Part shown: positions 1 to 64,000 of the stretch, piece after piece
Position numbering within the stretch: the stretch's first letter is position 1
How the letters are laid out: each line of letters starts with the position of its first letter
From: a bacterium
GTDB lineage: Bacteria; Auribacterota; Erginobacteria; Erginobacterales; DAOSXE01
Reading direction: 5' to 3'
Assembly: GCA_035380285.1 (NCBI GenBank)
Contig: DAOSXE010000015.1
Location: 1,927 to 65,926 of the forward strand
DNA length: 64,000 bases
The notes under the pieces: model-generated
Database searches by the model: none
Seen by the model: the letters and a program-made list of their open reading frames with translations, nothing else
Told to the model about the DNA's origin: nothing
Made by a program: the position numbers and the translations under genes

Positions 1-531
1 ATCCTCTACCTGCGGCAGCACAAGGGGAAAACCCCGGAAGAAGAGCTCAAGGGGGACCGGCCCCTCGATGAGGTCCCCGCCGACCTCGCCCCCGGTCTGG
101 TGGCGAGCTACTACAACAAGATCAGTCCCGTCGGCGAACCGGTCCGGAGGACCGTGGAAAGCGACGTCTATTTCCGGCTCAACAACGACGAGGAAAAAGT
201 CGAGCGCCTGGGCCTGAAGGCCCCCCTGAGCATCGTCTGGGAGGGCCTGATCCTGATCCCCTCGGACGGCACCTACTATTTCGCCACCGAGTCCGACGAC
301 GGATCCTGGGTCTTCGTGGACGACAAGCTGGTGGTCGACAACGGGGGCAACCACGGCAACCAGTACGTCTCCGGCGAAATCGAGCTCACCGCCGGGTACC
401 ACCGGTTCCGGGTCAAGTACTTCGACAGCGCCTGGGGGGCCTGGATGAAGCTGGTCTGGACTCCCCCCGGGGGCGCGGAGGCTCCCATTCCCGCCGACCG
501 CCTGCTGCACTCGAAAGCTGAGGAGAGCTGA
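1..531 (+). CDS. PA14 domain-containing protein, C-terminal part (5' end upstream of window)
   Basis: Frame 1 is open from base 1 to the stop at 529-531. GLVASYYN...DGTYYFATESDDGSWVFVDDKLVVDNGG...GYHRFRVKYFD matches the PA14 pattern. Confidence 0.7.
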   Translation: MLYLRQHKGKTPEEELKGDRPLDEVPADLAPGLVASYYNKISPVGEPVRRTVESDVYFRLNNDEEKVERLGLKAPLSIVWEGLILIPSDGTYYFATESDDGSWVFVDDKLVVDNGGNHGNQYVSGEIELTAGYHRFRVKYFDSAWGAWMKLVWTPPGGAEAPIPADRLLHSKAEES

Positions 532-556
532 CCCGGACCGGGTGCCGGGAGACGGA

Positions 557-1282
557 TCAGGAATAACGGCCGGCCGCGGCGTTGATCCGGACCCGGAGAA
601 CGTCGCGGAACATCCGCAGGGAATCGCGGACCGGGCTGACGGTCGAGCCCTCGGCGTTGAGCCATTTCACCGGGACCTCGCGGATGCGGTAGCCGAGGCG
701 ACGCGCCAGGTACAGCATCTCCACGTCGAAGCTGAACCCGTCGATCCGGCAACGGGGGGCGATGGACGACATGGCGGCGCGGGTGAAGCATTTGAATCCG
801 CACTGGGTGTCGGCTATCCCGCCGACGGCCACGGCTCGGACCAGCCCGTTGAAGACGCGGCCCATCACCCGGCGGTAGAAGGGCTGGCGGACGACCAGGT
901 CGGAACCGGAAAGGTTGCGGGAGCCGATCACCACGTCGTACCCTTCCTCCAGGAACGGGAAAAATTTCTCCACTTCCTCGATCGGGGTCGAAAGGTCGGC
1001 GTCGGAGAAAAGAACGAATTCGCCGGAAGCCGCGGCGGCGCCTTCCCGGACCGTGTACCCCTTGCCCCGGTTGAGCTTGCGGTCGACCACGGTCAGGGGA
1101 AATCCGGGGGGGCGCCAGGCCTGGGCCGCGGCGGCGGTGGCGTCGGTACTGCCGTCGCTGACCACGATCACCTCCACGGAATAGTCGCGGCCGGAAAAAT
1201 ACCCGCGCAGGCGCTCCAGGGTGGGGACCAGGCGCGCCTCTTCGTTATAGGCGGGCACGACCACGGAGAGACGGACGCTCAC
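557..1282 (-). CDS. Family 2 glycosyltransferase (polyprenol-phosphate hexosyltransferase-like)
   Basis: 241 aa. N-terminus LSVVVPAYNEE...VIVVSDGSTD and a DAD motif are typical of GT2. The start overlaps the def stop by 4 nt. Confidence 0.8.
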   Translation of the reverse strand: MSVRLSVVVPAYNEEARLVPTLERLRGYFSGRDYSVEVIVVSDGSTDATAAAAQAWRPPGFPLTVVDRKLNRGKGYTVREGAAAASGEFVLFSDADLSTPIEEVEKFFPFLEEGYDVVIGSRNLSGSDLVVRQPFYRRVMGRVFNGLVRAVAVGGIADTQCGFKCFTRAAMSSIAPRCRIDGFSFDVEMLYLARRLGYRIREVPVKWLNAEGSTVSPVRDSLRMFRDVLRVRINAAAGRYS

Positions 1283-1782
1283 AGGATCACCCCCTGTTCC
1301 AGTTTCCTGAGCTTGCCCGCGATCAGTTTACGGGAGAAGAACCCGGCCCGGTCGCTGATCAGCACCCCCTCCAGGTGGTCGGTCTCGTGCTGGATGATCC
1401 GCCCGAACAGACCGGAGCCCTCGATCTCCCGGCTCTCCCCCTCCAGACCCCGGTAGCGGATCCGGACGGTGCGGTCGCGCTCGATCTCCACGTAGATCCC
1501 GGGAAGGCTCATGCACCCTTCCTCCGCCGTTTCCCGGCCTTCGCCGCCCAGGATCTCGGGGTTGACGAAGACCTGGAAGCCGGCGCCGTCCTGGGCATCG
1601 AGCACGAATAACCGGCGGGAGTCCCCCACCTGGGTGGCGGCCAGGCCGACCGCCTGGCTGTAGTAGAGGGTGTCGCGCATCCGTTCGACCAGGGCGCGCA
1701 GATCGGAATCGAACCGTTCCACCTCCCGGGCCTTTTCCCGTAGGACCGGGTCCCCGTAAATCCTGATCGGAATCGCATTCAT
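1279..1782 (-). CDS. def: Peptide deformylase
   Basis: All three Def motifs are present: GLAATQVG, EGCMSLPG, HETDHLEG. I chose the ATG at 1782 ([12 protein letters not shown]) because it forms an ATGA overlap with the thiD stop. The track ORF extends to 1815. Confidence 0.9.
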   Translation of the reverse strand: MNAIPIRIYGDPVLREKAREVERFDSDLRALVERMRDTLYYSQAVGLAATQVGDSRRLFVLDAQDGAGFQVFVNPEILGGEGRETAEEGCMSLPGIYVEIERDRTVRIRYRGLEGESREIEGSGLFGRIIQHETDHLEGVLISDRAGFFSRKLIAGKLRKLEQGVIL

Positions 1783-2609
1783 CTCGGTTCCTCCGCCGCC
1801 GCGGCGGCTTTCCATCCGACCGTGGCCGCGCCCGCGCCCGGGCGGCGGCGAAACCCGATCGCTCTACACATATACGCCTTGGCCTCCTCGGCGGCGGCGC
1901 GCGCCTCAAGGCCGCGGGCCAGGCCGGCGGCCAGGGCGGCGGAGAAAGTGCATCCGGTGCCGTGGAGCGGCTCCTCGGTCAGACGCGGCGAGCGCAGCCA
2001 GCAGGCCGACTTCCCGTCCCAGAAGAGGTCGTCGGCCGGCCCCGAACCGTGGCCGGCCTTGACTACGACGGCGGCGGCGCCGAAACCGGCTATGGCCCGG
2101 GCGGCGGCCAACATCTCCCCGGCGTCGGCCACCGGGAACCCCGCCAGGATCCGGGCTTCCTCGAGATTGGGAGTGACGACGCGGGCCAGGGGAAGCAGCT
2201 CCGAGATCAGCGTCCGCACGGCTTCCTTTTCCAGGAGCCGATCGCCGGAGGTGGCGACCATGACCGGATCCACCACCAGGTTGGGAAGCTTCAGGGAACG
2301 GATCCGCGCGGCCACCTCCCGGATGATGCCGGCGTTGGCCAGCATCCCGGTCTTGACCGCCGACGGGTGCATGTCCCGCGCCACCGCCTCGATCTGAGCG
2401 CCGACGAAATCCGGCTCCAGGCAGACCACCGCCTCGACCCCTCTCGTGTTCTGAGCGGTGACCGCGGTGACGGCGGTGGTCCCGAAAACTCCGAACGCCT
2501 CGAAGGTCTTGAGATCGGCCTGGATCCCGGCCCCGCCGCCGGAATCGGAACCGGCGATGGTGAGCGCGCTGTACACTTTCTCCGCCATGACCGCAGAAGA
2601 ATAGGCCAA
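1779..2609 (-). CDS. thiD: Hydroxymethylpyrimidine/phosphomethylpyrimidine kinase
   Basis: [33 protein letters not shown] and [16 protein letters not shown] are ThiD (PfkB-family) hallmarks. The start is uncertain: TTG at 2609 or ATG at 2588. Confidence 0.85.
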
Positions 2610-2742
2610 GGAAGGTGCTTTTTCAAAACAAAACCCTCCCTCCCCGGCAGGCCGGGCGAATACGGCGGGGCATTTCGGCGGAAACGGATAAAAACCGGGG
2701 GCACGTCCGCCCGCGGATTCGCGCGCCGGGGGACGTTTATTT

Positions 2743-3282
2743 TCAGCCGAGCAGGAACCCGCCGGTGTAGCGGACCGACTTCGTGTCCTGAGAGGGCAGG
2801 TTCCAGTCCCGGATCCAGCGGATCGGGCGGGGGCCGCCGCCGCAGACGGGGAACGCGCCGGCGGCCGAACAGAGCGCGTCGACCCAGAAACCGCAGGCCT
2901 CGAGGGCGAACAGCCGCCGGAGGGGCCGACGGCACTCCTCTCCCTCGGCGCACCCCCGCGGACAGACCCGGCACGGCCCGCTGGCGTAGGCGGCGAGGAC
3001 GGCGAAACCTTCCCCGCGCAGGGCTTGCGCCGTCCGGGCGATGAAGGGATGGACCCGGTTCTGGGAGAGTTCGTCCTCGTCCGCTTCCAACTGGACGACG
3101 AGGAAACCGCGGGCGCGGGAGAGAAGCTCCCGCGTCGTTTCGACCGCGGGCGCGTAGGGCGGGCACCCCTTCCACCCCCTCAGGATACCGGGGCAGGAGG
3201 GAATCGTCCCCTCGGCCGTGCGGTAGGGGATGCGGCAGAACCGCTTCACCCGCTCGGCGACGACGGAGGACAGCGGAGGCAT
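2743..3282 (-). CDS. Cys-rich predicted metal-binding protein (DUF2284-like)
   Basis: Only the C-terminal ~180 aa of the 502-aa track ORF looks genuine (RFCRIPY...CPGILRGWKGCPPYAP...CRVCPRGCAEGEECRRP). The first ATG is at 3282. Protein-like sequence continues upstream to about 3430 without an obvious start codon. Confidence 0.5.
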   Translation of the reverse strand: MPPLSSVVAERVKRFCRIPYRTAEGTIPSCPGILRGWKGCPPYAPAVETTRELLSRARGFLVVQLEADEDELSQNRVHPFIARTAQALRGEGFAVLAAYASGPCRVCPRGCAEGEECRRPLRRLFALEACGFWVDALCSAAGAFPVCGGGPRPIRWIRDWNLPSQDTKSVRYTGGFLLG

Positions 3283-3500
3283 CAGCCCGGCCCGGAGAAC
3301 GCCGGGGGCCAGCGCCGGGTCGGCGGCGTGCCGTCGCTCCAGGAGGGCGCCCAGTGCCTCGGCGCGGCGGTCGTAGAAATCCGCGAAGTCCGCGGTGGCT
3401 CCGGCGGCGGAGACGGGGGCGAGCCGCCGGGATTGCCGGATGTATTCCCGCGCCGTGCCGATTTCTCGTCCTCCGTTGTCGGCGACGGGCACGGGCGCCT

Positions 3501-4532
3501 CTAGAAACGGACCCCGGCGAAGCCGGTCACGGTGTTCATCCGGAAGTCGAACGCCTTGTCGAACTTTTCCCGCAGCTCCTCGATTTCGTCCGGGTCGCGG
3601 TCCAGGGCGTTGACCTCGCCGTCCGTACGGAAGTGCAGGTACGCCCCTCCGAAGAACAGATCGACCGCCTCCGAAACCGGGAACTCGATCCGGGCGCTGA
3701 GGCGGTAGGTGTCGAAGTCGATGTCGAGGTCCTTTTCGTGGCGGGTCTTGACGGGGAAATGCTCGGTGGAGCCGTTGTAGGAGAAAAAACCGTAGCGACC
3801 GGAGAGGACCAGGCGCACGCCGTCGGCGGGGCCGAGGGTAAGGTCGCCGCCGGCCCCGAGCACCGGAAGACCGATCCCGCCCCAGCCGTCGGTCTGGCCG
3901 CCGATCACGTACTCCACCGGGGGCTCCTCGTAGACGGTGGTCCCCCGGGGGGGGCCGTCGTCGAGATCGTACTTGCCGAAAATGCCGATCAGCCCCAGGT
4001 AGATCCAGGGAACGAGCGCCACCGATTCCGCGGGTTCGAAGGTGAAGGGGGTGAAAGCAAGATCGATCTCGACCAAACCGGAATCGAGCGAGGCCGTGAA
4101 CTCGTCCCCTTCCGGAATCATCATGTGGTCGTAGCTCTTCCCCCGGTATTCGATGTCGTCGTCGATCCCGATGTAGTAATCGCGGTTGGCCACGGCATCG
4201 GCGTCGGTTCTGAAGTAGGAAGCCTCGAAACTGAGGGTGAAGTATTTCCATTCCTTCTCCACCGCGATGCCGAAGATGGGAACCCGGTCGTTGAGGCCGA
4301 GGTCGTCCAGGGAATACGTGGAACCCTCGCTCTCCCTTCCGATCAGCTCGTAGTACGGGCGGACGGTCTCGGTCACCTCTCCCTCCAGTTCGGAGACCAT
4401 TCCGCCCCCGACCGAAATCAGCCAGCCCCGATCGATCCCGTCGTCGCGGCCCCAGCGAAAAACCCCGGTCCCGGCCCGGGCGGAAGCGGCCCAGCAGCCG
4501 GCGAGGGCGACGGCGAAAAGCAATCTATTCAT
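3501..4532 (-). CDS. Outer-membrane beta-barrel protein
   Basis: Signal peptide MNRLLFAVALAGCWAASARA, alternating-hydrophobic beta-strand pattern, and a C-terminal ...GFAGVRF with terminal Phe typical of OMPs. Confidence 0.6.
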   Translation of the reverse strand: MNRLLFAVALAGCWAASARAGTGVFRWGRDDGIDRGWLISVGGGMVSELEGEVTETVRPYYELIGRESEGSTYSLDDLGLNDRVPIFGIAVEKEWKYFTLSFEASYFRTDADAVANRDYYIGIDDDIEYRGKSYDHMMIPEGDEFTASLDSGLVEIDLAFTPFTFEPAESVALVPWIYLGLIGIFGKYDLDDGPPRGTTVYEEPPVEYVIGGQTDGWGGIGLPVLGAGGDLTLGPADGVRLVLSGRYGFFSYNGSTEHFPVKTRHEKDLDIDFDTYRLSARIEFPVSEAVDLFFGGAYLHFRTDGEVNALDRDPDEIEELREKFDKAFDFRMNTVTGFAGVRF

Positions 4533-5298
4533 CGGCGTTCTCCCGGTAGGTTTCCAACCGGTCCTCGCCGGGGAAAAATTCCAGGAGTTCGGGCCGGCCG
4601 TCCAGAAGCCGGATCAGCGTGTAGCGTTTGACCCAACAGCCGGTGTTGCCGTACGTCCCCTCCGGGAACGAGGACAGCTCCGGACAGTGGGTGTGCCCGA
4701 GAATAACCAGGTCGTCACCCTCCCGCAGATACTCCCGGGCGCGGACCCGGTAAGCGCCCAAAACCTCTTCGGTGGCCCGGGTAAGCTCGAACCGGCGGCT
4801 GCGGGCGGAGATAAACTCCCCCAACGGCACTCCGGCCGCCGGGGGGAGGAGCCGGTACAGCCGCTGGAGCGCCGGGTTGCGCAGGAGCCGATGGAGAAAA
4901 CGGCTGCCCCGGTCCCCGGGCCGGATCCCGTCGCCGTGCCTGACCCTCACGTTCCTCCCCTGGAGCTTTCCCCGGAACTCCCGGTCGTGGACGGTGACGC
5001 CCACGGTCTCGCTGACGAACGGCCCCAGGGCGAAATCGTGGTTGCCCTGACAGTAGTGGACCTCAACCCCGGCCTCGACCAGAGAGCGGAGGGCGTGGAG
5101 AGGACGGAAATAGTCGGGCCGGACGGCGTAACGGTATTCGATCCAGAAATCGAAGAGGTCGCCGACGATGAAGATCCGGGAGGCTCCCCCGCCCCACTTT
5201 CTCAGAAAGGACTCGAGGGCGGCGCCCCGGCCCTCGCCCCCCTCGATGCCGATGCCCAGGTGGGCGTCCGAAACGAAATAAATCGGCTTTGACGGCAC
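4525..5298 (-). CDS. lpxH: UDP-2,3-diacylglucosamine diphosphatase-like metallophosphoesterase
   Basis: Calcineurin-like motifs appear in LpxH order and spacing: FVSDAHLG, VGDLFDFWIEY, GNHDF, HGD, GHTH. Confidence 0.6.
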   Translation of the reverse strand: MPSKPIYFVSDAHLGIGIEGGEGRGAALESFLRKWGGGASRIFIVGDLFDFWIEYRYAVRPDYFRPLHALRSLVEAGVEVHYCQGNHDFALGPFVSETVGVTVHDREFRGKLQGRNVRVRHGDGIRPGDRGSRFLHRLLRNPALQRLYRLLPPAAGVPLGEFISARSRRFELTRATEEVLGAYRVRAREYLREGDDLVILGHTHCPELSSFPEGTYGNTGCWVKRYTLIRLLDGRPELLEFFPGEDRLETYRENADE

Positions 5299-5397
5299 TG
5301 GTTCGTTCCCCGGCGTTGCCGATACCCGAAAACCGGACCATCCTGCCGGCCCGGCCTGTTATAACCATACCACAGATCGGACGGAAACGCAGGAGAC

Positions 5398-6210
5398 CTA
5401 CTTCAGGTAATAGAGCCGGGGGTTCTCCCCGATCCGCACGCTCAGTTCGATATAGGGCTTGATCGAACTCATGGCGATCTTCCCCATCAGAACCTCCTCC
5501 ACCTGGAAGATCCCGGTGGCGTCGCGCATGTCGATGGCGATTTCCAGGGGTTTGGTCTCTCCCCGCTTGAGCTCGACGCTGGTCACGCTCAGGGCCGAAT
5601 ACGCGTGGATATCCCCCACGGTGGGATCGTGCTTGCGCTTCACCGCCGCCCGGGCGCGGCCGTACTCCATGTCGCAGCCGTCGGATACCAGCATGATCCC
5701 GGATTCGATCGAGTTGACCTTCATGTGGGCCATGTGACCCATGATGCATTCGAAGATATAGGAACGCAGGATGTAGACCTTTCCCTCGTCCGGATAAATA
5801 TCCCGAAGCACTTCGAAGATGAACGGATCCCCGACGCGGGTGGAATTGATCTCGTGGTCCTGGCGCCCGATCGACATGCCCAGATCGTGAAGAAACGCCG
5901 AAACCGTCAGCACCACCTGGGCGTCCTCCACATCGCCCGAACCCTCCCTGACCACGGTGGGGTCGACCCCGGACTCGGCCAGAATGCCCACGATCTTGAG
6001 GGCGTTGAGGGTGGCGATCTTGGCGTGAACCCGGCCGTGGTCGTTGAACCCGTAGCGCTCGACCGAAACCACGTTGCAAAACCCCATCAGCCGCTCCAGC
6101 GCCTTCAGCGAGAGCAGGCGCTCCAGAGCGCGGCGGGCCTTCCCTTCCGATTTCTCCAACAGTTCGACGTCGAGCTTCTTCTCGAACTCGCTCTTCGCGT
6201 ATTCCGCCAT
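5398..6210 (-). CDS. HD-domain metal-dependent phosphohydrolase
   Basis: 270 aa with HGRVHAKI ... FLHDLGMS (H...HD signature). Confidence 0.65.
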   Translation of the reverse strand: MAEYAKSEFEKKLDVELLEKSEGKARRALERLLSLKALERLMGFCNVVSVERYGFNDHGRVHAKIATLNALKIVGILAESGVDPTVVREGSGDVEDAQVVLTVSAFLHDLGMSIGRQDHEINSTRVGDPFIFEVLRDIYPDEGKVYILRSYIFECIMGHMAHMKVNSIESGIMLVSDGCDMEYGRARAAVKRKHDPTVGDIHAYSALSVTSVELKRGETKPLEIAIDMRDATGIFQVEEVLMGKIAMSSIKPYIELSVRIGENPRLYYLK

Positions 6211-6344
6211 TCTAACCTCCTGAGTCCGTCCGCCGGGACGATCGTGCTCCCGGGCCCGTTCTTCTCCGTTCGATCATAGTATATCCGGGGAGACTCGGCG
6301 GCGCGGGAAAAATTTGCCGGGACGGGGCACGGGTTTTCTGCTTT

Positions 6345-6373
6345 TTGACATTATGGAGGGAAAATGGTAATAT
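6345..6373 (+). promoter_or_regulatory. Sigma-70-type promoter candidate for the 6412 gene
   Basis: TTGACA (6345-6350), 17-nt spacer, TAATAT (6368-6373). A GGAGG Shine-Dalgarno sits ~8 nt before the ATG at 6412. Confidence 0.5.
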
Positions 6374-6411
6374 TTAAATCAGTCCATTCAATCCTTAACG
6401 GAGGCTCTTTC

Positions 6412-8775
6412 ATGCAAAAGTCTTGGTGGGCAGCAGCGGCGGCAACGGTCCTGATTCTCGCGCCCGGGGAATCCGGGGCGGCCGGCTACGTTCCCGACTA
6501 CTCCACCTACCTGGGCGGCGGCCTCAACGATACCGGCGGCGATATAGCCGTCGAAGACGGTTCCGTCTATGTCTGCGGAATGAGCGCGTCCGCCGATTTC
6601 CCCACCGTCGCACCCTACCAGGCGGGACTGCCCGGGTTCATCAACGCCGTCATCTCCCGTTTCGATTCGGACGGGAACCTGGTCTTTTCCTCCTACCTGG
6701 GAGGCTCGACCATCGACGCCGGTATCGGGGTCGCCGTCGATGAAGGGGCGGTCTGCTTGGTCGGCTATACGATGTCGTTCGATTTCCCCACCGTCGACCC
6801 CTGCCAAGCGAACCTGGAGGGTTTTCTGGACGCTTTCGTGGCTCGTTTCGACTCCGGGGGCGACCTGATCTTTTCTTCCTACCTGGGAGGGTCCGACGAA
6901 GAGCAAGCGTTCGGTGTCGCCGCCTCCGGCGGCGACATCTACATCGCCGGATTCACCACCTCCACCGACTTCCCCGTCGTCGGAGCATGGCAGCCCGCTC
7001 TGGCCGGGGGAACCGACGCCTTCGTCGCCCGGTTCCAATTCAACCCTTCCAGCAGTCTGGCCTATTCCTCCTACCTGGGAGGGACGGGAGACGACAACGC
7101 CGAGGGTATCGCGGTGGATGGAGGCGTGCTTGGAGTAGGCGGCTACACCGATTCCCTCGATTTTCCCACCAGCGACCCGCTGCAGGGCGCCCTGGCGGGA
7201 GGCTGGGACGGATTCGTTTCCGCTATCGACTTAAACCCCTCGGGCAGCCTGGTTTTTTCGTCGTACCTGGGCGGGAGCGAAGACGATTACGTCTTCAGGA
7301 TCGCCGCCGATAACGAAACCCTCTACCTGAGCGGATCGACGGATTCGACCGATTTTCCCACCGTCAACCCATTTCAGGCCTTCCTGGGCGGCAATGCCGA
7401 CGGCTTCGCCGGAGCCATCGCGCTCAACCCCTCGGCCGCCCTGATATTCTCCTCCTATCTGGGCGGCTCCGGCGACGACGACGCCACGGGGCTGGCCGTC
7501 GAAGACGGAGACATCATTCTGACCGGAGACACCGATTCCCAGGATTTTCCCACTGCCCATCCGTTCCAGCCGGGAACGGCCGGTGGCTTCGACGCCTTCG
7601 CCGCCCGCCTGGCTCTCTCCCCCGCCACGGCCTTGGTCTTTTCGTCATACCTGGGGGGAAGCGGGGACGACAGCGCCATGGGTGCCGCCGCCGAAGACGG
7701 CATCATCTATCTGGGGGGCTGGACCGAATCCACCGACTTCCCGACCGTCAACCCCTTCCAAGCCGCGGCGGCGGGAGGGGCCGATTTCTTCGTCTCCCGT
7801 CTGGTACCGGCCCCACCGACCCCGACCCCGACCGCCAGCACCGCACCCACCTGTTCCCCCAGCGCGACGCCGACGGCCGCGCCCTCCTTCTCTCCCACCC
7901 CCTTCCTCCCCTCACCCCCCACCCCCTCCCCGACCCCATACTCCTCGCCGACGCCCGCCGGGCCTCAGCCCACACCTTCCGCGGCACCGGCCACTCCTCC
8001 CTTCCTGGTTCTGGGCGCCGGCGATTATTCCGGCAACGGCCGGAGCGACATCGCCGTTTTCCGCCCCGCCACCGGGGCATGGAAAGTGCGCGGCCTGGGC
8101 ACCACCTACTTCGGCGGCGGCACCGACATCCCGGTTCCCGGAGATTACGACGGCGACGGGGTCACCGACGTCGCCGTCTTCCGCCCTTCCCGCGGTCTAT
8201 GGTGGGCCAAGGGAGTCACTCGGCTTTATTTCAACCTCGGAGACATCGGTCCCGATACCCGACCCGTTCCGGCGGATTACGACGGAGACGGCAGAACCGA
8301 TCCCGGAATCTTCACCGCCGGAGCGGCTCTCTGGGCGGTCAAGGGCGTCAGCCGATTCCACTTCGGCGCGGCCGGCGACCTGCCCGTGCCCGGAGATTAC
8401 GACGGAGACCTGGCCGCCGACGTTGCAGTCTGGCGCCCCGCCACCGGCCTCTGGGCGGTCCGGGGGATAACCAGAAAATTCTACGGGGTCGACGGAGACA
8501 TCCCCGTCCCCGGCACTTACACCTGGTACGGGGGCGGGGGCGGCCCCTTCCGAACCGAATTCGCGGTCTTCCGACCTTCCCGGGGAGTCTGGCTGATCAG
8601 CGGCGGTCCCAAATACTACTTCGGCGTGACCGGCGACCGTCCTCTTCCCGGTAAATACGTCGGGGGCGAACACGACACCCTCGGCATCTTCCGGCCCCCG
8701 ACCGGGCTTTGGGCCTTGCGAAGCATGACCAAGGTCTTCTACGGCCTTTCCGGAGACGATCCGGTTACCCGGTAA
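6412..8775 (+). CDS. Secreted repeat protein: SBBP-type beta-propeller repeats + Pro/Thr linker + FG-GAP/VCBS-like repeats
   Basis: Start chosen at MQKSWWAAAAATVLILAPG (signal peptide, good RBS). About 8 repeats of FSSYLGGSxxDxxxGxAVDxGxxYxxGxTxSxDFPT, a PTPTP-rich linker, then about 7 repeats of GDYDGDGxxDxAVFRPxxGxW. Confidence 0.75.
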   Translation: MQKSWWAAAAATVLILAPGESGAAGYVPDYSTYLGGGLNDTGGDIAVEDGSVYVCGMSASADFPTVAPYQAGLPGFINAVISRFDSDGNLVFSSYLGGSTIDAGIGVAVDEGAVCLVGYTMSFDFPTVDPCQANLEGFLDAFVARFDSGGDLIFSSYLGGSDEEQAFGVAASGGDIYIAGFTTSTDFPVVGAWQPALAGGTDAFVARFQFNPSSSLAYSSYLGGTGDDNAEGIAVDGGVLGVGGYTDSLDFPTSDPLQGALAGGWDGFVSAIDLNPSGSLVFSSYLGGSEDDYVFRIAADNETLYLSGSTDSTDFPTVNPFQAFLGGNADGFAGAIALNPSAALIFSSYLGGSGDDDATGLAVEDGDIILTGDTDSQDFPTAHPFQPGTAGGFDAFAARLALSPATALVFSSYLGGSGDDSAMGAAAEDGIIYLGGWTESTDFPTVNPFQAAAAGGADFFVSRLVPAPPTPTPTASTAPTCSPSATPTAAPSFSPTPFLPSPPTPSPTPYSSPTPAGPQPTPSAAPATPPFLVLGAGDYSGNGRSDIAVFRPATGAWKVRGLGTTYFGGGTDIPVPGDYDGDGVTDVAVFRPSRGLWWAKGVTRLYFNLGDIGPDTRPVPADYDGDGRTDPGIFTAGAALWAVKGVSRFHFGAAGDLPVPGDYDGDLAADVAVWRPATGLWAVRGITRKFYGVDGDIPVPGTYTWYGGGGGPFRTEFAVFRPSRGVWLISGGPKYYFGVTGDRPLPGKYVGGEHDTLGIFRPPTGLWALRSMTKVFYGLSGDDPVTR

Positions 8776-8782
8776 GCCCGCG

Positions 8783-8816
8783 GCGCCGCCCGGGGAGGTT
8801 CGTCTCCGGGCGGCGC
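8783..8816 (+). terminator. GC-rich stem-loop downstream of the 6412-8775 gene (no U-tract)
   Basis: An 11-bp perfect stem (8783-8793 pairs with 8806-8816) with a 12-nt loop, 8 nt after the stop codon. No T-run follows, so terminator function is uncertain. Confidence 0.3.
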
Positions 8817-8839
8817 GCCGGCGGAAACCCGAAATTTCC

Positions 8840-8867
8840 TTGCATTTCGGGCCGATCCGTCTATCCT
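8840..8867 (+). promoter_or_regulatory. Candidate promoter upstream of fusA
   Basis: TTGCAT (8840-8845), 16-nt spacer, TATCCT (8862-8867). Confidence 0.3.
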
Positions 8868-8925
8868 GTTGCGCCCCTGTCCCCGTTTCGACGAGCCGGA
8901 CGGGGCCAACACGCGGAGCAATGCG

Positions 8926-11019
8926 ATGACCAGAGAAATACCAATCGAAAAAGTCCGAAACATCGGGGTCATGGCCCACATCGACGCCGGGAAAACCACG
9001 GTGACGGAACGCATCCTTTTCTTCACCGGCCGCAGCCATAAGATCGGAGAGGTACACGACGGCGAAGCGACCATGGACTGGATGGTTCAGGAACAGGAAC
9101 GCGGGATCACCATCACCTCGGCGGCCACCACCGCCTTCTGGAAAGGCCATAGAATCAACATCATCGATACCCCGGGCCACGTCGACTTCACCGCGGAAGT
9201 CGAGCGTTCGCTCCGGGTCCTGGACGGGACCGTCGCTCTCTTCTGCGCGGTGGGCGGCGTCCAGCCCCAGTCGGAGACGGTATGGCGCCAGGCCGAGAAA
9301 TACATGGTCCCGCGTATCGCCTTCATCAACAAGATGGACCGGATCGGGGCCGATTTCGACGGCGTGGTGAAGGAAATCGAGGTGACCCTGGGGGCCAACC
9401 CGGTTCCGATCGTGATCCCGATCGGGGCGGGCGCGGAATTCGAAGGCGTCGTCGATCTGATCGAGATGAAGGCGATTTTCTACGACGAGGCGCCCGTCGG
9501 GGCGCGGATCCGGGAAGAAGCCGTTCCGGCCGAGCTCAGGGAAAGAGCGGAAGCCGCCCGGGAGTTTTTAGTCGAACGGGTCAGCGAACAGGACGACGCC
9601 CTCATGGAGAAATACGTGGGGGGACAGGAACCCTCCCGGGACGAACTGACGGCGGCCCTGCGCGGGGCCGTCATCCGCGGGGAGGTCATCCCGGTCCTCT
9701 GCGGCGCCGCGTTCAAGAATAAGGGCGTCCGCCGGCTGCTCGACGCCATCGTCGATCTTCTCCCCTCCCCCCTCGACCTGCCCCCGGCCATCGGCACCCG
9801 CAAGGAGGAGAACAAGGAGATCATCCGCCACCCTTCCGAGGACGCCCCGCTGGCCGCCCTGGCCTTCAAGATCATGGCCGACCGGCACCTGGGGAAACTG
9901 ACCTACCTGAGGGTCTACTCGGGGGTGCTCGCCAACGGGTCGTTCGTCTTCAACTCCAACCTGGAAACCAGGCAGCGGGTGGGGCGGATATTCCTCATGC
10001 ACGCCAACAAGCAGCAGGCGGTCGACAATTTGAGAGCCGGCGAGGTGGGGGCGGTGGTCGGCCTGGCCGAGACCAGGACCGGAGACACCGTCTGCGACGA
10101 GGCGCACCCCATCATCCTGGAAAATATCGATTTCCCCGCCCCGGTGATCGGGGTGGCCGTGGCCCCCGCCAGCCGGGCGGACCGGGATCGCCTGGCGGCG
10201 GCCCTGAGCCGCCTGGCCGACGAAGACCCCACCTTCACCGTCCGCACCGAAGAGGAGACGGGCGAAGTGATCATCTCGGGCATGGGCGAACTGCACCTCG
10301 AGGTCATCGTCGATCGGCTCAAGCGCGAATTCAACGTCGCGGTCGAAGTCGGGCAACCCCAGGTCGCCTACCGGGAGACGATCCTGGGGGATATCGAGCA
10401 CCGTTACCGCCACGTCAAGCAGACCGGAGGCCACGGCCAGTTCGCCGACATCATCTTCCGGATCGAGCCGGGCCAACCCGGCGAAGGCTTCCAGTTCTTC
10501 AACGAAATCCGGGGGGGGAACATACCCCGGGAATACATTCCTTCGATCGAACGCGGGGTGGTCGACGCCATGGCCCAGGGACCCTACGCCGGATTTCCCA
10601 TGGTCGACATCGTTTATACCGTCCTGGACGGATCGGCCCACGAAGTCGACTCCTCGGACATGGCCTTCCGCACCTGCGCCGCAGTCGGCTTCAAGGAAGC
10701 CTGCCGCAAGGCGGGCCTGCAGCTTCTGGAACCGATGATGAGCGTGGAGATCGTCACCCCCGAAGAATATATCGGCCCCCTGACCGGGAGCATCTGTTCC
10801 AAGCGGGGAAAGGTAACGAGCCTGATCCACAAGGCCACGCACTGCGTCCTCGCGGGCCAGGTGCCCCTGGCCAACATGTTCGGCTATTCCTCGGAACTGC
10901 GCACCATCACCAGCGGCCGCGGCGATTTTTCCATGCATTTCGAACACTACGCCGCCGTGCCCTTCTCCCTGGCGGAGGAGATCGTGGAACGACGGCGCCG
11001 GGAAGAGAAAATTCCCTGA
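8926..11019 (+). CDS. fusA: Translation elongation factor G
   Basis: [34 protein letters not shown] and a full-length EF-G layout. Start chosen at [12 protein letters not shown] (8926); the track ORF starts at 8869. Confidence 0.95.
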
Positions 11020-11088
11020 AGCGGCGGCCGCGAGGGGGCCCGGCGGAAAAAAACCGGCTCCCCGGGGGAGGGAACCGGTCGTGGAGCT
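10915..11088 (+). repeat. Direct repeat copy 1 (174 bp): authentic fusA 3' end + spacer + 7 nt matching the tRNA-Ala 3' end
   Basis: By base-by-base reading it is identical to 21573-21746. It covers the last 34 fusA codons plus stop, 62 nt of spacer and TGGAGCT. Confidence 0.9.
11047..11078 (-). terminator. Hairpin + T7 terminator copy inside repeat copy 1, positioned to terminate the island operon
   Basis: Same sequence as 21705-21736. On the minus strand CCGG..CTCCC-CCG-GGGAG-CCGG is followed by TTTTTTT. Confidence 0.4.
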
Positions 11089-11281
11089 TTGTCCCTCGAT
11101 CTCAAACTTACTTTGACAACGAAAATGCGCCTACCGGAACATACGATTCGTGAAGTGTGGTTTACTTCACGACCGCGTGCGAGTATCGAGCCGCTCAGCA
11201 CGGGCGCGCAATAACCAGTGTCCTTTACCGTGCTGGCATATCATCACCGCTTTCCAGACCATAAGTACTCACTCGCTGAGT

Positions 11282-12310
11282 CTACGGCACCATCCTCGCG
11301 AAGTAAGGGTAGAGACGAGAGTACCGCTCGTAGTTGCTCATCTTGGCGATACTAACTTCCTCCGAGTCATCACCCTCAGTTAGATACCCTAGAGCGGTAA
11401 CACATACTGTCCCGTCTCCCGTTTCGGTCGGCAGAATTTCTTCGAGCTTCAGACGCTCCTTCGTGCTCAGCACCGGAACATCGATCTCATCGATCAAGCC
11501 CGAAGCAGTCACATAGAGGGGGCTCGTAGCCTTAAAGTGACCAAGCAACGCATCTCGGTTATTCTCCGGACAGAACACCCCTGTTATGCTTAACATAATT
11601 GTACCATCCGAGTACTTTGCCACCTGTAGCGGAAGAAAAGTCTTCGGCTTACTGCAAGCGCTCTCCAGAACCGATAGCACCATATGACTGAGCAACCATG
11701 GGAAGTTCTCCTCTTTGAAGTTCTCCCATGTGAACAGGTCATGGTCATAGGATACTTCTGCGACTGTCATGGCCTTCAGGTAATCATCTCGAAACTCATT
11801 GAAATCTTTCTTCTTGTAGGACGGAAGTATCTGCTGATGGCGCCGAAGCTTGACCTCCCTATATACCGGGGTCTCCGCCATGAGCGTTACCCGCAGCACA
11901 CTCCATTCAAGAGCCTGACGTGCGATACCGGACACTTCTGTCAACTCTTGTCGCCCAGCATCAACGTAATCCACCCACACAATCGTTGGTTTTTCGCTGG
12001 GAAACAGCGTTGACAGGAATTCCTCAAACCGACAGGACAGAAGTTTCACTTTTTTTGAACACTGGTGGAATTTCTGTCGCCTGTACGTCTCACCATCACT
12101 CTCAACCGACACCATGTCAAGGTTCGGGAACACGTTGCTCAGCAACCTGAAGTCTTCAAGAAACGGACCTCCAAACCCGATATACAAATGCTCTTTCAAG
12201 CTATGTGTGAGTTCAAACGTACGCAGCAACTCGACCAAGACCAAGCGATCAATAGCCTTGTTGGATCGCAAATGATATGCTGGATGTTTTGGTTTTCTGA
12301 GCCAGGTCAT
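11282..12310 (-). CDS. Hypothetical protein, last gene of the island operon; N-terminus weakly Rossmann/methyltransferase-fold-like
   Basis: 342 aa. The start overlaps the upstream gene by 4 nt. The pattern LYIGFGGPF ... MVSVESD ... VKLLSCRFEEFL ... TIVWVDYVD resembles beta1-beta4 of a class I MTase fold. I recognise no catalytic motif. Confidence 0.5.
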   Translation of the reverse strand: MTWLRKPKHPAYHLRSNKAIDRLVLVELLRTFELTHSLKEHLYIGFGGPFLEDFRLLSNVFPNLDMVSVESDGETYRRQKFHQCSKKVKLLSCRFEEFLSTLFPSEKPTIVWVDYVDAGRQELTEVSGIARQALEWSVLRVTLMAETPVYREVKLRRHQQILPSYKKKDFNEFRDDYLKAMTVAEVSYDHDLFTWENFKEENFPWLLSHMVLSVLESACSKPKTFLPLQVAKYSDGTIMLSITGVFCPENNRDALLGHFKATSPLYVTASGLIDEIDVPVLSTKERLKLEEILPTETGDGTVCVTALGYLTEGDDSEEVSIAKMSNYERYSRLYPYFARMVP

Positions 12311-13740
12311 TCCCTCGCCTCCTCAAGGATCACGTCAAAGCACCTCGCCCCAACATTGGATGGATTTCTGTCGGGGCTATCAAAGATGTACTGTGAAACA
12401 CGACGCACATCCCTGACAGCACGGGTAAAGACTATTCGCTCCGTCGTCTTCTTCTTGTCCGGTCGCGGTAACACAGGTTTGTACTGTTTGCCTTTCACGG
12501 CACCGCGCGTCGCAGTCATGTGCAATTTCAATGCTCGAGTTCGAATCTCGTCAAGCGTCGCTTTGTGTGTTGATCTCATCTCACATCGAGACTTGGCAAC
12601 GAGATCCTTACCTTTCCATTGGTTAGTGTACTGAGTGAACATCTTTGTTCCCTCAATCATCTTGTCACGCACCTGCAGGTAAAGAGGAGATGAGGCCTCG
12701 ATCCCTCTTTTGGTTGTCGTCATAGGCAAGAGATTCGCGTCATCCGCACTGAATATGACAATCCCCGATATCGCAATGAATTGCATGTGGTATTGCGGCA
12801 CTCCCGAAACTCCCCACCCAGTCAAAGGCGTCTTGTCACAGTAAACTACAGTTCGGTCGTTGCAGATCACAGTCCACCCGGCCTCTGCAGAAGAATACCG
12901 CTCCTTGTAGTTCTCAAGGCCTTCGTCTGCCTCCTCTCGGCTGGGGATCGGGCTCGTGAAACCCACAACAAGGAACACATCAACCCCATCGTGTTTCCCT
13001 TCGTAGATAAAGGGCATTATCGGGTGCTTCGATCTCACCGCTTCCTCCGCGAATAGCAGGCTTATGCTCCTAGGAGTTACCGCCTTTCCGTTGATACGGA
13101 CTTCAAACCCCTTGCCAATGATGTACGCATAGTGCGTCGCTACGGCCTCACGAAACGCTCTCTCAAAGGCTCCGGATTCGAATTCCGTACGCACGGATGA
13201 GTAAATACTTCTGATTTCAAGTGTGGTACCAAGAGTTTCTGCTGGCTTGATCGCGACTACGGGAATCAACCAGTCATCCTCTTTTGATATCCACTGCGGT
13301 GATAGCCGCAAACGGTAAGAACCGTCCTTCGCATGTGTTCTGATTGTGCAGTCCGCTCCCATCTTGAAGATGGCGCGCTTCATCCCAATTCCATACGTAC
13401 CGATGGTTTTTTTCCCCTTGTCTATGTCCGCTTTAATCCGTCCCATGCGAAAGGCGTAGTCATGGTATCTCACCGGTATCCCCCCACAGTTGTCTTCAAT
13501 CCTGAAGCGCGTCCCGTCAAACTCAATACTTGCCCAATATCCCTCGTATGGGAGACGCCTAGAAAGTTGCCGTTTCGTTTCAGCCCGCTGAATACCATCT
13601 ACACAGTTATCCAGCAGATCCAGGATCGCATCCTGAAGCTCGATGTCCCTTGTTAGCATATGTACGAAAAACGACTTGACCGGATTGGCCGGAATGTGTG
13701 GGATCTTCCTAAGATGCATCTGAGTAACCTCCTTATTCAA
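12307..13740 (-). CDS. GHKL (Bergerat-fold) ATPase, MORC-like / HATPase_c_3 type
   Basis: N-box AILDLLDNCVDG, G1 box EDNCGGIP, G2 box IGTYGIGMKRAIF. 477 aa, with a ~220-aa uncharacterised C-terminal half. Confidence 0.75.
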   Translation of the reverse strand: MNKEVTQMHLRKIPHIPANPVKSFFVHMLTRDIELQDAILDLLDNCVDGIQRAETKRQLSRRLPYEGYWASIEFDGTRFRIEDNCGGIPVRYHDYAFRMGRIKADIDKGKKTIGTYGIGMKRAIFKMGADCTIRTHAKDGSYRLRLSPQWISKEDDWLIPVVAIKPAETLGTTLEIRSIYSSVRTEFESGAFERAFREAVATHYAYIIGKGFEVRINGKAVTPRSISLLFAEEAVRSKHPIMPFIYEGKHDGVDVFLVVGFTSPIPSREEADEGLENYKERYSSAEAGWTVICNDRTVVYCDKTPLTGWGVSGVPQYHMQFIAISGIVIFSADDANLLPMTTTKRGIEASSPLYLQVRDKMIEGTKMFTQYTNQWKGKDLVAKSRCEMRSTHKATLDEIRTRALKLHMTATRGAVKGKQYKPVLPRPDKKKTTERIVFTRAVRDVRRVSQYIFDSPDRNPSNVGARCFDVILEEARE

Positions 13741-14914
13741 TAAACTCCTTCATGCGACTAAGTACGCTTTCTGCCAGAATCGGGCTGATGCTATTCCCGA
13801 TCTGTCTAAAGCTGTGCCACTTCGTCGAGTCGAACTGGAACCAGTCGGGGAAGCCCTGCAACCGGGCCGCTTCCCGGGGAGTAATGACGCGCGGCTCTGT
13901 GGGGTGAATTGGCCGAAGGGCTTGGTAGCTTCCATGCTCCGGGTCTGAGCCCGATCTTAGAGTCGGACAGAACCCCTTCCGTGCCAAACGCACAGCTCGC
14001 GAAGGCCCGTCAATGGCTCCCTCCGCCAGCTTGGCGAATCTCTCCAGAACGGTTTTCGTATGCCGTGTACCAAGACAGCCTGAAACGCGGTTCTCGTCTT
14101 GCAAGCGCCTAATCGCCTCCAGATCGCCAACACCCTCTGGTATCTTGTCGCGAATCCTTTCCCAAAACGGGCCGCTGTTGTGAGGCGTTACTGTGCGCCA
14201 ACTCTGGGCTTCTTGCTGCCACTCAGGACTGATCTTCTGGCGAAGACCTAGAAGTGCCGTCCCAACGTTGACTTTCGCGACGTTGGCAGGGGGCGCAAAA
14301 CAATCCTTCGTCAACCCGTTCGCACGCCCCACAACAATACCAATAAAGAACACTCGTTCTCGACTTGTTGCCGCGCCGAAATCCGATGCTTTGAGAATAA
14401 TAGGACCGAGGTTTATGTAGTTAGCCACTCTGGCCAACGCATTCGCGCGAACTTCGTCGAATTGAGAGTCCCGTATGCCTAGCACGTTCTCAGCAATGTA
14501 AAACGTGGGTTGAAGCTCCGCCACCAACCGAAAGAAGTGGTCGAACAGGTTGTTGCGCGCGTCATTTGGTTTGCGGCGACCGATTCGACTAAAACCCTGG
14601 CATGGCGGTCCACCGATAACCCCATCAATTCCGTTGATGTCGATTTGGGCCTTCTCAATAAGTTCTGCGCCTGTGAGTTCAGCAATGTTTGCATCAACGT
14701 ATTCGTATTTAGGGAAGTTCTTCTTGAAAGCGGATTTGGCTTGGGCATTGTTATCCACGGCTGCGGCAATCTGGAAGCCTGCGCGCGCTGCACCGAGAGT
14801 CAACCCTCCCACACCGCAGAACAAGTCAATGACCGTCGGCATACCTTCTGTTCCCTTCGCCGTTTTTCTGTTACCCGTGAAGCTCAGATCCGTCTCTATT
14901 CTTAACTGTATCAA
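13733..14914 (-). CDS. dcm: DNA (cytosine-5)-methyltransferase
   Basis: Motif I DLFCGVGGL, motif IV GGPPCQGFS, motif VI ENV, motif VIII SRERVFFIG, motif X QIGNSISP. The true start may be the internal MPTVIDLF. Confidence 0.9.
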   Translation of the reverse strand: MIQLRIETDLSFTGNRKTAKGTEGMPTVIDLFCGVGGLTLGAARAGFQIAAAVDNNAQAKSAFKKNFPKYEYVDANIAELTGAELIEKAQIDINGIDGVIGGPPCQGFSRIGRRKPNDARNNLFDHFFRLVAELQPTFYIAENVLGIRDSQFDEVRANALARVANYINLGPIILKASDFGAATSRERVFFIGIVVGRANGLTKDCFAPPANVAKVNVGTALLGLRQKISPEWQQEAQSWRTVTPHNSGPFWERIRDKIPEGVGDLEAIRRLQDENRVSGCLGTRHTKTVLERFAKLAEGAIDGPSRAVRLARKGFCPTLRSGSDPEHGSYQALRPIHPTEPRVITPREAARLQGFPDWFQFDSTKWHSFRQIGNSISPILAESVLSRMKEFIE

Positions 14915-15313
14915 TCACAGGCACTCCTCAAATCCATCTTCTGAAAGAATCGCTAGCCTTCCCCCTCTGCGAATCCAAGTGGCTATTCTCTTCACATCTC
15001 GGCCTTCACCAAACGCTGGGGTGCGCCTCCGAACGGCGCATTCCCAAATCACGAGAACACGCCAGCCCATATCTAGCAGTTTGCCTCGCACGCACAAATC
15101 TCGCAATCTGTTGCGTTTAATCTTCTTATTCCAAAACTGCTGATTGCTCTTTGCCTTCGGCCTTCGACCACATTCATGCCCATGCCAGTAGCATCCGTGG
15201 ACGAACACAACAGTCTTATGCCCGGCTAGAACAATGTCAGGTCGGCCCGGTAGATTCCTGGCGTGTAACCGATACCTAAAGCCTTCTCCAAACAGCGTCC
15301 TACGCACCTCCAT
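14915..15313 (-). CDS. vsr: Very-short-patch repair endonuclease (N-terminally short)
   Basis: GFRYRLHARNLPGRPDIVL...VFVHGCYWHGHEC...FWNKKIKRNRLRD...GWRVLVIWEC is the Vsr signature. It abuts the dcm start. Confidence 0.85.
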   Translation of the reverse strand: MEVRRTLFGEGFRYRLHARNLPGRPDIVLAGHKTVVFVHGCYWHGHECGRRPKAKSNQQFWNKKIKRNRLRDLCVRGKLLDMGWRVLVIWECAVRRRTPAFGEGRDVKRIATWIRRGGRLAILSEDGFEECL

Positions 15314-15386
15314 TTCCGGGCCTGTGTTTTTCCCCGATTCGCAGCCATGATCTTGTGCCGAGTCTCAGCATTTACTCGGTCCACCA

Positions 15387-15653
15387 TCAAGACTTCCCTG
15401 CCCTTTTGTCCCGTTGATGCACTTTGTTATGACAAACGATGCACAATGTCTTCAGGTTCCCTTCAATATTTACGCTGCCCTTCACGTGATGCTCGATGTG
15501 ATGCAACTCCAAGTGTCGCGGATCGAACGGGTTCCATTCGTCGTGCGCCCACGCGCAAAACCGGCACTTGTCCCCGTCGCGCCGAAGCAACGGAAGCAAG
15601 CCGAACACACAGTTCAATCGCTTGTCCGACATAGAGATGTGGGGCGACCGCAA
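15387..15653 (-). CDS. Small HNH endonuclease
   Basis: CRFCAW...LELHHIEHHVKG...NLKTLCIVCHNKVH (HNH/Zn-ribbon pattern). 88 aa. It overlaps the 3' end of the upstream gene by 40 nt, or 19 nt from the internal Met. Confidence 0.75.
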   Translation of the reverse strand: MRSPHISMSDKRLNCVFGLLPLLRRDGDKCRFCAWAHDEWNPFDPRHLELHHIEHHVKGSVNIEGNLKTLCIVCHNKVHQRDKRAGKS

Positions 15654-16720
15654 CCTGCAATCTCACCAACCGCCTGACCGACAACAGCGTATGTGTCATA
15701 GCTCGGTATCCGGAGCATTGGACCGGTGAAAGACGCACAAAGAAGAGGTACTCGTTCGCGTAGATGTGCAGACCCCAAATCTCCTCCGCCAATCTTCACA
15801 CCATGGTCAGCCACTACGAACACCCAATCGCCAGAACGAAGAAAATCCAAGAATGACTGTAGAAAAGCGTCAAACCGCTCAAGGGTTCGCCAGCACGCCG
15901 ATGCATCTCCCATGTGGGCATAACGGTCAAAATCCTCCAGATTGACCATGATAAATGCCTCGTCCTCCGCCGCTGTAACCTCTGCATTCAACAGCTCAAA
16001 GCACTGCTCGTCTCGCTCAGTTCGTACTGCCATATTCGCTGGCAAGGATAGGATTTCCTGCACCTTGCCGTTGACTATCCGTCTCCATCCAAGCGGCACG
16101 AATTTCTGCAGCAGAGACTCTCCATCGATCATCTGAAAGAAGTCACGCCGTAGTTCTTCAACCGGTTCTCCGCCACGCAACGGTCTTGCAAGCACCTTCT
16201 TCACGCATAACTCCGCTGATGCATCCAACATGCAGCGGAGTGCCTGTGCGACTTTATATAGACACTCACGGGGCACGACAATTTCATCTGCACTCACGAC
16301 CACAGTGCTGTCGAGCCCCCTATAGAGCATTATTGCCCCAGTTTGCAAATGTTCGAGCCACAACTCCGGGAGAACATCCCTGCCCCTTCCCTGTTTGTTG
16401 CCAATCAACTTAACTCCACAATTATTGCCAAGCTTCATCAGAACATCACGCGGTAGCGGTTCCGAGGGTATAGGGTGAGGTTGTTTAGTTATCCATCCGA
16501 ACATCTCGCGATGTCCTTCCTCCGATCCCACCGCGACTGACGCTTGTCTCATCACATGTCCACGACCCGTGACCGCAGCATCCAATCCCATATTAAAAAG
16601 GACTGGAAGAACGGAGATTTTGCGGCCGTACTGTTCGCACAGAGTCCCTAGGGTGCTGGTCTCACCGCCGTCAGGAGCAACTCCAAAACCATCTACAACG
16701 ATCACAAAAACGCGCGACAT
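15614..16720 (-). CDS. Phosphopentomutase (DeoB)-like metalloenzyme of the alkaline-phosphatase superfamily
   Basis: Blocks are collinear with E. coli DeoB as I recall it: RVFVIVVDGFGV (RAFIMVLDSFGIG), GHREMFG (SGHWEIAG), VLARPL (VIARPF), NLEDFDRYAHMGD (NFVDFDSSWGHRRD), VVADHG (LTADHG), HLRERVPLL (HTREHIPVL). Confidence 0.7.
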   Translation of the reverse strand: MSRVFVIVVDGFGVAPDGGETSTLGTLCEQYGRKISVLPVLFNMGLDAAVTGRGHVMRQASVAVGSEEGHREMFGWITKQPHPIPSEPLPRDVLMKLGNNCGVKLIGNKQGRGRDVLPELWLEHLQTGAIMLYRGLDSTVVVSADEIVVPRECLYKVAQALRCMLDASAELCVKKVLARPLRGGEPVEELRRDFFQMIDGESLLQKFVPLGWRRIVNGKVQEILSLPANMAVRTERDEQCFELLNAEVTAAEDEAFIMVNLEDFDRYAHMGDASACWRTLERFDAFLQSFLDFLRSGDWVFVVADHGVKIGGGDLGSAHLRERVPLLCASFTGPMLRIPSYDTYAVVGQAVGEIAGCGRPTSLCRTSD

Positions 16721-18534
16721 CAGGATTCAAATTTTCTGATTCGCAGGTTAACGAATTCAACAACTTTCCGCCAAAGACTGGCGATTGAAACTTTGCTGCC
16801 AAGCGAGAGTTCTCCTTCATACTGAAGAAGAAGAGGAATGATCGGTATAGTTACCTTTAGCTTGTCCGTAACAGAAATATCAGACTTCAGCACAGTGGAA
16901 GTAACGGAGACCCGTTCTGCGACCTTAGGCAAAATGGCTGAAGATTTTATGGTGTCACAGAGCGTCGCTAACACCTCTCTGGATTCTTCAAGCAGCGCTT
17001 TCATCTCCTCTGTTTCAGGCTCATGGTCCATCGCTGAGACGAATGACTCGACAACAACATCCCGGGCCGTTCTCGCCTCTGATACCGCCTCTGTAGCAGC
17101 GATCTTCCCTGCCATCTGAAGTTGTTCGTATTCCATGACAGACGCGACGACTCTGCCCCGTATCTCTAGGATATCTTCCTCAAGCCGCTGGATGCTTTTG
17201 GGTCGGTCCTCGACTCTCAGGGTATCTTCAGTGCGTTTGAGAAGGACGAAGTCCTTGCGTAGATTATCCCGAATATCTTCCAGCCTCTGTTTCTCTACCG
17301 GTATCCCGTTAGCCACTGTTTCGTCCTTCCTCTCTTCACAGGATCTGGGAACGCCGACGATTCTCCTCACATCGGTCAGAATATCCTTTGGGGCCGATGC
17401 CTCGGAGACAGCGCCAAGAATATGCACCAATGCTGTCACGCTCGAACGTATCCGCTCTGGGTCCGAAAGCAACCCGCGTCCCATTTGAATCATCACGTCC
17501 GCACCAAATGTCTCAACGTTCTGAAATATTTCTTCGAGGAAAATACTTCCCGAAGAAACAGCGAAGCATGGTCTGAGACCATACTGATCGCCCTGTAGCT
17601 TTTCGATTTCCTCCTTCAATATTGCTTGCTCATACGGAAAATCCTGGGTGAACGGCCCTGTGTAGACAGCATCTCCACCTGCAAGTCGCGAAAGTAGGGC
17701 AATTACCTGCTCCGCTAGGTAGTGCGTGCTCTTGCGCGTCAATACACCCCGGCCGATGTTGTTCACAACGAATGCTGTCTGACCATCACACGTATCGATC
17801 ACATGCCTGACAGCCGAAAAACCCATCGCGATACAGTTGAGGGTAAAACCACAAACGCCATGGCGCTGTCCATCCTCGACCAAGCGCAAGGATGTCTCCA
17901 CATCTGCGGTTGCATTCATGAAGTAGCCCAACTTGCGCCCCGTTTTCTCTTGGGCTGCAGTAACTACGGTTTCAATGGCCTGTGCGCGTTGTCCAAATGG
18001 ACTACAACTTGGGGACACGAGCAACTCGTCGTCAATCACGTAGTCAACACCACCCTCCAATGCTCTTTGCACTGTTGGGAGAATATCAGATAGACTCATG
18101 CGCAACCGCGGTTTCAGGATGAGCCCCAGAAGCGGCCGTTGGGAAACACCAAGAAGCTTCCTAATCCCTGATACACCATACCTTGGCCCCTTGTATTCAT
18201 CGAGGCAAACTTTGGGCAATGCCAGATCCACCACGGCAAATCGCTTCAGCGCTGAAAAGACAGAGCAATAGCACACACTCCCTAGGAGCATGGCGAGACC
18301 CGTACCAAGTCCAGCAGAACAAGGCGGCAGGGACAAAAGCACTTCAAGCTCGTTCTTGGATTGATCAATCTCACGAACATCGAGAATCTCTGGGTCTTCG
18401 TGAAATTCACAAGGCTCATCGGTACGTCGCAGCGGAATCGTTCCGGTGCTGCCTAGATCCATCGCAGCGAGGAGTTGCTTCAGCCCCTTCTCACGGTTTT
18501 CTAGGATCATGTGAAGTGTTACAGTTGCATGCAT
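16720..18534 (-). CDS. Divergent RuBisCO large-subunit-like protein (RLP) with ~240-aa C-terminal extension
   Basis: N-domain AAMDLGSTGT. Barrel blocks GPRYGVSGIRKLLGVSQRPLLGLILKPRL, GGVDYVIDDE, TGRKLGYFMNAT, LSRLAGGDAVYTG, AVSSGS, MIQMGRG are collinear with RuBisCO/RLP blocks. IDDE replaces KDDE. Confidence 0.75.
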   Translation of the reverse strand: MHATVTLHMILENREKGLKQLLAAMDLGSTGTIPLRRTDEPCEFHEDPEILDVREIDQSKNELEVLLSLPPCSAGLGTGLAMLLGSVCYCSVFSALKRFAVVDLALPKVCLDEYKGPRYGVSGIRKLLGVSQRPLLGLILKPRLRMSLSDILPTVQRALEGGVDYVIDDELLVSPSCSPFGQRAQAIETVVTAAQEKTGRKLGYFMNATADVETSLRLVEDGQRHGVCGFTLNCIAMGFSAVRHVIDTCDGQTAFVVNNIGRGVLTRKSTHYLAEQVIALLSRLAGGDAVYTGPFTQDFPYEQAILKEEIEKLQGDQYGLRPCFAVSSGSIFLEEIFQNVETFGADVMIQMGRGLLSDPERIRSSVTALVHILGAVSEASAPKDILTDVRRIVGVPRSCEERKDETVANGIPVEKQRLEDIRDNLRKDFVLLKRTEDTLRVEDRPKSIQRLEEDILEIRGRVVASVMEYEQLQMAGKIAATEAVSEARTARDVVVESFVSAMDHEPETEEMKALLEESREVLATLCDTIKSSAILPKVAERVSVTSTVLKSDISVTDKLKVTIPIIPLLLQYEGELSLGSKVSIASLWRKVVEFVNLRIRKFES

Positions 18535-18543
18535 AATCGATCC

Positions 18544-19113
18544 TTAGTGCTTAACGTCAATGACTTTGCCATCTACAAGAAAGGTTCCGCTCGTCAAGTG
18601 GTACACCTGCGGTATTGCACTTCTCAGTTTTATCTTATCCTCTGAGAACAATTCTTTATCGATATCTGCTGCAACGACCAATCCAACAACAACGTGGTGG
18701 TTTCCTGCCTCCTTGTGCCATTGCAGCTTACATTCCAGATTGACTGCACATTCTGCTATCCGCGCGGGCTTCACCTTGTTCCTCGCATATGGTGTCAATC
18801 CCGTTTCCTCAAACTCATCCACGGCCGGCGGATACTCGTTAGCAGCCTGGTAAAGTTGAGTCAGAATCTTGCTCGTAGGAATTCCTACCACAAACTCGCC
18901 GGTCTTTGAGATATTCTTGAAGGTGTCAGACTTTGGCGAGATACCAAGCGCAACCATCGGGGGGCACGTCGAACACGGCGTGAACATAGCGTAGGGTGCC
19001 AAGTTCTTAACCCCCGCTGTGTCGACCGTTGACACGAGTACAACAGGGGACGGCTGAACCAAGTAGACAACTTTTGCAACTTTGTCTAAGACCTCGATCT
19101 TCTGATACTTCAT
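18544..19113 (-). CDS. Flavin reductase-like (FMN-binding split-barrel) protein
   Basis: 189 aa. PSPVVLVSTVDTAGVKNLAPYAMFTPCSTCPPMVALGISPKSDTFKNISKTGEFVVGIP matches the flavin reductase-like domain pattern. Confidence 0.7.
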   Translation of the reverse strand: MKYQKIEVLDKVAKVVYLVQPSPVVLVSTVDTAGVKNLAPYAMFTPCSTCPPMVALGISPKSDTFKNISKTGEFVVGIPTSKILTQLYQAANEYPPAVDEFEETGLTPYARNKVKPARIAECAVNLECKLQWHKEAGNHHVVVGLVVAADIDKELFSEDKIKLRSAIPQVYHLTSGTFLVDGKVIDVKH

Positions 19114-21059
19114 CTTGTATCTCCTCTCATCTGATCTACCATTTCAACCAAATCCGCAAAAACAAGGTCTGGCCGGGAATCATGCGTGCGTCGAGCCACA
19201 TCTTCAGCAGTACTTATCCCTCCAAGAACAAGGCAAGCCAACGCTCCAGCCTTTCTGGCTGCTGCTATGTCAGTATCGAGCGAATCCCCAATTACGGCTA
19301 CCTCTTGCGGTTTCATACCCATAAGATGAAGTAGAAGGCGAAGCGAGAAGTCATTTGGTTTCCCCACGACAAAGGGCGATTTGCCAGTTACTGTTTCAAT
19401 TGCAGCCACAATCCAGCCAGTTCCGGGCTTGTCCATACCCGGAGCAGCGAACACACGATCCCGGTCCGTGCATACGAACTCCGCACCCTTCAAAATTGCT
19501 CGCTGGGCTGCCACTAGGTCGGCATATATGAAATCCTTTGAATAGCCAACGACAACTGCGTCAATGTAACCAGTGTGATCATTGGCGGCGATATCCATGC
19601 CACCGCAGGCGAGCAACTCAGGTAGTGCTGGTGCTCCACCCAGCACCAAGCAACACCTGTATCCCTTAGTGCGGCAATACTCGGCAGCGGCAATAGTGGA
19701 CGTCATGATATGCCGCGGGTCCGCTATCACGGCCATCTGGCCGAGTTTGTCTGCTAACTCCTGCTGCCTTCTTACGCTCGTGTTTGTCAAGAAGCCAACT
19801 GTAACGCCAGATTGTCGCAAAATGCGAATGGCCGCGAGGCTGGCTTCTATCGGCTTGTCTCCTTTATAGAGAACACCGTCGAGATCCAGCACAACTCCCC
19901 GTTTTGAAGCCAGATCCCGCAGCTTATCCGTGGACTTTACTGGCACCCTCGGATGGCGTGGCTCGCGTGGGCGTGAACATTGGATCGTATAGAGCGACCT
20001 CACGGCGGTATTCCAGGATAGCTTGTACTCTTCATGGCCGCGCATGAAATCAACTTCCTGTAGCCCGTTATCGCAAGCCCATCGAATCGCTTCACCCAAT
20101 AGCACTAGCCCCGGAGAACAATCGTCTAACGCCAAATCAAAGGATGTGTTCCAGTCATAGTATCTGCCACCACGGATGAAGCCCATCCGATAAGCAACTA
20201 TGTTGCCGTTCAGAAGCAGATGAAAAAGACAGAAATTCCCGGTTCCGGCGAAATCTTTCGCAACGTCATGAATGAAGCCTCTGCGCCTTGTGTCGGCAAA
20301 TGCTTGGACTCCGTGAATACTGTCCCAACGAGTATCATGGAGATCAAATAGACGTTCGAGGGTTTCATGGTCGTAATCCCGGACAACTTGGAGTTCTACC
20401 TTGCCGCGGCGGCGCAGAGCCCGCATCTTGCGGTTCAGCATTCGCCGCCGGTTTCTTGTCCGTGACTTAAGATACTTATCCCAAGAACAACCAAGTTCTA
20501 TATACGGCGCATCCTCTGCCCTGACAATAACCGGTGATAGACCGCAATCTTGAAGTGCACGTGTTACAATGTGCAAGGTGACGTCATCTTGCCGTATGTT
20601 TTGTAGCCTTATTTCATCCCATTCCAAATGGTCGCACATCGCGGCTGCGATGCGGTCGATAGGATCACATGCAAAGGCCGAGAAGACTCCGCCTAGGTAG
20701 TCACTACAACAATCAGAAAGAAGCGTAAGGATCGTATGGGATCCTACGCGTTTGCGCATCAGAGGCAGAATGGCAAGAACGTCATCTCCCAGCGCGGCCC
20801 AGAAGATGGACAATTCCCTGTCAGAACCGAAGTGGCCCCACCAGTACGAAAGCCAACGTGGATCAACCGAGACTGGAAGGTTAGGCTGTTTTTCAAGGAT
20901 CTTAACCCAGTGAGGGTAGATTGCGGACCACTCCTCATTGCTCCTCACAACACCGACCTGGGCCCTACGATAGTCGCGTTCCGTCGACATGTAGTTACGC
21001 AGGGAATATTGCCAACTTGTCTGTGATGCATCCAGCCAGCTATCGCTGCACATCATCAC
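19110..21059 (-). CDS. Fusion protein: GNAT-type (FemAB/CelD-like) acyltransferase + HAD-IIA (NagD-like) phosphatase
   Basis: The N-terminal ~360 aa end in VDFMRGHEEYKLSW (CelD/BioF2-like GNAT pattern). The C-terminal part has VVLDLDGVLYKG, FLTNTS, VGKPN and IGDSLDTDIAAARKAGA, which are HAD motifs I-IV of the IIA subclass. Confidence 0.7.
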   Translation of the reverse strand: MMMCSDSWLDASQTSWQYSLRNYMSTERDYRRAQVGVVRSNEEWSAIYPHWVKILEKQPNLPVSVDPRWLSYWWGHFGSDRELSIFWAALGDDVLAILPLMRKRVGSHTILTLLSDCCSDYLGGVFSAFACDPIDRIAAAMCDHLEWDEIRLQNIRQDDVTLHIVTRALQDCGLSPVIVRAEDAPYIELGCSWDKYLKSRTRNRRRMLNRKMRALRRRGKVELQVVRDYDHETLERLFDLHDTRWDSIHGVQAFADTRRRGFIHDVAKDFAGTGNFCLFHLLLNGNIVAYRMGFIRGGRYYDWNTSFDLALDDCSPGLVLLGEAIRWACDNGLQEVDFMRGHEEYKLSWNTAVRSLYTIQCSRPREPRHPRVPVKSTDKLRDLASKRGVVLDLDGVLYKGDKPIEASLAAIRILRQSGVTVGFLTNTSVRRQQELADKLGQMAVIADPRHIMTSTIAAAEYCRTKGYRCCLVLGGAPALPELLACGGMDIAANDHTGYIDAVVVGYSKDFIYADLVAAQRAILKGAEFVCTDRDRVFAAPGMDKPGTGWIVAAIETVTGKSPFVVGKPNDFSLRLLLHLMGMKPQEVAVIGDSLDTDIAAARKAGALACLVLGGISTAEDVARRTHDSRPDLVFADLVEMVDQMRGDTR

Positions 21060-21064
21060 TCCTG

Positions 21065-21262
21065 TTACTTGCTTTTTTCTTCCCGGGCGGCGAGATTCTC
21101 CTCAATCATGCGTGACACAATCCAAGAGAGCGAACGCTCCTCTTTCTCCGTCAACTCTTCCAAGATTTCTTAGACTTGCGGGGTAACTCGGACGCTCAGG
21201 AGTTTTATTTTCAGTTCAACCTTGTGCCTTTTCGTAGGGTGTACGACGTCATGCATTTGCAT
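21065..21262 (-). pseudogene. Ribbon-helix-helix (CopG/Arc-like) regulator gene interrupted by an in-frame TAA
   Basis: My translation is MQMHDVVHPTKRHKVELKIKLLSVRVTPQV*EILEELTEKEERSLSWIVSRMIEENLAAREEKSK*. The internal TAA is at 21170-21172. The strand-helix-helix pattern is continuous across the stop. The gene ends 5 nt before the 649-aa gene, which has an AGGAG RBS. Confidence 0.55.
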
Positions 21263-21330
21263 GCTGATTTTAATAATATATGATGTGTATGCTGTGTGAT
21301 GATAGTAGAAAGAAGAAGGATCCGATAAAC
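21263..21330 (-). promoter_or_regulatory. AT-rich putative promoter region of the island operon
   Basis: This is the most AT-rich stretch in the window (minus strand ...CATCATATATTATTAAAATCAGC-ATG). Several TATATT/TATTAT -10-like hexamers lie just upstream of the RHH start. I found no clear -35 or SD. Confidence 0.25.
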
Positions 21331-21572
21331 TGCTTTCTGTATGCCCATTAGTCGATTGATTAGTCCACCCGTCAGATGCTATAAATTGAGGCGCAGGTCA
21401 CGGGACTTTTGGAGTATGCCCAGAAGGAACGTCTGCATCGTGGAGAAGTTTACGGAATTCATGACAGCATGGAAACCGGGCTGACCGGTTTTCAATGCAA
21501 TGATGGATCGGGGAGTCAAATGCGCTGCTCGCGTGGCTCCCTGACCGCTTCGGGCGTAACCCACTCGGCGGG

Positions 21573-21677
21573 GGCCGCGGCGATTTTTCCATGCATTTCG
21601 AACACTACGCCGCCGTGCCCTTCTCCCTGGCGGAGGAGATCGTGGAACGACGGCGCCGGGAAGAGAAAATTCCCTGA
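21573..21677 (+). pseudogene. Orphan 3' fragment of fusA (last 34 codons + stop) inside repeat copy 2
   Basis: It encodes [34 protein letters not shown]. The upstream sequence in the same frame has no resemblance to EF-G. Confidence 0.85.
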
Positions 21678-21704
21678 AGCGGCGGCCGCGAGGGGGCCCG
21701 GCGG

Positions 21705-21736
21705 AAAAAAACCGGCTCCCCGGGGGAGGGAACCGG
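21705..21736 (-). terminator. Rho-independent terminator candidate downstream of tRNA-Ala
   Basis: On the minus strand a hairpin (outer CCGG/CCGG, inner CTCCC-CCG-GGGAG) is followed by T7 (plus-strand A-run 21705-21711). It starts 4 nt after the tRNA 3' end. Confidence 0.45.
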
Positions 21737-21739
21737 TCG

Positions 21740-21812
21740 TGGAGCTGAGGGGATTCGAACCCCTGACCCCATGGCTGCCAGCCATGTGCTCTCCCAGCTG
21801 AGCTACAGCCCC
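21740..21812 (-). tRNA. tRNA-Ala (anticodon GGC)
   Basis: A 73-nt cloverleaf folded by hand: acceptor GGGGCUG/CAGCUCC with the G3:U70 alanine identity pair, D-arm GCUC-AGCUGGGA-GAGC, anticodon loop CU-GGC-AG, T-arm AGGGG-UUCGAAU-CCCCU, A73. No CCA is encoded. Confidence 0.95.
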
Positions 21813-21826
21813 GATCAATCGGGTCA

Positions 21827-21854
21827 ACTATAGCCGCGGAGCCGATCTAGTCAA
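21827..21854 (-). promoter_or_regulatory. Sigma-70-type promoter of tRNA-Ala
   Basis: Minus strand: TTGACT (21849-21854), 16-nt spacer, TATAGT (21827-21832), 14 nt before the mature 5' end. An A/T-rich tract lies upstream. Confidence 0.55.
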
Positions 21855-21926
21855 ATAAAAACTGCAGCGCCGTTCCCGACGCTGCCCGGGGCCGCGGGTT
21901 GTGGTATACTCAAAAGGCGGGAACCC

Positions 21927-23465
21927 ATGAACCGGATACTGCCGATAATCTGCTTGAGCGCGGCGATAGCGGGCGGGGGCTGCTCCGCCGAGGATAAGCC
22001 GGCGGCGGGGGCGGGCGAACGGAAGCCGGTCCTGGCGGGCTCCTACTATCCCGCCGACCCCGGCGAACTCAAACGGGAAGTGGATGCCCTGCTTGCCGCC
22101 GCCCCCGAAGTTTCCGTTCCCGGGAGGCTGCTGGCCGTGGTCGCTCCTCACGCCGGTTACGTTTATTCGGGACCCACCGCCGCCGCCGCCTTCAAGGCCG
22201 TGCGGGGGAGGAAGATCGCCACGGTCGTACTCGTCGGCTGCGCCCACCGGGTCGGCTTCCCCGGCGTCTCCGTCCCCGATTTCTCCTCTTACCGGACCCC
22301 CCTGGGGGCGGTGCCGGTCGATTCGGTTCTGGCGGAGCGGATCCGGGCGGCCGCCCCGGAGATTGTCAGCATTCCCGGGGTCCACCGCAGCGAACCCACC
22401 CTGGAGGCGGAGATCCCCTTCATCCAGACGGTGCTCCCCGACGCCCGGATCGTGCCGGTTTTGATCGGGGATGCGCCGCCGGCGGCCTTGGCCGCGCTGG
22501 GAACGGTCCTGGGCGACATTCTCAGGGACGATCCGGAAACGATCGCGGTCTGCAGCACCGATCTCAGCCACTACCCCGGCGTCGAAGACGCGGCCCGGGT
22601 CGACCGGCAGACGCTTGAAGCCGTGGCGGCGCTCGATCCTTCCCGTCTCGACCTGGTCCGGGAGCGCTTCGAAGGCGGGAACGTTCCCAACCTGGTCTGC
22701 GTCATGTGCGGATTCCGGGGGGTCAAGGCCGTCGTTGCCGCGGCCCTCCGGGCCGGGGCCGACGGAGCCGCCGTCATCGCCTACGCCAATTCGGCCGATT
22801 CCCCGGCGGGGAACCCCGACTCCGTGGTCGGTTACGGCGCGGTGGCGATTTACGATTCCGAACGAGACCGAGCGGACAATCAGGAGGAGCAGCCCATGAA
22901 CACCGCCACCGACGCAAATCTCTCGCCGAAGGCCCGGGCGGAACTGCTGAAGACGGCCCGCGAAGCCCTGACCGCGGTCGTCAACGGCAGGCCGCTTCCC
23001 GATTCCCCCATCGACGACCCCGAACTCCAGGGGCACCGGGGCGCGTTCGTCACCCTCAACGAAAACGGGGCCCTGCGCGGGTGCATCGGCCAGTTCACCG
23101 CCGACGAGCCCCTCTACCGGGTGGTGCGCACCATGGCCCGCGAAGCCGCCCTCCACGATCCCCGTTTCGTCCCGGTCTCCCCCGCCGAAGCGGACCGGAT
23201 CGACATCGAAATCTCGGTTCTCTCCCCCATGCGGCGGATCTCCGATCCCCTCCGGGAGGTGGTGCCGGGCAAACACGGCATCTACATCCGGCGGGGGGCG
23301 CGGGGGGGCACCTACCTGCCCCAGGTCGCCACCGAACACCACATGGGACTGGAGGAGTTCCTCTCCTCCTGCTGCGCCCACAAAGCCGGCCTGGCTCCCG
23401 ACGCCTGGAAAGACCCGGAGACGGAGGTCTACGTCTACACCGCCGAGGTCTTCGGCGAGGAGTGA
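21927..23465 (+). CDS. Fusion of MEMO1-like (AmmeMemoRadiSam system protein B) and AMMECR1 (system protein A) domains
   Basis: N-half: AGSYYPADPGEL...VAPHAGYVYSGPTAAAAF...STDLSHY. C-half: GAFVTLNENGALRGCIG...HGIYIRRGARGGTYLPQVA. The N-terminus is hydrophobic, MNRILPIICLSAAIAGGGCS. Confidence 0.8.
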   Translation: MNRILPIICLSAAIAGGGCSAEDKPAAGAGERKPVLAGSYYPADPGELKREVDALLAAAPEVSVPGRLLAVVAPHAGYVYSGPTAAAAFKAVRGRKIATVVLVGCAHRVGFPGVSVPDFSSYRTPLGAVPVDSVLAERIRAAAPEIVSIPGVHRSEPTLEAEIPFIQTVLPDARIVPVLIGDAPPAALAALGTVLGDILRDDPETIAVCSTDLSHYPGVEDAARVDRQTLEAVAALDPSRLDLVRERFEGGNVPNLVCVMCGFRGVKAVVAAALRAGADGAAVIAYANSADSPAGNPDSVVGYGAVAIYDSERDRADNQEEQPMNTATDANLSPKARAELLKTAREALTAVVNGRPLPDSPIDDPELQGHRGAFVTLNENGALRGCIGQFTADEPLYRVVRTMAREAALHDPRFVPVSPAEADRIDIEISVLSPMRRISDPLREVVPGKHGIYIRRGARGGTYLPQVATEHHMGLEEFLSSCCAHKAGLAPDAWKDPETEVYVYTAEVFGEE

Positions 23466-23523
23466 ACCCCGGCGGGGCGGCTCCTCCCGGTTCCGGTTTC
23501 ATCTGGATTCCGGGCGGCGAATA

Positions 23524-26214
23524 ATGCGAGAATCCTTTCGTCCGAAACGGATCCCGATGAACCCGCGTAAATCATTCACAATTTCGGCCCTGATAATCGC
23601 GGCCGCGGCCGTCGCCGCCGCCGTGGTCTTTCCCACCGAAACCGCCCGTTTCGACATCCCCGTGGCTTTCACCTTCAGCGGGGAAGACCTGCTGGTCGTC
23701 GAGAAAAACGACAACACCATCCTGCGGCTGCGCGGGTTTTCCCCCGGTGCCCCGATGCACCTGGAGGAGGAGCGGGCCATCGAACCCGACGACGACCGTT
23801 TCTACTACATGGTCAGGGACCTGTATCCGGCCCCCGGGGGGGTCATGGTCCACAGCTACATCTACGACCGTCGGACCACCGACTTTCTGGGCTACCGCTT
23901 CAACCTCTACCGGGATATCGCCCGGGCGCCCGAAACCGTCTTCACCATTTTCCTCAAGGAACCCGACGAATCCCCGGAGCTGCGCTACGCCGCCGGGCCC
24001 GGGGGGCGGCATTATTTCGCCAACAACTGCCGGGGACAACGTTGCGTCTGGCGGCTGCCGGAGGATGCCCGGGGAGTGGTCATGACAAACGGCGTTCCCC
24101 CCGCGGAGATCCAGGAGTTGGGCGACCGCAACGGCGAGTTCGGGTACTGGATGAGCCTCTTCGTCGACCCGGAGGGGACGACATACCTCTCGTCCGGCGA
24201 AGACGACCAGATCGTCCGGTTCGACTCCGAGGGCAAGCGGCTGAGGGCGTGGGGACGACCGGGACGGGAGCGGGGGGAACTTCTGGCCCCGGTGGACGTT
24301 TTCCTGCTGGCGGAGGCTCCGGGAGGGGAACCCCGGTTGACCGTGGCCGGAACCGGCAACCGCGACTGGGTCTGTTTCGACCGTGAGGGGGAACCCGTCC
24401 GGGTCATAGAACCCCTGGAAAAAGGGTATCCTTACATCGATATCCTGGTGGGAAGGATCTTCGATATCGCGGGGAGGAACCTCAGCTACGACCTGGCCAA
24501 CAAGTGCCTGGTCGTCGCGGGTCCGACCTTCGAAGCCGTCGAGGTCTTCCGCAGGCCCGCCCGGCTCCGGACGGTCCTGCTCTGGCTGGGGGCGGGGCTG
24601 CTGGTCCTGCTGATCGCCGCCCGGGACCGCCTGGCCGCCCTCTGGAGACGGAGGAGGATTCCGGTTTTTTTCAAGATCATGCTTATTTTCGCGCCGCTGG
24701 TGGTGGGGGGGTTCCTCATCAGTTCCCGGGCCCGCAAGATCAGCTACCAGGCCTACCTGGAGGAGTCGAGGCTTCGTTCCGCCAACCTGGCCCGGGCGAT
24801 CCTCAACAGCGTCCCCGTCGAGGAACTGGAGAACATCAACCGGCCCGAAGACCGGGGAAGCGAAACCTACGAGAAGATATTCGCCGCCGCCGACCGCCTG
24901 ATCGACCGCAAAAACGTCCCCCAGACTCCGAAGTGGATCATCCATAAGATCGCGGGGGGACGCTATTACTTCGGGATCAACAGCTGGAGAGGCCCCATCT
25001 TCGAGCCTTTCATCGTCCCCGCCCAGCGCAGGATGTTTCTGGACGCGCTGGTGAAGAAGGAGCCGGCCTGGGGGCGGTTCGTCGACGACCAGGGGGAGTG
25101 GGTGAGTTACCTCCTCCCCGTTCTCGATCGGCACGGCGAAGTCATCAACGTCATCGAAATCTACCGGTCCACGGAGGAGATGGCCCGGATAGAACAGGAG
25201 ACCTTGAGCAGGGTCAAGGAAAACGCGGTTCTGATCGTGATCTCCTTCACCCTGCTGGCCCTGGTCTTCTCCTGGCTGTTCGTGCGGCGCCTGAAGCGAC
25301 TGACCGTGGAAACCCGCGAAATCAGCCGGGGCGATTTCAGCCGGCGCGTCGATTCCCGGGCCCGGGACGAGGTCGGCGACCTGGGCCGCGCCTTCAACCA
25401 CATGGCCGAGGACCTGAAGAACTACACCCGGGAACTGGAGAAAACCACCGCGGAGAAGGAAAAGATCCAGAGCGAACTGCGCCTGGCCCACCAGATTCAA
25501 CAGGACATCCTTCCCCACGTTTTTCCCCCGGAGGTGGCTTCACAAAAAGTCGAACTCTTCGGCAGAATGGTGCCGGCCCGGGAGGTGGGAGGCGATTTTT
25601 ACGACTACATCATGATCGACGATCATCACATCGGAGTGGCCATCGCCGACGTTTCCGGGAAAGGGGTTCCCGCCAGCCTCTTCATGATGGTCACCCGGAC
25701 CCTGCTCTTCAGCAACGCCTCCTTCAACCGGGAAGCGGCCGAAACCATCGCCAAGGTCAACCGGCTCCTCTGCCTCAACAACACCTCCTGCACGTTCGTC
25801 ACCCTGTTTTATTTCGTCTGCGACCTGAGGACGGGCCGTTTGGAATACTGCAACGCCGGCCACAACCCGCCGGTGGTGCGCAAGGGCGGGGCCGTCCGCC
25901 TCCTGCGCGAGCCCGGAGAAACGGGGCAGCCGGCCCTGGGGATACTGGAGGATGCGGACTACCGCCAGGGGCGTATGACCCTCGATCCGGGAGACGTTCT
26001 CCTCCTCTACACCGACGGGGTCACCGAGTGGCACAACCGCGACAACGAGCTCTTCGGAGAAGAACGGCTGCTGCGGGCGGTGGCCGAAGCGGGCGACCTC
26101 CCCGCCCGCGACCTGGCCGCGACGGTTTTCGCCAAGCTGGAGGCCTTCGGGGGGGAAGTCGAGCAGTTCGACGACACCACGATGCTGGTTTTCAGATACC
26201 TGGGACATCCCTGA
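23524..26214 (+). CDS. Membrane sensor phosphatase: extracytoplasmic domain + HAMP + PP2C/SpoIIE (RsbU-like) phosphatase
   Basis: N-terminal TM segment, ~330-aa external domain, second TM, a HAMP-like segment (RRLKRLTVETREISRGDFSRRV...DEVGDLGRAFNHMAEDL), then VGGDFYDY, IADVSGKGVPASLFM, YTDGVTE. Confidence 0.8.
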   Translation: MRESFRPKRIPMNPRKSFTISALIIAAAAVAAAVVFPTETARFDIPVAFTFSGEDLLVVEKNDNTILRLRGFSPGAPMHLEEERAIEPDDDRFYYMVRDLYPAPGGVMVHSYIYDRRTTDFLGYRFNLYRDIARAPETVFTIFLKEPDESPELRYAAGPGGRHYFANNCRGQRCVWRLPEDARGVVMTNGVPPAEIQELGDRNGEFGYWMSLFVDPEGTTYLSSGEDDQIVRFDSEGKRLRAWGRPGRERGELLAPVDVFLLAEAPGGEPRLTVAGTGNRDWVCFDREGEPVRVIEPLEKGYPYIDILVGRIFDIAGRNLSYDLANKCLVVAGPTFEAVEVFRRPARLRTVLLWLGAGLLVLLIAARDRLAALWRRRRIPVFFKIMLIFAPLVVGGFLISSRARKISYQAYLEESRLRSANLARAILNSVPVEELENINRPEDRGSETYEKIFAAADRLIDRKNVPQTPKWIIHKIAGGRYYFGINSWRGPIFEPFIVPAQRRMFLDALVKKEPAWGRFVDDQGEWVSYLLPVLDRHGEVINVIEIYRSTEEMARIEQETLSRVKENAVLIVISFTLLALVFSWLFVRRLKRLTVETREISRGDFSRRVDSRARDEVGDLGRAFNHMAEDLKNYTRELEKTTAEKEKIQSELRLAHQIQQDILPHVFPPEVASQKVELFGRMVPAREVGGDFYDYIMIDDHHIGVAIADVSGKGVPASLFMMVTRTLLFSNASFNREAAETIAKVNRLLCLNNTSCTFVTLFYFVCDLRTGRLEYCNAGHNPPVVRKGGAVRLLREPGETGQPALGILEDADYRQGRMTLDPGDVLLLYTDGVTEWHNRDNELFGEERLLRAVAEAGDLPARDLAATVFAKLEAFGGEVEQFDDTTMLVFRYLGHP

Positions 26215-26345
26215 TGGCGGGAGAAACGCGGCCGGAGTACACTAAAGGCGGGGAGCGGGGCGCCGGGAGCCGGGAATGAAGCGGACCGAACGCCGATCGA
26301 ACACGCCGGGGACCCAACCCGGCGACGAAGAGAAACGAGGCTAGC

Positions 26346-27425
26346 GTGGGGGCGAAACGTCTCAAGGCCGATCCCGAAAGCATCGATTTCATTTTGGCGG
26401 CCAGTCTCCTGGCCCGTCAGCAGCGGGGCAACCACGCGGGATACTACGCGCTGGCGGCGCTGAGCCGGCTGTTGGAAAAAAACCTTCCCGGAGAGACGGG
26501 GCCGATCGAGGCCATGAACATCCGGCGGCGGCTGGACCGCCTGATCGGAGAAACCGAGTTCCCCGCCGAAATCGCCGCCAAGGTCTACGAGAACTGGAGA
26601 CCGATCCGGCCCTTCCTGGAGAAAAAAATCAGCATGGTACCCTCCCACCGCATGCGCCGGATCCGGCTTTTCGTCGAGTTGGTGGCATGGGTTTTCGAAA
26701 ACTACGCCCGGGTACCGGTCTCCGAAGTCGTCCGGGAGATGACCGTGGCCGACCTCGCCCGCCTGGAGCAGGGTTTCGGGTTCAAAGTCAGGGAGACCAA
26801 ACAAAAGAAACGGGAATTCCAGGGCTTCGCTCTCGCCGACTTCGACGACCTGCTCCGAATGCGCAAGCGCCTGGACGAGGCCGCGGGCGCCCTGGGCGGC
26901 TTGCTGGGCGACCGGGGAGGCCTCAGGCTGGGCCCCAGCCTGAGCGCGGTCGATTACACCAGTTCCTGGGTGGCCCTGACCTGGTGGGACAACCCCTTGG
27001 GCGAACCGGACGGCGAAGCCGGGTTTCGGGTCATGGCCACCACGGAAACGATCACCGCCGGCTTTTTCCTGGGCGCCGAGAGTACCCGCACCCGGGAGCG
27101 TTATTACCGGCGCCTGGGATCGGGCGAACTCGCCGGCTCCCTGGAGCGGTTCGCGGGAGCGGGGGGAACGTTCTTCGACTTTTTCTGGACCTGCAACCAG
27201 GACGAACGCCGTCCCATCGACGCGCCGGAGCAACTCCGGCCCAAGATAGAGGAGACACTGGCGGAACTCGCCTCCCTCCCCCCTCCCTACCCCGATACCC
27301 CGCTGCTGCCGGGCTGGGCCTGGACCCGTGAAGAAGCGGCGGGAATGCGGGAGCGCATCCTCCCCCTGGCCGCCGGGGCCTTCGGCCCCTGCGCCGCCTT
27401 AACGGCGGCCCTGGCCGGTCAGTAA
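26346..27425 (+). CDS. Hypothetical protein
   Basis: 359-aa ORF (GTG start) with protein-like composition. I recognise no motif. Confidence 0.45.
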   Translation: MGAKRLKADPESIDFILAASLLARQQRGNHAGYYALAALSRLLEKNLPGETGPIEAMNIRRRLDRLIGETEFPAEIAAKVYENWRPIRPFLEKKISMVPSHRMRRIRLFVELVAWVFENYARVPVSEVVREMTVADLARLEQGFGFKVRETKQKKREFQGFALADFDDLLRMRKRLDEAAGALGGLLGDRGGLRLGPSLSAVDYTSSWVALTWWDNPLGEPDGEAGFRVMATTETITAGFFLGAESTRTRERYYRRLGSGELAGSLERFAGAGGTFFDFFWTCNQDERRPIDAPEQLRPKIEETLAELASLPPPYPDTPLLPGWAWTREEAAGMRERILPLAAGAFGPCAALTAALAGQ

Positions 27426-28066
27426 CTGCCCCCGGAGAGTTTGAAGAGCCAGAAATCGGTGGGAACGGTCAGTTCTTTCTCCTCCTCGCCGGGAACGTCC
27501 TTGACCTCCAGCACTTCCCGCTTCGGAAACCAGAACTCCCTTCCCTCGGAAACGAGACAATAGGCGCGATCGGTTTCCCGGAGGATCCGGGCGCGCGCGG
27601 CGGTGAAGGCCTGGTCGTCCTCGCTCGGGTTTTCCAGGCGGCGGAGTTTGAAGTTGTAGTAGTTTTTCTGGATGACGAACCGGCAGCGGTCGTCCTCGAT
27701 CGGTTCGATCTCGGAAAAACAGACCCGGGGCAGAAACATCTCCCGGCCGTCGATTTCGACGCAGAGGGCGTCCTGTTCCTCCCTGACCAGGCGCCCGACG
27801 ACCTCGACCACATCTCCCAGGATCGAACCTTTGACCCCGGTGGCCTTCTCTTTCAGCCCCCTCATTTCCGCCCGCTTGGCCTCGAGGACCGATTCGAGGA
27901 TTTCCATCTCGTAGATGCCCTGCTCCGCCCGCAGACAGGAACGCACGGCTTCTTCGGGAATCCAGACCTTGCCTCCCCCCAGGTCGACCAGGCTGGCTTC
28001 CTCGGTGCGGATCAATACCTTGAGACGGAGACGGACGTAGCGTTCTTCCTCGGGCATCGAGATCAT
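27419..28066 (-). CDS. Hypothetical protein with three internal repeats, last gene of the T2SS-cargo gene run
   Basis: Start chosen at MISMPEEERY (28066); the N-terminal part of the 324-aa track ORF overlaps the giant gene. Three related segments: ASLVDLGGGKVWIPEEAV, ALCVEIDGREMFLPRVCF, AYCLVSEGREFWFPKREV. Confidence 0.55.
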   Translation of the reverse strand: MISMPEEERYVRLRLKVLIRTEEASLVDLGGGKVWIPEEAVRSCLRAEQGIYEMEILESVLEAKRAEMRGLKEKATGVKGSILGDVVEVVGRLVREEQDALCVEIDGREMFLPRVCFSEIEPIEDDRCRFVIQKNYYNFKLRRLENPSEDDQAFTAARARILRETDRAYCLVSEGREFWFPKREVLEVKDVPGEEEKELTVPTDFWLFKLSGGSY

Positions 28067-28131
28067 CCCCCCGACGGTTTCCGGGTTTACCCGAAGCCCA
28101 TGGTAGCAGAAGCCGGCGCCGGGACCAAGTC

Positions 28132-31100
28132 CTACCGAAGCTCGGAGTAAGGGCTTTCGGGAACCACCTGGTTCTCCAGATCGGAAACGGGGCGGAAGGT
28201 GGTGACCACCGCGCCCGGGGAATAGCGGTGAAGGCGGATCTCCTGGTCCCACGCCCCGGATTTCCCCCAGCGCAGATCGGGGTCGGGATCGGCCCAGGTT
28301 TCGGCGGGAACGTGCCCGGCATGATCCACTCCGGTCCACGTCACCTCCAGCTCCGTCCCTCCCACCGTCAGCACCATCCCGTCGTCGATCCACCGGTAGT
28401 CGCCCTGCAGGTGCCAGCGCACGATCCCCTGGCCGGGAAGGGTATCCTTGACTTCGATTCTCCTGTCTCCGGTCTTGTAGAGAACTACCTCGCGGCGCCA
28501 GCTCAGCGCTCCGACCGTGGAAACGGTGACGCTGCGGGACAGTTCGGAAGTGTCTTCCCAGGTCTCGGCCGCCGCCGGCGGGTAGGTGCCGCCGGTCTCG
28601 ACCAGGTTATGGAGTTTGAACGACGGATTGGAGTAGTTCATGGTCACCCCGGTGACGAACTCCTCGGGACCGACCCCCAGGCTGAGGATATCGTTGCCGA
28701 AGCCGTACCGGTCCTGGCCGCTGCCGGCGACCTGGGCGCCGAGGTCGAGCATGAGGAAAAGGGCGTCGGACCCGGACCCCGACCGGTGGATGACCTTGTC
28801 CGGGGTATCCACCAGTTGCGCCAGGGACTCGTCGTAGACTCCCGCCAACGATTGTCCCGGCATCATCGGCCGGGAGAGCACGCCCCCGGGGCAGTCCCCG
28901 TCGGCGGGCGCCTCGGGAACGAGATCTTCGTTCAGGAACCAGTAGAGGTAGACGGGGTTCATGTACACGGCGAACGGCCCCATCTGGGTGCCGGGGTAAC
29001 CGTAATCGTTGCGGCCGTAGGCCACCACTTCATGGCCCCGCGCGTACTCGAAGGCCTGCTGCAGAAGCCATTTGGCCCGCGCCGCGGCGGACCGGTGCTC
29101 GGGCACGTCATCGTCCAAAACCGCGGTGGCGGCGGCCAGGACTTCGAGGAAACGGTCGGTGAAGGCCTGCAGGTAATCCTGCCCGTAGGCGGGCATGAAC
29201 CCGTTGGGAGGGAAGGTCTCGATCAGGAGACAGACCTGGCGGTAGAAGTTGTCCCGCCACCTCTTGCCTTCCCCGTCCTCCACCGGGATCTCCATCCGGT
29301 TGGAGTAAAGGGCGACCCGCAGCATTTCCCGGATGAAGAGCCCCTGCCAATAGCGCGAGTTTTCGGGCAGGGTCCAGGTGTCGTCGTAACTGAGGAGCCG
29401 GTTGGCCCAGGCAATCATCTCCCGGCCCGGCTCTCCGCCGACGATATACCCCACCACCGCGTTGAGTCCGCAGACCGTCCCCTGCGCATAGTTCCCGGTA
29501 GAAGCGACTTCGCGGCGGTCCAGGGCCAGGCGGACGAATTTCTTCTCGATCTCGGCGCGCTCGGCCGACGAGAAAATCCCGGAGGCGGCCAGGGCCAGGT
29601 AGGCCTCGGCGACGTCGGAGATGCCCCGGGAGGTGGAGGTTCCGCCCCAGTCGAAGGAGGAATCCCGGACCAGGGCCAGCAGGTTCTCGCGAAAATAGTC
29701 GGCGCAGGGCCGGTACCCGGTCGCCAGATAGATGAAAGCGGTGTTGGGGAGATAGTCGTAAAGCGCGAACCGGGCGTCGGACGCCCCCAGGTTGCCGTCG
29801 AAGTTCTTGAAGTAGCACCCGGTGGCGAAATCGATCCAGTCGGCATAGTCCTCCACGGTCAGGCTGGAAATAAACGAGGCCCTCAGGGGGGAGGCCGGGG
29901 AATAATTGCCGTTGGTTTTTCCGGGGGTGCCGAAGTTGGTGGTGGTGCCCACGCTGTAGGTGGAACTGCTCAGCGCCCGGGCCCAGTTGGACTTGGTGGA
30001 ACCGCTCACGTCGGGGTCGAGACGCTCCATCGAAAATCCTTCCTGGGTGGTCACGAACCAGCCGGCGGAACTGCAGTCCACCGTATCGATGGTCTTACCG
30101 GAGTCGTCCTTCAAGACCAGCTTGTCCCCGCTGCCGCCGCACGTCAGCGTACTGGTGGCCTGGGCCCGGGCGCCGTTGGCCTGAACCGGAACGCTCAGGG
30201 CGCTGTTGGCGACGACCACGTAGAACGCCCCCACCGGGAGTTCGTAGCTCTTGAGCGAGATGCTCCAGTTTTCGGAATCGTTGTTCAGGGTCCAGTTTTC
30301 CACCTGCTGGGCGGCATCCCCGTAATTGGCGATCTCGATCCAACAGTAGGTGGGCTGATTCAGGGTGCCGGCGTAATTGATCTCGTTGATGACCAGCTGG
30401 CTGCTGCCGCCGCTGGAAGTGGGAGCCGGCACGGGAGTGGGAGTGGGGATGGGGGTGGGGGGAGGCGTGGGGGTGGTGAGGGTGACCCCGAACCAGGTCC
30501 GGTAAGCTTCCTTGTAGGTTTCCTGGAGGAGTCCGTAGGCCAGGGTCTGCCCTTCCGGCCGATACGGTTCCGGCGGCTCCAGGTCCTGAAGATCGTATTC
30601 CGCCTCCGCCGCGGCCGAGGCCCCGGCGGCCGCGCCGGATACCGGGGTGGGAACGACCGGGGGAAGCCAGCCCGCGCGGGCGAAGGGAGTGGGAGTGGGG
30701 GTGGCCCCGAACGTGTTCAAGTCCTCTATGTCGGGGGCGTACCAGACATGAACGCCGCCGTCTCCGGAAGCGGCGAAGACCATGTCGTCCTCCACCGCCA
30801 GCCCCTGCAGCGGGGCGCCCCCGGCTTCCAGCCTGCGCGCCAGGCGGAACCCGGGCAACTCCCAGACATAGAGGGAGCCGTCGTGACAGGAGGCGTAGAG
30901 AAACCCCCGGGCGGCGGCGGCGCCCGTAACCTGGTCCCGGCAGTCGTCGAGGATTTTCAGGGGAGCGAACTCCAGGGACCAGACATAGACATTCCCGTCC
31001 GAGGAGGAAAGGTATATCCGGTCGGCGTCGGTCGCCACCGAGTTCAGGTCGCTTTCGGCGCCGGCCAGCTCCGCCAGGGGCGCTCCGGTGGTCCGGTCCC

Positions 31101-33924
31101 AGACGTAGAGCGAGTACTCCGAGCCGCCGGTGGCGGCGTAAAGCCGTCCGGCGGCGGCGTCGACCGCCGTCACCCAGCCCCGGGACACCTGCCATTCTTC
31201 CTGCTGCTGAAACCCGTTCCGGTTCCAGGCGTAAACCCGGCGGCCGGTGGTGCCGGCGTAGACCATGCCGCCGTAAGCCGCCACTCCCTCCACCGGATCT
31301 CCGATGCTGGTCTCGCCGCGCAGGGAGCGCACCGGTTTCAGGGCAAGCCGGTCCCATACGTAGACGTTCCCGTCGTCGCTGCCGCCGTAGATGTAGCGGT
31401 CGTCGGCGGCGACCGAGATTATGGCCCCGGCGTTGGGGTAGGAGCAGCGGGAGCGGCGGCTGAAATCGTCGCGGTCCCAGATATAGACGTTGCCGTCCTC
31501 GTTCCCCCCTACCACCGAGCGGGAATCGGCCCAGACGGCCTCCATCCAACCGCTTCCGCCCTCGAGCACCGCCACTTCTTCGAACGGCGCGGGGGTGACG
31601 CTGGGCACGGCCAGCAACTGGGGCGCCGGGGTCGGAGAAAAGGGCGGAGTCCCCGCCGGCGCCGCCCCGCCGGAGGGGGAAACCGTGGGAACGGGGGTCG
31701 GGGAGCCGGGCGGCGTGGAGGCCGGGGTGACGGCGGCGGTCGGCGTCGGCGCGGGGGCTTCCGGGGACGGGGAAGGAACCGACTTCGCCGGCACCTGCAG
31801 CCAACGGTCGTAGTAGGTGTTCCCCTCGACGTCCACGTACCATTCGCGGTCGACGGCGTCGATAACGGGGGGGGGATACACGGCGGTGCGGCCGGCCGCC
31901 GCCCGGGTCGGGAGCTCGGTCAGGATTTCGAAGGAAACGTCCAGATAATCGCCTTCGGCTACGATAAAAGCGGGGTCGGTCCCCAGTTGGAGCTTGACCA
32001 TGACCGGCGCGGCGGGGACGGCGGTGCGGTCGGTGTAGGCGGTGAATTCCTGACAGTAGTCGTAGGTGCGCGCCAGCCACTCCCCGTTGTCGGCCCGGGC
32101 GACGATCCATTTCCAGCCCTTCTGCCCGGCGGCGCGGGTCTCCTTGAGATCGAGATCGGTCACCCGGCTCAGGGAGAGAGGAACGGCGCCGTACTCCGGG
32201 GTCGGAGTGGCGCTGGCGCTGGGGGTGGCGCTGGGGGTCGGGGTCTTGTACCCCTCCGGCGTCGGAGTCGGAGTCGGCGTGGGCGGGCTGGGGGTGGGGG
32301 TATGGTAACCGAAAGGAGTCGGCGTCGCGGTGGGCGCGGGAGTGGGAGTGGTCGGCGGAGTCGGAGTCGGTTCCGGGGTCGGGGTGGGGCGCGAAGAGAC
32401 CGGGGAACACAGCTCTTCGTCGCTGTAGCAGATGCCGTCCCTTCCCAGCCAGAAACGGGACGAGGCCGGAGCGCCCGGGGGCAGGTAGATCCTGGTCTGG
32501 GCGACTTGGGCCTCCCCTTCTTCGAGATAGAAGTACTGGAGGTCCAGGTAATCGCCGGCTTCGATCCGGGGATCCTCGGAATCCTTCTTGATGACCAGCG
32601 AAAGCACCGCGTCCGCGTCCAGCTTGGGCCCGGGACCGGCAAAGGAGTTGAGGCTGTCCTTGACCGAGGCCAGGGGCACATCCTCGCCCGGGGCCTCCAG
32701 GCGGTATTCCCACCCCCAACTCAGGGAGGCGCGGGGCCGGGCGATGGAGAGCGTGTTGATCTGAAACGCCGCCAGGGGGGTGGCGCAGTAGGCCGGAGTC
32801 GGCGACGGCGACGGGGGAACCGTCGGCGTCGGCGCCGCCTGACAGAGGGAGACGTCCCGGTAGAGGACCCCCGTGGAATCGGGGTACCCGACCAGAGGAG
32901 CGGTCGGGTCCAGGTCCAGGGCAGGCAGGGCGATGCTGACGGCGGAACTTCCGGAACCGGTGGCGTAATCGATCTCCAGGGTGTCCCCGGGCTCGATCAC
33001 GATGTTCCCGGAGTACCCGGGATTTTTTATGATGGTCAGGCGCAGGGGGCGGTCGTCGGTGAAAACGGCGGCGACCCGCATCTGGTTGAGGTTGTCGGTG
33101 ACGTAGGCCAGGGTGGTCCTGCCGTCGGCGGTCTGGAGCAGATAGCCCCACCCGTCGGTTGAGGTGCTCCGGGGGTGGGAGAGGCTGAGGGCGTTGATCC
33201 ACCGGGCCCGGAGGGGTTCGCGGCCGGAGCAGTAATCGGGGGTGGGGGTCGGCGTGCCCGGAATCCGGGTGGGCGGGGGCGTCGGCGTCGTCAGGTAGGG
33301 CGTCGGGGAGGTCGGCCAGATGCCGAAGGCTTCGAAATAGAACTGCCGGTAGGCTTCGTCGAGGAGGGACCGGGCCAGGGTCCCGTTCTCTTCCCGGTAA
33401 GGATTCCGCGGGTAGACGGATACCCGGCGCTCGGCGCCTTCGGGCGTGGTGATGACGACGACGATCTCCTCGCTTTCGTCCCGGTGCAATCCGCCCCGGG
33501 CGGCCGCGGCCGCGGCCGCGGTCGGACCCGGGCTGGGGGTGGGGATCCGGCTGGGCGTGGGCACCGGCGTGGGCGGCGTGGCCAGGACCACGCCGAACGC
33601 CTGGAAATAAAACTCCTTGAAGCCCCGGCCGAGCAGGGAATAGTCCAGGCTCCGGTTTTCGGGCCGGTAGTCCTCCCGGGGCTCCACCATCGTCTCGCGG
33701 GTCTCCCCCGAGGGCTCGACCACGACCACGTCCACCTTCTCCGCGCCCCCGCCGTGGAGCCCCAGGCCGGCCTCGCGGGAGGCGCCCGGAACTCCCGGCA
33801 CCCGGAAGACCCGGCCGGGAGAGGGCGAGGGAGACGGCGTCGGGGACTCGGCGCCCTCGCTCCGGAGAGGGGACAGGGCCGCGGCCAGGAGCGCCCAGGC
33901 GAAAAAGAGCGGCCGCGCCTTCAC
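28132..33924 (-). CDS. Giant secreted multidomain protein (1930 aa): novel repeats, WD40/PQQ-like beta-propeller, lamin-tail domain, tentative heparinase II/III-like C-terminus
   Basis: Signal peptide MKARPLFFAWALLAAALSPLRSEG. PT-rich linkers. Seven blades of the xDGNVYVWD type. LTD pattern LVINEINYAG...CWIEIANYGD...WTL. The start overlaps the gspM stop by 4 nt. Confidence 0.8.
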   Translation of the reverse strand: MKARPLFFAWALLAAALSPLRSEGAESPTPSPSPSPGRVFRVPGVPGASREAGLGLHGGGAEKVDVVVVEPSGETRETMVEPREDYRPENRSLDYSLLGRGFKEFYFQAFGVVLATPPTPVPTPSRIPTPSPGPTAAAAAAARGGLHRDESEEIVVVITTPEGAERRVSVYPRNPYREENGTLARSLLDEAYRQFYFEAFGIWPTSPTPYLTTPTPPPTRIPGTPTPTPDYCSGREPLRARWINALSLSHPRSTSTDGWGYLLQTADGRTTLAYVTDNLNQMRVAAVFTDDRPLRLTIIKNPGYSGNIVIEPGDTLEIDYATGSGSSAVSIALPALDLDPTAPLVGYPDSTGVLYRDVSLCQAAPTPTVPPSPSPTPAYCATPLAAFQINTLSIARPRASLSWGWEYRLEAPGEDVPLASVKDSLNSFAGPGPKLDADAVLSLVIKKDSEDPRIEAGDYLDLQYFYLEEGEAQVAQTRIYLPPGAPASSRFWLGRDGICYSDEELCSPVSSRPTPTPEPTPTPPTTPTPAPTATPTPFGYHTPTPSPPTPTPTPTPEGYKTPTPSATPSASATPTPEYGAVPLSLSRVTDLDLKETRAAGQKGWKWIVARADNGEWLARTYDYCQEFTAYTDRTAVPAAPVMVKLQLGTDPAFIVAEGDYLDVSFEILTELPTRAAAGRTAVYPPPVIDAVDREWYVDVEGNTYYDRWLQVPAKSVPSPSPEAPAPTPTAAVTPASTPPGSPTPVPTVSPSGGAAPAGTPPFSPTPAPQLLAVPSVTPAPFEEVAVLEGGSGWMEAVWADSRSVVGGNEDGNVYIWDRDDFSRRSRCSYPNAGAIISVAADDRYIYGGSDDGNVYVWDRLALKPVRSLRGETSIGDPVEGVAAYGGMVYAGTTGRRVYAWNRNGFQQQEEWQVSRGWVTAVDAAAGRLYAATGGSEYSLYVWDRTTGAPLAELAGAESDLNSVATDADRIYLSSSDGNVYVWSLEFAPLKILDDCRDQVTGAAAARGFLYASCHDGSLYVWELPGFRLARRLEAGGAPLQGLAVEDDMVFAASGDGGVHVWYAPDIEDLNTFGATPTPTPFARAGWLPPVVPTPVSGAAAGASAAAEAEYDLQDLEPPEPYRPEGQTLAYGLLQETYKEAYRTWFGVTLTTPTPPPTPIPTPTPVPAPTSSGGSSQLVINEINYAGTLNQPTYCWIEIANYGDAAQQVENWTLNNDSENWSISLKSYELPVGAFYVVVANSALSVPVQANGARAQATSTLTCGGSGDKLVLKDDSGKTIDTVDCSSAGWFVTTQEGFSMERLDPDVSGSTKSNWARALSSSTYSVGTTTNFGTPGKTNGNYSPASPLRASFISSLTVEDYADWIDFATGCYFKNFDGNLGASDARFALYDYLPNTAFIYLATGYRPCADYFRENLLALVRDSSFDWGGTSTSRGISDVAEAYLALAASGIFSSAERAEIEKKFVRLALDRREVASTGNYAQGTVCGLNAVVGYIVGGEPGREMIAWANRLLSYDDTWTLPENSRYWQGLFIREMLRVALYSNRMEIPVEDGEGKRWRDNFYRQVCLLIETFPPNGFMPAYGQDYLQAFTDRFLEVLAAATAVLDDDVPEHRSAAARAKWLLQQAFEYARGHEVVAYGRNDYGYPGTQMGPFAVYMNPVYLYWFLNEDLVPEAPADGDCPGGVLSRPMMPGQSLAGVYDESLAQLVDTPDKVIHRSGSGSDALFLMLDLGAQVAGSGQDRYGFGNDILSLGVGPEEFVTGVTMNYSNPSFKLHNLVETGGTYPPAAAETWEDTSELSRSVTVSTVGALSWRREVVLYKTGDRRIEVKDTLPGQGIVRWHLQGDYRWIDDGMVLTVGGTELEVTWTGVDHAGHVPAETWADPDPDLRWGKSGAWDQEIRLHRYSPGAVVTTFRPVSDLENQVVPESPYSELR

Positions 33925-34481
33925 TTGCGTTCCGCCCCCTGGTTTTTGAGGGGCTCGGCCGAAATGATCGTCGCCTCGACGTCGAGCAGGTCGTCGTTCT
34001 TGCGGTTGAGAGCCACGGTCAGTTCCCGGATCACCTGGCTGCCTCCGTTCTGGTACTCGACGGCGTAGAGAAAGTCCACCAGTTGATCCAGGGGGACCCC
34101 CGCCAGCTCCACCTGCAGCTCCACCACCTTATACAGGTCGTGCACGGTCCGGTTGCGGGTGTTCATCTTGGTCAGTTCGGCCGCCGGGGCCTTCTCCGCG
34201 GCCAATTTCTCGATCAGGCCCTGATTCAGCACGGTTTCGCCGCCCACCCCGCCCATGCCCCGGAGGATCTGGTCGGTTTTGGACCGCAAGACCGCGTACT
34301 TGCGGTGGAGACGTTCCATCTTCTGCAGGGAGATCTCCTGCTCTTCGATCCGTTCGTTGACGCCGACCCATTGGTCCCAGAGCGAACCTTCCCGCAGGAA
34401 AAGAAACCAGACCACGGCGATGAGAAGAAACCCGCCGCCGCCGACGAGCACCGTCCGTTTTTCCCGTTGCTTGAGGGCCAT
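33921..34481 (-). CDS. gspM: Type II secretion system protein M-like (bitopic assembly protein)
   Basis: 186 aa, single N-terminal TM (LVGGGGFLLIAVVWFLFL). It follows the gspL-like gene, which is the basis for the call. Confidence 0.5.
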   Translation of the reverse strand: MALKQREKRTVLVGGGGFLLIAVVWFLFLREGSLWDQWVGVNERIEEQEISLQKMERLHRKYAVLRSKTDQILRGMGGVGGETVLNQGLIEKLAAEKAPAAELTKMNTRNRTVHDLYKVVELQVELAGVPLDQLVDFLYAVEYQNGGSQVIRELTVALNRKNDDLLDVEATIISAEPLKNQGAERK

Positions 34482-34484
34482 CCG

Positions 34485-36113
34485 TTACTCCTGGCGGATA
34501 AGGGGAATGGTGTAGGTGAACTCGACCGTCACCGTCTTCGCCCCGTCTTTCCTGGTCTTGGCCGGGCTTTCCTTGAGTTGGTCGCCGATGAACAGCGCCG
34601 AGGACTGAATCGCCTTCTTGATCAGTTCGGCGGTGCCGTAATTCTCGGTGCGGGCCCGCAAGCGGACACGGTCCTGGTTGATGTCGAGTTCGACCACCTG
34701 GACCTTGAGCTTGTCGGGAATGACCCGGCTCAGTTCCAGGAGGGCGTCCAATCCGGAAATGCTGCTGAACTCCCGGTAGTAATCGAAATTATCCCGCATC
34801 TCCTTCAGGGAATCCTCCATGGCCTGCAGCTCGCGGCCCCGGGCCTGCTGGGCCTGTTCGGGGAAAGCCGAAGCCAGAATTCCGGAGATGCGGGCCTGGA
34901 GAGCGGCCGATTCCGTCTCCTTCGCCCCCATCCTCAGGTGCAGGGAAACGGCGAACGCGGCCAAGAGGCCCAGAATCAACCCCAAGGTGATCAGAAGGCG
35001 CCGGCGGACCGCTCCCCACGAACCCGCCCAGGTCAACTCCTCCTTGCGGAAATTCACCCGCCGGCCCTCCCGGCCCACGGCGAACGAGGCCATCCCCATC
35101 GCTTCCCCGGCCCCGGGGAGGCGGTGCTTTCCTTCCCTGACGCCCGTCCAGGGATCGGCCGGCTGCGAGGCGCCCCCCGCCAGCCGCTCCAGGGACTCCC
35201 GCAACCCGGGGAGGTCCGCGCCCCCTCCGGTCAGGAGCAGCCGGTCCGGCGGCCGGCCCCCGGTCGCGGCGCCGGCGGTGTGCAGGGTCCGGGAAATCTC
35301 GGCTTCGAAACGGGCCAGACAGGCGCTCACGGCCGCTTCCACCTTCCCGGCTTCGGGGGCGCCCAGGCCGACCCCGCGTTTGAGGCTCTCGGCTTCGGGA
35401 AACGGGGCCCCCGTCTCCTTCATGACGGCGGCGGTGACGGTATCGCCCCCCCAGGTGAAACTTCGCAGCAGCACCAGGCGCCCGTCCTGGAAGAACCCGG
35501 CCGAGGTGTGCGCGGCCCCGACCTCGAGCAGGGCGGTCACGCCGGAGTCGAGAATCTGCCCTCCCCGGCGGCAGGCGTCGGCGAGACCGGGGAAATCGAC
35601 TCCGATCCCGGCGGGGTCGATCCCGGCCTCGGCCAGAAGTTCCAGTTGGCCGGCCAGGAAATCCTTGCGGGCGGCGACCATCATCACCCTGGTCTTGCCC
35701 TCTTCCAGGACTTCCTGAGGCCAGAAGTCGATGACCACCTGGTCCAACGGGAAGGGTATGTGCAGTTCCGCCTCCGAGGAGATGACCTGTTCGATCAGGT
35801 TGAGGCGGGTGAAGGGGACGACCAGGCTGCGCAGGAAAACCCGGTGCAGGGGCAGGGCACAGACGGTCACTTCCGCCCGGGGCGCCTTCGGGGAAAAAAG
35901 CTCGCGCAGCGCCGCGGCCGTTTCTTCCCGTCCCGGCGCCGCGGGGGCGGTCCGGGCGATCGCGGCGGAGCGGGCCCAGGAAACCCGCGGAAGCCGGCCC
36001 CGGGCGCGGCGGGCCACCACCGCGCGAACGGCGGTGGTGCCGATGTCGATCCCCAGCGCGCTGCCGGGGATATCGGCCCGCTGCCTCATTTTTTCCAAGA
36101 AGTCTTTCATCAT
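34485..36113 (-). CDS. gspL: Type II secretion system protein L-like (PilM-type actin-like ATPase domain + TM + PilN-like domain)
   Basis: ALGIDIGTTAVRAVV and LLLTGGGADLPGL are actin-like fold motifs. There is a mid-protein TM segment (LLITLGLILGLLAAFAV) and a C-terminal periplasmic domain. Confidence 0.6.
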   Translation of the reverse strand: MMKDFLEKMRQRADIPGSALGIDIGTTAVRAVVARRARGRLPRVSWARSAAIARTAPAAPGREETAAALRELFSPKAPRAEVTVCALPLHRVFLRSLVVPFTRLNLIEQVISSEAELHIPFPLDQVVIDFWPQEVLEEGKTRVMMVAARKDFLAGQLELLAEAGIDPAGIGVDFPGLADACRRGGQILDSGVTALLEVGAAHTSAGFFQDGRLVLLRSFTWGGDTVTAAVMKETGAPFPEAESLKRGVGLGAPEAGKVEAAVSACLARFEAEISRTLHTAGAATGGRPPDRLLLTGGGADLPGLRESLERLAGGASQPADPWTGVREGKHRLPGAGEAMGMASFAVGREGRRVNFRKEELTWAGSWGAVRRRLLITLGLILGLLAAFAVSLHLRMGAKETESAALQARISGILASAFPEQAQQARGRELQAMEDSLKEMRDNFDYYREFSSISGLDALLELSRVIPDKLKVQVVELDINQDRVRLRARTENYGTAELIKKAIQSSALFIGDQLKESPAKTRKDGAKTVTVEFTYTIPLIRQE

Positions 36114-36131
36114 CTTCGCGTCGCCGCCGGC

Positions 36132-37409
36132 CTACTCGCTTTCCGTCGTCGGTATCCAGGGGGATTCCACTTTCCACCGGAGAATGACCATCCGCTCGTC
36201 CAGGCGGTGGACCAGGGCCCGCACCCGGCAGGTGGCGCGGGGGGGGCGTCCGGGAGAGTCTTCTCCGCCCGGGCTTCCCCCGACCCGTCCCTCGGATATG
36301 ATTGTAAAAAAATCGCTTTCGACCTTGAACCGCTTTTCCAAACCCGGCGGCAGATCGCAGTCCAGTTCGCCCAGCGACGTTTCGTCCAGCTCCTCGAAAG
36401 GAAGCTCGTCCCGGGCCTGGGCCAGGCACTGGGCCGCGTCCAAGGCGTCGTCCTCGTATTCCTCCCCCAAACTCCTCAGTCCCAGGGCGATCACCGGGAC
36501 CGAGGCGGTGTTAAGGTTGATATAGCCGTCAGAGTATACTGTAAAGTACGAACGAAACCCCGAAAATGGTTCATCTTCGCCGGAAGGTTCGGACTCCTCG
36601 GAGCCTTCCGCGCCCTCCAGCCGGATTTCCTCCGGGGCCGGCCCCAGAAACAGGTACCGGGTCATATCCTTGATCAGACTGATCTCCCCCGGCGTTTCCA
36701 TCGGGGCTTTCTTGATCGTGTACCCGGGATCGCCGAGGCTGTAATCGCTCTTCCCCCGGTCGTTGGACGTGATCCAGTTGGCCAGATTTCCGGAAATGTC
36801 CTCGGCGTTCTCCAACTCCAGGTACTCGAAAAACCAGGTGAGAACGTCGACCATCTTCTCTTCCTCGGGCCAGGGGTCGTCCTCGTCCCGGTCGGTCCCC
36901 TCCCCTCCCGGTTCGGGGTCGGGGCTGGTCCCGGTAACGGTCGATCCCTCGTCCCCCCCACCCTCCCCTTCGTCCTTGCTCTCCCCCTCCAGTTTGGAGA
37001 TCAGACCGGTGACCTCCTTGACCCCTTTTTCTTCCTTGATGAGGAGGTTGATGTTGAACTTGCGGTCCTCGTCGACGACGGCGAAGGCGAAACCGCCCCG
37101 GCCCAGCTCGACTTCGGACTGGGCCACGGCCCAGGGATCGATCAGCGAGTCGTAGGGCTTGGCTTCCATCTCCCCCTGCGCTTCCCCCGATTCCTCCAGG
37201 TCGCTGAGCTTGTCCTGCGCCAGCAGGTCCATGGCTTGAGCCACCCCGGCTCGGGCCAGGCAGTACGCTTCTTCGCTGTCGCGGAAGGCGGAGGCCATCC
37301 GGGCGTCGAGGCTGATCAGGTAGGAAAACTGCAGCACCAGGACGGCCAGAACCGCCGCCATGAAAACCACGACCATCAGCACCGCGCCGTTCTGGGAGGA
37401 AACGCGCAT
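36132..37409 (-). CDS. gspK: Type II secretion minor pseudopilin K
   Basis: Start at MRVSSQNGAVLMVVVFMAAVLAVLVLQFSYL, forming an ATGA overlap with gspJ. The GspK-like YINLNTASVPVIALGL motif is present. Confidence 0.65.
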   Translation of the reverse strand: MRVSSQNGAVLMVVVFMAAVLAVLVLQFSYLISLDARMASAFRDSEEAYCLARAGVAQAMDLLAQDKLSDLEESGEAQGEMEAKPYDSLIDPWAVAQSEVELGRGGFAFAVVDEDRKFNINLLIKEEKGVKEVTGLISKLEGESKDEGEGGGDEGSTVTGTSPDPEPGGEGTDRDEDDPWPEEEKMVDVLTWFFEYLELENAEDISGNLANWITSNDRGKSDYSLGDPGYTIKKAPMETPGEISLIKDMTRYLFLGPAPEEIRLEGAEGSEESEPSGEDEPFSGFRSYFTVYSDGYINLNTASVPVIALGLRSLGEEYEDDALDAAQCLAQARDELPFEELDETSLGELDCDLPPGLEKRFKVESDFFTIISEGRVGGSPGGEDSPGRPPRATCRVRALVHRLDERMVILRWKVESPWIPTTESE

Positions 37410-38095
37410 CACCGATCCTCCTCCGGCGGCGCCTTGCTCCCTCCGGCCGGAACCCAGGCGGCGACGGAAAACCGCCGGACATCCTCCTCTTCGTCGGAGG
37501 GACCGAAGCCGACGGTGACCTTGACCGCCGTGGGCAGCGCCTCTTCCTCGAGGATATCCCATTCGTCCTGCCAGGCTTCCTCCTCGGGGCTGTAGTATTT
37601 GAAATCGAGGGAGCGGACGCCCTCCGCCAGTATCATCTCCTCCCCGCCCTCGAACGGTTCGTCCAGGCTGTAGCAGGGAGCGACCTTGGCCATGAGCTTG
37701 TCTTCTTCCCGATAGTAGGAAATCTCCCAGGTGTCGTAACCGGGGGTGTCCTCCCGACCGGAGCGGAGGAAGGTGGTGGTGATGAAGCTGATCCGGTCCG
37801 ACTCGAAACCGCCCGCCCAGAGATCGTCGGTCAGAAATAGGTTTTTAACGTCGTCTTCGTCCTCTCCCGCATAAAAAGGAACGTAGATGCCGCTCAATTC
37901 CCGCTCCAGCCCCCCCAGCACCACCCGCGCCGCCTGGTAGGCGTCGGAACCGGTGCGGTAGCGGCGGCTGGAGCCGACCACGGTGGAAAAGGACCAGTAG
38001 ACCGAGGAAAGGATCACCGCGGTGAGGGCGGCGGCGATCAACAGTTCCAGAATGGTGAACCCGGCTTGCCCCGGGGAGGCGGCGCTCTTATTCAA
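37409..38095 (-). CDS. gspJ: Type II secretion minor pseudopilin (GspJ-like)
   Basis: Prepilin N-terminal motif GQAGFTILELLIAAALTAVIL. Size and gene order fit GspJ. Confidence 0.6.
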   Translation of the reverse strand: MNKSAASPGQAGFTILELLIAAALTAVILSSVYWSFSTVVGSSRRYRTGSDAYQAARVVLGGLERELSGIYVPFYAGEDEDDVKNLFLTDDLWAGGFESDRISFITTTFLRSGREDTPGYDTWEISYYREEDKLMAKVAPCYSLDEPFEGGEEMILAEGVRSLDFKYYSPEEEAWQDEWDILEEEALPTAVKVTVGFGPSDEEEDVRRFSVAAWVPAGGSKAPPEEDR

Positions 38096-38507
38096 CCGGC
38101 TTCTCCTCGGGTTCCGGGTATTCGAGGTTGACGATATAGGTGGAGAAGGCGACCTTCCTCCCCTCTTCCTCCCCTCCCTCGGGGAACGAAACCCCCTCGA
38201 CCTGGGCCAGGGATTCGGCCACCTCGCCGACCGCCGCCTTCCAGCGCAGATGTTCCCATTCCTCCACGACCCCGCCGTAGTCGCCCTGGGCGGCGGGAAG
38301 TCCGATCGCCTCCACCGTCGCCAGAGCGGAAGCGGCCGCCAGCGTTTCTCCGGTGCGTTCCTTGGATCGGGCGAAATTCTTCAGGACCGAACCGTGGGTG
38401 AGCAGGAGGGGGGAGAGGGATATCCCCAGCAGAGCGACCGCGACCATGACCTCGATCAGGGTAAACCCCCGGGCCCCGGGAAACGACTTCTCAGCCCTTG
38501 ATCTCAA
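38088..38507 (-). CDS. gspI: Type II secretion minor pseudopilin (GspI-like)
   Basis: Prepilin motif ARGFTLIEVMVAVALLGISL. 139 aa. Confidence 0.6.
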   Translation of the reverse strand: MRSRAEKSFPGARGFTLIEVMVAVALLGISLSPLLLTHGSVLKNFARSKERTGETLAAASALATVEAIGLPAAQGDYGGVVEEWEHLRWKAAVGEVAESLAQVEGVSFPEGGEEEGRKVAFSTYIVNLEYPEPEEKPVE

Positions 38508-38967
38508 CCTCGCTTCTCCCCACGTACGGTTTGAGGTTGATGATGTAGCGGCGGCCGAAATCGTCGGCGCTGCGCAGCACGATCTCGGCCCCGTCCGAAT
38601 TTCCGCCGGGATAGAAGTAGATCGGGGAGGAGACCGTTCCCGAGAGCCGCAGCCCCTCGGGGATGGCCTGGGGGGCGCCCAGCCGGCCCGGGACCGTTTC
38701 CTGGGAACCGTCGGCGCCCAGGCGCCCCAACCGGAAGGTCTTGTCGTTGCGGTCGAGGTAGACCAGGTAGATCCGGCCCTCGAGGACGGCTCGGGCCCGG
38801 GCGTAGTCCAGGGTGCCGGCCAGCCGCCGGGTGAACCCCACCGCCTTGCGGGAAGAGATCAGCCCGGTGAACCGGGGGAAAACCACCAGGGCCAGCACTC
38901 CGATCAGGGCGGCCACGATCGCCAGTTCCAGGAGGGTGAACCCCCGGTTTTCGGGGCGGCGGCGCAT
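38491..38967 (-). CDS. gspH: Type II secretion minor pseudopilin (GspH-like)
   Basis: Prepilin motif NRGFTLLELAIVAALIGVLA. 158 aa. Confidence 0.6.
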   Translation of the reverse strand: MRRRPENRGFTLLELAIVAALIGVLALVVFPRFTGLISSRKAVGFTRRLAGTLDYARARAVLEGRIYLVYLDRNDKTFRLGRLGADGSQETVPGRLGAPQAIPEGLRLSGTVSSPIYFYPGGNSDGAEIVLRSADDFGRRYIINLKPYVGRSEVEIKG

Positions 38968-38988
38968 GACGTCGAGGGCTCCCCGGCC

Positions 38989-39408
38989 TCAGTTGGCGAT
39001 ATCCTGGTTCTCGCCTTCGCCGCCGGGGGACGCGTCCTTGCCGTAGGAGACGATGGTGTAATCGGCTCCCTCGGCCCCGCCTTTCGTGTAGATGTAGGCG
39101 TTCCCCCAGGGATCCTTGGGAATCTCCTGCTTCTTCAGGTAGGGCCCCGACCACCCGTCCGTGCTTCCCTCGGCCCGGACCAGGCCGTCGAGACTGCCGG
39201 GATAGTCGTAGACGTCGGCGTAGTACATCTCCAAGGCGTCGGCGAACGCCTGGATCTGGGCCTGGGCGGCGGCCTGCTTTCCCCGCCCGATGCGCTTCAT
39301 GAAAGCCGCCCCCACCACCGCGGTCAGGAGCCCGATGATGGCGATCACCACCATCAGCTCGACCAGGGTGAACCCCGCGGACCGTTGTCGTGCGTTCTTT
39401 CTTTTCAT
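38989..39408 (-). CDS. gspG: Type II secretion major pseudopilin G
   Basis: SAGFTLVELMVVIAIIGLL plus the GspG-specific PKDPWGNAYIY...VSYGKDASPGG. Confidence 0.85.
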   Translation of the reverse strand: MKRKNARQRSAGFTLVELMVVIAIIGLLTAVVGAAFMKRIGRGKQAAAQAQIQAFADALEMYYADVYDYPGSLDGLVRAEGSTDGWSGPYLKKQEIPKDPWGNAYIYTKGGAEGADYTIVSYGKDASPGGEGENQDIAN

Positions 39409-39500
39409 GCTACCTCCCCCCGGCGCCGGAGAGAGACCCGGAGGGTTTCCCCGCCGCGCTCCCGGCGCCGGTTTTCGTTTTGTTCGTCACGAGCGTCTTC

Positions 39501-40721
39501 CTAGATCTGAATATCGGACATCTGCAGAATCGGCAGCAGGATGGAGATGACGATAAATCCCACCACCACCCCCATGAACAGGATCATGATCGGCTCCAGC
39601 ACCGTGGTCAGAACGCTGACCGAAGCCTCGACCTCGTCTTCGTAGGCCTGGGCCATCTTGAAGAGCATGTCCTCCAGAGCCGCGCTCGACTCCCCTACCG
39701 AGAGCATGTGCACCACGATCGGGGGGAACACCCGGCTCTGCCGGAAAGGCTCGGCGATGGATTTCCCGGCCCTGACCGCGTCCTTGGCCTGTTCGATGGC
39801 CTCTCCCACCGCCTGGTTGTTGACGATGTTCTTGACGATGTCGAAGGAGTGCAGGAGCGGCGTCCCGCTGGAGAGGAGGATGCCCAGCGTGCGGCTGAAA
39901 CGGACGATGGTGAGCTTGCGGAAAATGGGGCCGAAGATGGGGATCTTGAGCTTCCAGCAGTCCACCAGGTACCGGGCCCGCTTGCCCCGGGACCAGACCC
40001 GGTAGATCAGATATACCCCCCCCAGGACCAGGAGAATCAACCACCAGTATTCCTGGACGAGCGTGCTGGCGTTGATCAGGATCCGGGTGGGCAACGGCAG
40101 CGCCTTCTCGGTGTCCTCGAAGAGGACGATGATGGTGGGGACGACCTTGATCAGGAGAAACGCCACCACGAGCACGCCCACCATGGATACCACCACCGGG
40201 TAGAGCATGGCCCCCCGGACGGTGCTGCGCAGCTTGAGGTTCTTCTCCGCCAGGTCCGCCAGACGGCCCAGCACCATCTCCAGCGCCCCCGCGGTTTCGC
40301 CGGCCTTGACCATGTTGACGTAGAGGGGGGAAAAAATCCGGGGATGCTCGGCCAGGGCGTCGGCGAAGGTGGAGCCGGCGTTGACCTGGTCCCGGATCTG
40401 GATCACCACCCGCTTGAGGGGGTTGCCTTCGAACTGTTCGATCAGGGCGCTCAGGGAGGGGACCAAAGGCATCCCCGCCCCAACCAGGGTGGAGAGCTGG
40501 CGGGTGAAGACGGAGACGTCGGAGGCCTTGATCCTCCCCAGGATGCGGGAGACGTTGACCTCGCTCTGCAGCCCGATCTTCTCCTCGCTGCGGACGATCT
40601 CGGTCGGGTAGAGGGCCTGGCGCCGGAGTTTGGTGCGGGCGTCGGCCGGGGAATCGGCGTCGATGATCCCCGTCACCTGGCTCCCTTTCCCGTTCAATGC
40701 CTTGTATTCGAAAACCGCCAT
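39501..40721 (-). CDS. gspF: Type II secretion inner-membrane platform protein F
   Basis: 406 aa with the duplicated GspF/PilC layout: two cytoplasmic domains and three TM segments. Confidence 0.85.
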   Translation of the reverse strand: MAVFEYKALNGKGSQVTGIIDADSPADARTKLRRQALYPTEIVRSEEKIGLQSEVNVSRILGRIKASDVSVFTRQLSTLVGAGMPLVPSLSALIEQFEGNPLKRVVIQIRDQVNAGSTFADALAEHPRIFSPLYVNMVKAGETAGALEMVLGRLADLAEKNLKLRSTVRGAMLYPVVVSMVGVLVVAFLLIKVVPTIIVLFEDTEKALPLPTRILINASTLVQEYWWLILLVLGGVYLIYRVWSRGKRARYLVDCWKLKIPIFGPIFRKLTIVRFSRTLGILLSSGTPLLHSFDIVKNIVNNQAVGEAIEQAKDAVRAGKSIAEPFRQSRVFPPIVVHMLSVGESSAALEDMLFKMAQAYEDEVEASVSVLTTVLEPIMILFMGVVVGFIVISILLPILQMSDIQI

Positions 40722-40758
40722 CCGTCTTCCCGTCCCGTTCGCCGGGCCGCTCCCGGCT

Positions 40759-42486
40759 TCAGACCTCGATGATATCTTCCTGCGTGACCCGGATCACTTC
40801 CTCGACGGTCGTCTCTCCGCTCACGACCTTGCGGGCCCCGTCCATTCTCAGGGTGCGCATCCCCCGCTTGAGGGCGGCGCGCTTGATCGTGCCCACGTCC
40901 ACCCGCTCCACCACCATCCGCCTGATCTCGTCGTCGACCAGCAGCAGTTCGAATATGGCCGAACGCCCCATGTAGCCGGAATGAAAACACTTCTCGCATC
41001 CCTTTCCCCGTACCAGGGGGCGCCCCTCGAGCTGGTCGAGGGCGAGGCCGATGCTTTTGAGTTCCTCCTCGCTGGGCGCGTAGGACTCACCGCAGTGGGG
41101 GCAGATGGTGCGGACCAGGCGCTGGGCCATGATCCCCACCACCGAGGAAGAGACCAGGTAGGGCTCGACTCCCATGTCGATCATCCTGGTGATGGCCCCG
41201 GCGGCGTCGTTGGTGTGGAGGGTGCTGAAGACCAGGTGGCCGGTCAGCGAAGCCTGGATGGCGATTTCGGCGGTCTCGGTGTCGCGCATCTCGCCGACCA
41301 GGACGATATCCGGGTCCTGGCGGAGAATCGAGCGCAACCCGTTGGCGAAGGTGAGGTTGATCTTGGGAGCGACCTGGATCTGCCCGATCCCGGGCAGCTG
41401 GTACTCCACCGGGTCCTCGATGGTGATGATGTTCTTGTCCAGGGAGTTCATCTCGTGCAGAGCGGCGTAGAGCGTGGTGGTCTTTCCCGACCCCGTGGGC
41501 CCGGTCACCAGGATGATGCCGTGGGTGAGTTTCAACAGCCGGCGCAGGAGCTTAAGGCCGTCGTCGCCCAGCCCCAGATCGTGGAGCCCGAACAACTGGC
41601 TGGACTTGTCCAGGAGCCTCAACACGATCCGTTCCCCGAACGAAACCGGGATGACCGAGACCCGGATATCGATCTCCCGGTCGGTGATCCGGATCTTGAT
41701 CCTGCCGTCCTGGGGGAGGCGCTTCTCGGCGATGTTGAGGTTGGCCATGATCTTGACGCGGGAGATGATCGAGGACTGGTACTGTTTGGGCGGGCTGAGG
41801 ACCTCGTAGAGAACGCCGTCGATCCGGTAGCGGACCCGCAGGTCCTTTTCGAAGGGTTCGATGTGGATATCGCTGGCCCGGGCCTTGACCGCCTCGAAGA
41901 TGATCAGGTTGATCAATTTGATCACCGGGGCCTTGGCGGCGATGTCCAGAAGGTCCTCGGCGGCGTCGGTGATGGTCACCATCTCCGGAGCGTCTTCGTC
42001 TTCCTCCAGCCCCTCCAACATGGCCTCGGCGGCGCCGTCGGCGTGTCCGTAGCAGCGGTTGGCGATCCGGACGATCTCCTCGGGCACCGAGACGATCACG
42101 TCCAGGTTGCGGTCGAGAAGAAGGCGGAGGTCGTCCAGAGGCTGAACGTCGAGGGGGTCGGCCATCGCCACCTTGACCGTTCCGTCGGCGGACGCACCCA
42201 GGGGGATAAGCCGGTTGGCCAGAAGAAAATTGAGCGGGACCCGGGAGACCAGCGCCTTGTCCACGCGCTCCTCGGTCAGGTGCTCCTCGAAGGGGAACCC
42301 CAGGCATTCGGCCAGGGCCCGGCGGACCTGGCTGTCCCGAACCAACCCGGCTTCGATCAGTTCCTCGGTCAGCGACCGGCTTTCGCCCGGAGACCATTTA
42401 TCCAGAACCTTGTCCAGAGCCGGCCGGGCGAGGGCGCCGGCGCCGACCAGCTTCTCGGCTACTTCCTTTTCCAGAACCTCGTTCAT
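40759..42486 (-). CDS. gspE: Type II secretion ATPase E
   Basis: Walker A GPTGSGKTTT, Asp box, Walker B ILVGEMRD, His box, and the tetracysteine CPHC...CEKC motif. Confidence 0.9.
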   Translation of the reverse strand: MNEVLEKEVAEKLVGAGALARPALDKVLDKWSPGESRSLTEELIEAGLVRDSQVRRALAECLGFPFEEHLTEERVDKALVSRVPLNFLLANRLIPLGASADGTVKVAMADPLDVQPLDDLRLLLDRNLDVIVSVPEEIVRIANRCYGHADGAAEAMLEGLEEDEDAPEMVTITDAAEDLLDIAAKAPVIKLINLIIFEAVKARASDIHIEPFEKDLRVRYRIDGVLYEVLSPPKQYQSSIISRVKIMANLNIAEKRLPQDGRIKIRITDREIDIRVSVIPVSFGERIVLRLLDKSSQLFGLHDLGLGDDGLKLLRRLLKLTHGIILVTGPTGSGKTTTLYAALHEMNSLDKNIITIEDPVEYQLPGIGQIQVAPKINLTFANGLRSILRQDPDIVLVGEMRDTETAEIAIQASLTGHLVFSTLHTNDAAGAITRMIDMGVEPYLVSSSVVGIMAQRLVRTICPHCGESYAPSEEELKSIGLALDQLEGRPLVRGKGCEKCFHSGYMGRSAIFELLLVDDEIRRMVVERVDVGTIKRAALKRGMRTLRMDGARKVVSGETTVEEVIRVTQEDIIEV

Positions 42487-42504
42487 CGCCTTTCTCCCGC
42501 CGGC

Positions 42505-44937
42505 CTACTGGCGCAAGCGCGCGGTCCCCCGTTTCGTCTCTTCCTCGTCGGGGCGGCCGAAGGTTACCCGGGGCAGGTTGTTGAGGAACCCCAGGGCGCT
42601 CCCGGAATCGGTTTCGGCCGGAACCGCCTCCGGCGGTTTTTCTTCGGAAGCGGCCGTCTCCGGTGCCGGTTCCGCGGGGGCGGAAACTTCCTCCGGCGCC
42701 GGTTTCGCCTCGGAAACGGCGGCTTCCGGGGCCTCGCCCGCGGGGGGCGCGGCCTCCGATTTCTCCTCGTACGCGGCCGCGGGAGCGGGCTCTTCCTCCT
42801 CCCCGGCGGCCGCCCGTTCTTCCCGGAGGACCCGGTCGAAGAAGGCGGAACCGGAATTCTCTTCCCGGTAGATGCTCTTGAGTTCGTCGAGGCGCTCCTG
42901 CTGCTTGCGCCGCGCCTCTTCTTCCCGCAGCCGGGTCTCGTTTTCGTCCTCGGAGAGGCGCAGGTCGATATAGGGCATTTCGTGCCGTTTCATCGCGGTC
43001 AGATCGGCGATCTGCTGGGTGGTTTTGACCACCCGGGGCGTGATGAAGACCAGGAGGTTGCGCTTGGCGGTGGTGTTGGTCTCCCAGCGGAAGAGATATC
43101 CCAGCAGGGGGATGTCGCCGAGGAAGGGGATCTTGTCCTCGGTCTGGGTCTTTTCGTCCTGGATCAGGCCGGAGATCACGATGGTGTGGTTGTCCTTGAC
43201 GATGACGTTGGTTTCGGTGATGCGCTTGTAGGTTTCCGGGGTCAGGTAGTACCCCGACACCGATTGACCGATGATCGACGAAATCTCCTGGCTGATCTCG
43301 AGCCGGACCATGCGGTCGCGGCTGATGTGGGGGGTGATCTTGAGTTTGATCCCCACGTCCTTATACTCGATGTCCTGATAATCGTTGTTGTTGTCGTTGC
43401 TGTTGATCTCGATCTTGCTCACGTAGGGGATGTTCTTGACCACTTCGATCGACGCTTCCTCGTTGTCCATGGTCAGGACCTGGGGAGTGGAGAGGATATC
43501 GACGTCCTGGTTGGTCTGAAGGGCATGGATGAGCACGGCCAGGTCGGGGATGCTGGTGCCGGTGCCCGCCATCTTCTGAACGAACCCCATGGTCCCCCCG
43601 GAAAGGCCGCTGGTGACGATGGCGGTGGGATCGGAGGCCTGAGCGGCGAGCATGGAGGAGAGGGCGTTCCCGCTGGAAGACCAGCTCGAACCTCCGTAGC
43701 CCTGGGCGTTGCTGCGGCCGGCGCCCATGGAAGAATAACCCTGCCCGGTGGGAAGCCCCTGGGTCTGCCCCTCGTTGCCGATCGACTGGATCTCGACGCC
43801 GAGTTCGAAGGACTTGTCGTAAGCGACTTCGGCGATCAGGACCTCGACCAGGACCTGGTCGCGCATGATGTCCAGCTGCTTGATGATGTTCTGCAGGGAG
43901 GCGTAATCCTCGGGGGTGGCGTCGATGATCAGGGAGTTGGTGGCCTTGTCTTCGCTGATGAGGGGGACGACCTCCCCTCCCGTGGTTTTGCGCTTGCCGA
44001 TGACGTTGTTGAGGACCTTGGATATCTCTTCGGCGTCGGAGTTCCGGAGAAAATAAACGTGGATGTTGGTGCGTTCGGTTTCGACGTCGAGCTTCTTGAT
44101 CAGTTCGATGACCTGGCGGGTGTCTTCGGAGTTGGCGAGGATGATCAGGGAGTTGGTCCGTTCGTCGGCGATGAGCTTGAGAGTCGATTCCGTGGGCTGC
44201 AGCTGCTGGCGGTTGCGGCGGCGGGGGGTGGGGGGCGTCCCCGGAACCGTTCCGGCTTCCTCGATGACCTGGGTCAGTTCCGCCGCCAGGGTCTCGGCGG
44301 CGGCGTAGCGCAGGGGCAACACCGTGATTCGGGTCTCGTAGCCGGGAACGTCGAGTTCCTTGATGATCTTGACCAGCCGGTGGATGTTGGAGGAAACGTC
44401 GGTCACGATCAGGGTGTTGGTCATGGGATAGGGGATGACGCTGGCCTCCTTGGAGAAGAGCGGCCCCAGGGCGGCCCGGACCTTCTCGACCTCGGCGTAC
44501 TCCAGGGGAATGAGCTGCGTGATCAGGGTGTCTTCGGGCACGATCTGTTCCAGGTTGTCGCCGACCGCGGTCTGGATGTTCCTCTGGCTGCCCAGGCGCT
44601 TGGTCGAGACCTTGATCACTTTCCCCGAGGGGACGGCGGTGAACCCGCGCACTTCCAGGATCGATTCGAAGACCTTGTAGGCCTCGTCCAGGGGGATCAT
44701 GGTGGGGGAGATGACGGTCACCGTGCCCCGGACGTCGTTGTCGACGATGAAGTTCTTCCCGGTCAGATCGCTGATGTACTTGATGACCAGCCGGATGTCG
44801 ACGTTGTCGAAATCCATGCTGACCATGCCTTCGTCGTCCGCCGGCTGCTGCGCCCGGACCGGCCTCCCGGGAAAAGCCAGTCCCAGGAGGCAAAGAAGGA
44901 GGACGGGTAGTGTGCGGATTCCGTGGTTTTTTCTCAT
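42505..44937 (-). CDS. gspD: Type II secretion secretin D
   Basis: Signal peptide, N0-N3-like domains, secretin core (...VSGLIQDEKTQTEDKIPFLGDIPLLGYLFR...LLVFITPRVV), and an acidic/Ala/Pro-rich C-terminal tail. Confidence 0.9.
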   Translation of the reverse strand: MRKNHGIRTLPVLLLCLLGLAFPGRPVRAQQPADDEGMVSMDFDNVDIRLVIKYISDLTGKNFIVDNDVRGTVTVISPTMIPLDEAYKVFESILEVRGFTAVPSGKVIKVSTKRLGSQRNIQTAVGDNLEQIVPEDTLITQLIPLEYAEVEKVRAALGPLFSKEASVIPYPMTNTLIVTDVSSNIHRLVKIIKELDVPGYETRITVLPLRYAAAETLAAELTQVIEEAGTVPGTPPTPRRRNRQQLQPTESTLKLIADERTNSLIILANSEDTRQVIELIKKLDVETERTNIHVYFLRNSDAEEISKVLNNVIGKRKTTGGEVVPLISEDKATNSLIIDATPEDYASLQNIIKQLDIMRDQVLVEVLIAEVAYDKSFELGVEIQSIGNEGQTQGLPTGQGYSSMGAGRSNAQGYGGSSWSSSGNALSSMLAAQASDPTAIVTSGLSGGTMGFVQKMAGTGTSIPDLAVLIHALQTNQDVDILSTPQVLTMDNEEASIEVVKNIPYVSKIEINSNDNNNDYQDIEYKDVGIKLKITPHISRDRMVRLEISQEISSIIGQSVSGYYLTPETYKRITETNVIVKDNHTIVISGLIQDEKTQTEDKIPFLGDIPLLGYLFRWETNTTAKRNLLVFITPRVVKTTQQIADLTAMKRHEMPYIDLRLSEDENETRLREEEARRKQQERLDELKSIYREENSGSAFFDRVLREERAAAGEEEEPAPAAAYEEKSEAAPPAGEAPEAAVSEAKPAPEEVSAPAEPAPETAASEEKPPEAVPAETDSGSALGFLNNLPRVTFGRPDEEETKRGTARLRQ

Positions 44938-45016
44938 GCGGTTTCCCCTGCTCGATGTTGGCTCTGTAATCGGCTTCGTTTCCCGGGCCCGCGCGGGCGC
45001 CCGTTGCCGATTCGTT

Positions 45017-45970
45017 TCATTGCGTCGGATCCAGTTCCTGGTCCTGGACCAGATATTCCAATTGAACGTGCCGGTCCCCCCGGAGGACGTCGACGACCAC
45101 CGTCTGCGCGTCCTGGATCTTGAGGAGGATGTCCATGGCTTCCTGTTTGCCGGTGATGGTCAACCCGTTGACTTCCTGGATCACGTCCCCCTCCCTCACC
45201 CCCAGCTTGTAGGCCAGGTGCTCCCGGGGCAGGACGACGATCTCGTAACCGGAGGCCGGCCCCCGGGTCCGCCCCTGGGGCGGATACCAGGGACGGCACC
45301 CCACCGTCCGCAGGGAGCCGATGACGTCGTCGGGGACCAGCCGGAAGTTCTCCCCCCCGCGGGCCAGCTTCTCCAGCATCTTCTCGTTGACCAGCTTCCA
45401 CATCCCCCGGCGGCTGACCAGCCAGCGGTTCGGCCCCAGTTTCTTGAAGACCCGGGAAAAATGGAGCCGGTTTTCCGGGACCGGGATGTGGCCGATGAAC
45501 GACGAGATCACGTGGCGGCGGCCGTTGTTCTCCAGGGTGACGTCGATGCGGTCGATTTCGACCACCCGCCAGCCCCGGATGACGTCGTCGAGGCGGTAGA
45601 TCTTCTGGGTCTTGCTGGCCAGGTCCTCGATGATCGCCCAGCTGCGGCGGGGATCGTCGAAGACCGAGGTTCCCTTGAGTTCGAGGCGGGGCGGCGGCGC
45701 CGTCGGGGGCGGCGGGGTCGGGGGCGCTTTTTCCTCGGGCGGCTGGAACTTGGTCTGCCAGAGGTTGCGCGCGAGGATGGCGCCGTAGTAGCCGGGGCCG
45801 GGAGCCGAAGCTTCCCCCCCGGAGCCGCCGTCGTGCTCGTAGGTCACCGACGCGCCCACCTCGCCGGCGCGGGGCGGAACGACGATGGTCCAGATCAGAT
45901 ACCCCACGCCGGCGGCCAGGACGATCCCCAGGAAGTAATTGACGAAGCTGATGTAGCGGCGCGGTATCAC
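45017..45970 (-). CDS. gspC: Type II secretion protein C-like (TM + PDZ domain)
   Basis: N-terminal TM (FVNYFLGIVLAAGVGYLIW), Pro-rich linker, C-terminal PDZ-like LGVREGDVIQEVNGLTI. The start overlaps the anti-sigma stop by 4 nt. Confidence 0.6.
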   Translation of the reverse strand: MIPRRYISFVNYFLGIVLAAGVGYLIWTIVVPPRAGEVGASVTYEHDGGSGGEASAPGPGYYGAILARNLWQTKFQPPEEKAPPTPPPPTAPPPRLELKGTSVFDDPRRSWAIIEDLASKTQKIYRLDDVIRGWRVVEIDRIDVTLENNGRRHVISSFIGHIPVPENRLHFSRVFKKLGPNRWLVSRRGMWKLVNEKMLEKLARGGENFRLVPDDVIGSLRTVGCRPWYPPQGRTRGPASGYEIVVLPREHLAYKLGVREGDVIQEVNGLTITGKQEAMDILLKIQDAQTVVVDVLRGDRHVQLEYLVQDQELDPTQ

Positions 45971-46713
45971 TCCCCCCCCTCCGTCCCGGCGGCGGCCGAG
46001 GCCGCGCGCTCGCGGCGGACCCGCCGCGCCAGTTCGTCGACCTGGAACGCGGGGGGGAGCAGGACCGCTTCGCCCTCCCGCTTGCGGCCGGCATTGAGCA
46101 GGAACCGGAAATCGCCGTGGAGGTCCCTGACCAGCTCGCGGTAGCGGGACCCGGGGGAGAGCGTCCGGGTGAGGGAGAGGGCCCGCCCCTGAAGGTCGCG
46201 GGAAACGATGTCCTCCAGCAGTTCGTCCCAGGTCCCGTAGCCGCCGGCCTCCAACCGGTCCAGGACCTCCTCCACCTGCTCCAGGTAGTCGACCAGGACC
46301 GCGTCCGGGTCGCGGACGGGCGACGGGGAAAACGTCAGGGCCTCGGTGAAGGAGGGAGCCGGCCGGCGGACGAGGAAAAACCAGCCCGTCCCGGCCAGCA
46401 CGACGACGGCGGCGGCCGCCGCCGCCACCCGCGCCAGGGGAAGAATCGGAAAGACCGGGGGCTTTTTAAGTTCCTGTTCCAGCCGCTCCACCACGGCGTG
46501 GTCGGCGGCGGGGGAGAACACGGGGGGAGCGGCGGGGAGAGACTCCCAGGCCCGGGAGAGTTCCTCGCGGTAAGCCCGGCAGCCGGGGCAGTCCTCGAGG
46601 TGCTCGCGGACCCGCTCGGAAAAGCAGTCGGGCCCCGCGATCCCCAGGATCCGGTCCCGCAGGAGTTCCCGCACGGATCGACAATTCTCAGGTTGTTTCT
46701 TCATTCCCTTCAT
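45967..46713 (-). CDS. Anti-sigma factor (zf-HC2 type, single TM)
   Basis: N-terminal C..H...C..C zinc-finger pattern (CRSVRELL...HLEDCPGCRAY) and a central TM (AAAAAAVVVLAGTGWFFLV). It overlaps the sigma gene. Confidence 0.7.
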   Translation of the reverse strand: MKGMKKQPENCRSVRELLRDRILGIAGPDCFSERVREHLEDCPGCRAYREELSRAWESLPAAPPVFSPAADHAVVERLEQELKKPPVFPILPLARVAAAAAAVVVLAGTGWFFLVRRPAPSFTEALTFSPSPVRDPDAVLVDYLEQVEEVLDRLEAGGYGTWDELLEDIVSRDLQGRALSLTRTLSPGSRYRELVRDLHGDFRFLLNAGRKREGEAVLLPPAFQVDELARRVRRERAASAAAGTEGGE

Positions 46714-47290
46714 CGAGGTAGCGGCTCAGGCGCAGGCGGAGGTGCTCCAGGGCGTAATGCAGCCGCGACCTCACCGTCCCCGGCGGGACTCCGGTAACTT
46801 CGGCGATTTCACGGTAGGTCAGCCCGTTGATGCGGTTCAAAACAACCACCTCGCGGTGCGCCGCGCTCAATTCCCGCAATTCCCGGTCCAGCATTTCCCG
46901 GAACTCGGCGGCGGCGGCCTCGTCGCCGGGGCCGGGCCCCGGATATTCCAGCAGGTCCCCGTGGGTCGTTCCTTCCTCCTCTTCGGACGTCAAAGGCGCG
47001 TCCAGGGACCAGGTCCGTTTGCGTTTCATGCTCCTCAATTCGTCGCGGCAACGGTTGGCGGCGATGGCATAGAGCCAGGTCTTGAATTTTTTCCCCGCCC
47101 GGAACTTCGGCGCTCCGCGAAACACCCGTATGAACGTATCCTGATAAGCCTCCTGGGCCCGGTGGTAGTCCCGGATCATTCCCACCATGAACGCCATCAG
47201 GGGATCCCGGTAGCGTCCCATCAGCTCTTCCAATGCGCCCGTGTCTCCGCCGGCGCAGCGTTCGATCAGTTTCTCGTCGGTTTCAATCAT
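46688..47290 (-). CDS. ECF-type RNA polymerase sigma-70 family factor
   Basis: Region 2 (YQDTFIRVFRG...FKTWLYAIAANRCRDELR) and region 4 (VVVLNRINGLTYREIAEVTGVPPGTVRSRL). Confidence 0.85.
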   Translation of the reverse strand: MIETDEKLIERCAGGDTGALEELMGRYRDPLMAFMVGMIRDYHRAQEAYQDTFIRVFRGAPKFRAGKKFKTWLYAIAANRCRDELRSMKRKRTWSLDAPLTSEEEEGTTHGDLLEYPGPGPGDEAAAAEFREMLDRELRELSAAHREVVVLNRINGLTYREIAEVTGVPPGTVRSRLHYALEHLRLRLSRYLDEGNEETT

Positions 47291-47295
47291 CTCTT

Positions 47296-47322
47296 ACTAC
47301 GCCCGAAGACGGCAACCGGTTC
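47296..47322 (-). promoter_or_regulatory. Candidate ECF-type (AAC...CGT) autoregulatory promoter
   Basis: Minus strand: TGAACC (GAACC at 47318-47322), 16-nt spacer, CGTAGT (47296-47301), ending 5 nt before the sigma ATG. This would make the transcript nearly leaderless. Confidence 0.3.
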
Positions 47323-47436
47323 ATCCCTGAAGAGAAGCGGGCGGGTTTTTCTTCCCTTCGCGAAGAAAATCAGTATCTTATGGCTTCAATCGGCTTTTGT
47401 TAATCTAATTATACCCGAACCGGAAAGGACTTCGTC

Positions 47437-48066
47437 ATGACCAGTTCCTACCGACTGATCCTGGCCTCCGTCTCCCCCCGCCGCAATCAGCTTCTGCGGA
47501 GCGCGGGACTCCGCTTCGAGACCCGCCCGGCCCGGACCGACGAAGCGACCTTTCCCGGCCGGCCGGCCCGGACGGTGGAATACAACTCCCGTATCAAGGC
47601 CGAGGCCGTCGCGGAAACCGATCCCGGGGCGATCGTCATCGGCTCCGACACCGTGGTCTTCCGCCGGGAGATTCTGGGGAAACCCGCCGACCTCCGGGAA
47701 GCCCGGCGGATGCTGGCCGAACTGGGGGGCAAAAGCCACAGCGTCTTCACCGGGGTGACCGTGATCTTCCCCCGTCCCCGGGAAACGGTCACGGGTTGCA
47801 GCGAAAGCCGGGTCCGGTTCAAGCCCCTCGACGACGAGACCATCGACCGTTACTTCGCCCTGGTCGATCCGCTGGACAAGGCCGGGGCCTACGCCGTTCA
47901 GGAGCACGGCGAACTCCTCATCGACCGGGTCGAGGGCTCCTACTCGACCGTGATCGGGCTCCCCCTGGAGTCCCTGGTCTCGATTCTCGAACGACACCCC
48001 GGATCGGGCCTTCCCGCCGACGGACTGAAACGGCTGGTCGCCGAACTGGGCAACCCCTTCGGCTGA
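47437..48066 (+). CDS. maf: Maf-family nucleoside triphosphate pyrophosphatase
   Basis: LILASVSPRRNQLL, GSDTVV, KAGAYAVQ, STVIGLPL. Confidence 0.85.
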   Translation: MTSSYRLILASVSPRRNQLLRSAGLRFETRPARTDEATFPGRPARTVEYNSRIKAEAVAETDPGAIVIGSDTVVFRREILGKPADLREARRMLAELGGKSHSVFTGVTVIFPRPRETVTGCSESRVRFKPLDDETIDRYFALVDPLDKAGAYAVQEHGELLIDRVEGSYSTVIGLPLESLVSILERHPGSGLPADGLKRLVAELGNPFG

Positions 48067-48133
48067 CCCGAACTCCGGGGGAAGGCGGAAAGAGGCATGA
48101 CTTGAAGCCGACGTTCGAAGGATATCGCGAACA

Positions 48134-48952
48134 ATGACGCCGCAGGCGATCGCGGGGCTGGCGGCGGCGGCGCTCGTCGCGGCGGCGGCGGGCCGCGCCG
48201 CGGAGTATCGGGACGGGACGTTCTTCGGAATGGCCCGTGACCAATCCTCGAAAACCTCGATCAAGCTTGAGGTGACGGTTCGACAGGGCAGAATCCGCGA
48301 CATCGTCTTTCTGCAAACGCCTTCGTATCGGAAAAACCAGGCCGAAGCCGAGTTGATGCGCCAGCGGATCCTGGCGTCCCAGGAGACCGGCGTCCTTGCC
48401 ACCGCCATGACCACCGCCCCTTCGCGCCTGGTCCGGGAAGCGGTCGCGGACGCGCTCTCCCGCGCGGACCCGGCGCCCGAGGCGTGGAGCGGGCCCGCGG
48501 AAACCGGCCCGAGAATCGAAATCGACACCACGCTGGGAACCATGGAAGCGGTCCTCTACCCGGCCCTGGCGCCCCTGACGTCGGAGAAGTTCCTTGCCCT
48601 CGTCCGGGAAGGATATTATGATAAATGGATAGTGCGAAAGACGATCGCCCGGACCCTGCTCCAGGTCGCTCCCGGAACCGGGAGCCGGGTGGAGGGGGGA
48701 GTTCAGGCACTGGAGCCGCCGGCCGCGGGGGCCGGTTTCGATCGGGTGGGAATGATCGGAATATCGCGCGACGAGGTCCCGGGGTTCGTGGTCAACGCCG
48801 CCAGGGCGCCGTGGTTGGACGGGCAGTACGTGATCGTGGGAAGAATAACCCGAGGGTTCAAGATCATCGCCGAGATCGCCTTGAACGGGGGGACCCTCGG
48901 GGAAAACACGGAGATAACGAGCATCCGCCCGGCCGGGGCCGCGCGGGATTGA
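48134..48952 (+). CDS. Cyclophilin-like peptidyl-prolyl isomerase domain protein with N-terminal FMN_bind-like segment
   Basis: IEIDTTLGTMEAVLYPALAPLTSEKFLALVREGYYD ... APWLDGQYVIVGRITRGFKII resembles cyclophilin blocks but is divergent. The N-terminus YRDGTFFGMA...IKLEVTVRQGRIRDIVF is FMN-binding-domain-like. Confidence 0.5.
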   Translation: MTPQAIAGLAAAALVAAAAGRAAEYRDGTFFGMARDQSSKTSIKLEVTVRQGRIRDIVFLQTPSYRKNQAEAELMRQRILASQETGVLATAMTTAPSRLVREAVADALSRADPAPEAWSGPAETGPRIEIDTTLGTMEAVLYPALAPLTSEKFLALVREGYYDKWIVRKTIARTLLQVAPGTGSRVEGGVQALEPPAAGAGFDRVGMIGISRDEVPGFVVNAARAPWLDGQYVIVGRITRGFKIIAEIALNGGTLGENTEITSIRPAGAARD

Positions 48953-48953
48953 G

Positions 48954-50414
48954 ATGAAAGCACGGGCCATCATCGCAGGGATTCTGGCGGGAACGCTCGG
49001 GGGCGCCGCGGCGGTTCCGGGGTTCACCGTGAAAACCGGCGAAAACGGCGGATTCGCCCATTGGGGCGACGGCGGCGGCACCATATTCTACGAAGTGGCG
49101 GACCCAACCGAGGCGATCGGAGACCGGGAACTGAACCGTATCGAAACCGCCTTCCAGACCTGGGCCGCGCCTGCTCACGGAACCGTCCGTTTCGTCTTCA
49201 CCGGCCGCACCCGCAGGCCGCGGGCCGAAAAAGACGACCGCAACCTCCTGGTCTGGCGGAAAGATTGGCCCTACGGGGCCGACAACCTGGCGATGACCAC
49301 CACCTGGATGAACCCGGAAACCGCCGCCATCGACGAAGTGGACATCGAGTTCAACGCCCGCGACTACGACTGGACGGACGGCGGACCGGTCGATCTTCTC
49401 ACCGTCGCCCTCCACGAAATCGGCCACCTGCTCGGCCTCGGACATTCCTTCTACGCCGAAGCGGCGATGCACGACTCCCTGCCGCCGGAACATCCGATCA
49501 AGCGGACGCTGAGCCGCGACGACCTCGACGCCGTGGCGTTTCTCTACCCGGTGCGGAACTGTCATTTCTCGGTCTATCCCCTCGCCCCCGCCCGCCGGAG
49601 CCGGGCCGAGGTCTCCCGGCTCCCCGGGCCCGGCTCACCGTCCTTTCAGCGTTCGATCGCCCTGGCCGCCGTCGACGCCGACCGCGACGGCGTCGTCGAC
49701 CAGGTCGCGGCGGCTTGGAACGGCGCCAATGGGCGCCCCCGGTTCGAAGTCCGGGATTTCCGGCCCGACGGCCCCGGCCGTTATCCCCTGGTCCTGGGGC
49801 CCGTCGCTCCTCCCGAACTGAAGGGAGTGCGGGCCTTGGCCGGGGTCGACCTCGACGGCGACGGTTTTGTCGCCGAACTGGCCGCCGTCACCGGCGACGG
49901 GGAACGGGAGACGGTGCGGTTCTTCGATCTTCTCGATCCGGCCGGGGGCCCGGCGGCCGAACTCGATCTGGGACGTTCCCCCGCCTGCAACGTGGTGGGG
50001 ATCGCCGCTCTCAACGTCCCCGGGGAAGCGGCGCTGGCGATCCTGCGGGCCGAGCGCGACGGTTTCCTGCTGGAAATCGTCCCCCTTCCGGACCCCGGCG
50101 AAAAACGGCGCGCGGAACCGACCGCCAGCCTGCGCCTTCCCGGCTTCGGGAACGGTTCGCGTCTGCTGGGGATAGCTTCATCCCCCGACGCCGACGTCCG
50201 GGAACTGCTCTTTCTGGAGTACTCGCCGGAAGACGGCGCCTGGATACACGGTTTCGACCTGGAAAGGGATCTTTCGGGAGCCGTGACGGACCTTTCCTAT
50301 AATTCGTCGTTCCCCGCCGGGGAAGAATCCGGCGCCCTGCTCTACCGGATGGCGGTGATGGATCCCGACCGCGACGGCTGGGCCGACGAGCTGGTCATCC
50401 TCGGCGTTCACTGA
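48954..50414 (+). CDS. Secreted matrixin-like (M10) zinc metalloprotease with C-terminal FG-GAP-like repeats
   Basis: Signal peptide; HEIGHLLGLGHS (HExxHxxGxxH); C-terminal DADRDGVVD / DLDGDGF / DPDRDGWADE repeats. Confidence 0.75.
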   Translation: MKARAIIAGILAGTLGGAAAVPGFTVKTGENGGFAHWGDGGGTIFYEVADPTEAIGDRELNRIETAFQTWAAPAHGTVRFVFTGRTRRPRAEKDDRNLLVWRKDWPYGADNLAMTTTWMNPETAAIDEVDIEFNARDYDWTDGGPVDLLTVALHEIGHLLGLGHSFYAEAAMHDSLPPEHPIKRTLSRDDLDAVAFLYPVRNCHFSVYPLAPARRSRAEVSRLPGPGSPSFQRSIALAAVDADRDGVVDQVAAAWNGANGRPRFEVRDFRPDGPGRYPLVLGPVAPPELKGVRALAGVDLDGDGFVAELAAVTGDGERETVRFFDLLDPAGGPAAELDLGRSPACNVVGIAALNVPGEAALAILRAERDGFLLEIVPLPDPGEKRRAEPTASLRLPGFGNGSRLLGIASSPDADVRELLFLEYSPEDGAWIHGFDLERDLSGAVTDLSYNSSFPAGEESGALLYRMAVMDPDRDGWADELVILGVH

Positions 50415-51241
50415 TCTTCCCGGGCGGGAGCGCCTAGCTCCAGATACGAACAGGCTTCGGGCAGAAACCGCTCGATCTCCCGGATCCGGTCGGCGGTGGC
50501 GGGGTGGGTGGCCAAAAACTCCGGAGGTTCGGTCCCGGGGGCACGCATCATCCTCTTCCAGAAAGGGACCGCCTCCCGGGGATCGTATCCGGCCCGGGCG
50601 GTCAGGATGAGGCCGATCCGGTCGGCCTCGTACTCCTGGGTGCGGCTGTAGGGCAGAAGAATGCCGATCCTGCTTCCGAGGCCGTACGCGGCCAGGGCCA
50701 GCGCCCGGGTGGTCTCCGGCTCGTCCTCCAGAGCCGCGGCGAGGGCGACGGCCCCCATTTCCGCCAGGAGCAGCTGGCTGAGGCGCTCGTTGCCGTGGCC
50801 GGCGATGGCGTGCGCGATCTCGTGACCGATAACCACCGCCAGGCCGTCGACGTTTTCGGTGTAGGGCAGTATCCCGGTATAGACGGCGATCTTGCCCCCC
50901 GGAAGACACCAGGCGTTGGCGGTCTCGTCGTCCTCGATGAGGGTGAACCTCCATTGATATCCGGCGATCCGTTCCCCGTAGCCGAGTTCGCGCAGGAAAT
51001 CCTCGGCGGCGGCGGCCAGGCGCTTGCCCACCCTTCTCACCTGCCCCGAAGCCCGGGGGTCCGTGGAGATCTCCGACTGGGAGAGAATCTCCCGGTAGGA
51101 CGCGATCCCCAGCCGTTGCACCTCGTCGTCGGAGAAAAGGCTGAGCTGGCTGCGGCCGGTGTGGGGGACGGTGGCGCAGCCGATAAGCGCGGCGGCCATG
51201 GATGCCGCCGCCGGAAAAAGCGACCGGGCGAGACGGTTCAC
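50408..51241 (-). CDS. M48-family zinc metallopeptidase (lipoprotein-like)
   Basis: HEIAHAIAGH plus a downstream E (YSRTQEYEAD), and an N-terminal LIGCATV lipobox-like signal. Confidence 0.75.
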   Translation of the reverse strand: MNRLARSLFPAAASMAAALIGCATVPHTGRSQLSLFSDDEVQRLGIASYREILSQSEISTDPRASGQVRRVGKRLAAAAEDFLRELGYGERIAGYQWRFTLIEDDETANAWCLPGGKIAVYTGILPYTENVDGLAVVIGHEIAHAIAGHGNERLSQLLLAEMGAVALAAALEDEPETTRALALAAYGLGSRIGILLPYSRTQEYEADRIGLILTARAGYDPREAVPFWKRMMRAPGTEPPEFLATHPATADRIREIERFLPEACSYLELGAPAREDQ

Positions 51242-53019
51242 GGGAAAACCGCTCCTTCCCCGGCGGGGCGGACCCGGAAAACGCGCGCCCCCACCCCTTC
51301 GCCCGGGTCGAAACGTTCGGCGATCGGATAGAAGCTCGTCAACGAGGCCGGTTCGTAATTAAGCCGGTACAGCAGGGTTTTTTTCAGATCGCTCAGTTTC
51401 CGGATGTGAGCGGGCTGGGGGCCGATGACGGTATTGCCCCGAATGGCGAAGCGGTCGTGGAGAGGGTCGACCGCCGTCACCGCGAAACAACGGGTGTTGA
51501 TTTCGAGAAGATCGACTCCGCGCTCCCGCAACCGCCTCCAGGCCGAATCCTCGTCCAACCAATATACCCGGTTGACGTCCACGTCGATCCGTTCGGGGGT
51601 GGTCAAGGGCCGCAGGGAAGTCACGGCCCGGATGAAGAAACCCTGATTCCACGGGGCGAAAATCACCTCTCCCGGGCGGGTGAGGGGCGCCAGGCTCCGA
51701 TAGAGTTCATATTCCACCTGGGAGCTGCTGGTTCCGGCCGTGCTCCAGCACCAGAACGCGGACAACGCCGCCGGGACCAGAAACCACGCGTACCGCCAGG
51801 CGCGGCGGGGCAGGAAGAAAAACCAGACCCAGACCGGCGCGGCGGCCGCCTGGATGCGGGTGGCCCACAGCGACGCCAGGGAAGGCCCGCCCGCGAAGAA
51901 AACGGCTGCGAAGGGCATCTCCAGCCCCAGGAAGGAGGCCGCGGACGGTGCCAGCAGGTTGAGGGCGACGAAACCCAGACCGGCGGCGGCCGCGGCCAGA
52001 CCGGGACCGAGACCGATGCCGGCCAGGGCGACGCCGGCCAGGGCGGCCAGGGCCGGATCGAGAAGACGCGCACCCCGGTTGACCGCGAAGGCGACGGCGG
52101 CGGCGGTGAGCGCCACCACCGCGGGGAAAAACTCCCGGCGGGCGGCGGAGCGGTACAGGCCCCAGGGAACCAGGAAAAGAAAGAGCCCGTAGCGGTTCCA
52201 CAGCCCGTTGGGCGGGAAAGGCTGAAGGTCACCCACCCCGATCCTCACCTGGGCGGCGAGGTCGATGCCGCGGACCCGGGCGGCCAGGGGGGCCAGCCAT
52301 TCCAGAAGGCGGGCCTGAAAGAGCAGCCCGAGCCCGGCCAGGAGCAGGACCAGGCCGGCGAAATACAGAAACGGACCGAAGCGGCGGCGAGAAGACCGTC
52401 CCAGGGCGCGCGCGGGAACGTACAAAAGCGCCGCCAGAAGCCCCCCGGCCGCCAACGGCCCCACCATGAGGCCGGCCCCGAGCGCAAGCACCGCGGTCGC
52501 CCCCCAGAAGAGCCGGCTCCCGCCCCGTTCCCAGGCGGCGACGGCCCCCAAAAACACGAGGGTCAGTGGCAGCCCGGCCAGGTCGTGGGAGAAGTTGGCC
52601 AGGCAGAGGGTGAGCGGAGCGGGAAGAAAGGCGAAAACCAGGCCCGCCCACCACCCCGACTCCCTCCCGGCGCAGCGGCCGACCCACACCGCCACCAGCA
52701 GCGCCGTCAGGGAAGACAGGAGCACGCCGGTCAGAACCACGGCGGCATAGAGGGGGGCTCCTCCGAAAAACAGCCCGGGAAACCGCAGCAGCCAGAACGT
52801 CGGATCGAACGGAGAGAGACGCTCGCTTCCCCCGGCCACGCCGTAATAGTACCAAATCTCGATCAGATGAGACGCCTGCCAGCCGTTGCGCAGAAAGAAA
52901 GCCGCGTTGAGAACGGCGCGGACGGCGAAAGCGGCCGCGAAGACGGTCCACCAAGGGAACCGCCTATCGTCATCCGGCCGTTCGAGCCCGGGAAACGCTG
53001 TCGGATTCGTCTTCTTCAT
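51238..53019 (-). CDS. Polytopic membrane protein, possibly a GT-C-fold glycosyltransferase
   Basis: 593 aa with more than 10 predicted TM segments and a ~170-aa soluble C-terminus. It lies immediately downstream of a GT2 gene. The function is inferred from context only. Confidence 0.4.
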   Translation of the reverse strand: MKKTNPTAFPGLERPDDDRRFPWWTVFAAAFAVRAVLNAAFFLRNGWQASHLIEIWYYYGVAGGSERLSPFDPTFWLLRFPGLFFGGAPLYAAVVLTGVLLSSLTALLVAVWVGRCAGRESGWWAGLVFAFLPAPLTLCLANFSHDLAGLPLTLVFLGAVAAWERGGSRLFWGATAVLALGAGLMVGPLAAGGLLAALLYVPARALGRSSRRRFGPFLYFAGLVLLLAGLGLLFQARLLEWLAPLAARVRGIDLAAQVRIGVGDLQPFPPNGLWNRYGLFLFLVPWGLYRSAARREFFPAVVALTAAAVAFAVNRGARLLDPALAALAGVALAGIGLGPGLAAAAAGLGFVALNLLAPSAASFLGLEMPFAAVFFAGGPSLASLWATRIQAAAAPVWVWFFFLPRRAWRYAWFLVPAALSAFWCWSTAGTSSSQVEYELYRSLAPLTRPGEVIFAPWNQGFFIRAVTSLRPLTTPERIDVDVNRVYWLDEDSAWRRLRERGVDLLEINTRCFAVTAVDPLHDRFAIRGNTVIGPQPAHIRKLSDLKKTLLYRLNYEPASLTSFYPIAERFDPGEGVGARVFRVRPAGEGAVFP

Positions 53020-53109
53020 GGTCCGGACGGCGCCGGCATCCGGGCGCCGGGGCGCTCCCGGCGCCCGGATGCCAGTATACCAGAGAATGACCCGCGCGCG
53101 GGCACGGGC

Positions 53110-53847
53110 TCATCGGGGAAAATCGTAGAAAAACCGGTCCGCCAACCGGTCCGCTCCCCCCCTCAACGCCGCCCCGACCAGCCAGGGGCGGCGAAGCAGG
53201 TACCAATCGCCGAAATAATCGAACTTGCGGCAGGAGGTGGTGATAAAGGCCCGGTACAGGGTCCGGAATCTTCGGCCGGTGCGACGGCCGTGGGCGCGCA
53301 GCCGACGGGCAAAGTCGATATCCTCGCCTACGCGGCGACCGGGATCGAAACCGCCCACGGCTTCGAAATCGCGGCGGCGGCACCAGAACAGACCCGCCGA
53401 AAGCCCGATCGGGACCGAACAGTAGATGAGAAGCCCGGTCAGCGCGATTCCCAGGGAAAGCCGTTCGGGCCGGATCATGACGCCGCCCCCGACGCACCGG
53501 GGGTTTCGCAACTTCCGTTCGATCTCGGAGAGCATGTTGTCGGACATGACGCTGTCGGCATCGACGGTCACCAGGATCTTCCCGCGGGCGAGACGGGCCC
53601 CGGCGTTGCGGACCAGGGAAAGGTTCCGGGCGTTTTCGACCGCCACCTGCGCTCCTCGGGCCCGGGCGATCTCCCCGGTCCCGTCGGTGCACCGGTTGCA
53701 GACCACGATGGTTTCCACCGCGCCCGGGCAGGCGCGCGAGGCGCGGGCGGTGGCATCGAGGCAGGCGCCGATCCGCTCGCTCTCGTCCCGGGCGGGAACC
53801 ACAACGGAAAAAAGAGGCGCGAAGGTTTGTGCGGGAACGGCCGTCAA
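53110..53847 (-). CDS. Family 2 glycosyltransferase
   Basis: FSVVVPARDESERIGACLD ... VTVDADS (GT2 N-terminal fold and DxD). Confidence 0.75.
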   Translation of the reverse strand: MTAVPAQTFAPLFSVVVPARDESERIGACLDATARASRACPGAVETIVVCNRCTDGTGEIARARGAQVAVENARNLSLVRNAGARLARGKILVTVDADSVMSDNMLSEIERKLRNPRCVGGGVMIRPERLSLGIALTGLLIYCSVPIGLSAGLFWCRRRDFEAVGGFDPGRRVGEDIDFARRLRAHGRRTGRRFRTLYRAFITTSCRKFDYFGDWYLLRRPWLVGAALRGGADRLADRFFYDFPR

Positions 53848-54842
53848 TTATCCCGAGGCTCGCCGCCGGGCCTGAAGAGGTCGAGGAAACGGTCCTCGTA
53901 TTCCTCGTAGATTCCCCAGTGATCGAGTTCGGCCTTGAGGTGAGCCGCCAGGGCCAGATCCCGTTCCACCTGCTTGAACAGCTCCTCGATCCGGGCGATT
54001 ACTTCCCCCGGCACCGGCTCGTCCTCGTCCCATTCCTCGTCGTCGGAATAGGCCAAACCTTCCTCCCCCTCATCCATTTCCTCGAAATCCTCGTCGTCCA
54101 TGGGCATCAACGAGGCCATGGTCTCCTGGGCTTTCTTCCCCATTTCCGCCACTTCCTGATCGAAACGGACGATCGCTTCTTCGAACCCCCCGGCTCCGAA
54201 GGGCAGGTTGAGAAACTTGGTCAGAACCTGAAGCAGCGTCCTGGACGTGCGGGGGTTTTCGAAATTGATCGTATAATAGGGGACTTCCCCCAGAAGACAC
54301 ATGCCGGGCAGGTTTTCCCGGGCGGCGGCGCCCAGGAGGAGGCCGTTCAGCCCGCTGATCTGCCCGGTCTTGAGCAGGCGCATTCCCGCCTGGCGCAGGT
54401 GGTCGCGGAGTTCGGGGCTGTTGGCCACCCCCCAGAAACCGGGGGTCTCCCGATGCTGGATGGGGCTGGGAGCGGCGGCGAAGGTTATGATCCGGTACAC
54501 CCCCATCCGCCGGGCCAGGCCGATCGCTTCGGCGGCCATCCGGGCCTGATGGGAAACGTCGGGCTGGGCGTCCCCGGAGAGGAGGATGAGGTCACCCCCG
54601 GAATAAACGTTCTTCCAAAAATAAAAATTGGTTTCCGGAAGGTTGGGGACACGGGCCAGACCGGCATCGACCTCGATGCTGTTGGGGGCGAAATAGTCCT
54701 CGGCGTGAACGTAGGCAAAACGCTCAGCTCCCAGAACCTCGATCAGATACGAGACGATCTGGGAGGCCACGTACCCCATCCCCGGCCATGCGGCCAGGAG
54801 TTGGGGGTGCTTGAGACGAGGATTTTTCAGATAAGTGATCAT
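53844..54842 (-). CDS. PAC2-family protein
   Basis: Start chosen at MITYLKNPRLKHPQLLAAWPGMGYVA. The N-terminal pattern is PAC2-like and the C-terminal tail is acidic. Assignment is from memory of the family. Confidence 0.45.
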   Translation of the reverse strand: MITYLKNPRLKHPQLLAAWPGMGYVASQIVSYLIEVLGAERFAYVHAEDYFAPNSIEVDAGLARVPNLPETNFYFWKNVYSGGDLILLSGDAQPDVSHQARMAAEAIGLARRMGVYRIITFAAAPSPIQHRETPGFWGVANSPELRDHLRQAGMRLLKTGQISGLNGLLLGAAARENLPGMCLLGEVPYYTINFENPRTSRTLLQVLTKFLNLPFGAGGFEEAIVRFDQEVAEMGKKAQETMASLMPMDDEDFEEMDEGEEGLAYSDDEEWDEDEPVPGEVIARIEELFKQVERDLALAAHLKAELDHWGIYEEYEDRFLDLFRPGGEPRDN

Positions 54843-54856
54843 CGACGTTCGCCGTT

Positions 54857-55069
54857 TCAGAAGAACCAGAGCAGGAAGGCAAGGACCGCCGACCCGACCA
54901 GAAGCGCTCCCAGCCAATGTCTCCAGCCGTACAGCAGACCGGTGAGCGGGCCGACCGGCTCTTCCAGCAGCTCCCCGCAGTAGATGCAGTTCAGGTTTTC
55001 GTCCGGGGTGGGCTGGCCGCAGTGAGGACAGCGCACCAGCCCCGGTCCGGGGTCATTTCCCCTTCTCAA
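54857..55069 (-). CDS. Small zinc-ribbon membrane protein
   Basis: CPHCGQ...CIYCG followed by one TM (ALLVGSAVLAFLLWFF). 70 aa. Confidence 0.45.
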   Translation of the reverse strand: MRRGNDPGPGLVRCPHCGQPTPDENLNCIYCGELLEEPVGPLTGLLYGWRHWLGALLVGSAVLAFLLWFF

Positions 55070-56414
55070 GCTTCTCGGCCTGGCGTTCGTAATCCCTGGC
55101 CGCGGCCTCGTGTCCCCGGGCGCGGCTGATCCGGGCCACCAGTTTCAGGGCCTCGATCTTATCCCGGAGAAACGAACCCTCGGCGGTCTTGGTCGCGGCC
55201 CGGGCCAGCTGGACCGCGCTTTCGGACATGCCCCGCTTGAACTGGGCCTCGGCCATATTGACCAGGACCAGGGTGTTGCCGGGGAAAGTCACCAGCAGCT
55301 GCTCCAGGACTTCCTTGGCCGCGGCCAGGTCTTTTTTCTTCTCCAGTTCGAGGGCGAGCCCGGTCAGGCAACCGAAGACGTCCAGGTTCTTCCCCAGAGC
55401 TTCGCGGATACGTCCGTGAACCCCGAGCTTGAATTCGTCTCCCAGGCCCCGGTAGGCGGCTTCCAGGATGCTGTGGGCGTGAAGAACCTCCATGGGGTAG
55501 TAGAACGGGGTTTCCGAGAGACCGTCTTCGGTCAGTTCCGCGGCTTTCTTGAATTCGCCCTTTTTCAGGCGATATTCCCCCATGGCCAGCTTGGAACGGG
55601 AATCCCAGGGCTCGCGCTTCTGCTTCTGGATGGCGCGGATCCGGTCCAGCCAATCCTTGGCCTCGTCCAGCTTCTCCTCCAAAAGGCAGAGTTCGGCCAG
55701 CTGGATCATGGCTTGATAGGATTCGGGCTCCGTTTTCAGGATCCTGTTGAAGGTGCGGCGGGCGGAGGCGTAATCGCCGAGGTCGAGGTAGGCCAACCCG
55801 ATCCACTTGACCGCGTCCATGTCGTCTTTCCTGATCTTCACCGCCTGCGTCAGGAATTCGATCGCGTCCTTTTTTCTGCCCACTTTCATGTAAAGACGCC
55901 CCAGGTCCTTGATCCGCCGGTGGGTGGCGCCGAAAACCCGGATCGCTTCCTTGAGGTTCTGAATCCCCTGCTGATGTTCGTCCATGACGAAATAGAGCTC
56001 GTAGAGGGCCGCGTACGAGCGCTCCTTCAGGGGACTGGTCCGGGGTATGTCCTTGAAGACGGCGACGGCCTCGGGAAGCTTTCCCCTCCGTTTATATATC
56101 CGGGCCAGGCGCACGTGCGCCGACCAGCTCTCCCCTTCCTTGACCAACTGCTTGTAGAGATCCACGGCGGAAGCCGATTTCCCCATCTCCTCATACACGC
56201 CGGCCAGCTGTTCCCGGATGAGCCGGTCCCGGGGAAAGACCGAGAGCGCCAGCTTCAGCACCGCCACCGCCTGCTCGTGCTCGCCCCGGCGGGCGAGCAG
56301 CGTGGCCAGGTGTTTATACGGCCCGTCCAGGCTGGGCCGATCGACGATTCGGTCCCGGACCTCGCGTTCCTTGGCCCCCTTCAATTTCAATTCCAGATCC
56401 TTGATCGTTTTCAT
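55053..56414 (-). CDS. Tetratricopeptide-repeat protein
   Basis: Multiple 34-aa TPR-like units (..A...L..A......A...LG.....G.....A...). Start chosen at MKTIKDLE. Confidence 0.7.
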   Translation of the reverse strand: MKTIKDLELKLKGAKEREVRDRIVDRPSLDGPYKHLATLLARRGEHEQAVAVLKLALSVFPRDRLIREQLAGVYEEMGKSASAVDLYKQLVKEGESWSAHVRLARIYKRRGKLPEAVAVFKDIPRTSPLKERSYAALYELYFVMDEHQQGIQNLKEAIRVFGATHRRIKDLGRLYMKVGRKKDAIEFLTQAVKIRKDDMDAVKWIGLAYLDLGDYASARRTFNRILKTEPESYQAMIQLAELCLLEEKLDEAKDWLDRIRAIQKQKREPWDSRSKLAMGEYRLKKGEFKKAAELTEDGLSETPFYYPMEVLHAHSILEAAYRGLGDEFKLGVHGRIREALGKNLDVFGCLTGLALELEKKKDLAAAKEVLEQLLVTFPGNTLVLVNMAEAQFKRGMSESAVQLARAATKTAEGSFLRDKIEALKLVARISRARGHEAAARDYERQAEKLEKGK

Positions 56415-56567
56415 CCTGACCCCCTTGGACGGTTGCAACTTTGATTTTCAGGATAGCGCAGCCCGAAGAAGCCAGGGAAGCAAAAAGCCTCGGCCCGGCG
56501 TTCGCGGCGTCGGCGACCGGGGCGCGGGAGGCGGGGCCGGGGCCCCGCCTCCCGCGCCGGGGAGAGG

Positions 56568-57911
56568 TCAATACTCGTAGACGCTCCCGCCGATGAATTC
56601 CCGCAGAAGGGAATCGGCGGGGATGACGGAATCGTCCTCGAGAACGTCGACCTGTTCCAGCCAGTCGAGGCAGCGACGGGCCCGGGCATGGGCATCCTCG
56701 CGGCCCGGAGAGGCAGCGAACGCCTCCACCGCCCGGCGCAGGCTCTCGTACGTGTATTTCTTATGTACGGGAAGCTCGTACGGCAGATAGCCGTTGATGA
56801 CCGCGTCGGCCTCCTTGATGAAGGGAACGATGTACTTTTTTTCGGAATCCCGGACGTAATGCCAGTGTCCCACCGTCATTTCCGGGGAGTAGTTGCGGTG
56901 GAGGTTGTCCCGGACCATCCGCCGCAGGAGCCGGATGTCGGTCCAGGGAACGAAGTTCCCGTCACTGCCGGTCAGCTGACAGATCGCCTCGATATACACC
57001 CGGAACTGGCTTTTGCGGGGTACGCCCCGGGTCACCTGGTCGTGGAGGCCGTGGAGCCCCTCGACCACCAGGATTTCCCCGGGTGCGAGCTGCATCGTCT
57101 TGCCCGTTTCCTCGCGGCGGCCGGTTTTGAAGTTATAGACCGGCACCACCGTTTCTTTCCCGGCCAGGAGATCCTTAAGGTTCCTGTTGATGGTGGCGAT
57201 GTCCAGGGCCCCGGGCGTTTCGAAATCATAGTCGCCGTATTCGTCCCGGGGCTGGTCCTTGAGGTTCCAGAAATAATTGTCCAGGGCCAGAAGCTGCAGT
57301 TTTTCGCCCGCGGTCCGCAAGGCCTCGCAGATCTTCATCGTGGTCGTGGTCTTGCCCGAAGAACTCGGTCCGGCCACGATCACGAGCCTGATCCGGTCCC
57401 GGTGGGAGAGGATCTCGCCCGCGATTTTCCAGATCGCGCCCTCGTAGGCGCGGTTCACGTCGCGGATGACCTCCCCGTACCCTCCGAAAGCGAGTCTCCG
57501 GTTGATCCCCTCGATGCTGTCGACGTCGCGTTCACGGTTCCAGGACCGCGACCGGGTCACGATTTCCATGCGGTAGAGCTCTTCCCAGGTCACCCCCGGC
57601 GAGGAAGCCTGCTTCGGAGAGGGCTTCGTGCCCGCGCTCTTCTTCGCCGCCGTCTTTTTCGCGACCGCTCGCTTGACCGCGGTTTTCTTCGGGGACACCT
57701 TCTTCGCGGCGGTTTTTTTGACCGCGGCTTTCTTCGGGGGCGCCTTCTTCGCGGCGGTTTTTTTGACCGCGGCTTTCTTCGGGGGCGCCTTCTTCACGGC
57801 GGTTTTTTTGACCGCGCTCTTCTTCGCCGCCGTCTTTTTCGCGACCGCCTGCTTGACCGCGGCCTTCTTGGGGGCGGCCTTCTTCGGGGCCGCTTTCTTC
57901 TTGGTCGGCAT
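56568..57911 (-). CDS. Uridine-kinase-family (PRK-type) P-loop kinase with N-terminal histone-H1-like Lys/Ala repeat tail
   Basis: Start at MPTKKK, with an AGGAGG RBS 5-6 nt upstream. About 100 aa of AAPKKAAVKKTAAKK repeats. Kinase motifs: VAGPSSSGKTTT, LALDNYFW, DFETPGALD, VPVYNFKTGRRE, ILVVEGLHGL. Confidence 0.7.
   Translation of the reverse strand: MPTKKKAAPKKAAPKKAAVKQAVAKKTAAKKSAVKKTAVKKAPPKKAAVKKTAAKKAPPKKAAVKKTAAKKVSPKKTAVKRAVAKKTAAKKSAGTKPSPKQASSPGVTWEELYRMEIVTRSRSWNRERDVDSIEGINRRLAFGGYGEVIRDVNRAYEGAIWKIAGEILSHRDRIRLVIVAGPSSSGKTTTTMKICEALRTAGEKLQLLALDNYFWNLKDQPRDEYGDYDFETPGALDIATINRNLKDLLAGKETVVPVYNFKTGRREETGKTMQLAPGEILVVEGLHGLHDQVTRGVPRKSQFRVYIEAICQLTGSDGNFVPWTDIRLLRRMVRDNLHRNYSPEMTVGHWHYVRDSEKKYIVPFIKEADAVINGYLPYELPVHKKYTYESLRRAVEAFAASPGREDAHARARRCLDWLEQVDVLEDDSVIPADSLLREFIGGSVYEY
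57621..57905 (-). repeat. Coding tandem repeats (45-bp unit and variants) encoding the K/A-rich tail
   Basis: The unit TCTTCGCGGCGGTTTTTTTGACCGCGGCTTTCTTCGGGGGCGCCT occurs back-to-back at 57701-57745 and 57746-57790, with a partial third copy. A second ~40-bp segment recurs at about 57636 and about 57806. Confidence 0.75.
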
Positions 57912-57953
57912 CAATACCTCCTGGATGCTCATCCGCTACGGCTGCAGAAGGGT

Positions 57954-57988
57954 ACGCCCGGGCGGCCGCAGCCGGGCCGCCCGGGCGT
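57954..57988 (-). terminator. Perfect 13-bp GC-rich hairpin between the H1-like gene and the kinase gene
   Basis: ACGCCCGGGCGGC (57954-57966) pairs with GCCGCCCGGGCGT (57976-57988) around a 9-nt loop. No U-tract. Confidence 0.3.
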
Positions 57989-57991
57989 TGA

Positions 57992-58012
57992 CCCGCGCCC
58001 GGCGGGCGCGGG
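57992..58012 (-). terminator. Second perfect 9-bp GC hairpin
   Basis: CCCGCGCCC (57992-58000), loop GGC, GGGCGCGGG (58004-58012). Confidence 0.25.
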
Positions 58013-58030
58013 AACTGTGCGTACTCGGTG

Positions 58031-58303
58031 TTACTTTTTCTTGGCAGACTTTTTGGCGGCTTTCTTCGGAGCCGCTTTCTTGGCCACTGCCTTCTTGGGG
58101 GCGGCCTTCTTGGCGACGGCCTTCTTCGGGGCCGCTTTCTTGGCCACGGCCTTCTTGGGGGCGGCCTTCTTCACCGCGGCTTTCTTCGGGGCCGCTTTCT
58201 TGGCCGCGGCCTTCTTCGGCGCCGCTTTCTTGGCGGCGGCCTTCTTCGGCGCCGCTTTCTTGGCGGCGGCCTTCTTCGGGGCGGCTTTCTTCTGGGCGGG
58301 CAT
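58031..58303 (-). CDS. Histone H1-like repetitive (KKAAPKKAAA) nucleoid-associated protein
   Basis: Start at MPAQKK, with an AAGGAGG RBS 6 nt upstream. 90 aa, almost entirely 10-aa KKAAPKKAA(A/V) repeats. Confidence 0.75.
   Translation of the reverse strand: MPAQKKAAPKKAAAKKAAPKKAAAKKAAPKKAAAKKAAPKKAAVKKAAPKKAVAKKAAPKKAVAKKAAPKKAVAKKAAPKKAAKKSAKKK
58052..58291 (-). repeat. Coding 30-bp tandem repeat array (about 8 units)
   Basis: Repeating GCCGCTTTCTTGGCNNCGGCCTTCTTCGGN on the plus strand. Confidence 0.75.
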
Positions 58304-58675
58304 CGTCTGCCTCCTTGGTGTTGCCATGGCTGCCGAAACCCTCACCCGGACAGCGACAGCCGCTCCGCCCGGGCGGGCCGGCCGGACACGAAAACCGGCC
58401 GGACCCTACTATTCTCTTTCTTGGCGCCAAGTTTTATTCCTTCCCCGCATGTTGTCAACATTGATTTCGCATCGATTTTTTAAAAGCGGCGGCCGGGGCG
58501 CGAACCCGGGCGCGCGACGACGACCGGGCGCGGGGGCGGAGCGGGGAGCGGACTCGGACGGCGAACGGCGGGGGCGGCGGGGCGGGGCCGACTTTTTCTC
58601 GACAACAACGCGCCGGCTGGTAAAAGATATCTCTTGGAAAACGAACCGAGAAAATCCCATCGGGAAACATCGAGG

Positions 58676-59056
58676 ATGAAAATCACCGCCATCGTCGCCC
58701 GCGGACGCGACGCCGGGACCAGGTTCGAGGAGGTCGAACTCGAAGAACACGAAATCGACGAGGGACCGGGCTCGCCGGTTTTGAGCGCCACCGAGCGCCT
58801 CCCGGCCGGGCGCGCCACCTTCATGAACATCCCCCGGGGGTGGCGCTGGGATTGGCACTCCTCTCCTACCCGGGATTTCGTCTACGTGGTCGAGGGGCAG
58901 GTCACCGTCACCGTGGGAACGCGAGGAGCCGAGGAGAGCCGATCTTTCGGACCCGGAGAACTGTTCTGTTTCGACGACCCCGTGGGGCGGGGCCATCGGA
59001 CGACGGTGGACCGGGCCAGCCGCCTGGTGCACATCCAGGGACTGAAGGATTCCTGA
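58676..59056 (+). CDS. Cupin-like small protein
   Basis: 126 aa from MKITAIV. WHSSPTRDFVYVVEGQVTVTVG...GPGELFCFDD resembles a cupin beta-barrel. Confidence 0.45.
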   Translation: MKITAIVARGRDAGTRFEEVELEEHEIDEGPGSPVLSATERLPAGRATFMNIPRGWRWDWHSSPTRDFVYVVEGQVTVTVGTRGAEESRSFGPGELFCFDDPVGRGHRTTVDRASRLVHIQGLKDS

Positions 59057-59161
59057 GGCGGCGGGGGGGCCCGGCGCGGCTTTGCCGCTTGAGCGCGCGG
59101 CCGGAAAGCCGTAGTATCGGAGCCGGGGGCCGAAACCAGAGCCGCATCCGGAGAATAAAAA

Positions 59162-59872
59162 ATGTACGACTTTCTCTTGCCCGATCACTGGGTCTTGATC
59201 CTCCGCATCCTGGCGGCGGCCGTCCTGGGTGGAGCCGTCGGTTTCGAACGCGAACTGCACGGGCGCGCCGCCGGGCTCCGAACTCATCTCCTGGTCAGTA
59301 CCGGCGCCGCCGCCTTCACGATCCTCTCCACCCACGTCGCCGAATTCGGAGTGGCGTGGGGAGGCGGGTTCAGCAGGGTCACCGATCCGGGCCGGATCGC
59401 CGCCCAGATCGTTACCGGCATCGGATTCCTCGGAGCCGGAGCCATCATCAAGGAGGGGTTCACGGTCCGGGGTCTGACCACCGCCGCCTGCCTGTGGGTG
59501 GCGGCCGCGATCGGCATGGCCAGCGGGGCCGGTTTCCTTCTCATCGCCGCGGCGGTGACGGCCATCTCCCTGGGCGCCCTGATCGGGCTGAATTATTTCG
59601 AAAAACTCCACCACCGGGACATCTACCGCGACCTGACCGTCGTTCTCCCCAACGACGCCGACGTCACCGGTCTCATCAACCTGGTGAAGAGAAAGCAGAT
59701 CAGGATCCTGTTTTTCGATTTCACCCGCGACTACCTGACCCACACCACCACCGCCCAGATGTCGCTCAAGCTTTCCCACCGGGGCCAGGCGGAGCAGTTG
59801 TCCCACGACATCATCATCTCCCTGGAAACGAGCGGCATCCCCCTGAAATCGATCACGTGGTCGCATCCGTAA
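59162..59872 (+). CDS. mgtC: MgtC/SapB-family membrane protein
   Basis: ILRILAAAVLGGAVGFERELHGRAAGLRTHLLV is the MgtC N-terminal signature. There are 4-5 TM segments and a soluble C-terminal domain. Confidence 0.8.
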   Translation: MYDFLLPDHWVLILRILAAAVLGGAVGFERELHGRAAGLRTHLLVSTGAAAFTILSTHVAEFGVAWGGGFSRVTDPGRIAAQIVTGIGFLGAGAIIKEGFTVRGLTTAACLWVAAAIGMASGAGFLLIAAAVTAISLGALIGLNYFEKLHHRDIYRDLTVVLPNDADVTGLINLVKRKQIRILFFDFTRDYLTHTTTAQMSLKLSHRGQAEQLSHDIIISLETSGIPLKSITWSHP

Positions 59873-59978
59873 CCTCCCCCGCCGGGAAGACGGGAGGGAG
59901 GAGGCGAAGCGCGGACGAAGGTTCCGAAGGCCGGTCGCGGCCGGGTTCCGGAGCCGAAAGAAATTGCAAGGAGCGGTT

Positions 59979-60248
59979 ATGAAACACGAGGAGCTCAACC
60001 GGCGCCTGGAAGACCTGCACCGGGAACTGGCGGGCAGCGCGGAGCTGGACGAAGAGACCCGAAAGAACGTGCAGACCCTGATGGGCGACATATCCCGGCT
60101 CATGGACGGGAACGCCCGAAACGACGGCGGCGGGGGGTCCCCGATAGAAGCCGTCGAATCCCAGATCCGGGCGCTGGAGGTGCAACACCCGAAGCTGGCG
60201 GCCGCCCTGGGGCGCATCGTGGACATGCTCAGCGGCATGGGCATCTAA
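59979..60248 (+). CDS. DUF4404-family protein
   Basis: MKHEELNRRLEDLHRELAG...DEETRKNVQTLMGDISRLM...HPKLAAALGRIVDMLSGMGI fits the DUF4404 pattern as I recall it. Confidence 0.55.
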   Translation: MKHEELNRRLEDLHRELAGSAELDEETRKNVQTLMGDISRLMDGNARNDGGGGSPIEAVESQIRALEVQHPKLAAALGRIVDMLSGMGI

Positions 60249-60254
60249 ACCCTT

Positions 60255-61034
60255 ATGCGCGGCCCCATGCTCGTCGCCCACCGGGGGGCCTCGGCCGCGG
60301 CCCCCGAAAACACCCTGGCCGCGGTGCGGGCGGCCTGGGAGGCGGGGGCCGACGCCGTTGAAGGCGATTTCCGCCTGACGCGGGACGGGGTCGTCGTCTG
60401 CATCCACGACGCCACCACCGCCCGCACCGCCGACATCGATCTGACCGTGGCCGCGGCGCCCCTGGCCCGGCTGCGGGAAGCGGACGTCGGCAGCGGCAAG
60501 GGACGGCGCTGGGCCGGAGAACGCATCCCCACCATCGACGAAGTCCTGGACGCCGTGCCCGCGGACAAGACCATCCTGATCGAGATCAAGGACGGCCCCG
60601 GTCTCGTCGTCCCCGTCGCCCGCGCCCTCAAGCGGGCGCTCCTGCCCCCCGAGCGCGCCGTGATCATCGCATTCGATCCCGCCGTGATCCGCCGGGCCCG
60701 GGAGGTCATGCCCGCGACGCGGCGCTACTGGCTGACCGGCCCCGAGGGATGCCGGACGGCGGAGGCGCTGGCCGGGTTCCTGGAGAAGATCGGCGCCGAC
60801 GGAGCCGGGTGCCGTGTTCACCGGGGAATCGACCGGCGGTTCGCGGCGGCGCTGCGGAAAAGAGGCAAGGAGCTGAACGTCTGGACCGTCGACCGGGCCG
60901 ACGCCGCCCGGCGGCTGGCCGCGGCCGGGGTCGATTCCATCTCCACCAACCGCCCGGGCCCGATCGGAGAGGCCCTGGAAGCGGCCGGCCTGCGAAAGGC
61001 GCGCCCCGGGGGCCCCGGAGACTCAGGAGGCTGA
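60255..61034 (+). CDS. Glycerophosphodiester phosphodiesterase family protein
   Basis: VAHRGASAAAPENTLAA...AVEGDFRLTRDGVVVCIHD (the HRG/ENT/E-D/HD pattern of GDPD). Confidence 0.8.
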   Translation: MRGPMLVAHRGASAAAPENTLAAVRAAWEAGADAVEGDFRLTRDGVVVCIHDATTARTADIDLTVAAAPLARLREADVGSGKGRRWAGERIPTIDEVLDAVPADKTILIEIKDGPGLVVPVARALKRALLPPERAVIIAFDPAVIRRAREVMPATRRYWLTGPEGCRTAEALAGFLEKIGADGAGCRVHRGIDRRFAAALRKRGKELNVWTVDRADAARRLAAAGVDSISTNRPGPIGEALEAAGLRKARPGGPGDSGG

Positions 61035-62039
61035 AATCGACCCGGCCCGGGGCGGTGGGGTCGCCGCCGCGGCGCGGTAGAGGGAGACCACGGCCCCGAT
61101 CACCCGGCGGCTCTCCGACAAGGGGTAGCGGGGGGGAGCGTCGTCCAGGATCGATTCCTCCATCGCCTCCACTTCGCAGAGATACGGATCGACCTCCTCG
61201 GTTTCGATGATCTCCTCGCGGTCGTCGGGGAAGACCCGGATGATCCCGCTGGTTTTCCCGTCGAGGTTGGGCTGGAAGGGGTTGGGGAGGATCAGGCGCC
61301 CTCCCTCCCCCACCACCTCGGCCCCGACCCGGTAGGGGAGGCAAAACCCGCAGTCGAACTGGACCAGGGTCCCCGAAGCCATCAGGAACTGGCCGGCGAA
61401 GAGGCAATCGACCCCCGCGGCGTTGTGCTTCATGGCGCCCGCGAATTCCACGACACGGGAGGCGTCCAGGCCCAAAGCCAGAGAGACGGGGTAGACGCCC
61501 ACGTCCCAGAGACACCCGCCCCCCAGTTCGGGGCACAGCCGGATATTCCCGGAGTCCTCGGACAGGGTGAAGGAATAATGGGCGCGGATCAGGCGCAACC
61601 TCCCCACGGCGCCGTCCTCGACCAGTTCGCGAAGGGAGAGAAACTGGGGGTGCATGCGGTACGCCATCCCCTCCATCAAAACCCGGCCGGCGGCGCGGGC
61701 GGCCGTTTCCAGTTCCCGGAGCCGGGCCGGGTCGAGGACCAGGGGTTTTTCGCAGAGAACGTGCTTGCCCGCCGTCAGGGCCCGGAGGGTCCATTCGTAG
61801 TGCAGGCTGTTGGGAAGCGGGATGTAGACGGCGTCGATCCCGTCGGATTCGATCAGCTCCCGGTAGGAGCCCGCCACCCGGGGGATGTTCCAGAAGGAGG
61901 CGAACTCCTCGGCCCGGGATCGATCCCTCCCCGCCACCGTCACCAGCTCGGAACGCTCCGAAGTCGCGAGCGCCGGAATCAACCGGCGGTTGACCCGGGC
62001 CGTGGAAACGATCCCCCAACGCACCTTGTCGCCGTTCAT
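61023..62039 (-). CDS. Gfo/Idh/MocA-family NAD(P)-dependent oxidoreductase
   Basis: VRWGIVSTARVNRR..., CEKPL, and a C-terminal alpha/beta domain typical of the family. Confidence 0.8.
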   Translation of the reverse strand: MNGDKVRWGIVSTARVNRRLIPALATSERSELVTVAGRDRSRAEEFASFWNIPRVAGSYRELIESDGIDAVYIPLPNSLHYEWTLRALTAGKHVLCEKPLVLDPARLRELETAARAAGRVLMEGMAYRMHPQFLSLRELVEDGAVGRLRLIRAHYSFTLSEDSGNIRLCPELGGGCLWDVGVYPVSLALGLDASRVVEFAGAMKHNAAGVDCLFAGQFLMASGTLVQFDCGFCLPYRVGAEVVGEGGRLILPNPFQPNLDGKTSGIIRVFPDDREEIIETEEVDPYLCEVEAMEESILDDAPPRYPLSESRRVIGAVVSLYRAAAATPPPRAGSISAS

Positions 62040-63232
62040 GCCCGCACCTCCCTTGACTCTCCCGCGGAAATAAGCAGGCGCACTCCCTCCCGCGCGATTT
62101 CCAGTTCTTCATCGTTGGGAACGACCAGGATCCGGATCCGGGAAACGGAAGCGGCGACGTCGGCGCACCGGCTTCCGTCGGCCCGGCGGTTCAACTCCGG
62201 ATCGAGCCGCACCCCCGCGAACTCCAGCCCCCGGCAGGCTTCTTCCCTGACCGCCGGGAGCGTCAAACCGACCTCGTCGGTGAAGATCAAGGCGTCCGCG
62301 CCGCCGAGCAGGGCCAGGTAACCTCCTATATAGAGCCGGAGACGGTGGAAGTAGGCGGCGACGGCCAGAGCGGCGTCGGGAAGGCGACGGCGGCCGAGCA
62401 GGTCGCCGAGATCGCCGGAATCCCCGGAGAGCCCCAGCAGCCCGGACTCCCGGTTCAAGATCCGGGACACCCGGCCGGGCGACAATCCGGATCGGACCAG
62501 GGCCAGGACCGCCTCCGGGTCGATATCCCCGCTGCGGGTGGCCATCACCAGCCCCTGGAGCGGGGAGAATCCCATGGAAGTGTCGAGCGGACGGCCGGCG
62601 GCGATCGCCGCCGCGCTGGACCCGCCCGTCCCCAGGTGGCAGGCGACCAGGCGCAGCTCGTCTTCCCGTCTCTGCAGGAAACGGGCGGCGGCGGCGACCA
62701 CCGACCGATAGGACAAGCCGTGGAAGCCGAACTTGCGCAAACCGCAGCGGCGGGCGAGATCGCGGGGCACGGCGTAGACCGCGGCCTGGGGCGGCAGCCC
62801 GGCGTGGAAGGAGGTGTCGAAACAGGCGTACTGGGGAAGACCGGGGTAGCGGTCCCGCGCGGCTTCGATCACCGCCAGCGAGAGGGGGTTGTGGAGGGGG
62901 GCCAGGGACAGGCCTTCCCGCAGCCGTTCCAGGGTTTCGGGTCCGATGAGGGCCGGAGCCGGAAAGGCCGTTCCGCCGTGGACGACACGGTGCCCGACCG
63001 CGTCCGGTTCCAGCCCCCGGGACCGCAGCTCCCGGAATACCTCCCCGGCCGCGGACCGGTGGCCGCGGCTATCGGCATCCGCAGGGAGAGACCGGCCCCG
63101 GTCGCCTTTTGCGGAAGGGCCGATCCCTCCGACCCGGCCGGAAGCGGAAGCCACGGGGTCCCCCTCCCCCCGGGTTTCGAAGAGTTTCCAGGAGAGGGAC
63201 GAGGAGCCGCAGTTGAGAACCAGGATATCCAT
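62036..63232 (-). CDS. ackA: Acetate kinase
   Basis: Start at MDILVLNCGSSSLSWKLF (63232). Motifs HRVVHGG, FDTSFH, FGFHGLSY, HLGTGGSS. I rejected the 117-aa N-terminal extension of the track ORF. Confidence 0.8.
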   Translation of the reverse strand: MDILVLNCGSSSLSWKLFETRGEGDPVASASGRVGGIGPSAKGDRGRSLPADADSRGHRSAAGEVFRELRSRGLEPDAVGHRVVHGGTAFPAPALIGPETLERLREGLSLAPLHNPLSLAVIEAARDRYPGLPQYACFDTSFHAGLPPQAAVYAVPRDLARRCGLRKFGFHGLSYRSVVAAAARFLQRREDELRLVACHLGTGGSSAAAIAAGRPLDTSMGFSPLQGLVMATRSGDIDPEAVLALVRSGLSPGRVSRILNRESGLLGLSGDSGDLGDLLGRRRLPDAALAVAAYFHRLRLYIGGYLALLGGADALIFTDEVGLTLPAVREEACRGLEFAGVRLDPELNRRADGSRCADVAASVSRIRILVVPNDEELEIAREGVRLLISAGESREVRA

Positions 63233-63458
63233 AGCCGAACCGGGGCAAGCATATCCTTTCCGCCCCCGGGGGAGAACCTTTTTCAGGTGGTGTCTCCCCC
63301 CCCCGCCGGACCGGGAAAAGCGAATTTTATTGCGGGACGAATCCGGTCCATTATAATCACAAAAAAATCCGTTAAACCATTTCCGAAACGGCGGGGAGGA
63401 TCTCCTGTCCTCCCGGTCCCCCCCTTCCTCGGCGAAGCGCAGGGGGAAAGGATCGATA

Positions 63459-64000
63459 ATGAATTCATTGCTGCGAAACTGCGGGATCGTATTGTTCTCT
63501 TTAACCGCGGCCGCGGGGACGGCCCGGGCCCTGGAGGTCGAGTTGACCGGGGCGGAAACGGTCAGCCGCTGCGAGGCCGACACCTACTACATCTCCGTCG
63601 GGAACCCCGCCTGGACCGCCCACACCGCGGAGAACATCGTCCTGGTCGACACGGTCCCCCCCGACGGATTCGTCTTCCAGAACGATTCCGCCTCCATCAC
63701 CACCCCCCAGGGCTCCCTGTCCGGAAGCGGGGCCAACCCGGGGATTTCCGGGAGTGACCTGACCTGGGACCTGAACGCCCTTTTCGGATCCAGCATCACC
63801 CTGGCGCCCGGCGACACCCTGGATATCGAGTTCGCCCTGGAGATCGACTGCGACGGCAACAGCGGCCAGAACGACCTGACGGTCAGCTACGACTTCCCGT
63901 TCCCCGTGCCCCAGTCCGATACCGAGGCTCTCTTCATCACGGTGATGCCCGGGGACATCAACCTCCTCAAGACCCCGGTGACCCAGGAGGCCGGGATGGG
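63459..64000 (+). CDS. Secreted DUF11-like repeat-domain protein, N-terminal part (3' end beyond window)
   Basis: I translated the frame from the ATG at 63459 and it is open to the window end. Signal peptide MNSLLRNCGIVLFSLTAAAGTARA. The YYISVGNP...NIVLVDTVPPGF...L.PGDTL.IEF pattern is DUF11-like. It is absent from the ORF track because no stop is reached. Confidence 0.6.
   Translation, partial: MNSLLRNCGIVLFSLTAAAGTARALEVELTGAETVSRCEADTYYISVGNPAWTAHTAENIVLVDTVPPDGFVFQNDSASITTPQGSLSGSGANPGISGSDLTWDLNALFGSSITLAPGDTLDIEFALEIDCDGNSGQNDLTVSYDFPFPVPQSDTEALFITVMPGDINLLKTPVTQEAGM

Follow-up and report, generated by a model that had tools for sequence, protein, structure and literature searches.

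The locus lies in a 10.66-kb island of low GC content (approximately 0.51, against 0.65 outside) within the window, by which we mean the whole 64,000-nucleotide stretch of DNA that was analysed (Table 1). At its two edges are the copies of a perfect 174-nt direct repeat. The left copy is made up of the end of fusA and the sequence immediately downstream, and the right copy abuts and overlaps the 3' end of a tRNA-Ala gene and holds its terminator-like hairpin (21738-21710). Four co-directional genes in this island form the cassette that is the subject of this work, and they encode a FemX-like–HAD fusion protein, an FMN-binding protein, a RuBisCO-like protein (RLP) and a phosphopentomutase-like (PPM-like) metalloenzyme. 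Five neighbouring genes in the island (11282..15653) run in the same direction as the cassette and encode a Methyltransf_35 protein, a GHKL ATPase, a Dcm C5-methylase, Vsr and an HNH protein. Matches to phrog_20521 (543 bits) and phrog_19983 were obtained for the pair of GHKL and Methyltransf_35 proteins, and none of the five genes recurs beside the cassette in other loci. The island was also checked for assembly chimerism: two independent assemblies (L016 and L017) carry an identical cassette and also show the tRNA-side junction. The fusA-side junction is seen in the window assembly only, because the contigs of both other assemblies end inside the left repeat.

Table 1. Features of the island and its edges, with positions in the window.
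Feature	Position	Strand	Basis or remarks
fusA ORF	8869..11019
174-nt perfect direct repeat, left copy	10915..11088	.	last 105 nt of fusA + 69 nt downstream
Methyltransf_35	11282-12310	minus	Pfam
GHKL ATPase	12307-13740	minus	Pfam
Dcm C5-methylase	13733-14914	minus	Pfam; PADLOC MTase_II
Vsr	14915-15313	minus	Pfam, PADLOC
HNH	15387-15653	minus	Pfam; PADLOC ZorE-like; overlaps 3' end of PPM-like gene
PPM-like metalloenzyme, 368 aa	15614..16720	minus	predicted Mn-dependent phosphomutase, Ser66 nucleophile; ATG start
TGATG stop/start overlap, RLP/PPM-like genes	16718..16722	minus	read from sequence
RuBisCO-like protein (RLP), 604 aa	16720..18534	minus	PF00016, E 2.7e-24, residues 121-377
Flavoredoxin-like FMN-binding split-barrel protein, 189 aa	18544..19113	minus	PF01613, E 2.1e-26
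FemX-like–HAD fusion, 649 aa as called	19110..21059	minus	FemX-like tandem GNAT ~30-365, NagD-type HAD-IIA ~385-645
Non-coding leader upstream of cassette	21060..21572	minus	presumed promoter region
174-nt perfect direct repeat, right copy	21573..21746	.	family D1, 100% identity, spacing 10658 nt
tRNA-Ala(GGC)	21739..21812	minus	ARAGORN; island edge

The leader that precedes the cassette contains no ORF of at least 65 aa on the minus strand, and a promoter scan of it gave one weak sigma-70-like match (21300-21273) that did not rise above shuffled sequence. The fusion gene downstream of it may in fact begin some 25 codons inside the ORF as called. In structure, the GNAT half of the fusion protein is closest to Sbb17, an aminoacyl-tRNA-dependent peptide synthase that was solved with streptothrisamine bound, followed by FemX, FemA and MprF. 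Identity with these relatives, which are aminoacyl-tRNA-dependent transferases, is 10-14%, and the cassette protein may use aminoacyl-tRNA as well. The HAD half is similar to NagD and to sugar phosphatases and, among the matches listed, its fusion to a FemX-like domain is found only in this cassette. The start of the FMN-protein gene overlaps the end of the fusion gene by 4 nt (19110-19113), and its product has an FMN-binding protein, 1eje, as its best PDB match (E 1.3e-26).

The RLP consists of a short N-terminal domain, a TIM-barrel domain and an all-helical C-terminal extension of about 220 residues (approximately 380-604) that ends in the conserved motif KL..(I/L)PIIP..L.Y. Its AF2 model (pLDDT 73.5) places helices at 413-603. 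Type III RuBisCO (8dht/3a13) gives the best Foldseek matches, and the archaeal type III enzymes are the closest relatives both in sequence and in structure, but the additional helical tail is a feature of the RLP family. Short RLPs are followed by a small membrane protein, and we considered whether the tail could be a copy of it that has become fused; this was rejected after a profile search found no similarity between the two (E > 0.1). The position of the carbamylated lysine, K201, is occupied by I167 (YVIDDE, against KDDE), and all long members of the family carry I or V there. Compared with type III RuBisCO, the protein also has K177->R, H294->G and H327->Y and lacks the loop-6 Lys, while D203 and E204 are retained, as is the phosphate-binding framework of K175, R295, S379 and the GGG/GRG loop. 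As K177, K201, H294, H327 and the loop-6 Lys are all missing, carboxylation can be excluded; scores against the form III (141 bits, cut-off 497) and general large-subunit (150 bits, cut-off 438) models likewise led us to reject a carboxylating RuBisCO. To our knowledge, every characterised RuBisCO and RLP uses a Mg-carbamate site, and all known chemistry of the fold depends on the carbamylated lysine. Judged by its residues, the RLP of the cassette may be no enzyme at all.

The original prediction had likened the RLP and HAD phosphatase to the MtnW/MtnX pairing of Bacillus methionine salvage. The two systems do have an RLP and a HAD-fold phosphatase in one operon in common, but the comparison fails: Ile stands at the carbamyl-lysine position, the RLP falls far below the cut-offs of the two MtnW models (105 bits against 409, and 83 bits against 514), and neither mtn nor deo genes were found near the cassette among the window ORFs by Pfam. 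Furthermore, the HAD domain of the cassette is of the NagD type (IIA) and is fused to a FemX-like domain, whereas MtnX is a stand-alone protein, and mtnA, mtnB, mtnD and mtnK are absent from the cassette locus. We therefore rejected the MtnW/MtnX reading on the active-site residues of the RLP and its scores.

The last gene of the cassette had been described as matching DeoB block by block, and full-length homology to phosphopentomutases bears this out. The NCBIfam phosphopentomutase profile NF003766 aligns over residues 1-356 of the protein (profile positions 3-381 of 396; E 1e-42), TIGR01696 (deoB) matches at E 1e-31, Pfam Metalloenzyme PF01676 at E 1.6e-17 (64.3 bits, cut-off 24.3), and in the PDB the protein matches chains of the Bacillus cereus PPM over residues 3-360, with E values between 7e-30 and 6e-29. 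In contrast, profiles of the cofactor-independent phosphoglycerate mutases (iPGM/ApgM) reach E 2e-5 at best and cover only residues 233-332, the metal-binding C-terminal core that these members of the same superfamily share with the protein; the best iPGM chain in the PDB gives E 0.28, and a PPM-type cap domain stands in place of the iPGM transferase domain. The Pfam Phosphodiest family gives a weak secondary match under its cut-off (E 6e-4). No match to a further branch of the superfamily was reported; the best profile is that of PPM, and iPGM, sulfatase, PglZ and phosphodiesterase were all rejected as the true family. The protein is nevertheless divergent. It misses both equivalog cut-offs (146.3 bits against 256 for NF003766; 110.2 against 341.2 for TIGR01696), is 26-31% identical to E. 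coli DeoB (26-27%) and the B. cereus PPM (3M8W, 4LRA), with which it shares fold and domain layout by full-length alignment, and lacks two N-terminal DeoB segments (368 aa, against 390-407 aa). All relatives at an identity of at least 33% belong to the same cassette. Unlike its counterparts, the gene never lies beside deo genes (deoA, deoC and deoD are absent both from the island and from the related loci examined) but always follows an RLP gene in a mobile cassette. It is not a housekeeping DeoB; from its sequence it is apparently an active phosphopentomutase-type enzyme of the alkaline-phosphatase superfamily.

In an alignment with 20 PPMs and E. coli DeoB, none of the six metal ligands is lost. 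Those that the original prediction had recognized, D10 in VVDGFG, D265 (and D263) and H269 in DFDRYAH, and D305 and H306 in ADHG, are indeed in place, and H319 can be added to them. D137, S138, R179, R191 and K219, invariant in the 20 ordinary PPMs, are also all present in the window protein, and the PPM-specific blocks (IGN.QGRG, Y..DS, ARP and GK) align over its full length together with the cap domain. The nucleophile requires a more careful statement. The sequence GSEEGH had been noted at this site, correctly, with the suggestion that the nucleophile might be changed. Alignment with DeoB and other PPMs places Ser66, a conserved residue, in this column. Counted from the Gly-His anchor, with no gap in between, Ser66 stands opposite the Thr in KDTPSGH of DeoB and in KDTMTGH of B. 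cereus; the predicted nucleophile has therefore changed from Thr to Ser and has not been lost. A candidate hydroxyl nucleophile stands at the same position as in DeoB and the B. cereus enzyme, and several ordinary PPMs read KDS in an alignment of 31 sequences. On the strength of these alignments, loss of the nucleophile was rejected. Ser is also the nucleophile of iPGM. What does differ is the residue before it: all ten RLP-linked members have Ser in the nucleophile column and Gly in place of the preceding Asp, and in type A the Lys two positions before the nucleophile is replaced by Val or Ala, so that the window protein reads Val-Gly-Ser for Lys-Asp-(T/S).

Basic residues that never change among the ordinary PPMs are replaced in some RLP-linked orthologues. 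R191 is E in L022 and L026 and I in L009, K219 is I in L029, and the L009 protein has in addition D10->N and GH->GV. In view of this variation, a different substrate, or even a departure from mutase chemistry, is possible. The RLP-linked enzymes likely act on something other than the ribose phosphates that are usual in nucleoside catabolism.

The four genes are a rare, conserved and horizontally moving cassette, organized as an operon. The same gene order is found in about ten lineages, and the cassette accounts for only about ten clusters among 1.84 billion representative proteins. Identity falls from 58% to 31% for the RLP and from 50% to 26% for the PPM-like protein, and the GC content of the cassette varies between 0.24 and 0.56, in most cases below that of its flanks. 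Order and tight or overlapping junctions are kept in the window and in L001-6, L007, L009, L010, L014, L021, L022, L026 and L030. L014 belongs to Ruminococcus sp. JE7B6 (CP162391), and its PPM-like gene occupies positions 11686-12765 of the locus. The reported sharing of a base between the RLP stop and the PPM-like start holds in the window, where CATCA on the plus strand (16718-16722) gives a TGA stop at 16722-16720 and an ATG start at 16720-16718 on the minus strand, and the junction is tight in every one of ten independent cassettes (an overlap of 4 or 1 nt in seven, a gap of 2-7 nt in three). A phage or plasmid origin was rejected: no family member was found among IMG/VR viral contigs or INPHARED phages, none of the four cassette proteins matched PHROGs, and PLSDB plasmids yielded only ordinary RuBisCOs and RLPs at less than 30% identity and without the tail. 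A full-text literature search found no description of this cassette or of a K201-less RLP clade.

Variants of the cassette give some idea of the chemistry in which it might take part. In sister (type B) cassettes (L027, L013), the PPM-like gene is replaced by genes for a Thymidylate_kin-like (Tmk-like) kinase and a NUDIX protein. In L029, PPM-like, GNAT, HAD, FMN-protein and short-RLP genes are all separate; short-RLP variants have a small multi-TM protein after the RLP. In L026, the gene immediately after the PPM-like one encodes an FGGY sugar kinase, and more distant K201-less RLPs, from a clade of at least 70 clusters in all, adjoin SIS, His_Phos_1, FGGY and amidohydrolase genes. The kinases and NUDIX protein, the gene set of L029 and the SIS, His_Phos_1 and FGGY neighbours of distant RLPs all point towards sugar-phosphate or nucleotide chemistry. 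No locus encodes a nucleoside phosphorylase or other source of ribose-1-phosphate, and no transporter, regulator or further tailoring gene is conserved with the cassette.

We consider it somewhat probable (roughly 55%) that the PPM-like protein is a catalytically competent, divergent PPM-type enzyme, encoded by the last gene of a mobile four-gene operon, that works with the RLP on a phosphosugar. The enzyme would use a binuclear Mn2+ site and, via a phospho-Ser66 and a bisphosphate intermediate, would shift a phosphate from one hydroxyl to another on a sugar phosphate of the pentose type; it would act as a mutase and not as a hydrolase, with a pentose phosphate as the presumed substrate. It would most likely supply or interconvert a phosphosugar that the RLP binds or converts, and would serve a dedicated pentose-phosphate or nucleotide-derived pathway; in the sister cassettes, the Tmk-like kinase and Nudix hydrolase would perform the same task. 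The idea that the island holds a pentose-phosphate route is in keeping with the locus, which does look like a phosphorylated-sugar route in which a PPM-type enzyme is tightly coupled to an RLP. In the archaeal AMP/pentose-bisphosphate pathway, too, pentose phosphates that come from nucleotides are connected with a protein of the RuBisCO fold, but the cassette has neither AMP phosphorylase nor ribose-1,5-bisphosphate isomerase. Several observations run counter to the proposed mechanism, namely the sub-equivalog scores, the Asp->Gly change in the nucleophile motif, the variation of basic residues, the carbamate-less RLP and the missing source of ribose-1-phosphate. If the RLP, which has no Mg-carbamate site, were no enzyme, there would be less reason to suppose that it is fed by the PPM-like enzyme.

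What the cassette does for its host is a separate question. One possible answer, of which we are far from convinced, is that it is an unrecognized anti-phage (conflict) system. On infection, its enzymes would produce, alter or break down a small molecule derived from a pentose or a nucleotide. One of the steps would then fall to the PPM-like enzyme, while the helical-tailed, K201-less RLP would serve as sensor, scaffold or effector. Such a biological role could go together with the mechanism proposed above for the enzyme. In several unrelated contexts, recognized defence genes are found no more than 10 kb from type A cassettes. Besides Dcm, Vsr and HNH in the window, these neighbours include a type III R-M system and a GmrSD-like HEC-05 protein (L001/L002), Cmr2 (L003), DruA (594 bits) with HerA (L007), an NsnA/GmrSD-like protein with WYL and transposases (L030), and, in L022 and L010, HD-CE proteins (one fused to a GHKL domain), a UDG-Panacea protein and a radical SAM protein; a full-text search found no relevant literature on HD-CE proteins. 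Mobile elements are indicated by a large serine recombinase in L014 and by ParA, a resolvase and Rep in L021. The rare and patchy distribution over a wide GC range, and the multi-TM protein of the short-RLP variants, are also consistent with such a system, and a role in phage defence is plausible. However, the case is one of guilt by association over some nine loci that are informative. Searches of PADLOC-DB v2.0.0 (E <= 0.01) and of PHROGs gave no match for any of the four proteins, and the cassette encodes no nuclease, protease, pore-forming protein or other recognizable effector. Type B and C loci (L013, L015, L029) have no clear defence neighbours, distant K201-less RLPs lie in ordinary-looking sugar-metabolism clusters, and mobile islands also hold metabolic and resistance cargo. 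The more specific proposal is in our view more doubtful again. It is that of a new anti-phage or inter-genomic conflict system based on the chemistry of small molecules, either pentose phosphates or compounds derived from nucleotides; an antimetabolite, such as an aminoacylated pentose or nucleoside, might be made, or the phage might be deprived of a metabolite that it needs.

Alternatively, the cassette could be mobile cargo for accessory small-molecule metabolism, which synthesizes an acylated or aminoacylated pentose or nucleoside-like product, or detoxifies or catabolizes one. The PPM-like enzyme would in that case be an ordinary pathway mutase with no immunity role. The proximity of the GNAT half to Sbb17 and then to FemX, FemA and MprF, the sugar-phosphatase character of the HAD half, the FGGY kinase that joins the cassette in L026, the clusters of SIS, His_Phos_1, FGGY and amidohydrolase genes around related RLPs and the chromosomal, non-defence setting of L013 all fit this proposal. 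It sits less well with the recurrence of defence genes as neighbours and with the lack of conserved transporter, regulator and tailoring genes, and the long helical tail of the RLP would be unusual for a pathway enzyme. We hold it, too, to be possible and only tentatively so.

It is unlikely that the PPM-like protein is instead a phosphohydrolase or phosphodiesterase of the superfamily, which might for example take off or cleave a phosphate of a nucleotide-derived intermediate. The sub-cut-off Phosphodiest match, the variable basic residues and the hydrolase (Nudix) and kinase that fill its slot in type B cassettes would suit such an activity, but PPM-specific blocks and the cap domain align over the full length, PPM profiles outscore those of other branches by more than 25 orders of magnitude, and the cassette already encodes a dedicated phosphatase in its HAD-IIA domain. 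Despite the DeoB homology and the presence of an RLP and a HAD domain in the same operon, an ordinary DeoB for nucleoside catabolism, or a part of the Bacillus-type methionine-salvage branch, is highly improbable for a gene in a foreign low-GC island without deoA, deoC, deoD, mtnA, mtnB, mtnD or mtnK, given the sub-equivalog scores, a carbamyl-lysine-free RLP below the MtnW cut-offs, the fused type IIA HAD domain and closest relatives confined to the same cassette.

In summary, the RLP-linked enzymes form a PPM subfamily of their own, whose nucleophile motif reads Gly-Ser (xGS, against KD(T/S) in PPMs) and whose gene always follows an RLP gene. The cassette to which they belong is extremely rare and mobile, is found repeatedly among restriction, Druantia, GmrSD and CRISPR genes, and matches no defence model; it is also compact (approximately 5.4 kb, one operon) and can therefore be cloned and tested directly. 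Knowledge of the ligand or reaction of the K201-less RLP would extend the functional range known for the RuBisCO fold. If the cassette does protect against phage, this would be a new metabolism-based mechanism, and the first immunity role for the RuBisCO superfamily, in a clade without the carbamate-Mg2+ catalytic centre.

The protein encoded beside the RuBisCO-like protein (RLP) had been predicted to resemble DeoB, and database comparison bears this out. The NCBIfam phosphopentomutase (PPM) models NF003766 and TIGR01696 match nearly its whole length (E = 1e-42 and 1e-31, respectively), while models for cofactor-independent phosphoglycerate mutase (iPGM) reach 2e-5 or worse, and only over the C-terminal metal-binding core, so that no other branch of the superfamily gives the best profile match. 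Pfam assigns a Metalloenzyme domain (E = 1.6e-17). Similarly, the top solved structures are chains of Bacillus cereus phosphopentomutase (E = 7e-30 to 6e-29, residues 3–360), with the best iPGM chain at E = 0.28. The protein scores well under both NCBIfam equivalog cut-offs and represents a distinct subfamily, not a DeoB equivalog. Its start codon shares a base with the RLP stop, as predicted: positions 16718–16722 read CATCA on the forward strand and TGATG on the coding strand.

An alignment was built of the window protein, nine further RLP-linked homologues, E. coli DeoB and 20 ordinary PPMs. All metal ligands are conserved (D10, D263/D265, H269, D305, H306 and H319), and D137, S138, R179, R191 and K219, which are invariant in ordinary PPMs, are also present. 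Counted back without gaps from the Gly-His pair, Ser66 occupies the column of the Thr in 'KDTPSGH' of DeoB and 'KDTMTGH' of B. cereus. In the latter enzyme this Thr is Thr85, the phosphorylated nucleophile; a 'KDEMTGH' variant in the PDB set is changed at exactly this position. The suggestion that the nucleophile might have changed thus holds for the residue (Thr to Ser) but does not amount to a loss, because several ordinary PPMs already carry Ser in this column ('KDS'), and the replacement is probably conservative. The residue before the nucleophile is Gly, not Asp, in all ten RLP-linked members, the Lys preceding that Gly is absent in window-type proteins, and two N-terminal segments are deleted in the RLP-linked group relative to ordinary PPMs. 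Furthermore, basic residues that never change in ordinary PPMs are less strictly conserved in some RLP-linked orthologues from other genomes: R191 is Glu at loci L022 and L026 and Ile at L009 (where D10 is also Asn), and K219 is Ile at L029. The prediction is confirmed at the level of sequence: the gene, translationally coupled to the RLP, encodes an enzyme of the PPM type whose active site is intact and whose putative nucleophile is Ser.

The nearest relatives of the RLP, by sequence and structure, are type III RuBisCOs. PF02788 was not found in it, and its N-domain is short. With the T. kodakarensis enzyme as reference, K175 (as K141), D203, E204, R295, S379 and the Gly-rich phosphate loop are kept; K177 is Arg, the carbamylated K201 is Ile ('YVIDDE'), H294 is Gly, H327 is Tyr and the loop-6 Lys is absent. 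The K201 position is Ile or Val in all long RLP family members; the nearest ordinary RLPs retain KDDE. These losses, including that of K201, exclude both carboxylation and the Mg-carbamate enolase and isomerase chemistry, which is that of MtnW and other characterised RLPs. An AF2 model (pLDDT 73.5) has an all-helical extension at residues ~380–604, ending in a conserved KL..(I/L)PIIP..L.Y motif in which K, L, P, I, I, P and Y do not vary across nine aligned members. A sizeable RLP clade, comprising at least ~70 of the top 170 profile matches (P0053–P0070 and others), has x-DDE (x = I, V, A, T, F, M, etc.) in place of KDDE and keeps 'KPR'; no description of this K201-less clade was found in the searchable literature.

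The original prediction also likened the RLP and a HAD phosphatase to the MtnW/MtnX pair of methionine salvage. We reject this analogy: the RLP has Ile in place of the carbamyl-lysine, the HAD domain belongs to a 649-aa fusion protein, of which it forms the C-terminal half and a FemX-type tandem GNAT the N-terminal half, and the window island contains no deo or mtn genes. After the best match, the tandem-GNAT half matches FemX, FemA, mycobacterial tandem GNAT and MprF/L-PGS. The remaining product of the four-gene cassette is an FMN-binding protein resembling flavoredoxin.

In a search of 5.8 billion clustered proteins, the PPM-like protein had a single close relative (50% identity), whose gene sits in an identically arranged set of four. 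With the RLP as query, the gene order FemX-like–HAD, FMN protein, tailed RLP, PPM-like turned up in about ten lineages: the window (L016 and L017 being independent assemblies), L001–6, L007/L012, L009, L010, L014 (Ruminococcus sp. JE7B6), L021, L022, L026 and L030. Gene order and tight junctions persist down to 31% RLP and 26% PPM-like identity, the RLP stop and PPM-like start overlapping at 7 of 10 loci and lying 2–7 nt apart at the other three. The cassettes have a GC content of 0.24–0.56, in most cases lower than that of their flanks. When 1.84 billion representative proteins were searched exhaustively with a profile, the tailed RLP made up only about ten full-length clusters at 50% identity; the next scores, 264 bits after 442, belong to shorter RLPs that are also without K201. 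One scan of 185,579 species genomes gave four loci. Viral contigs, phage genomes and PHROGs gave no members, plasmids yielded ordinary RuBisCOs and RLPs only, and no account of the cassette itself came up in literature searches. L014 has the look of an integrative element, L021 that of a plasmid. The cassette is conserved, rare and horizontally mobile.

Variant loci bear on the role of the PPM-like enzyme. At L026, an FGGY sugar kinase gene lies 4 nt past the PPM-like gene. L027 and L013 (Maridesulfovibrio) lack the PPM-like gene, and genes for a thymidylate-kinase-like P-loop kinase and a NUDIX hydrolase stand ahead of those for GNAT(-HAD) and tailed RLP. L029 has PPM-like, GNAT, HAD, FMN-protein and short-RLP as separate genes, then a small multi-TM protein gene. 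More distant K201-less RLPs (L031–33) lie beside SIS, glyoxalase, His_Phos_1, methyltransferase, FGGY-kinase and amidohydrolase genes. From this gene content, the RLP and a GNAT and/or HAD domain form the constant core, which the FMN protein usually accompanies. The entry module is variable: in some loci it is the PPM-like enzyme, alone or together with a sugar kinase, and in others a kinase with a Nudix hydrolase. Such a swap would be expected if the two modules supply one common phosphorylated pentose or nucleotide-derived intermediate, and it is mainly because of this swap that we infer the PPM-like enzyme to be the pathway mutase.

Small multi-TM proteins (113–133 aa) follow short RLPs of ~420–450 aa without the carbamyl-lysine at L015, L025 and L029. 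They are mutually homologous (E down to 1e-13), and no homology to the helical tail of long RLPs was found. The next gene at L015 encodes a 482-aa protein without a Pfam match. Two near-identical tandem ORFs with the same N-terminal sequence lie downstream of the L013 cassette.

GC falls from ~0.65 to ~0.51 between roughly 11.0 and 21.8 kb of the window. The direct repeat bounding this island contains the fusA 3' end and a hairpin terminator downstream of tRNA-Ala(GGC), and no integrase or transposase was found between its two copies. The nine island genes are co-directional: the cassette, HNH, Vsr, a Dcm-type methylase, a GHKL ATPase and Methyltransf_35. An identical cassette and the tRNA-side junction are present in two independent assemblies, both ending inside the left repeat; the fusA-side junction is backed by the window's own assembly alone. 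The HNH ORF overlaps the PPM-like gene 3' end by up to 40 nt. The GHKL/Methyltransf_35 pair matches phage protein families very strongly (phrog_20521, 543 bits; phrog_19983, 152 bits), neither protein matches a PADLOC model, and the pair may be an uncharacterised two-gene conflict module. Outside the island, in the high-GC host genome, a secreted-looking protein unrelated to the PPM-like gene has an N-terminal half of many ~50-aa 'SSYLGG...D.A.G(I/V)AVD' repeats, then a Pro/Thr/Ser-rich linker and 'GDYDGDG' repeats.

Coordinates of features in the window and at related loci
Locus	Feature	Coordinates	Strand	Details
Window	PPM-like ORF	15614–16720	minus	368 aa, ATG start
Window	RLP	16720–18534		604 aa; RuBisCO large-chain catalytic domain, residues 121–377
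Window	Perfect 174-nt direct repeat	10915–11088 and 21573–21746		Bounds 10.66-kb low-GC island
Window	Dcm-type C5 cytosine methylase, Vsr nicking endonuclease, HNH	13733–15653	minus	HNH 88 aa; directly downstream of cassette
Window	GHKL ATPase, Methyltransf_35	11282–13740	minus	HATPase_c_3, 477 aa; 'putative O-methyltransferase', 342 aa
Window	Secreted-looking protein	6364–8775	plus	803 aa
L022	Large HD-CE protein	7375–9786	minus	Adjoins cassette copy unrelated to that of L010
L010	Large HD-CE protein	254–3301		Adjoins cassette copy unrelated to that of L022
L015	Small multi-TM protein	5674–6015
L025	Small multi-TM protein	1372–1719
L029	Small multi-TM protein	11323–11724
L013	Two tandem ORFs	12037–20231	minus	~1350 aa each

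In several unrelated contexts the cassette has recognised defence genes no more than 10 kb away: Dcm, Vsr and HNH in the window, type III restriction-modification and a GmrSD-like HEC-05 protein at L001/L002, Cmr2 at L003, and DruA (594 bits) and HerA at L007. L030 has NsnA/GmrSD-like and WYL proteins and transposases nearby, and HD-CE proteins occur at L022 and L010, with UDG-Panacea and radical SAM genes also at L022. The L022 HD-CE protein is fused to a GHKL ATPase domain, and a GHKL ATPase is also found in the window island; a protein of this type may be a recurring, if loose, partner of the cassette. None of the four cassette proteins matches a PADLOC model, the cassette has no classical effector, and defence neighbours are absent at several variant loci. 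The link to defence is suggestive, through guilt by association only.

In summary, the PPM-like enzyme would most likely carry out Mn-dependent phosphoryl transfer via phospho-Ser66 on a pentose-type sugar phosphate, within a dedicated, mobile four-gene pathway centred on an RLP without a carbamate-Mg centre. This pathway may serve immunity, specialised metabolism or both, and the cassette, taken as a unit, may be novel.

Follow-up and report, generated by a model that had tools for sequence, protein, structure and literature searches.

The window, a 64-kb stretch of genomic DNA, carries on its minus strand a run of 15 genes (positions 27419-47290) in which genes for an ECF sigma factor and an anti-sigma factor are followed by gspC-D-E-F-G-H-I-J-K-L-M of a type II secretion system (T2SS), a gene for a giant protein of 1930 amino acids and a gene for a small protein of 215 amino acids. 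An ORF check placed all 15 genes at the coordinates given below and, together with family searches, confirmed the order of the original prediction; GC3 was of the coding type (0.70-0.91) across all 15 ORFs. The host is an uncultivated digester bacterium of the candidate phylum Auribacterota. Strand switches bound the run, with a plus-strand Maf gene at 47437 on one side and a convergent plus-strand gene (26346-27425) on the other.

The genes are densely packed, with six overlaps among them. From the sigma factor gene onwards, the junctions measure -26 nt (sigma/anti-sigma), -4 nt (anti-sigma/gspC, GTGA), 79 nt (gspC/gspD), 18 nt (gspD/gspE), 37 nt (gspE/gspF), 92 nt (gspF/gspG), 21 nt (gspG/gspH), -17 nt (gspH/gspI), -8 nt (gspI/gspJ), -1 nt (gspJ/gspK), 18 nt (gspK/gspL), 3 nt (gspL/gspM), -4 nt (gspM/giant, GTGA) and 65 nt (giant/small), the 92-nt gap being the largest, as predicted. 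A search for internal promoters and terminators found the coding strand of the run free of sigma-70-like matches and its intergenic gaps free of terminator-like sites.

Protein families were assigned by Pfam and NCBIfam profile searches with cut-offs. Matches were strong for GspD, GspE, GspF and GspG and barely above the Pfam cut-offs for GspC, GspH, GspJ and GspM. In the first group, gspD (42505-44937) encodes a secretin of 810 amino acids with N0, three Secretin_N and Secretin domains, gspE (40759-42486) the ATPase (T2SSE, 476 bits; MshEN), gspF (39501-40721) the platform protein (T2SSF, 205 bits) and gspG (38989-39408) the major pseudopilin (T2SSG, 100.8 bits; N_methyl). The second group comprises gspC (45017-45970; T2SSC, 28.3 bits; GspC_delta, 89.9 bits), whose GTG start codon overlaps the anti-sigma stop codon by 4 nt and whose product has a PDZ-like C-terminus, the minor pseudopilin genes gspH (38491-38967; GspH, 26.4 bits; N_methyl) and gspJ (37409-38095, TTG start; T2SSJ, 31.6 bits), and gspM (33921-34481; T2SSM, 28.5 bits). 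The two other minor pseudopilins had only sub-threshold NCBIfam matches: the gspI-like gene (38088-38507, TTG start; N_methyl) reached 36 bits with XpsI, and gspK (36132-37409), encoding 425 amino acids with an acidic insertion and alignable with gspK of relatives, reached 84 bits with T2SS_GspK (cut-off 130). The gspL equivalent (34485-36113; PilM_2, 100 bits) encodes a PilM-type actin-like domain followed by a C-terminal membrane/periplasmic part. As had been noted before, no prepilin peptidase gene (gspO) was present among the window ORFs scanned.

The PilM-type character of the GspL equivalent, whose best NCBIfam matches were Amuc_1101 PilM-like (far below its cut-off) and TIGR01175 pilM, and the weak GspI and GspK matches would also fit genes for a type IV pilus-like fibre or an organelle of adhesion, with the giant protein as an adhesin or associated surface protein. 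We consider this highly improbable, since GspC with its PDZ-like part, GspD (N0 and three Secretin_N domains), T2SSG, GspH, T2SSJ and T2SSM are matches to T2SS-specific models, and the run contains no genes for a PilT-type retraction ATPase, PilN, PilO or PilP.

The sigma factor gene (46688-47290, minus strand) encodes 200 amino acids with Sigma70_r2 and Sigma70_r4_2 domains (Pfam) and matched TIGR02937 (NCBIfam) with 97 bits (cut-off 43). The anti-sigma factor gene (45967-46713, minus strand) encodes a single-pass, zinc-type protein of 248 amino acids, which matched NF052375 (NCBIfam) with 32.6 bits; its motif HLEDCPGC (HxxxCxxC) and its transmembrane segment are kept at the related loci L105 and L107 and in Acidobacteriota. 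Of the predicted zf-HC2 anti-sigma factor overlapping the sigma gene, the motif, the transmembrane segment and the 26-nt overlap were recovered, but the zf-HC2 match (Pfam, 19.6 bits) lies under the cut-off of 22.2, and the overlap depends on the choice of start codon, because the JGI call of 235 amino acids uses an alternative GTG and begins 13 nt past the sigma stop codon.

Directly upstream of the sigma gene, where it had been predicted, lies the ECF-type promoter element TGAACC-N16-CGTA (47298-47323, minus strand), ending 7 nt before the ATG. For the exact pattern, 0.1 occurrences per window are expected; the loose pattern GAAC-N16-18-CGT is not enriched in the window (32 seen, 31.5 expected). 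The arrangement TGAAC[CA]-N16-CGTA-N7-ATG occurs with the same offset in three lineages, namely the window, L105 (8163-8188) and L107 (793-818), whose spacers and flanks cannot be aligned. Because the 7-nt offset is identical in otherwise unalignable DNA, this footprint makes it very likely that the element is a genuine, auto-regulated ECF promoter, which probably gives a leaderless mRNA. A sigma-70-like sequence, TTAACA-17-TAAGAT (47375-47403, minus strand), is a candidate basal promoter solely by its consensus match. A second motif, TGAACC-N17-CGTA (36547-36573, minus strand), lies inside gspK over the codons for EPFSGFRSY; it is common to the window and L107, is missing from L105 and L089, and is probably not a promoter.

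We then compared the run with the corresponding loci of divergent relatives, all of them Candidatus Auribacterota where named. The order from sigma and anti-sigma through gspC to gspL is kept in L107 and L105/L106, with sigma orthologues 62% (L107) and 54% (L105) identical to that of the window. Since the best NCBIfam matches of the sigma factor were generic RpoE-, SigW- and SigM-type models, all under their equivalog cut-offs, the pair might be a general regulator of envelope stress, as RpoE and SigW are, with many targets elsewhere in the genome. It would then share no more than a transcription unit or neighbourhood with the T2SS genes, which would be transcribed mostly from other, unrecognised promoters. 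The resemblance of the -35/-10 pair to the common ECF consensus would be compatible with this, as would the gap of 442 nt between anti-sigma gene and gspC in L105, which is filled with repeats and is devoid of the ECF motif; the search for promoter copies covered 64 kb of the genome. We nevertheless regard a general regulator as quite unlikely. The adjacency to gspC is maintained at GspC identities of 62% (L107) and 52% (L105/L106) although the genes upstream of sigma differ between these loci and the window, the 4-nt overlap of anti-sigma gene and gspC recurs in L107, and Acidobacteriota have an unrelated ECF/anti-sigma pair in this position. Neither the window nor the relatives' loci contained a further intergenic copy of the TGAACC-N16-CGTA type. 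The anti-sigma gene also adjoins gspC in L095 and L097, and this conserved neighbourhood supports the view that the sigma/anti-sigma pair and the T2SS belong together.

The giant gene (28132-33924, minus strand) encodes a multi-domain exoprotein with a signal peptide and Pro/Thr linkers on its N-terminal side, three modules "A", three modules "B", a beta-propeller (approximately residues 790-1070), a Lamin-tail domain (LTD, 1174-1283) and a C-terminal domain with a predicted polysaccharide-lyase fold (approximately 1350-1930); the third module A sits between propeller and LTD. The lyase-fold model is of moderate confidence (pLDDT 61.5), and single-sequence and profile searches with this domain gave no sequence match to any PL, Pfam or PDB family, including those with which its fold compares, PL12 heparinase III, the PL15/PL17 alginate lyases, PL35, PL40 and PL8. 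The fold of these families consists of an (alpha/alpha) toroid and a beta-sandwich. The family is tiny: among 1.84 billion representatives, about 20 clusters contain the domain in full. The giants of relatives share propeller, LTD and lyase-fold domain as a common core. A remote member, P0039, has Laminin_G_3 and a weak Dockerin_1 match under the Pfam cut-off; both are features of extracellular carbohydrate-binding proteins. The small gene (27419-28066, minus strand) encodes a conserved protein without signal peptide, built of three tandem repeats, each a small beta-barrel and a helix.

In L089 and L092, gspK-L-M, giant and small follow one another as in the window, and L087 keeps giant and small on a contig that begins too near the giant gene to show gspM; the small proteins of relatives are 50-58% identical. 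The convergent gene overlaps the small gene end to end and encodes 359 amino acids with no Pfam or NCBIfam match. In L087, L089, L091 and L092 a homologue of it stands downstream of the small gene; this gene and the 215-aa cytoplasmic protein are part of the conserved block. The predicted 4-nt overlap of gspM and the giant gene is present in the window but is not conserved, since in L089 and L092 a gap of 230-240 nt precedes the giant gene and one of 340-355 nt the small gene. The ECF motif is missing from both gaps, and the cargo may therefore have its own, different promoter there.

A homologue of the lyase-fold domain that stands alone, P0007, lies in a glycosylation cluster with glycosyltransferase, PMT and epimerase genes (L088), a location that could point to action on glycans of the cell itself instead of an external substrate; in relatives, Glyco_transf_9, GT2 and UDP-glucose pyrophosphorylase genes come after the block; and periplasmic alginate lyases and epimerases belong to the fold family. 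The giant might thus stay in the periplasm or on the cell surface as an enzyme that trims or remodels the cell's own envelope or exopolysaccharide, much as AlgL does in alginate export, and its T2SS linkage would then reflect a shared envelope function. This appears unlikely, given that it also stands right behind gspM in L089 and L092, that the glycosyltransferase genes are absent at the matching position of the window, and that the large multi-domain architecture, linked by Pro/Thr stretches and including LTD and propeller, is of the kind usual for extracellular enzymes. We favour export by the adjoining T2SS, with the giant as its putative cargo and, as far as the fold model suggests, an enzyme.

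Our findings suggest, with a probability of roughly 0.6 and on the basis of sequence comparisons, that the run forms a single secretion module controlled by its sigma factor. What was observed directly, namely gene order, overlaps, domain content, synteny and promoter conservation, leads to the following model. At rest, the membrane-spanning HxxxCxxC anti-sigma factor would keep the sigma factor inactive, until an extracytoplasmic signal, presumably from the envelope, releases it. Sigma-RNA polymerase would then initiate at TGAACC-N16-CGTA, essentially at the sigma ATG, to give a leaderless mRNA. Transcription through sigma and anti-sigma would provide positive feedback and would continue into the overlapping or closely spaced gspC-M, giant and small genes. 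The giant would cross the inner membrane by Sec via its signal peptide, fold in the periplasm and be expelled by the pseudopilus machine through the GspD secretin. Outside the cell, the lyase-fold domain may act on an acidic polysaccharide, the beta-propeller, Lamin-tail domain and repeated modules probably being binding or spacer parts. The original idea of a secretion machine and dedicated substrate under their own sigma factor thus gains from synteny, promoter footprint and giant position, but the coupling of gspM and giant by overlap does not extend to relatives.

Since relatives keep both layout and promoter, the regulatory design appears to be real but not unprecedented. As with Bacillus subtilis SigW/RsiW and Escherichia coli RpoE/RseA, an ECF sigma factor of two domains is encoded in the window ahead of a membrane anti-sigma factor, and the promoter directly upstream is very likely auto-regulatory; the consensus in those systems is (T)GAAC-N16-CGT(A). 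The NCBIfam scores, far under the equivalog cut-offs, indicate that the sigma factor is not a SigW or RpoE orthologue; moreover, the downstream genes encode a secretion machine and an exoprotein instead of stress defence, and the promoter abuts the start codon. ECF sigma factors devoted to a secretion apparatus and its substrates are also known in HrpL (ECF32) for T3SS, SigP for T9SS and EcfK for T6SS (PMC7826278; PMC13147305), whose inputs are HrpR/S, the PorXY two-component system and the PknS kinase, none with a co-transcribed zinc-type anti-sigma factor.

In Acidobacteriota, a same-strand ECF sigma/zinc-type anti-sigma pair likewise heads the T2SS cluster in 15 of 18 informative loci, an arrangement of which we found no description in the literature searched. 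The order there is sigma, HxxxCxxC anti-sigma, an exported protein of about 200 amino acids and gspEFGHIJK...D, with gspE first and the secretin last, unlike the window, and without giant or small homologues. Their sigma factors share only about 30% identity with that of the window, and the conserved ECF-like motif upstream of sigma is AGACTTTC-N13-14-CATC, not TGAAC[CA]-N16-CGTA; in three genomes it sits instead between genes of the T2SS cluster.

The closest precedent is VreI/VreR of Pseudomonas aeruginosa with the Hxc T2SS and LapA, where an ECF sigma/anti-sigma pair also lies directly upstream of a complete dedicated T2SS and its substrate gene, and where vreI overexpression induces the adjoining hxc genes and PA0688 (PMC2729926). 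The run is not a usual stand-alone gsp operon, as predicted, and relatives keep the pair with the T2SS, but the design has this precedent. VreI/VreR is of the FecI/FecR cell-surface signalling type with the TonB-transducer-like VreA, whereas the window pairs an RpoE/SigW-like sigma factor with a short, single-pass HxxxCxxC anti-sigma factor and has no receptor gene. The genes here further differ in forming a single co-directional, overlapping run, from a PVC candidate phylum, whose putative cargo is a multi-domain protein of 1930 amino acids and not a small phosphatase as in Hxc.

Every credible gene between positions 27419 and 47290 of the window lies on the minus strand, and the run of 15 genes described there in the original prediction is confirmed. 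GC3 is of the coding type across the genes of the run (0.70-0.91), and the overlapping plus-strand ORFs show an antisense pattern of codon-position GC. Gene families were assigned with Pfam and NCBIfam. The first gene (46688-47290, -) encodes an ECF sigma factor, which consists of regions 2 and 4 only (Sigma70_r2, 58 bits; Sigma70_r4_2, 58 bits; TIGR02937, 97 bits, cut-off 42.9); an identical protein is encoded on anaerobic-digester metagenome contigs and in two NCBI MAGs. Directly after it lies the gene for a 248-aa cognate-type anti-sigma factor (45967-46713, -) with the motif HLEDCPGC (HxxxCxxC) and one membrane segment, both of which are kept in L105 and L107, two loci of relatives; its zf-HC2 score of 19.6 bits lies below the Pfam cut-off of 22.2.

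The following minus-strand genes encode a type II secretion system (T2SS). GspC (45017-45970) matches T2SSC (28.3 bits, cut-off 27) and GspC_delta (89.9 bits) and has a PDZ-like end, and the secretin GspD (42505-44937) is a strong match, with type_II_gspD_N0 at 89.8 bits, Secretin_N in three stretches and Secretin at 178 bits. The ATPase GspE (40759-42486; T2SSE, 476 bits) and the platform protein GspF (39501-40721; T2SSF, 205 bits) are equally clear, and both major and minor pseudopilins are represented by GspG (38989-39408, a strong match), GspH (38491-38967) and GspJ (37409-38095), all scoring above the Pfam cut-offs. The GspI-like protein (38088-38507) and GspK (36132-37409) are assigned from N_methyl, sub-threshold NCBIfam scores (XpsI, 36 bits; GspK, 84 bits) and position only. 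The assembly proteins are completed by GspM (33921-34481; T2SSM, 28.5 bits, cut-off 27.8) and by a variant in which a PilM_2-type protein (34485-36113) takes the place of GspL. No prepilin peptidase (GspO/PilD) was found among the scanned ORFs of the window, as had been noted before. The run ends with the gene for a probable multi-domain exoprotein of 1930 aa (28132-33924, -), here called the giant gene, and the gene for a small protein of 215 aa (27419-28066, -).

From the sigma gene to the small gene, the junction spacings are -26, -4, 79, 18, 37, 92, 21, -17, -8, -1, 18, 3, -4 and 65 nt, which agrees with the overlaps and the largest gap of 92 nt that had been reported. The overlap between the sigma and anti-sigma genes hinges on the choice of start codon, the JGI form of the anti-sigma factor being 235 aa long and starting 13 nt past the sigma stop. 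The run is flanked by a divergent Maf gene on one side and by a convergent gene for a 359-aa protein on the other.

Relatives of the locus were sought with GspC as query, which presupposes no sigma factor. This search yielded L107 (62% GspC identity) and L105/L106 (52%), in which the genes have the same order on one strand, from sigma and anti-sigma through gspC-D-E-F-G-H-I-J-K-L. On two further contigs, with GspD 77-80% identical, the anti-sigma gene lies directly before gspC and the contig then ends. Identity to the window proteins in L107 and L105 is 62% and 54% for the sigma orthologues and 42% and 36% for the anti-sigma orthologues, which keep the zinc motif and a helical extracytoplasmic domain. 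The 4-nt overlap between the anti-sigma gene and gspC is kept in L107, and in L105 these genes are separated by a 442-nt gap occupied by a repeated element. The upstream neighbour of the sigma gene differs (in the window it is the divergent Maf gene, in L105 a TPR gene on the same strand as sigma), yet the order is retained, in line with the earlier proposal of the pair and the T2SS as one unit; that the sigma/anti-sigma pair belongs with the T2SS is well supported by this comparative evidence.

Repeats are found in both relatives: L105 has copies of an element of ~110 nt in its intergenic regions (7685-8198 and 9555-10003), two of them in the anti-sigma-gspC gap, and in L107 the DNA before the sigma gene (1-200) contains ~46-nt tandem repeats. 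A gene for a matrixin-type protein (Peptidase_M10) lies near the sigma end in the window (48954-50414, +) and in L105 (1-738), and its product is possibly another exoprotein of the system.

The DNA preceding the sigma gene reads TGAACC GGTTGCCGTCTTCGGG CGTA GTAAGAG ATG in the window, TGAACA TAACTCATCGGACCTG CGTA TAAGATA ATG in L105 and TGAACC GGAGTTCCTTATCCGG CGTA TAGAGAG ATG in L107. Both elements of TGAAC[CA]-N16-CGTA are thus kept in three lineages with identical spacings of 16 nt and 7 nt, and neither the spacer nor the DNA upstream of the motif can be aligned. The exact pattern TGAACC-N16-CGTA is expected by chance 0.1 times per window and the loose pattern GAAC-N16-18-CGT is not enriched in the window, and therefore it is conservation, and not the match itself, that carries the argument for a promoter. 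Both elements are similar to the usual ECF consensus, SigW (TGAAAC-N16-CGTA) being one example. The candidate promoter of the original prediction is thereby footprinted at the same offset from the sigma ATG in three lineages, and it is very likely a real auto-regulatory ECF promoter. ECF promoters usually start transcription a few bases past the -10 element, and all three sigma orthologues begin at an aligned methionine; transcription would therefore start on the ATG or no more than a few bases away, and the sigma mRNA is probably leaderless.

Upstream of the ECF motif there is also a sigma-70-like match (47403-47375). Within the run, scans with consensus patterns gave neither a sigma-70-like promoter on the coding strand nor a terminator-like site in the gaps between genes. 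Two candidate internal signals were considered, the first as a promoter and the second as a terminator, and both were rejected. The first, a TGAACC-N17-CGTA copy within gspK (36573-36547, -), falls in the conserved codons of E-P-F-x-G-[FL]-R-x-Y; it recurs at the same codons in L107 (11565-11591) and is absent from L105 and from L089, a further relative. This copy uses GAA and CGT in the window and in L107, codons unusual for a GC-rich genome, and is treated as the combined outcome of coincidence and shared ancestry. The second, a GC-rich hairpin in the 92-nt gspF-gspG gap (39409-39500, -; -43.6 kcal/mol, z = -2), lies just before the gene of the major pseudopilin, has no U tract and is not kept in L107.

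Loci for the downstream end of the run were collected with the small protein as query, which gave 12 homologues. Wherever the available DNA suffices (L089 and L092), the order gspK-L-M, giant gene, small gene is kept, with giant proteins of 1954 aa in L089 and 2847 aa in L092; the giant and small genes are also kept in L087, where the giant gene is split in two. The gaps in L089 and L092 measure 230-240 nt between gspM and the giant gene and 340-355 nt between the giant and small genes. The 4-nt overlap of gspM with the giant gene, on which translational coupling had been proposed, is therefore present in the window but not conserved, and because the relatives have long gaps the coupling is not conserved either. 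The ECF motif is absent from the long anti-sigma-gspC gap of L105 and from the gspM-giant and giant-small gaps of L089 and L092, and consensus scans found no sigma-70-like promoter or terminator before the giant gene of the latter two loci. In L089, both gaps (3547-3790 and 9642-10003) contain runs of GTCCAT-like units ~9-10 nt apart, which could be a regulator-binding array or a genome-wide repeat. The conserved order makes it well supported that the giant gene belongs with the T2SS, and we infer co-transcription, an inducing signal and T2SS-dependent export of the giant protein.

At its N-terminus the giant protein has a segment resembling a signal peptide; its other parts are Pro/Thr-rich linkers, two unassigned modules in three copies each, a WD40-like beta-propeller, a Lamin-tail domain (LTD) and a C-terminal domain of 580-640 aa; the propeller, the LTD and the C-terminal domain form the core common to its orthologues. 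By its domain content it looks like an exoenzyme. In the AlphaFold prediction for the C-terminal domain (8-sequence alignment, pLDDT 61.5, pTM 0.68), a helical toroid comes first and a beta-sandwich after it, an arrangement that would correspond to the (alpha/alpha) toroid and beta-sandwich fold of the polysaccharide lyase families PL12, PL15, PL17, PL35 and PL40. By sequence it belongs to none of these, and searches with single sequences or profiles, remote members included, gave no Pfam, NCBIfam or PDB family. An exhaustive profile search found the full domain in only ~20 clusters. N199, Y204, H549 and other residues are invariant and are candidates for the catalytic Tyr/His/Asn constellation of such lyases. 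One remote family member bears Laminin_G_3 and a weak dockerin match. A stand-alone homologue of 662 aa, 33% identical to the lyase-fold domain, is encoded in L088 (Logan SRR8556237_20, 6972-8960) among genes for glycosyltransferases, epimerases, a PMT/PA14 protein and a radical SAM enzyme; given this glycosylation cluster, the domain may have a role on the cell's own glycans.

Where labelled, homologues of the C-terminal domain and of the small protein come only from Candidatus Auribacterota, Aureabacteria or the 'PVC group', and Candidatus Auribacterota is itself a candidate phylum of the PVC group. The small protein, which has no signal peptide, shows 50-60% identity across the clade. Its predicted structure, of good confidence (pLDDT 82.6), consists of three tandem repeats of a small beta-barrel and a helix, for which structure searches returned generic SH3/Sm/S1-like matches only. 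The convergent 359-aa gene (26346-27425, +) and the small gene overlap at their ends by 7 nt; the 359-aa protein has no family match, and homologues of its gene lie convergently at this position in L087, L089, L091 and L092. Elsewhere in the window, a low-GC island (11282-21059, -; 51-53% against ~65%) beside tRNA-Ala(GGC) (21739-21812) was probably acquired horizontally; it encodes an O-methyltransferase, a HATPase_c_3 protein, a C5 DNA methylase, a metalloenzyme-superfamily protein, a 604-aa RuBisCO-large-chain-like protein and a GNAT+HAD fusion.

A cross-phylum survey covered 80 GspE-centred loci from many phyla among the matches listed for the GspE query; none of these matches was from the window's own lineage, and the best was 57% identical. 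Among them, 15 of the 18 Acidobacteriota loci with enough upstream DNA have an ECF sigma gene on the same strand 1.2-1.5 kb upstream of gspE, in the order sigma, HxxxCxxC anti-sigma with a membrane segment, a ~200-aa protein with an N-terminal hydrophobic segment, and gspE (for example in L037). The Myxococcota, Nitrospirota and Spirochaetota loci among these matches showed no such sigma factor. The Acidobacteriota sigma factors are ~30% identical to that of the window. A GAAC...CGT motif upstream of their genes was looked for and is absent, with AGACTTTC-N13-14-CATC there instead; in 12 of the 15 loci, TTAGACTTTC-N13-14-CATC is conserved before the sigma gene. L037, L040 and L042 have no CATC motif before sigma and carry it instead in the T2SS cluster, ~1 kb upstream of gspD. 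A closer look at one of the three, L037 (8213-9925 and 18246-18282), places the motif in the intergenic gap ahead of the gene that precedes gspD; in this locus a transposase-like gene is found upstream of sigma.

Our findings make the original interpretation well supported by comparative genomics in its core, a conserved module with a footprinted promoter. A broader reading, to which we give roughly one chance in four, is that pairs of an ECF sigma factor and a zinc-type anti-sigma factor are a recurrent and undescribed form of dedicated T2SS control outside the Proteobacteria. It is based on the occurrence of such pairs in Auribacterota and, independently, in most of the sampled Acidobacteriota clusters. 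The overlapping stop and start codons would fix the proportion of anti-sigma factor to GspC, the anti-sigma factor would act as a sensor, either of the machine's state or of substrate being present, and secretion would feed back on the expression of its own apparatus through a leaderless, auto-amplifying transcript. The locus and its Acidobacteriota parallel may offer a compact regulon of one sigma factor, an anti-sigma factor, a conserved promoter, a machine and a candidate substrate, from lineages that lack a cultured representative or have poor genetics. The giant protein represents a rare, unannotated family with a predicted polysaccharide-lyase fold, which may bear on polymer breakdown in anaerobic digesters.

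To our knowledge, the regulation of T2SS genes is known almost only for Proteobacteria. Full-text searches of the literature turned up no T2SS operon headed by a zinc-type ECF pair, an absence that is not proof of novelty, and the one genomic paper dealing with Candidatus Auribacterota yielded nothing on secretion or sigma factors. Dedicated ECF sigma factors are known for the T3SS, T9SS and T6SS (PMC7826278, PMC13147305). The closest documented case comes from P. aeruginosa, where vreA-vreI-vreR lies directly upstream of the hxc T2SS genes and PA0688, and overexpression of vreI induces the hxc genes and PA0688 (PMC2729926). VreAIR (PUMA3) comprises FecI/FecR-type proteins and a receptor-like partner, whereas in the window the anti-sigma factor and the neighbouring genes showed neither a FecR nor a receptor domain. 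Since these components are missing, the window locus is, by this comparison, a system that would work like PUMA3-Hxc and stand outside that family. Current views are not overturned, as Pseudomonas already provides a documented case of a T2SS under the control of an ECF sigma factor encoded next to it; what the locus adds to that case is a conserved and probably leaderless promoter, a rare family with a predicted lyase fold, and an independent analogue in Acidobacteriota.

Follow-up and report, generated by a model that had tools for sequence, protein, structure and literature searches.

The giant gene and its type II secretion operon

The window, that is, the whole stretch of 64,000 nucleotides that was analysed, carries on its minus strand a giant gene (28132-33924) whose product of 1930 aa was defined from the open reading frame list and the translation, with a GTG start overlapping the stop codon of gspM. 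A secreted protein of this length had been proposed here by an earlier, sequence-only reading, and the open reading frame is real; an identical 1930-aa sequence is deposited at NCBI (P0076) under the title 'MAG TPA: lamin tail domain-containing protein [bacterium]'. The lamin-tail domain is the sole annotation that the protein carries in public databases. The JGI gene call (P0007) is 1867 aa long and starts 63 codons later, which results in the loss of the signal peptide. The long form of the gene is favoured because orthologues such as P0009-P0012 have comparably hydrophobic N-termini.

The start codon of the giant gene and the gspM stop codon share 4 nt (GTGA), and a purine-rich AGGGGG stretch is found upstream of the start. 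The first 25 residues (MKARPLFFAWALLAAALSPLRSEGA; 33850-33924, minus strand), read from the sequence by eye, constitute a putative Sec-type signal peptide, with a basic n-region, a hydrophobic core and a c-region of small residues. No lipobox Cys was seen within these 25 residues, and beyond the signal peptide the 1930-aa protein is devoid of transmembrane segments.

The type II secretion (T2SS) operon lies directly upstream (33921-44937, minus strand), according to the annotation of the neighbouring genes. It starts with gspD (42505-44937), encoding a secretin with an N0 domain, and continues on the same strand with gspE (40759-42486), gspF (39501-40721), gspG (38989-39408), two or three minor pseudopilins (38088-39154; gspI is among the operon genes), gspJ (37409-38095), a weakly recognised gspK-like gene (36132-37562), a PilM/gspL-like gene (34485-36113) and gspM (33921-34481). 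The genes gspD, E, F, G, I, J, K-like, L-like and M are thus contiguous upstream of the giant gene. Besides the giant gene, the window shows no carbohydrate-active gene in linkage with the operon.

The coupling of the giant gene with the T2SS, already pointed out from the sequence, was confirmed both by the overlap with gspM and by synteny. In all seven assessable genomes, comprising the window and six loci from Candidatus Auribacterota and other PVC-group bacteria, the giant gene comes directly after gspM. The six loci whose upstream flank is long enough for this assessment (L004, L007, L008, L010, L011, and L013) show the order gspJ, gspK, gspL, gspM and then the giant gene, with gaps of at most about 200 nt. 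Approximately 65 nt downstream of the giant gene there is a gene for a 215-aa protein (27419-28066, minus strand), conserved in synteny in most loci, with no terminator-like site between the two genes. The 215-aa protein had no matches in a search of the PDB, and PADLOC gave no matches for its gene or for the island genes.

The paper naming these genera (PMC9324843) infers type IV pili for both Ca. Euphemobacter frigidus and Ca. Erginobacter occultus, and a search of its text for the terms T2SS, type II secretion, lamin, WD40 and polysaccharide lyase gave no matches. No literature combining lamin-tail domains with type II secretion was found, and the two papers mentioning both lamin-tail domains and polysaccharide lyases seem unrelated by their titles and the openings of their abstracts.

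Propeller, lamin-tail domain and repeat modules

Most domains of the giant protein are kept apart by Pro/Thr/Ser-rich linkers of 13-65 aa. A seven-bladed WD40-type beta-propeller occupies aa 780-1070 (30715-31587, minus strand). Pfam PF00400 was matched with 44.6 bits, where the cut-off is 27, over a region of about 797-1070, and seven blade-end motifs, such as GNVYIW, GNVYVW, and GRRVYAW, occur at positions 811, 852, 894, 935, 975, 1016, and 1054, with a spacing of about 41 aa; the number of blades agrees with that proposed by the first reading. The lamin-tail domain, also proposed there, spans aa 1174-1335 (29920-30405, minus strand) as delimited by the family alignment, with the PF00932 match at aa 1174-1283 scoring 49.3 bits against a threshold of 34.3. 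This domain makes up less than 10% of the protein, and its annotation leaves the remaining residues, about 1750, unexplained.

Two families of repeats are found in addition to these domains. Module A occurs at aa 64-115 (33580-33735), aa 154-205 (33310-33465) and aa 1105-1150 (30475-30612), all on the minus strand; the three copies were delimited by self-comparison, alignment and HMM, with a structure model added that covers the second, and were detected by masked self-BLAST with E-values of 2.6e-11, 4e-7, and 1e-5. The predicted structure is a beta-hairpin followed by one helix. In a model comprising the second copy, its linker and the first module B (18-row alignment, mean pLDDT 83), the hairpin reached pLDDT 81-88 and the helix pLDDT 54-77. 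Each of the three copies is followed by a Pro/Thr linker, as originally described, but the third is not placed in front of the core with the others: it follows the propeller, immediately precedes the lamin-tail domain, and consists of the helix part only, without the N-terminal hairpin. The position before the lamin-tail domain is kept in all relatives; in every full-length open reading frame from other genomes, at least one module A is found close to the N-terminus, and another directly precedes the lamin-tail domain.

Module B also occurs in three copies on the minus strand. The first (aa 228-365; 32830-33243), delimited by self-comparison and structure model, is modelled with pLDDT above 90 as a beta-sandwich of some ten strands, bearing Cys232 and Cys361 near its two ends. 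The second (aa 376-511; 32392-32799) and the third (aa 575-715; 31780-32202), were both defined by self-comparison, alignment and HMM; masked self-BLAST gave E-values of 5e-10 (first and second copies) and 7e-5 (second and third copies). The third copy is divergent and lacks the terminal Cys pair. Of the features attributed beforehand to module B, the three copies and the GD(T/Y)L segment are present in 3/3, but the third copy has Gly in place of the opening Cys and is devoid of the IN(A/T)LS segment. The copy number of module B varies from 0 to 3 per protein among full-length orthologous open reading frames.

Neither module matched any Pfam family at E <= 10, in agreement with the initial statement that these repeat families are not recognised. 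When the A and B modules were concatenated without linkers, no matches were obtained among 5.8 billion proteins, and a profile search with module B retrieved nothing but three fragments of proteins from this family. Module B showed no significant match in sequence or fold with described carbohydrate-binding or Ig-like families, an assignment that the sequence-only reading had named as the one that would overturn its view of the repeats, and the best Foldseek match had an E-value of 0.12, with TM values of at most 0.28. The "IN.LS" opening raised the possibility of a degenerate lamin-tail domain, which was ruled out by an hhalign probability of 0.15% against the lamin-tail domains of the family. 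Module B may represent a new sandwich topology, as predicted from a shallow alignment. HMMs built from the window copies detected both modules in orthologues from other genomes, and this recurrence indicates that the repeats are more than a chance resemblance. No other gene of the window contains module A or B.

The C-terminal domain

The region following the lamin-tail domain (aa 1344-1930) measures 587 aa; its existence and, tentatively, its lyase-type fold were anticipated, but the length of about 800 aa first given to it was not correct. It had no matches with Pfam or NCBIfam families, and phmmer gave no matches with PDB chains. An AlphaFold2 model built from a 7-row alignment (pTM 0.77, mean pLDDT 69, with eleven segments below pLDDT 50) predicts a helical (alpha/alpha) toroid at aa 1357-1665 (28930-29856, minus strand) followed by an antiparallel beta-sandwich at aa 1681-1913 (28186-28884, minus strand). 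In domain numbering, to which 1343 is added to obtain full-protein numbering, the helices lie between residues 14 and 322 and the all-beta part at 338-570.

Structural comparison of the model retrieved as the best match the PL35 enzyme GAGase II (8khv; score 18.2, with 448 residues aligned), followed by a PL35 chondroitinase (9o3q; 17.5), dermatan-sulfate epimerase (6hzn; 16.8), the PL40 ulvan lyase (9vtk; 16.5), the PL17 alginate lyase (9irq; 16.0), the PL5 enzyme AlgL (4ozw; 15.7), a PL15 enzyme (3a0o; 15.2), the PL12 heparinase III (4fnv; 15.2) and the PL21 heparinase II (3e7j; 14.2). The model and these matches together indicate that the predicted fold is the (alpha/alpha)-toroid plus beta-sandwich of uronate-polysaccharide lyases, with the two-domain arrangement of the PL8/12/15/17/21/35/39 type, also called 'heparinase II/III-like'. 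The tentative likeness to heparinase II/III or alginate lyases suggested previously is therefore borne out at the level of the fold only, and the finding that would have contradicted it, a C-terminal region without a lyase-like fold, did not occur.

The enzymes of this clan use a catalytic triplet made up of Tyr and His as acid/base and of Asn, His, Glu or Arg as neutraliser (PMC12088678, Table 4). In GAGase II the triplet is Tyr246/His401/Asn192, and the known spacings are of about 54 residues from Asn to Tyr and of 130-166 from Tyr to His (PMC12088678). An alignment of 16 family members revealed the invariant residues A146, Y150, S180, R193, P229, N231, G232, G238, K275, W276, L277, P314, P330, R371, E411, F413, W466, R468, D484, and W494. 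Y150 is the only invariant Tyr, and there is no invariant His; H370 and H495 are common across the family, although not universal. In the motif P-E-(N/D)-S-x-(H/Y)-(Y/W), a Tyr is always present at one of two adjacent positions. The published spacings do not fit the invariant residues, and the Tyr/His/Asn triplet was not located in the 16-member alignment. Since the canonical triplet could not be located, it is the fold that points to lyase chemistry.

The family defined by this domain is rare. The six relatives retrieved by a word-indexed search of 5.8 billion proteins came without exception from metagenome bins of Auribacterota or of the PVC group. A profile search of all 1.84 billion cluster representatives gave 69 matches at E <= 1e-3, of which only about 20-25 span the domain. 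The profile of the 16-member alignment (A4) matched no lyase in the PDB, and the 16 members share no common Pfam family at E <= 10, including the Hepar_II_III_N/C- and Alginate_lyase-type models. Among 185,579 species-representative genomes scanned, 11 loci with the C-terminal domain were identified, including those of Ca. Erginobacter occultus, Ca. Euphemobacter frigidus and 'PVC group bacterium' bins. The domain is found in Auribacterota, in further PVC-group bacteria and in a single DPANN archaeon, lineages about which little is known.

Across the same loci the C-terminal domain shows 51-65% identity, compared with 32-43% for the propeller, 30-41% for the lamin-tail domain, and 30-35% for GspM. 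It is the best-conserved part of the protein, with blocks of invariant residues over 16 diverse members, a pattern expected of an enzyme domain.

Stand-alone homologues of the C-terminal domain were also found. P0006 (L003), which is membrane-anchored, is encoded inside a biosynthesis cluster with glycosyltransferase, epimerase and PMT-family genes. P0013 (L015) has a sulfatase and an AraC-type regulator nearby, and P0021 (L019) adjoins an (alpha/alpha)6 GH88/GH127-like protein. Nothing could be learnt from the gene contexts of P0014, P0015, and P0018, which are distant homologues. Another protein, P0057, was a weak profile match with a sub-threshold Hepar_II_III_C match exactly at the aligned site; its use as a bridge from the C-terminal profile to a solved lyase failed, as nothing relevant was matched in the PDB.

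Comparison with known systems

The closest structures, those of PL35 (GAGase II, PDB 8KHV, and the chondroitinase 9O3Q), share with the modelled domain a structure-based identity of only about 11-12%, with no sequence or profile match, and the Tyr246/His401/Asn192 triplet of GAGase II has no evident counterpart (cf. PMC12088678). In addition, the solved PL35 enzymes are single-module proteins, not fused to a propeller, a lamin-tail domain or repeat modules. The Pfam models of the PL17, PL15, and PL5 alginate lyases, the PL12 and PL21 heparinases and the PL40 ulvan lyase were not matched at E <= 10 by any of the 16 members. Human dermatan-sulfate epimerase 1 (PDB 6HZN), a eukaryotic Golgi enzyme, has 11% identity and an undetectable sequence relationship. 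The C-terminal domain thus has a predicted lyase fold but no PL family to which it can be assigned. As for the lamin-tail domain, the feature in common with other bacterial extracellular proteins bearing PF00932 is a domain scoring above the Pfam threshold.

The pullulanase PulA of Klebsiella is an operon-linked type II secretion cargo encoded with the pul genes. The giant protein would resemble PulA in being a large polysaccharide-acting exoprotein, with an activity here suggested by the fold, encoded beside its secretion genes. Unlike the PulA gene, that of the giant protein is the last of the gsp operon, overlaps gspM and keeps this position across genera; moreover, the giant protein lacks a lipobox and greatly exceeds PulA in size.

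Proposed function and alternatives

The signal peptide, the overlap of 4 nt with gspM, the complete gspD-to-gspM set upstream, and the synteny in 7/7 genomes lead us to consider the protein as a T2SS cargo. The explanation that we prefer, to which we assign about an even chance of being right, is a dedicated cargo of the T2SS whose C-terminal end acts on acidic polysaccharide. The host would be a relative of Candidatus Auribacterota among the uncultured PVC-group bacteria, with the cargo encoded in the T2SS operon itself. According to this proposal, the protein would be directed to the periplasm by its Sec signal peptide, and its globular domains would fold there; the paired Cys residues at the ends of module B would fit an oxidising compartment. 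Export would then proceed through the GspD secretin of the T2SS. Outside the cell, the accessory domains would be spaced by the long Pro/Thr linkers, and the module B beta-sandwiches, the propeller and the lamin-tail domain would presumably bind the substrate or a surface. The C-terminal toroid plus beta-sandwich would most likely act by beta-elimination, cleaving an acidic polysaccharide that contains uronic acid, or would perhaps epimerise it. The analysis shows the domain anatomy, the modelled fold, the conservation of the family and the gene order; from these we infer secretion, the class of substrate and the chemistry. In favour of an action on polysaccharide are the high conservation of the C-terminal domain and the gene contexts of the stand-alone homologues P0006, P0013 and P0021, along with the sub-threshold Hepar_II_III_C match of P0057. 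Against it count the catalytic triplet that could not be located, the absence of any sequence match with a lyase family, the low-confidence segments of the model, the uninformative contexts of the other distant homologues and the lack in the window of a further carbohydrate-active gene beside the operon.

A different explanation, which we regard as improbable, is that the protein is a non-catalytic surface fibre or adhesin of about 200 kDa with a beads-on-a-string organization, all of whose domains bind particles, prey or polymers, C-terminal catalysis having been lost or never present. That the canonical triplet was not located is consistent with this, as is an architecture consisting mostly of binding-type domains and long Pro/Thr linkers. 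Relatives reach up to about 3170 aa by enlarging the propeller and the number of B modules, and such expansion is frequent in adhesins. Attachment to surfaces or detritus by means of type IV pili has also been inferred for Ca. Erginobacter occultus (PMC9324843). However, it is the C-terminal domain, with its invariant polar or charged residues Y150, S180, R193, N231, K275, R371, E411, R468, and D484, that is most conserved in the protein, and this domain also occurs alone, without the accessory domains, in polysaccharide-related loci; both points speak against an adhesin.

The polysaccharide acted upon could instead be that of the producer, as capsule or matrix and not as food polymers, with the protein processing or modifying its own exopolysaccharide in the manner of dermatan-sulfate epimerase or of AlgL and AlgG during the synthesis of alginate. 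We give this alternative a similarly low probability. In its favour is the membrane-anchored, stand-alone homologue P0006, whose gene lies within a cluster for biosynthesis; nevertheless, the conserved neighbours in the window and at the orthologous loci are secretion genes and not genes for polysaccharide synthesis, and the sulfatase near another stand-alone homologue suggests degradation rather than synthesis. Finally, a structural or accessory part of the secretion machine, for example associated with the outer membrane or the pseudopilus and replacing GspN or GspC functions, is very improbable in spite of the invariant place right after gspM, the translational coupling and the two fixed positions of module A in every relative, given the length of 1930-3170 aa, the variable domain numbers, the Pro/Thr linkers, the enzyme-type C-terminal fold, the lack of transmembrane segments beyond the signal peptide and the confinement of modules A and B to this gene within the window. 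To our knowledge, no T2SS component from GspC to GspN resembles a protein of such size or architecture.

A broader form of the cargo reading can be formulated, in which a lineage-specific association of 'one machine, one giant cargo' is combined with a C-terminal domain that founds a new PL or epimerase family and whose active site is non-canonical, a module A serving as a new T2SS recognition or tethering element, and a module B with a new beta-sandwich fold. That all these hold jointly seems doubtful.

Concluding remarks

The protein itself was already deposited, and examples are known both of large exoenzymes with many domains and of T2SS-linked cargo genes. What appears to be new is a very rare sequence family with a predicted lyase fold, two unassigned modules, one of them without a fold match for its model, and the strict placement of the gene at the end of the gsp operon. 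With about 20-25 cluster representatives in 1.84 billion, the C-terminal family would, if active, constitute a new polysaccharide-lyase or epimerase family invisible to current annotation resources. The mechanism of substrate recognition by the T2SS is, as far as we know, still unsolved; the giant gene, by its strictly kept place behind gspM, provides a natural pairing of cargo and machine for its study, and a concrete candidate for the recognition signal is module A at its two fixed positions. For the Auribacterota, the giant protein provides a first clue to what these bacteria may degrade or attach to.

Genes around the giant gene

Besides the type II secretion operon, the window carries, on the forward strand, an 803-aa SBBP/FG-GAP beta-propeller-repeat protein (6364..8775), a HAMP-SpoIIE (PP2C) phosphatase (23524..26214), and a matrixin-type (M10) peptidase-domain protein (48954..50414). 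Between about 11300 and 21500, GC content is 0.51-0.53, compared with about 0.65 elsewhere, and this low-GC island was probably acquired horizontally. Its genes, all on the reverse strand, encode an O-methyltransferase (11282-12310), a HATPase_c_3 protein (12307-13740), a C5 DNA methylase (13733-14914), a metalloenzyme-superfamily protein (15614-16720), a RuBisCO-large-chain-like protein of 604 aa (16720-18534), and a GNAT-HAD fusion (19110-21059).

Directly upstream of gspD lies a 386-aa ORF (44934..46094, reverse strand) for which a Pfam search returned no match; its position beside gspD suggests a GspC-like component. At the other end of the operon, the giant gene is followed directly by a conserved gene on the same strand (27419..28066, reverse), encoding a 215-aa protein that begins MISMPEEERY and is devoid of a signal peptide. 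A (W/F)(I/L/F)P motif recurs in each of three apparent internal repeats of ~60 aa, and the protein's sole family match was a weak one to S1_2 (E 0.0025). Most related loci keep the gene downstream of the giant gene, mostly with 50-58% identity.

The giant protein and its relatives

The start of the giant gene (33736..33924) differs between gene callers. The NCBI call (P0076, 1930 aa) begins at a GTG overlapping gspM, whereas the JGI call (P0007, 1867 aa), with its start at codon 64, lacks the signal peptide. At L005/L002, the gene is broken by an apparent frameshift into calls of 1428 and 496 aa.

Larger orthologues were found as stop-to-stop ORFs at L008 (2561..11143, about 2860 aa) and L009 (173..9682, about 3170 aa); they carry between two and four propellers and as many as three B modules. 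The family of the C-terminal domain is also represented in a Candidatus Aenigmarchaeota (DPANN) archaeon, whose 1698-aa protein (P0020) has a Laminin_G_3 domain as well, and at the end of a 1513-aa protein (P0016) whose N-terminal region is unrelated.

Within the Pro/Thr linkers of the giant protein, a short motif, TP-x-(G/D/S)-(Y/F)-(K/R/H)-(T/S)-P, occurs at aa 539-545 and 558-564 (about 32233..32310), and all orthologues examined have 2-4 copies per protein. This motif, exemplified by TPEGYKTP, could be a site of processing, cross-linking or glycosylation.
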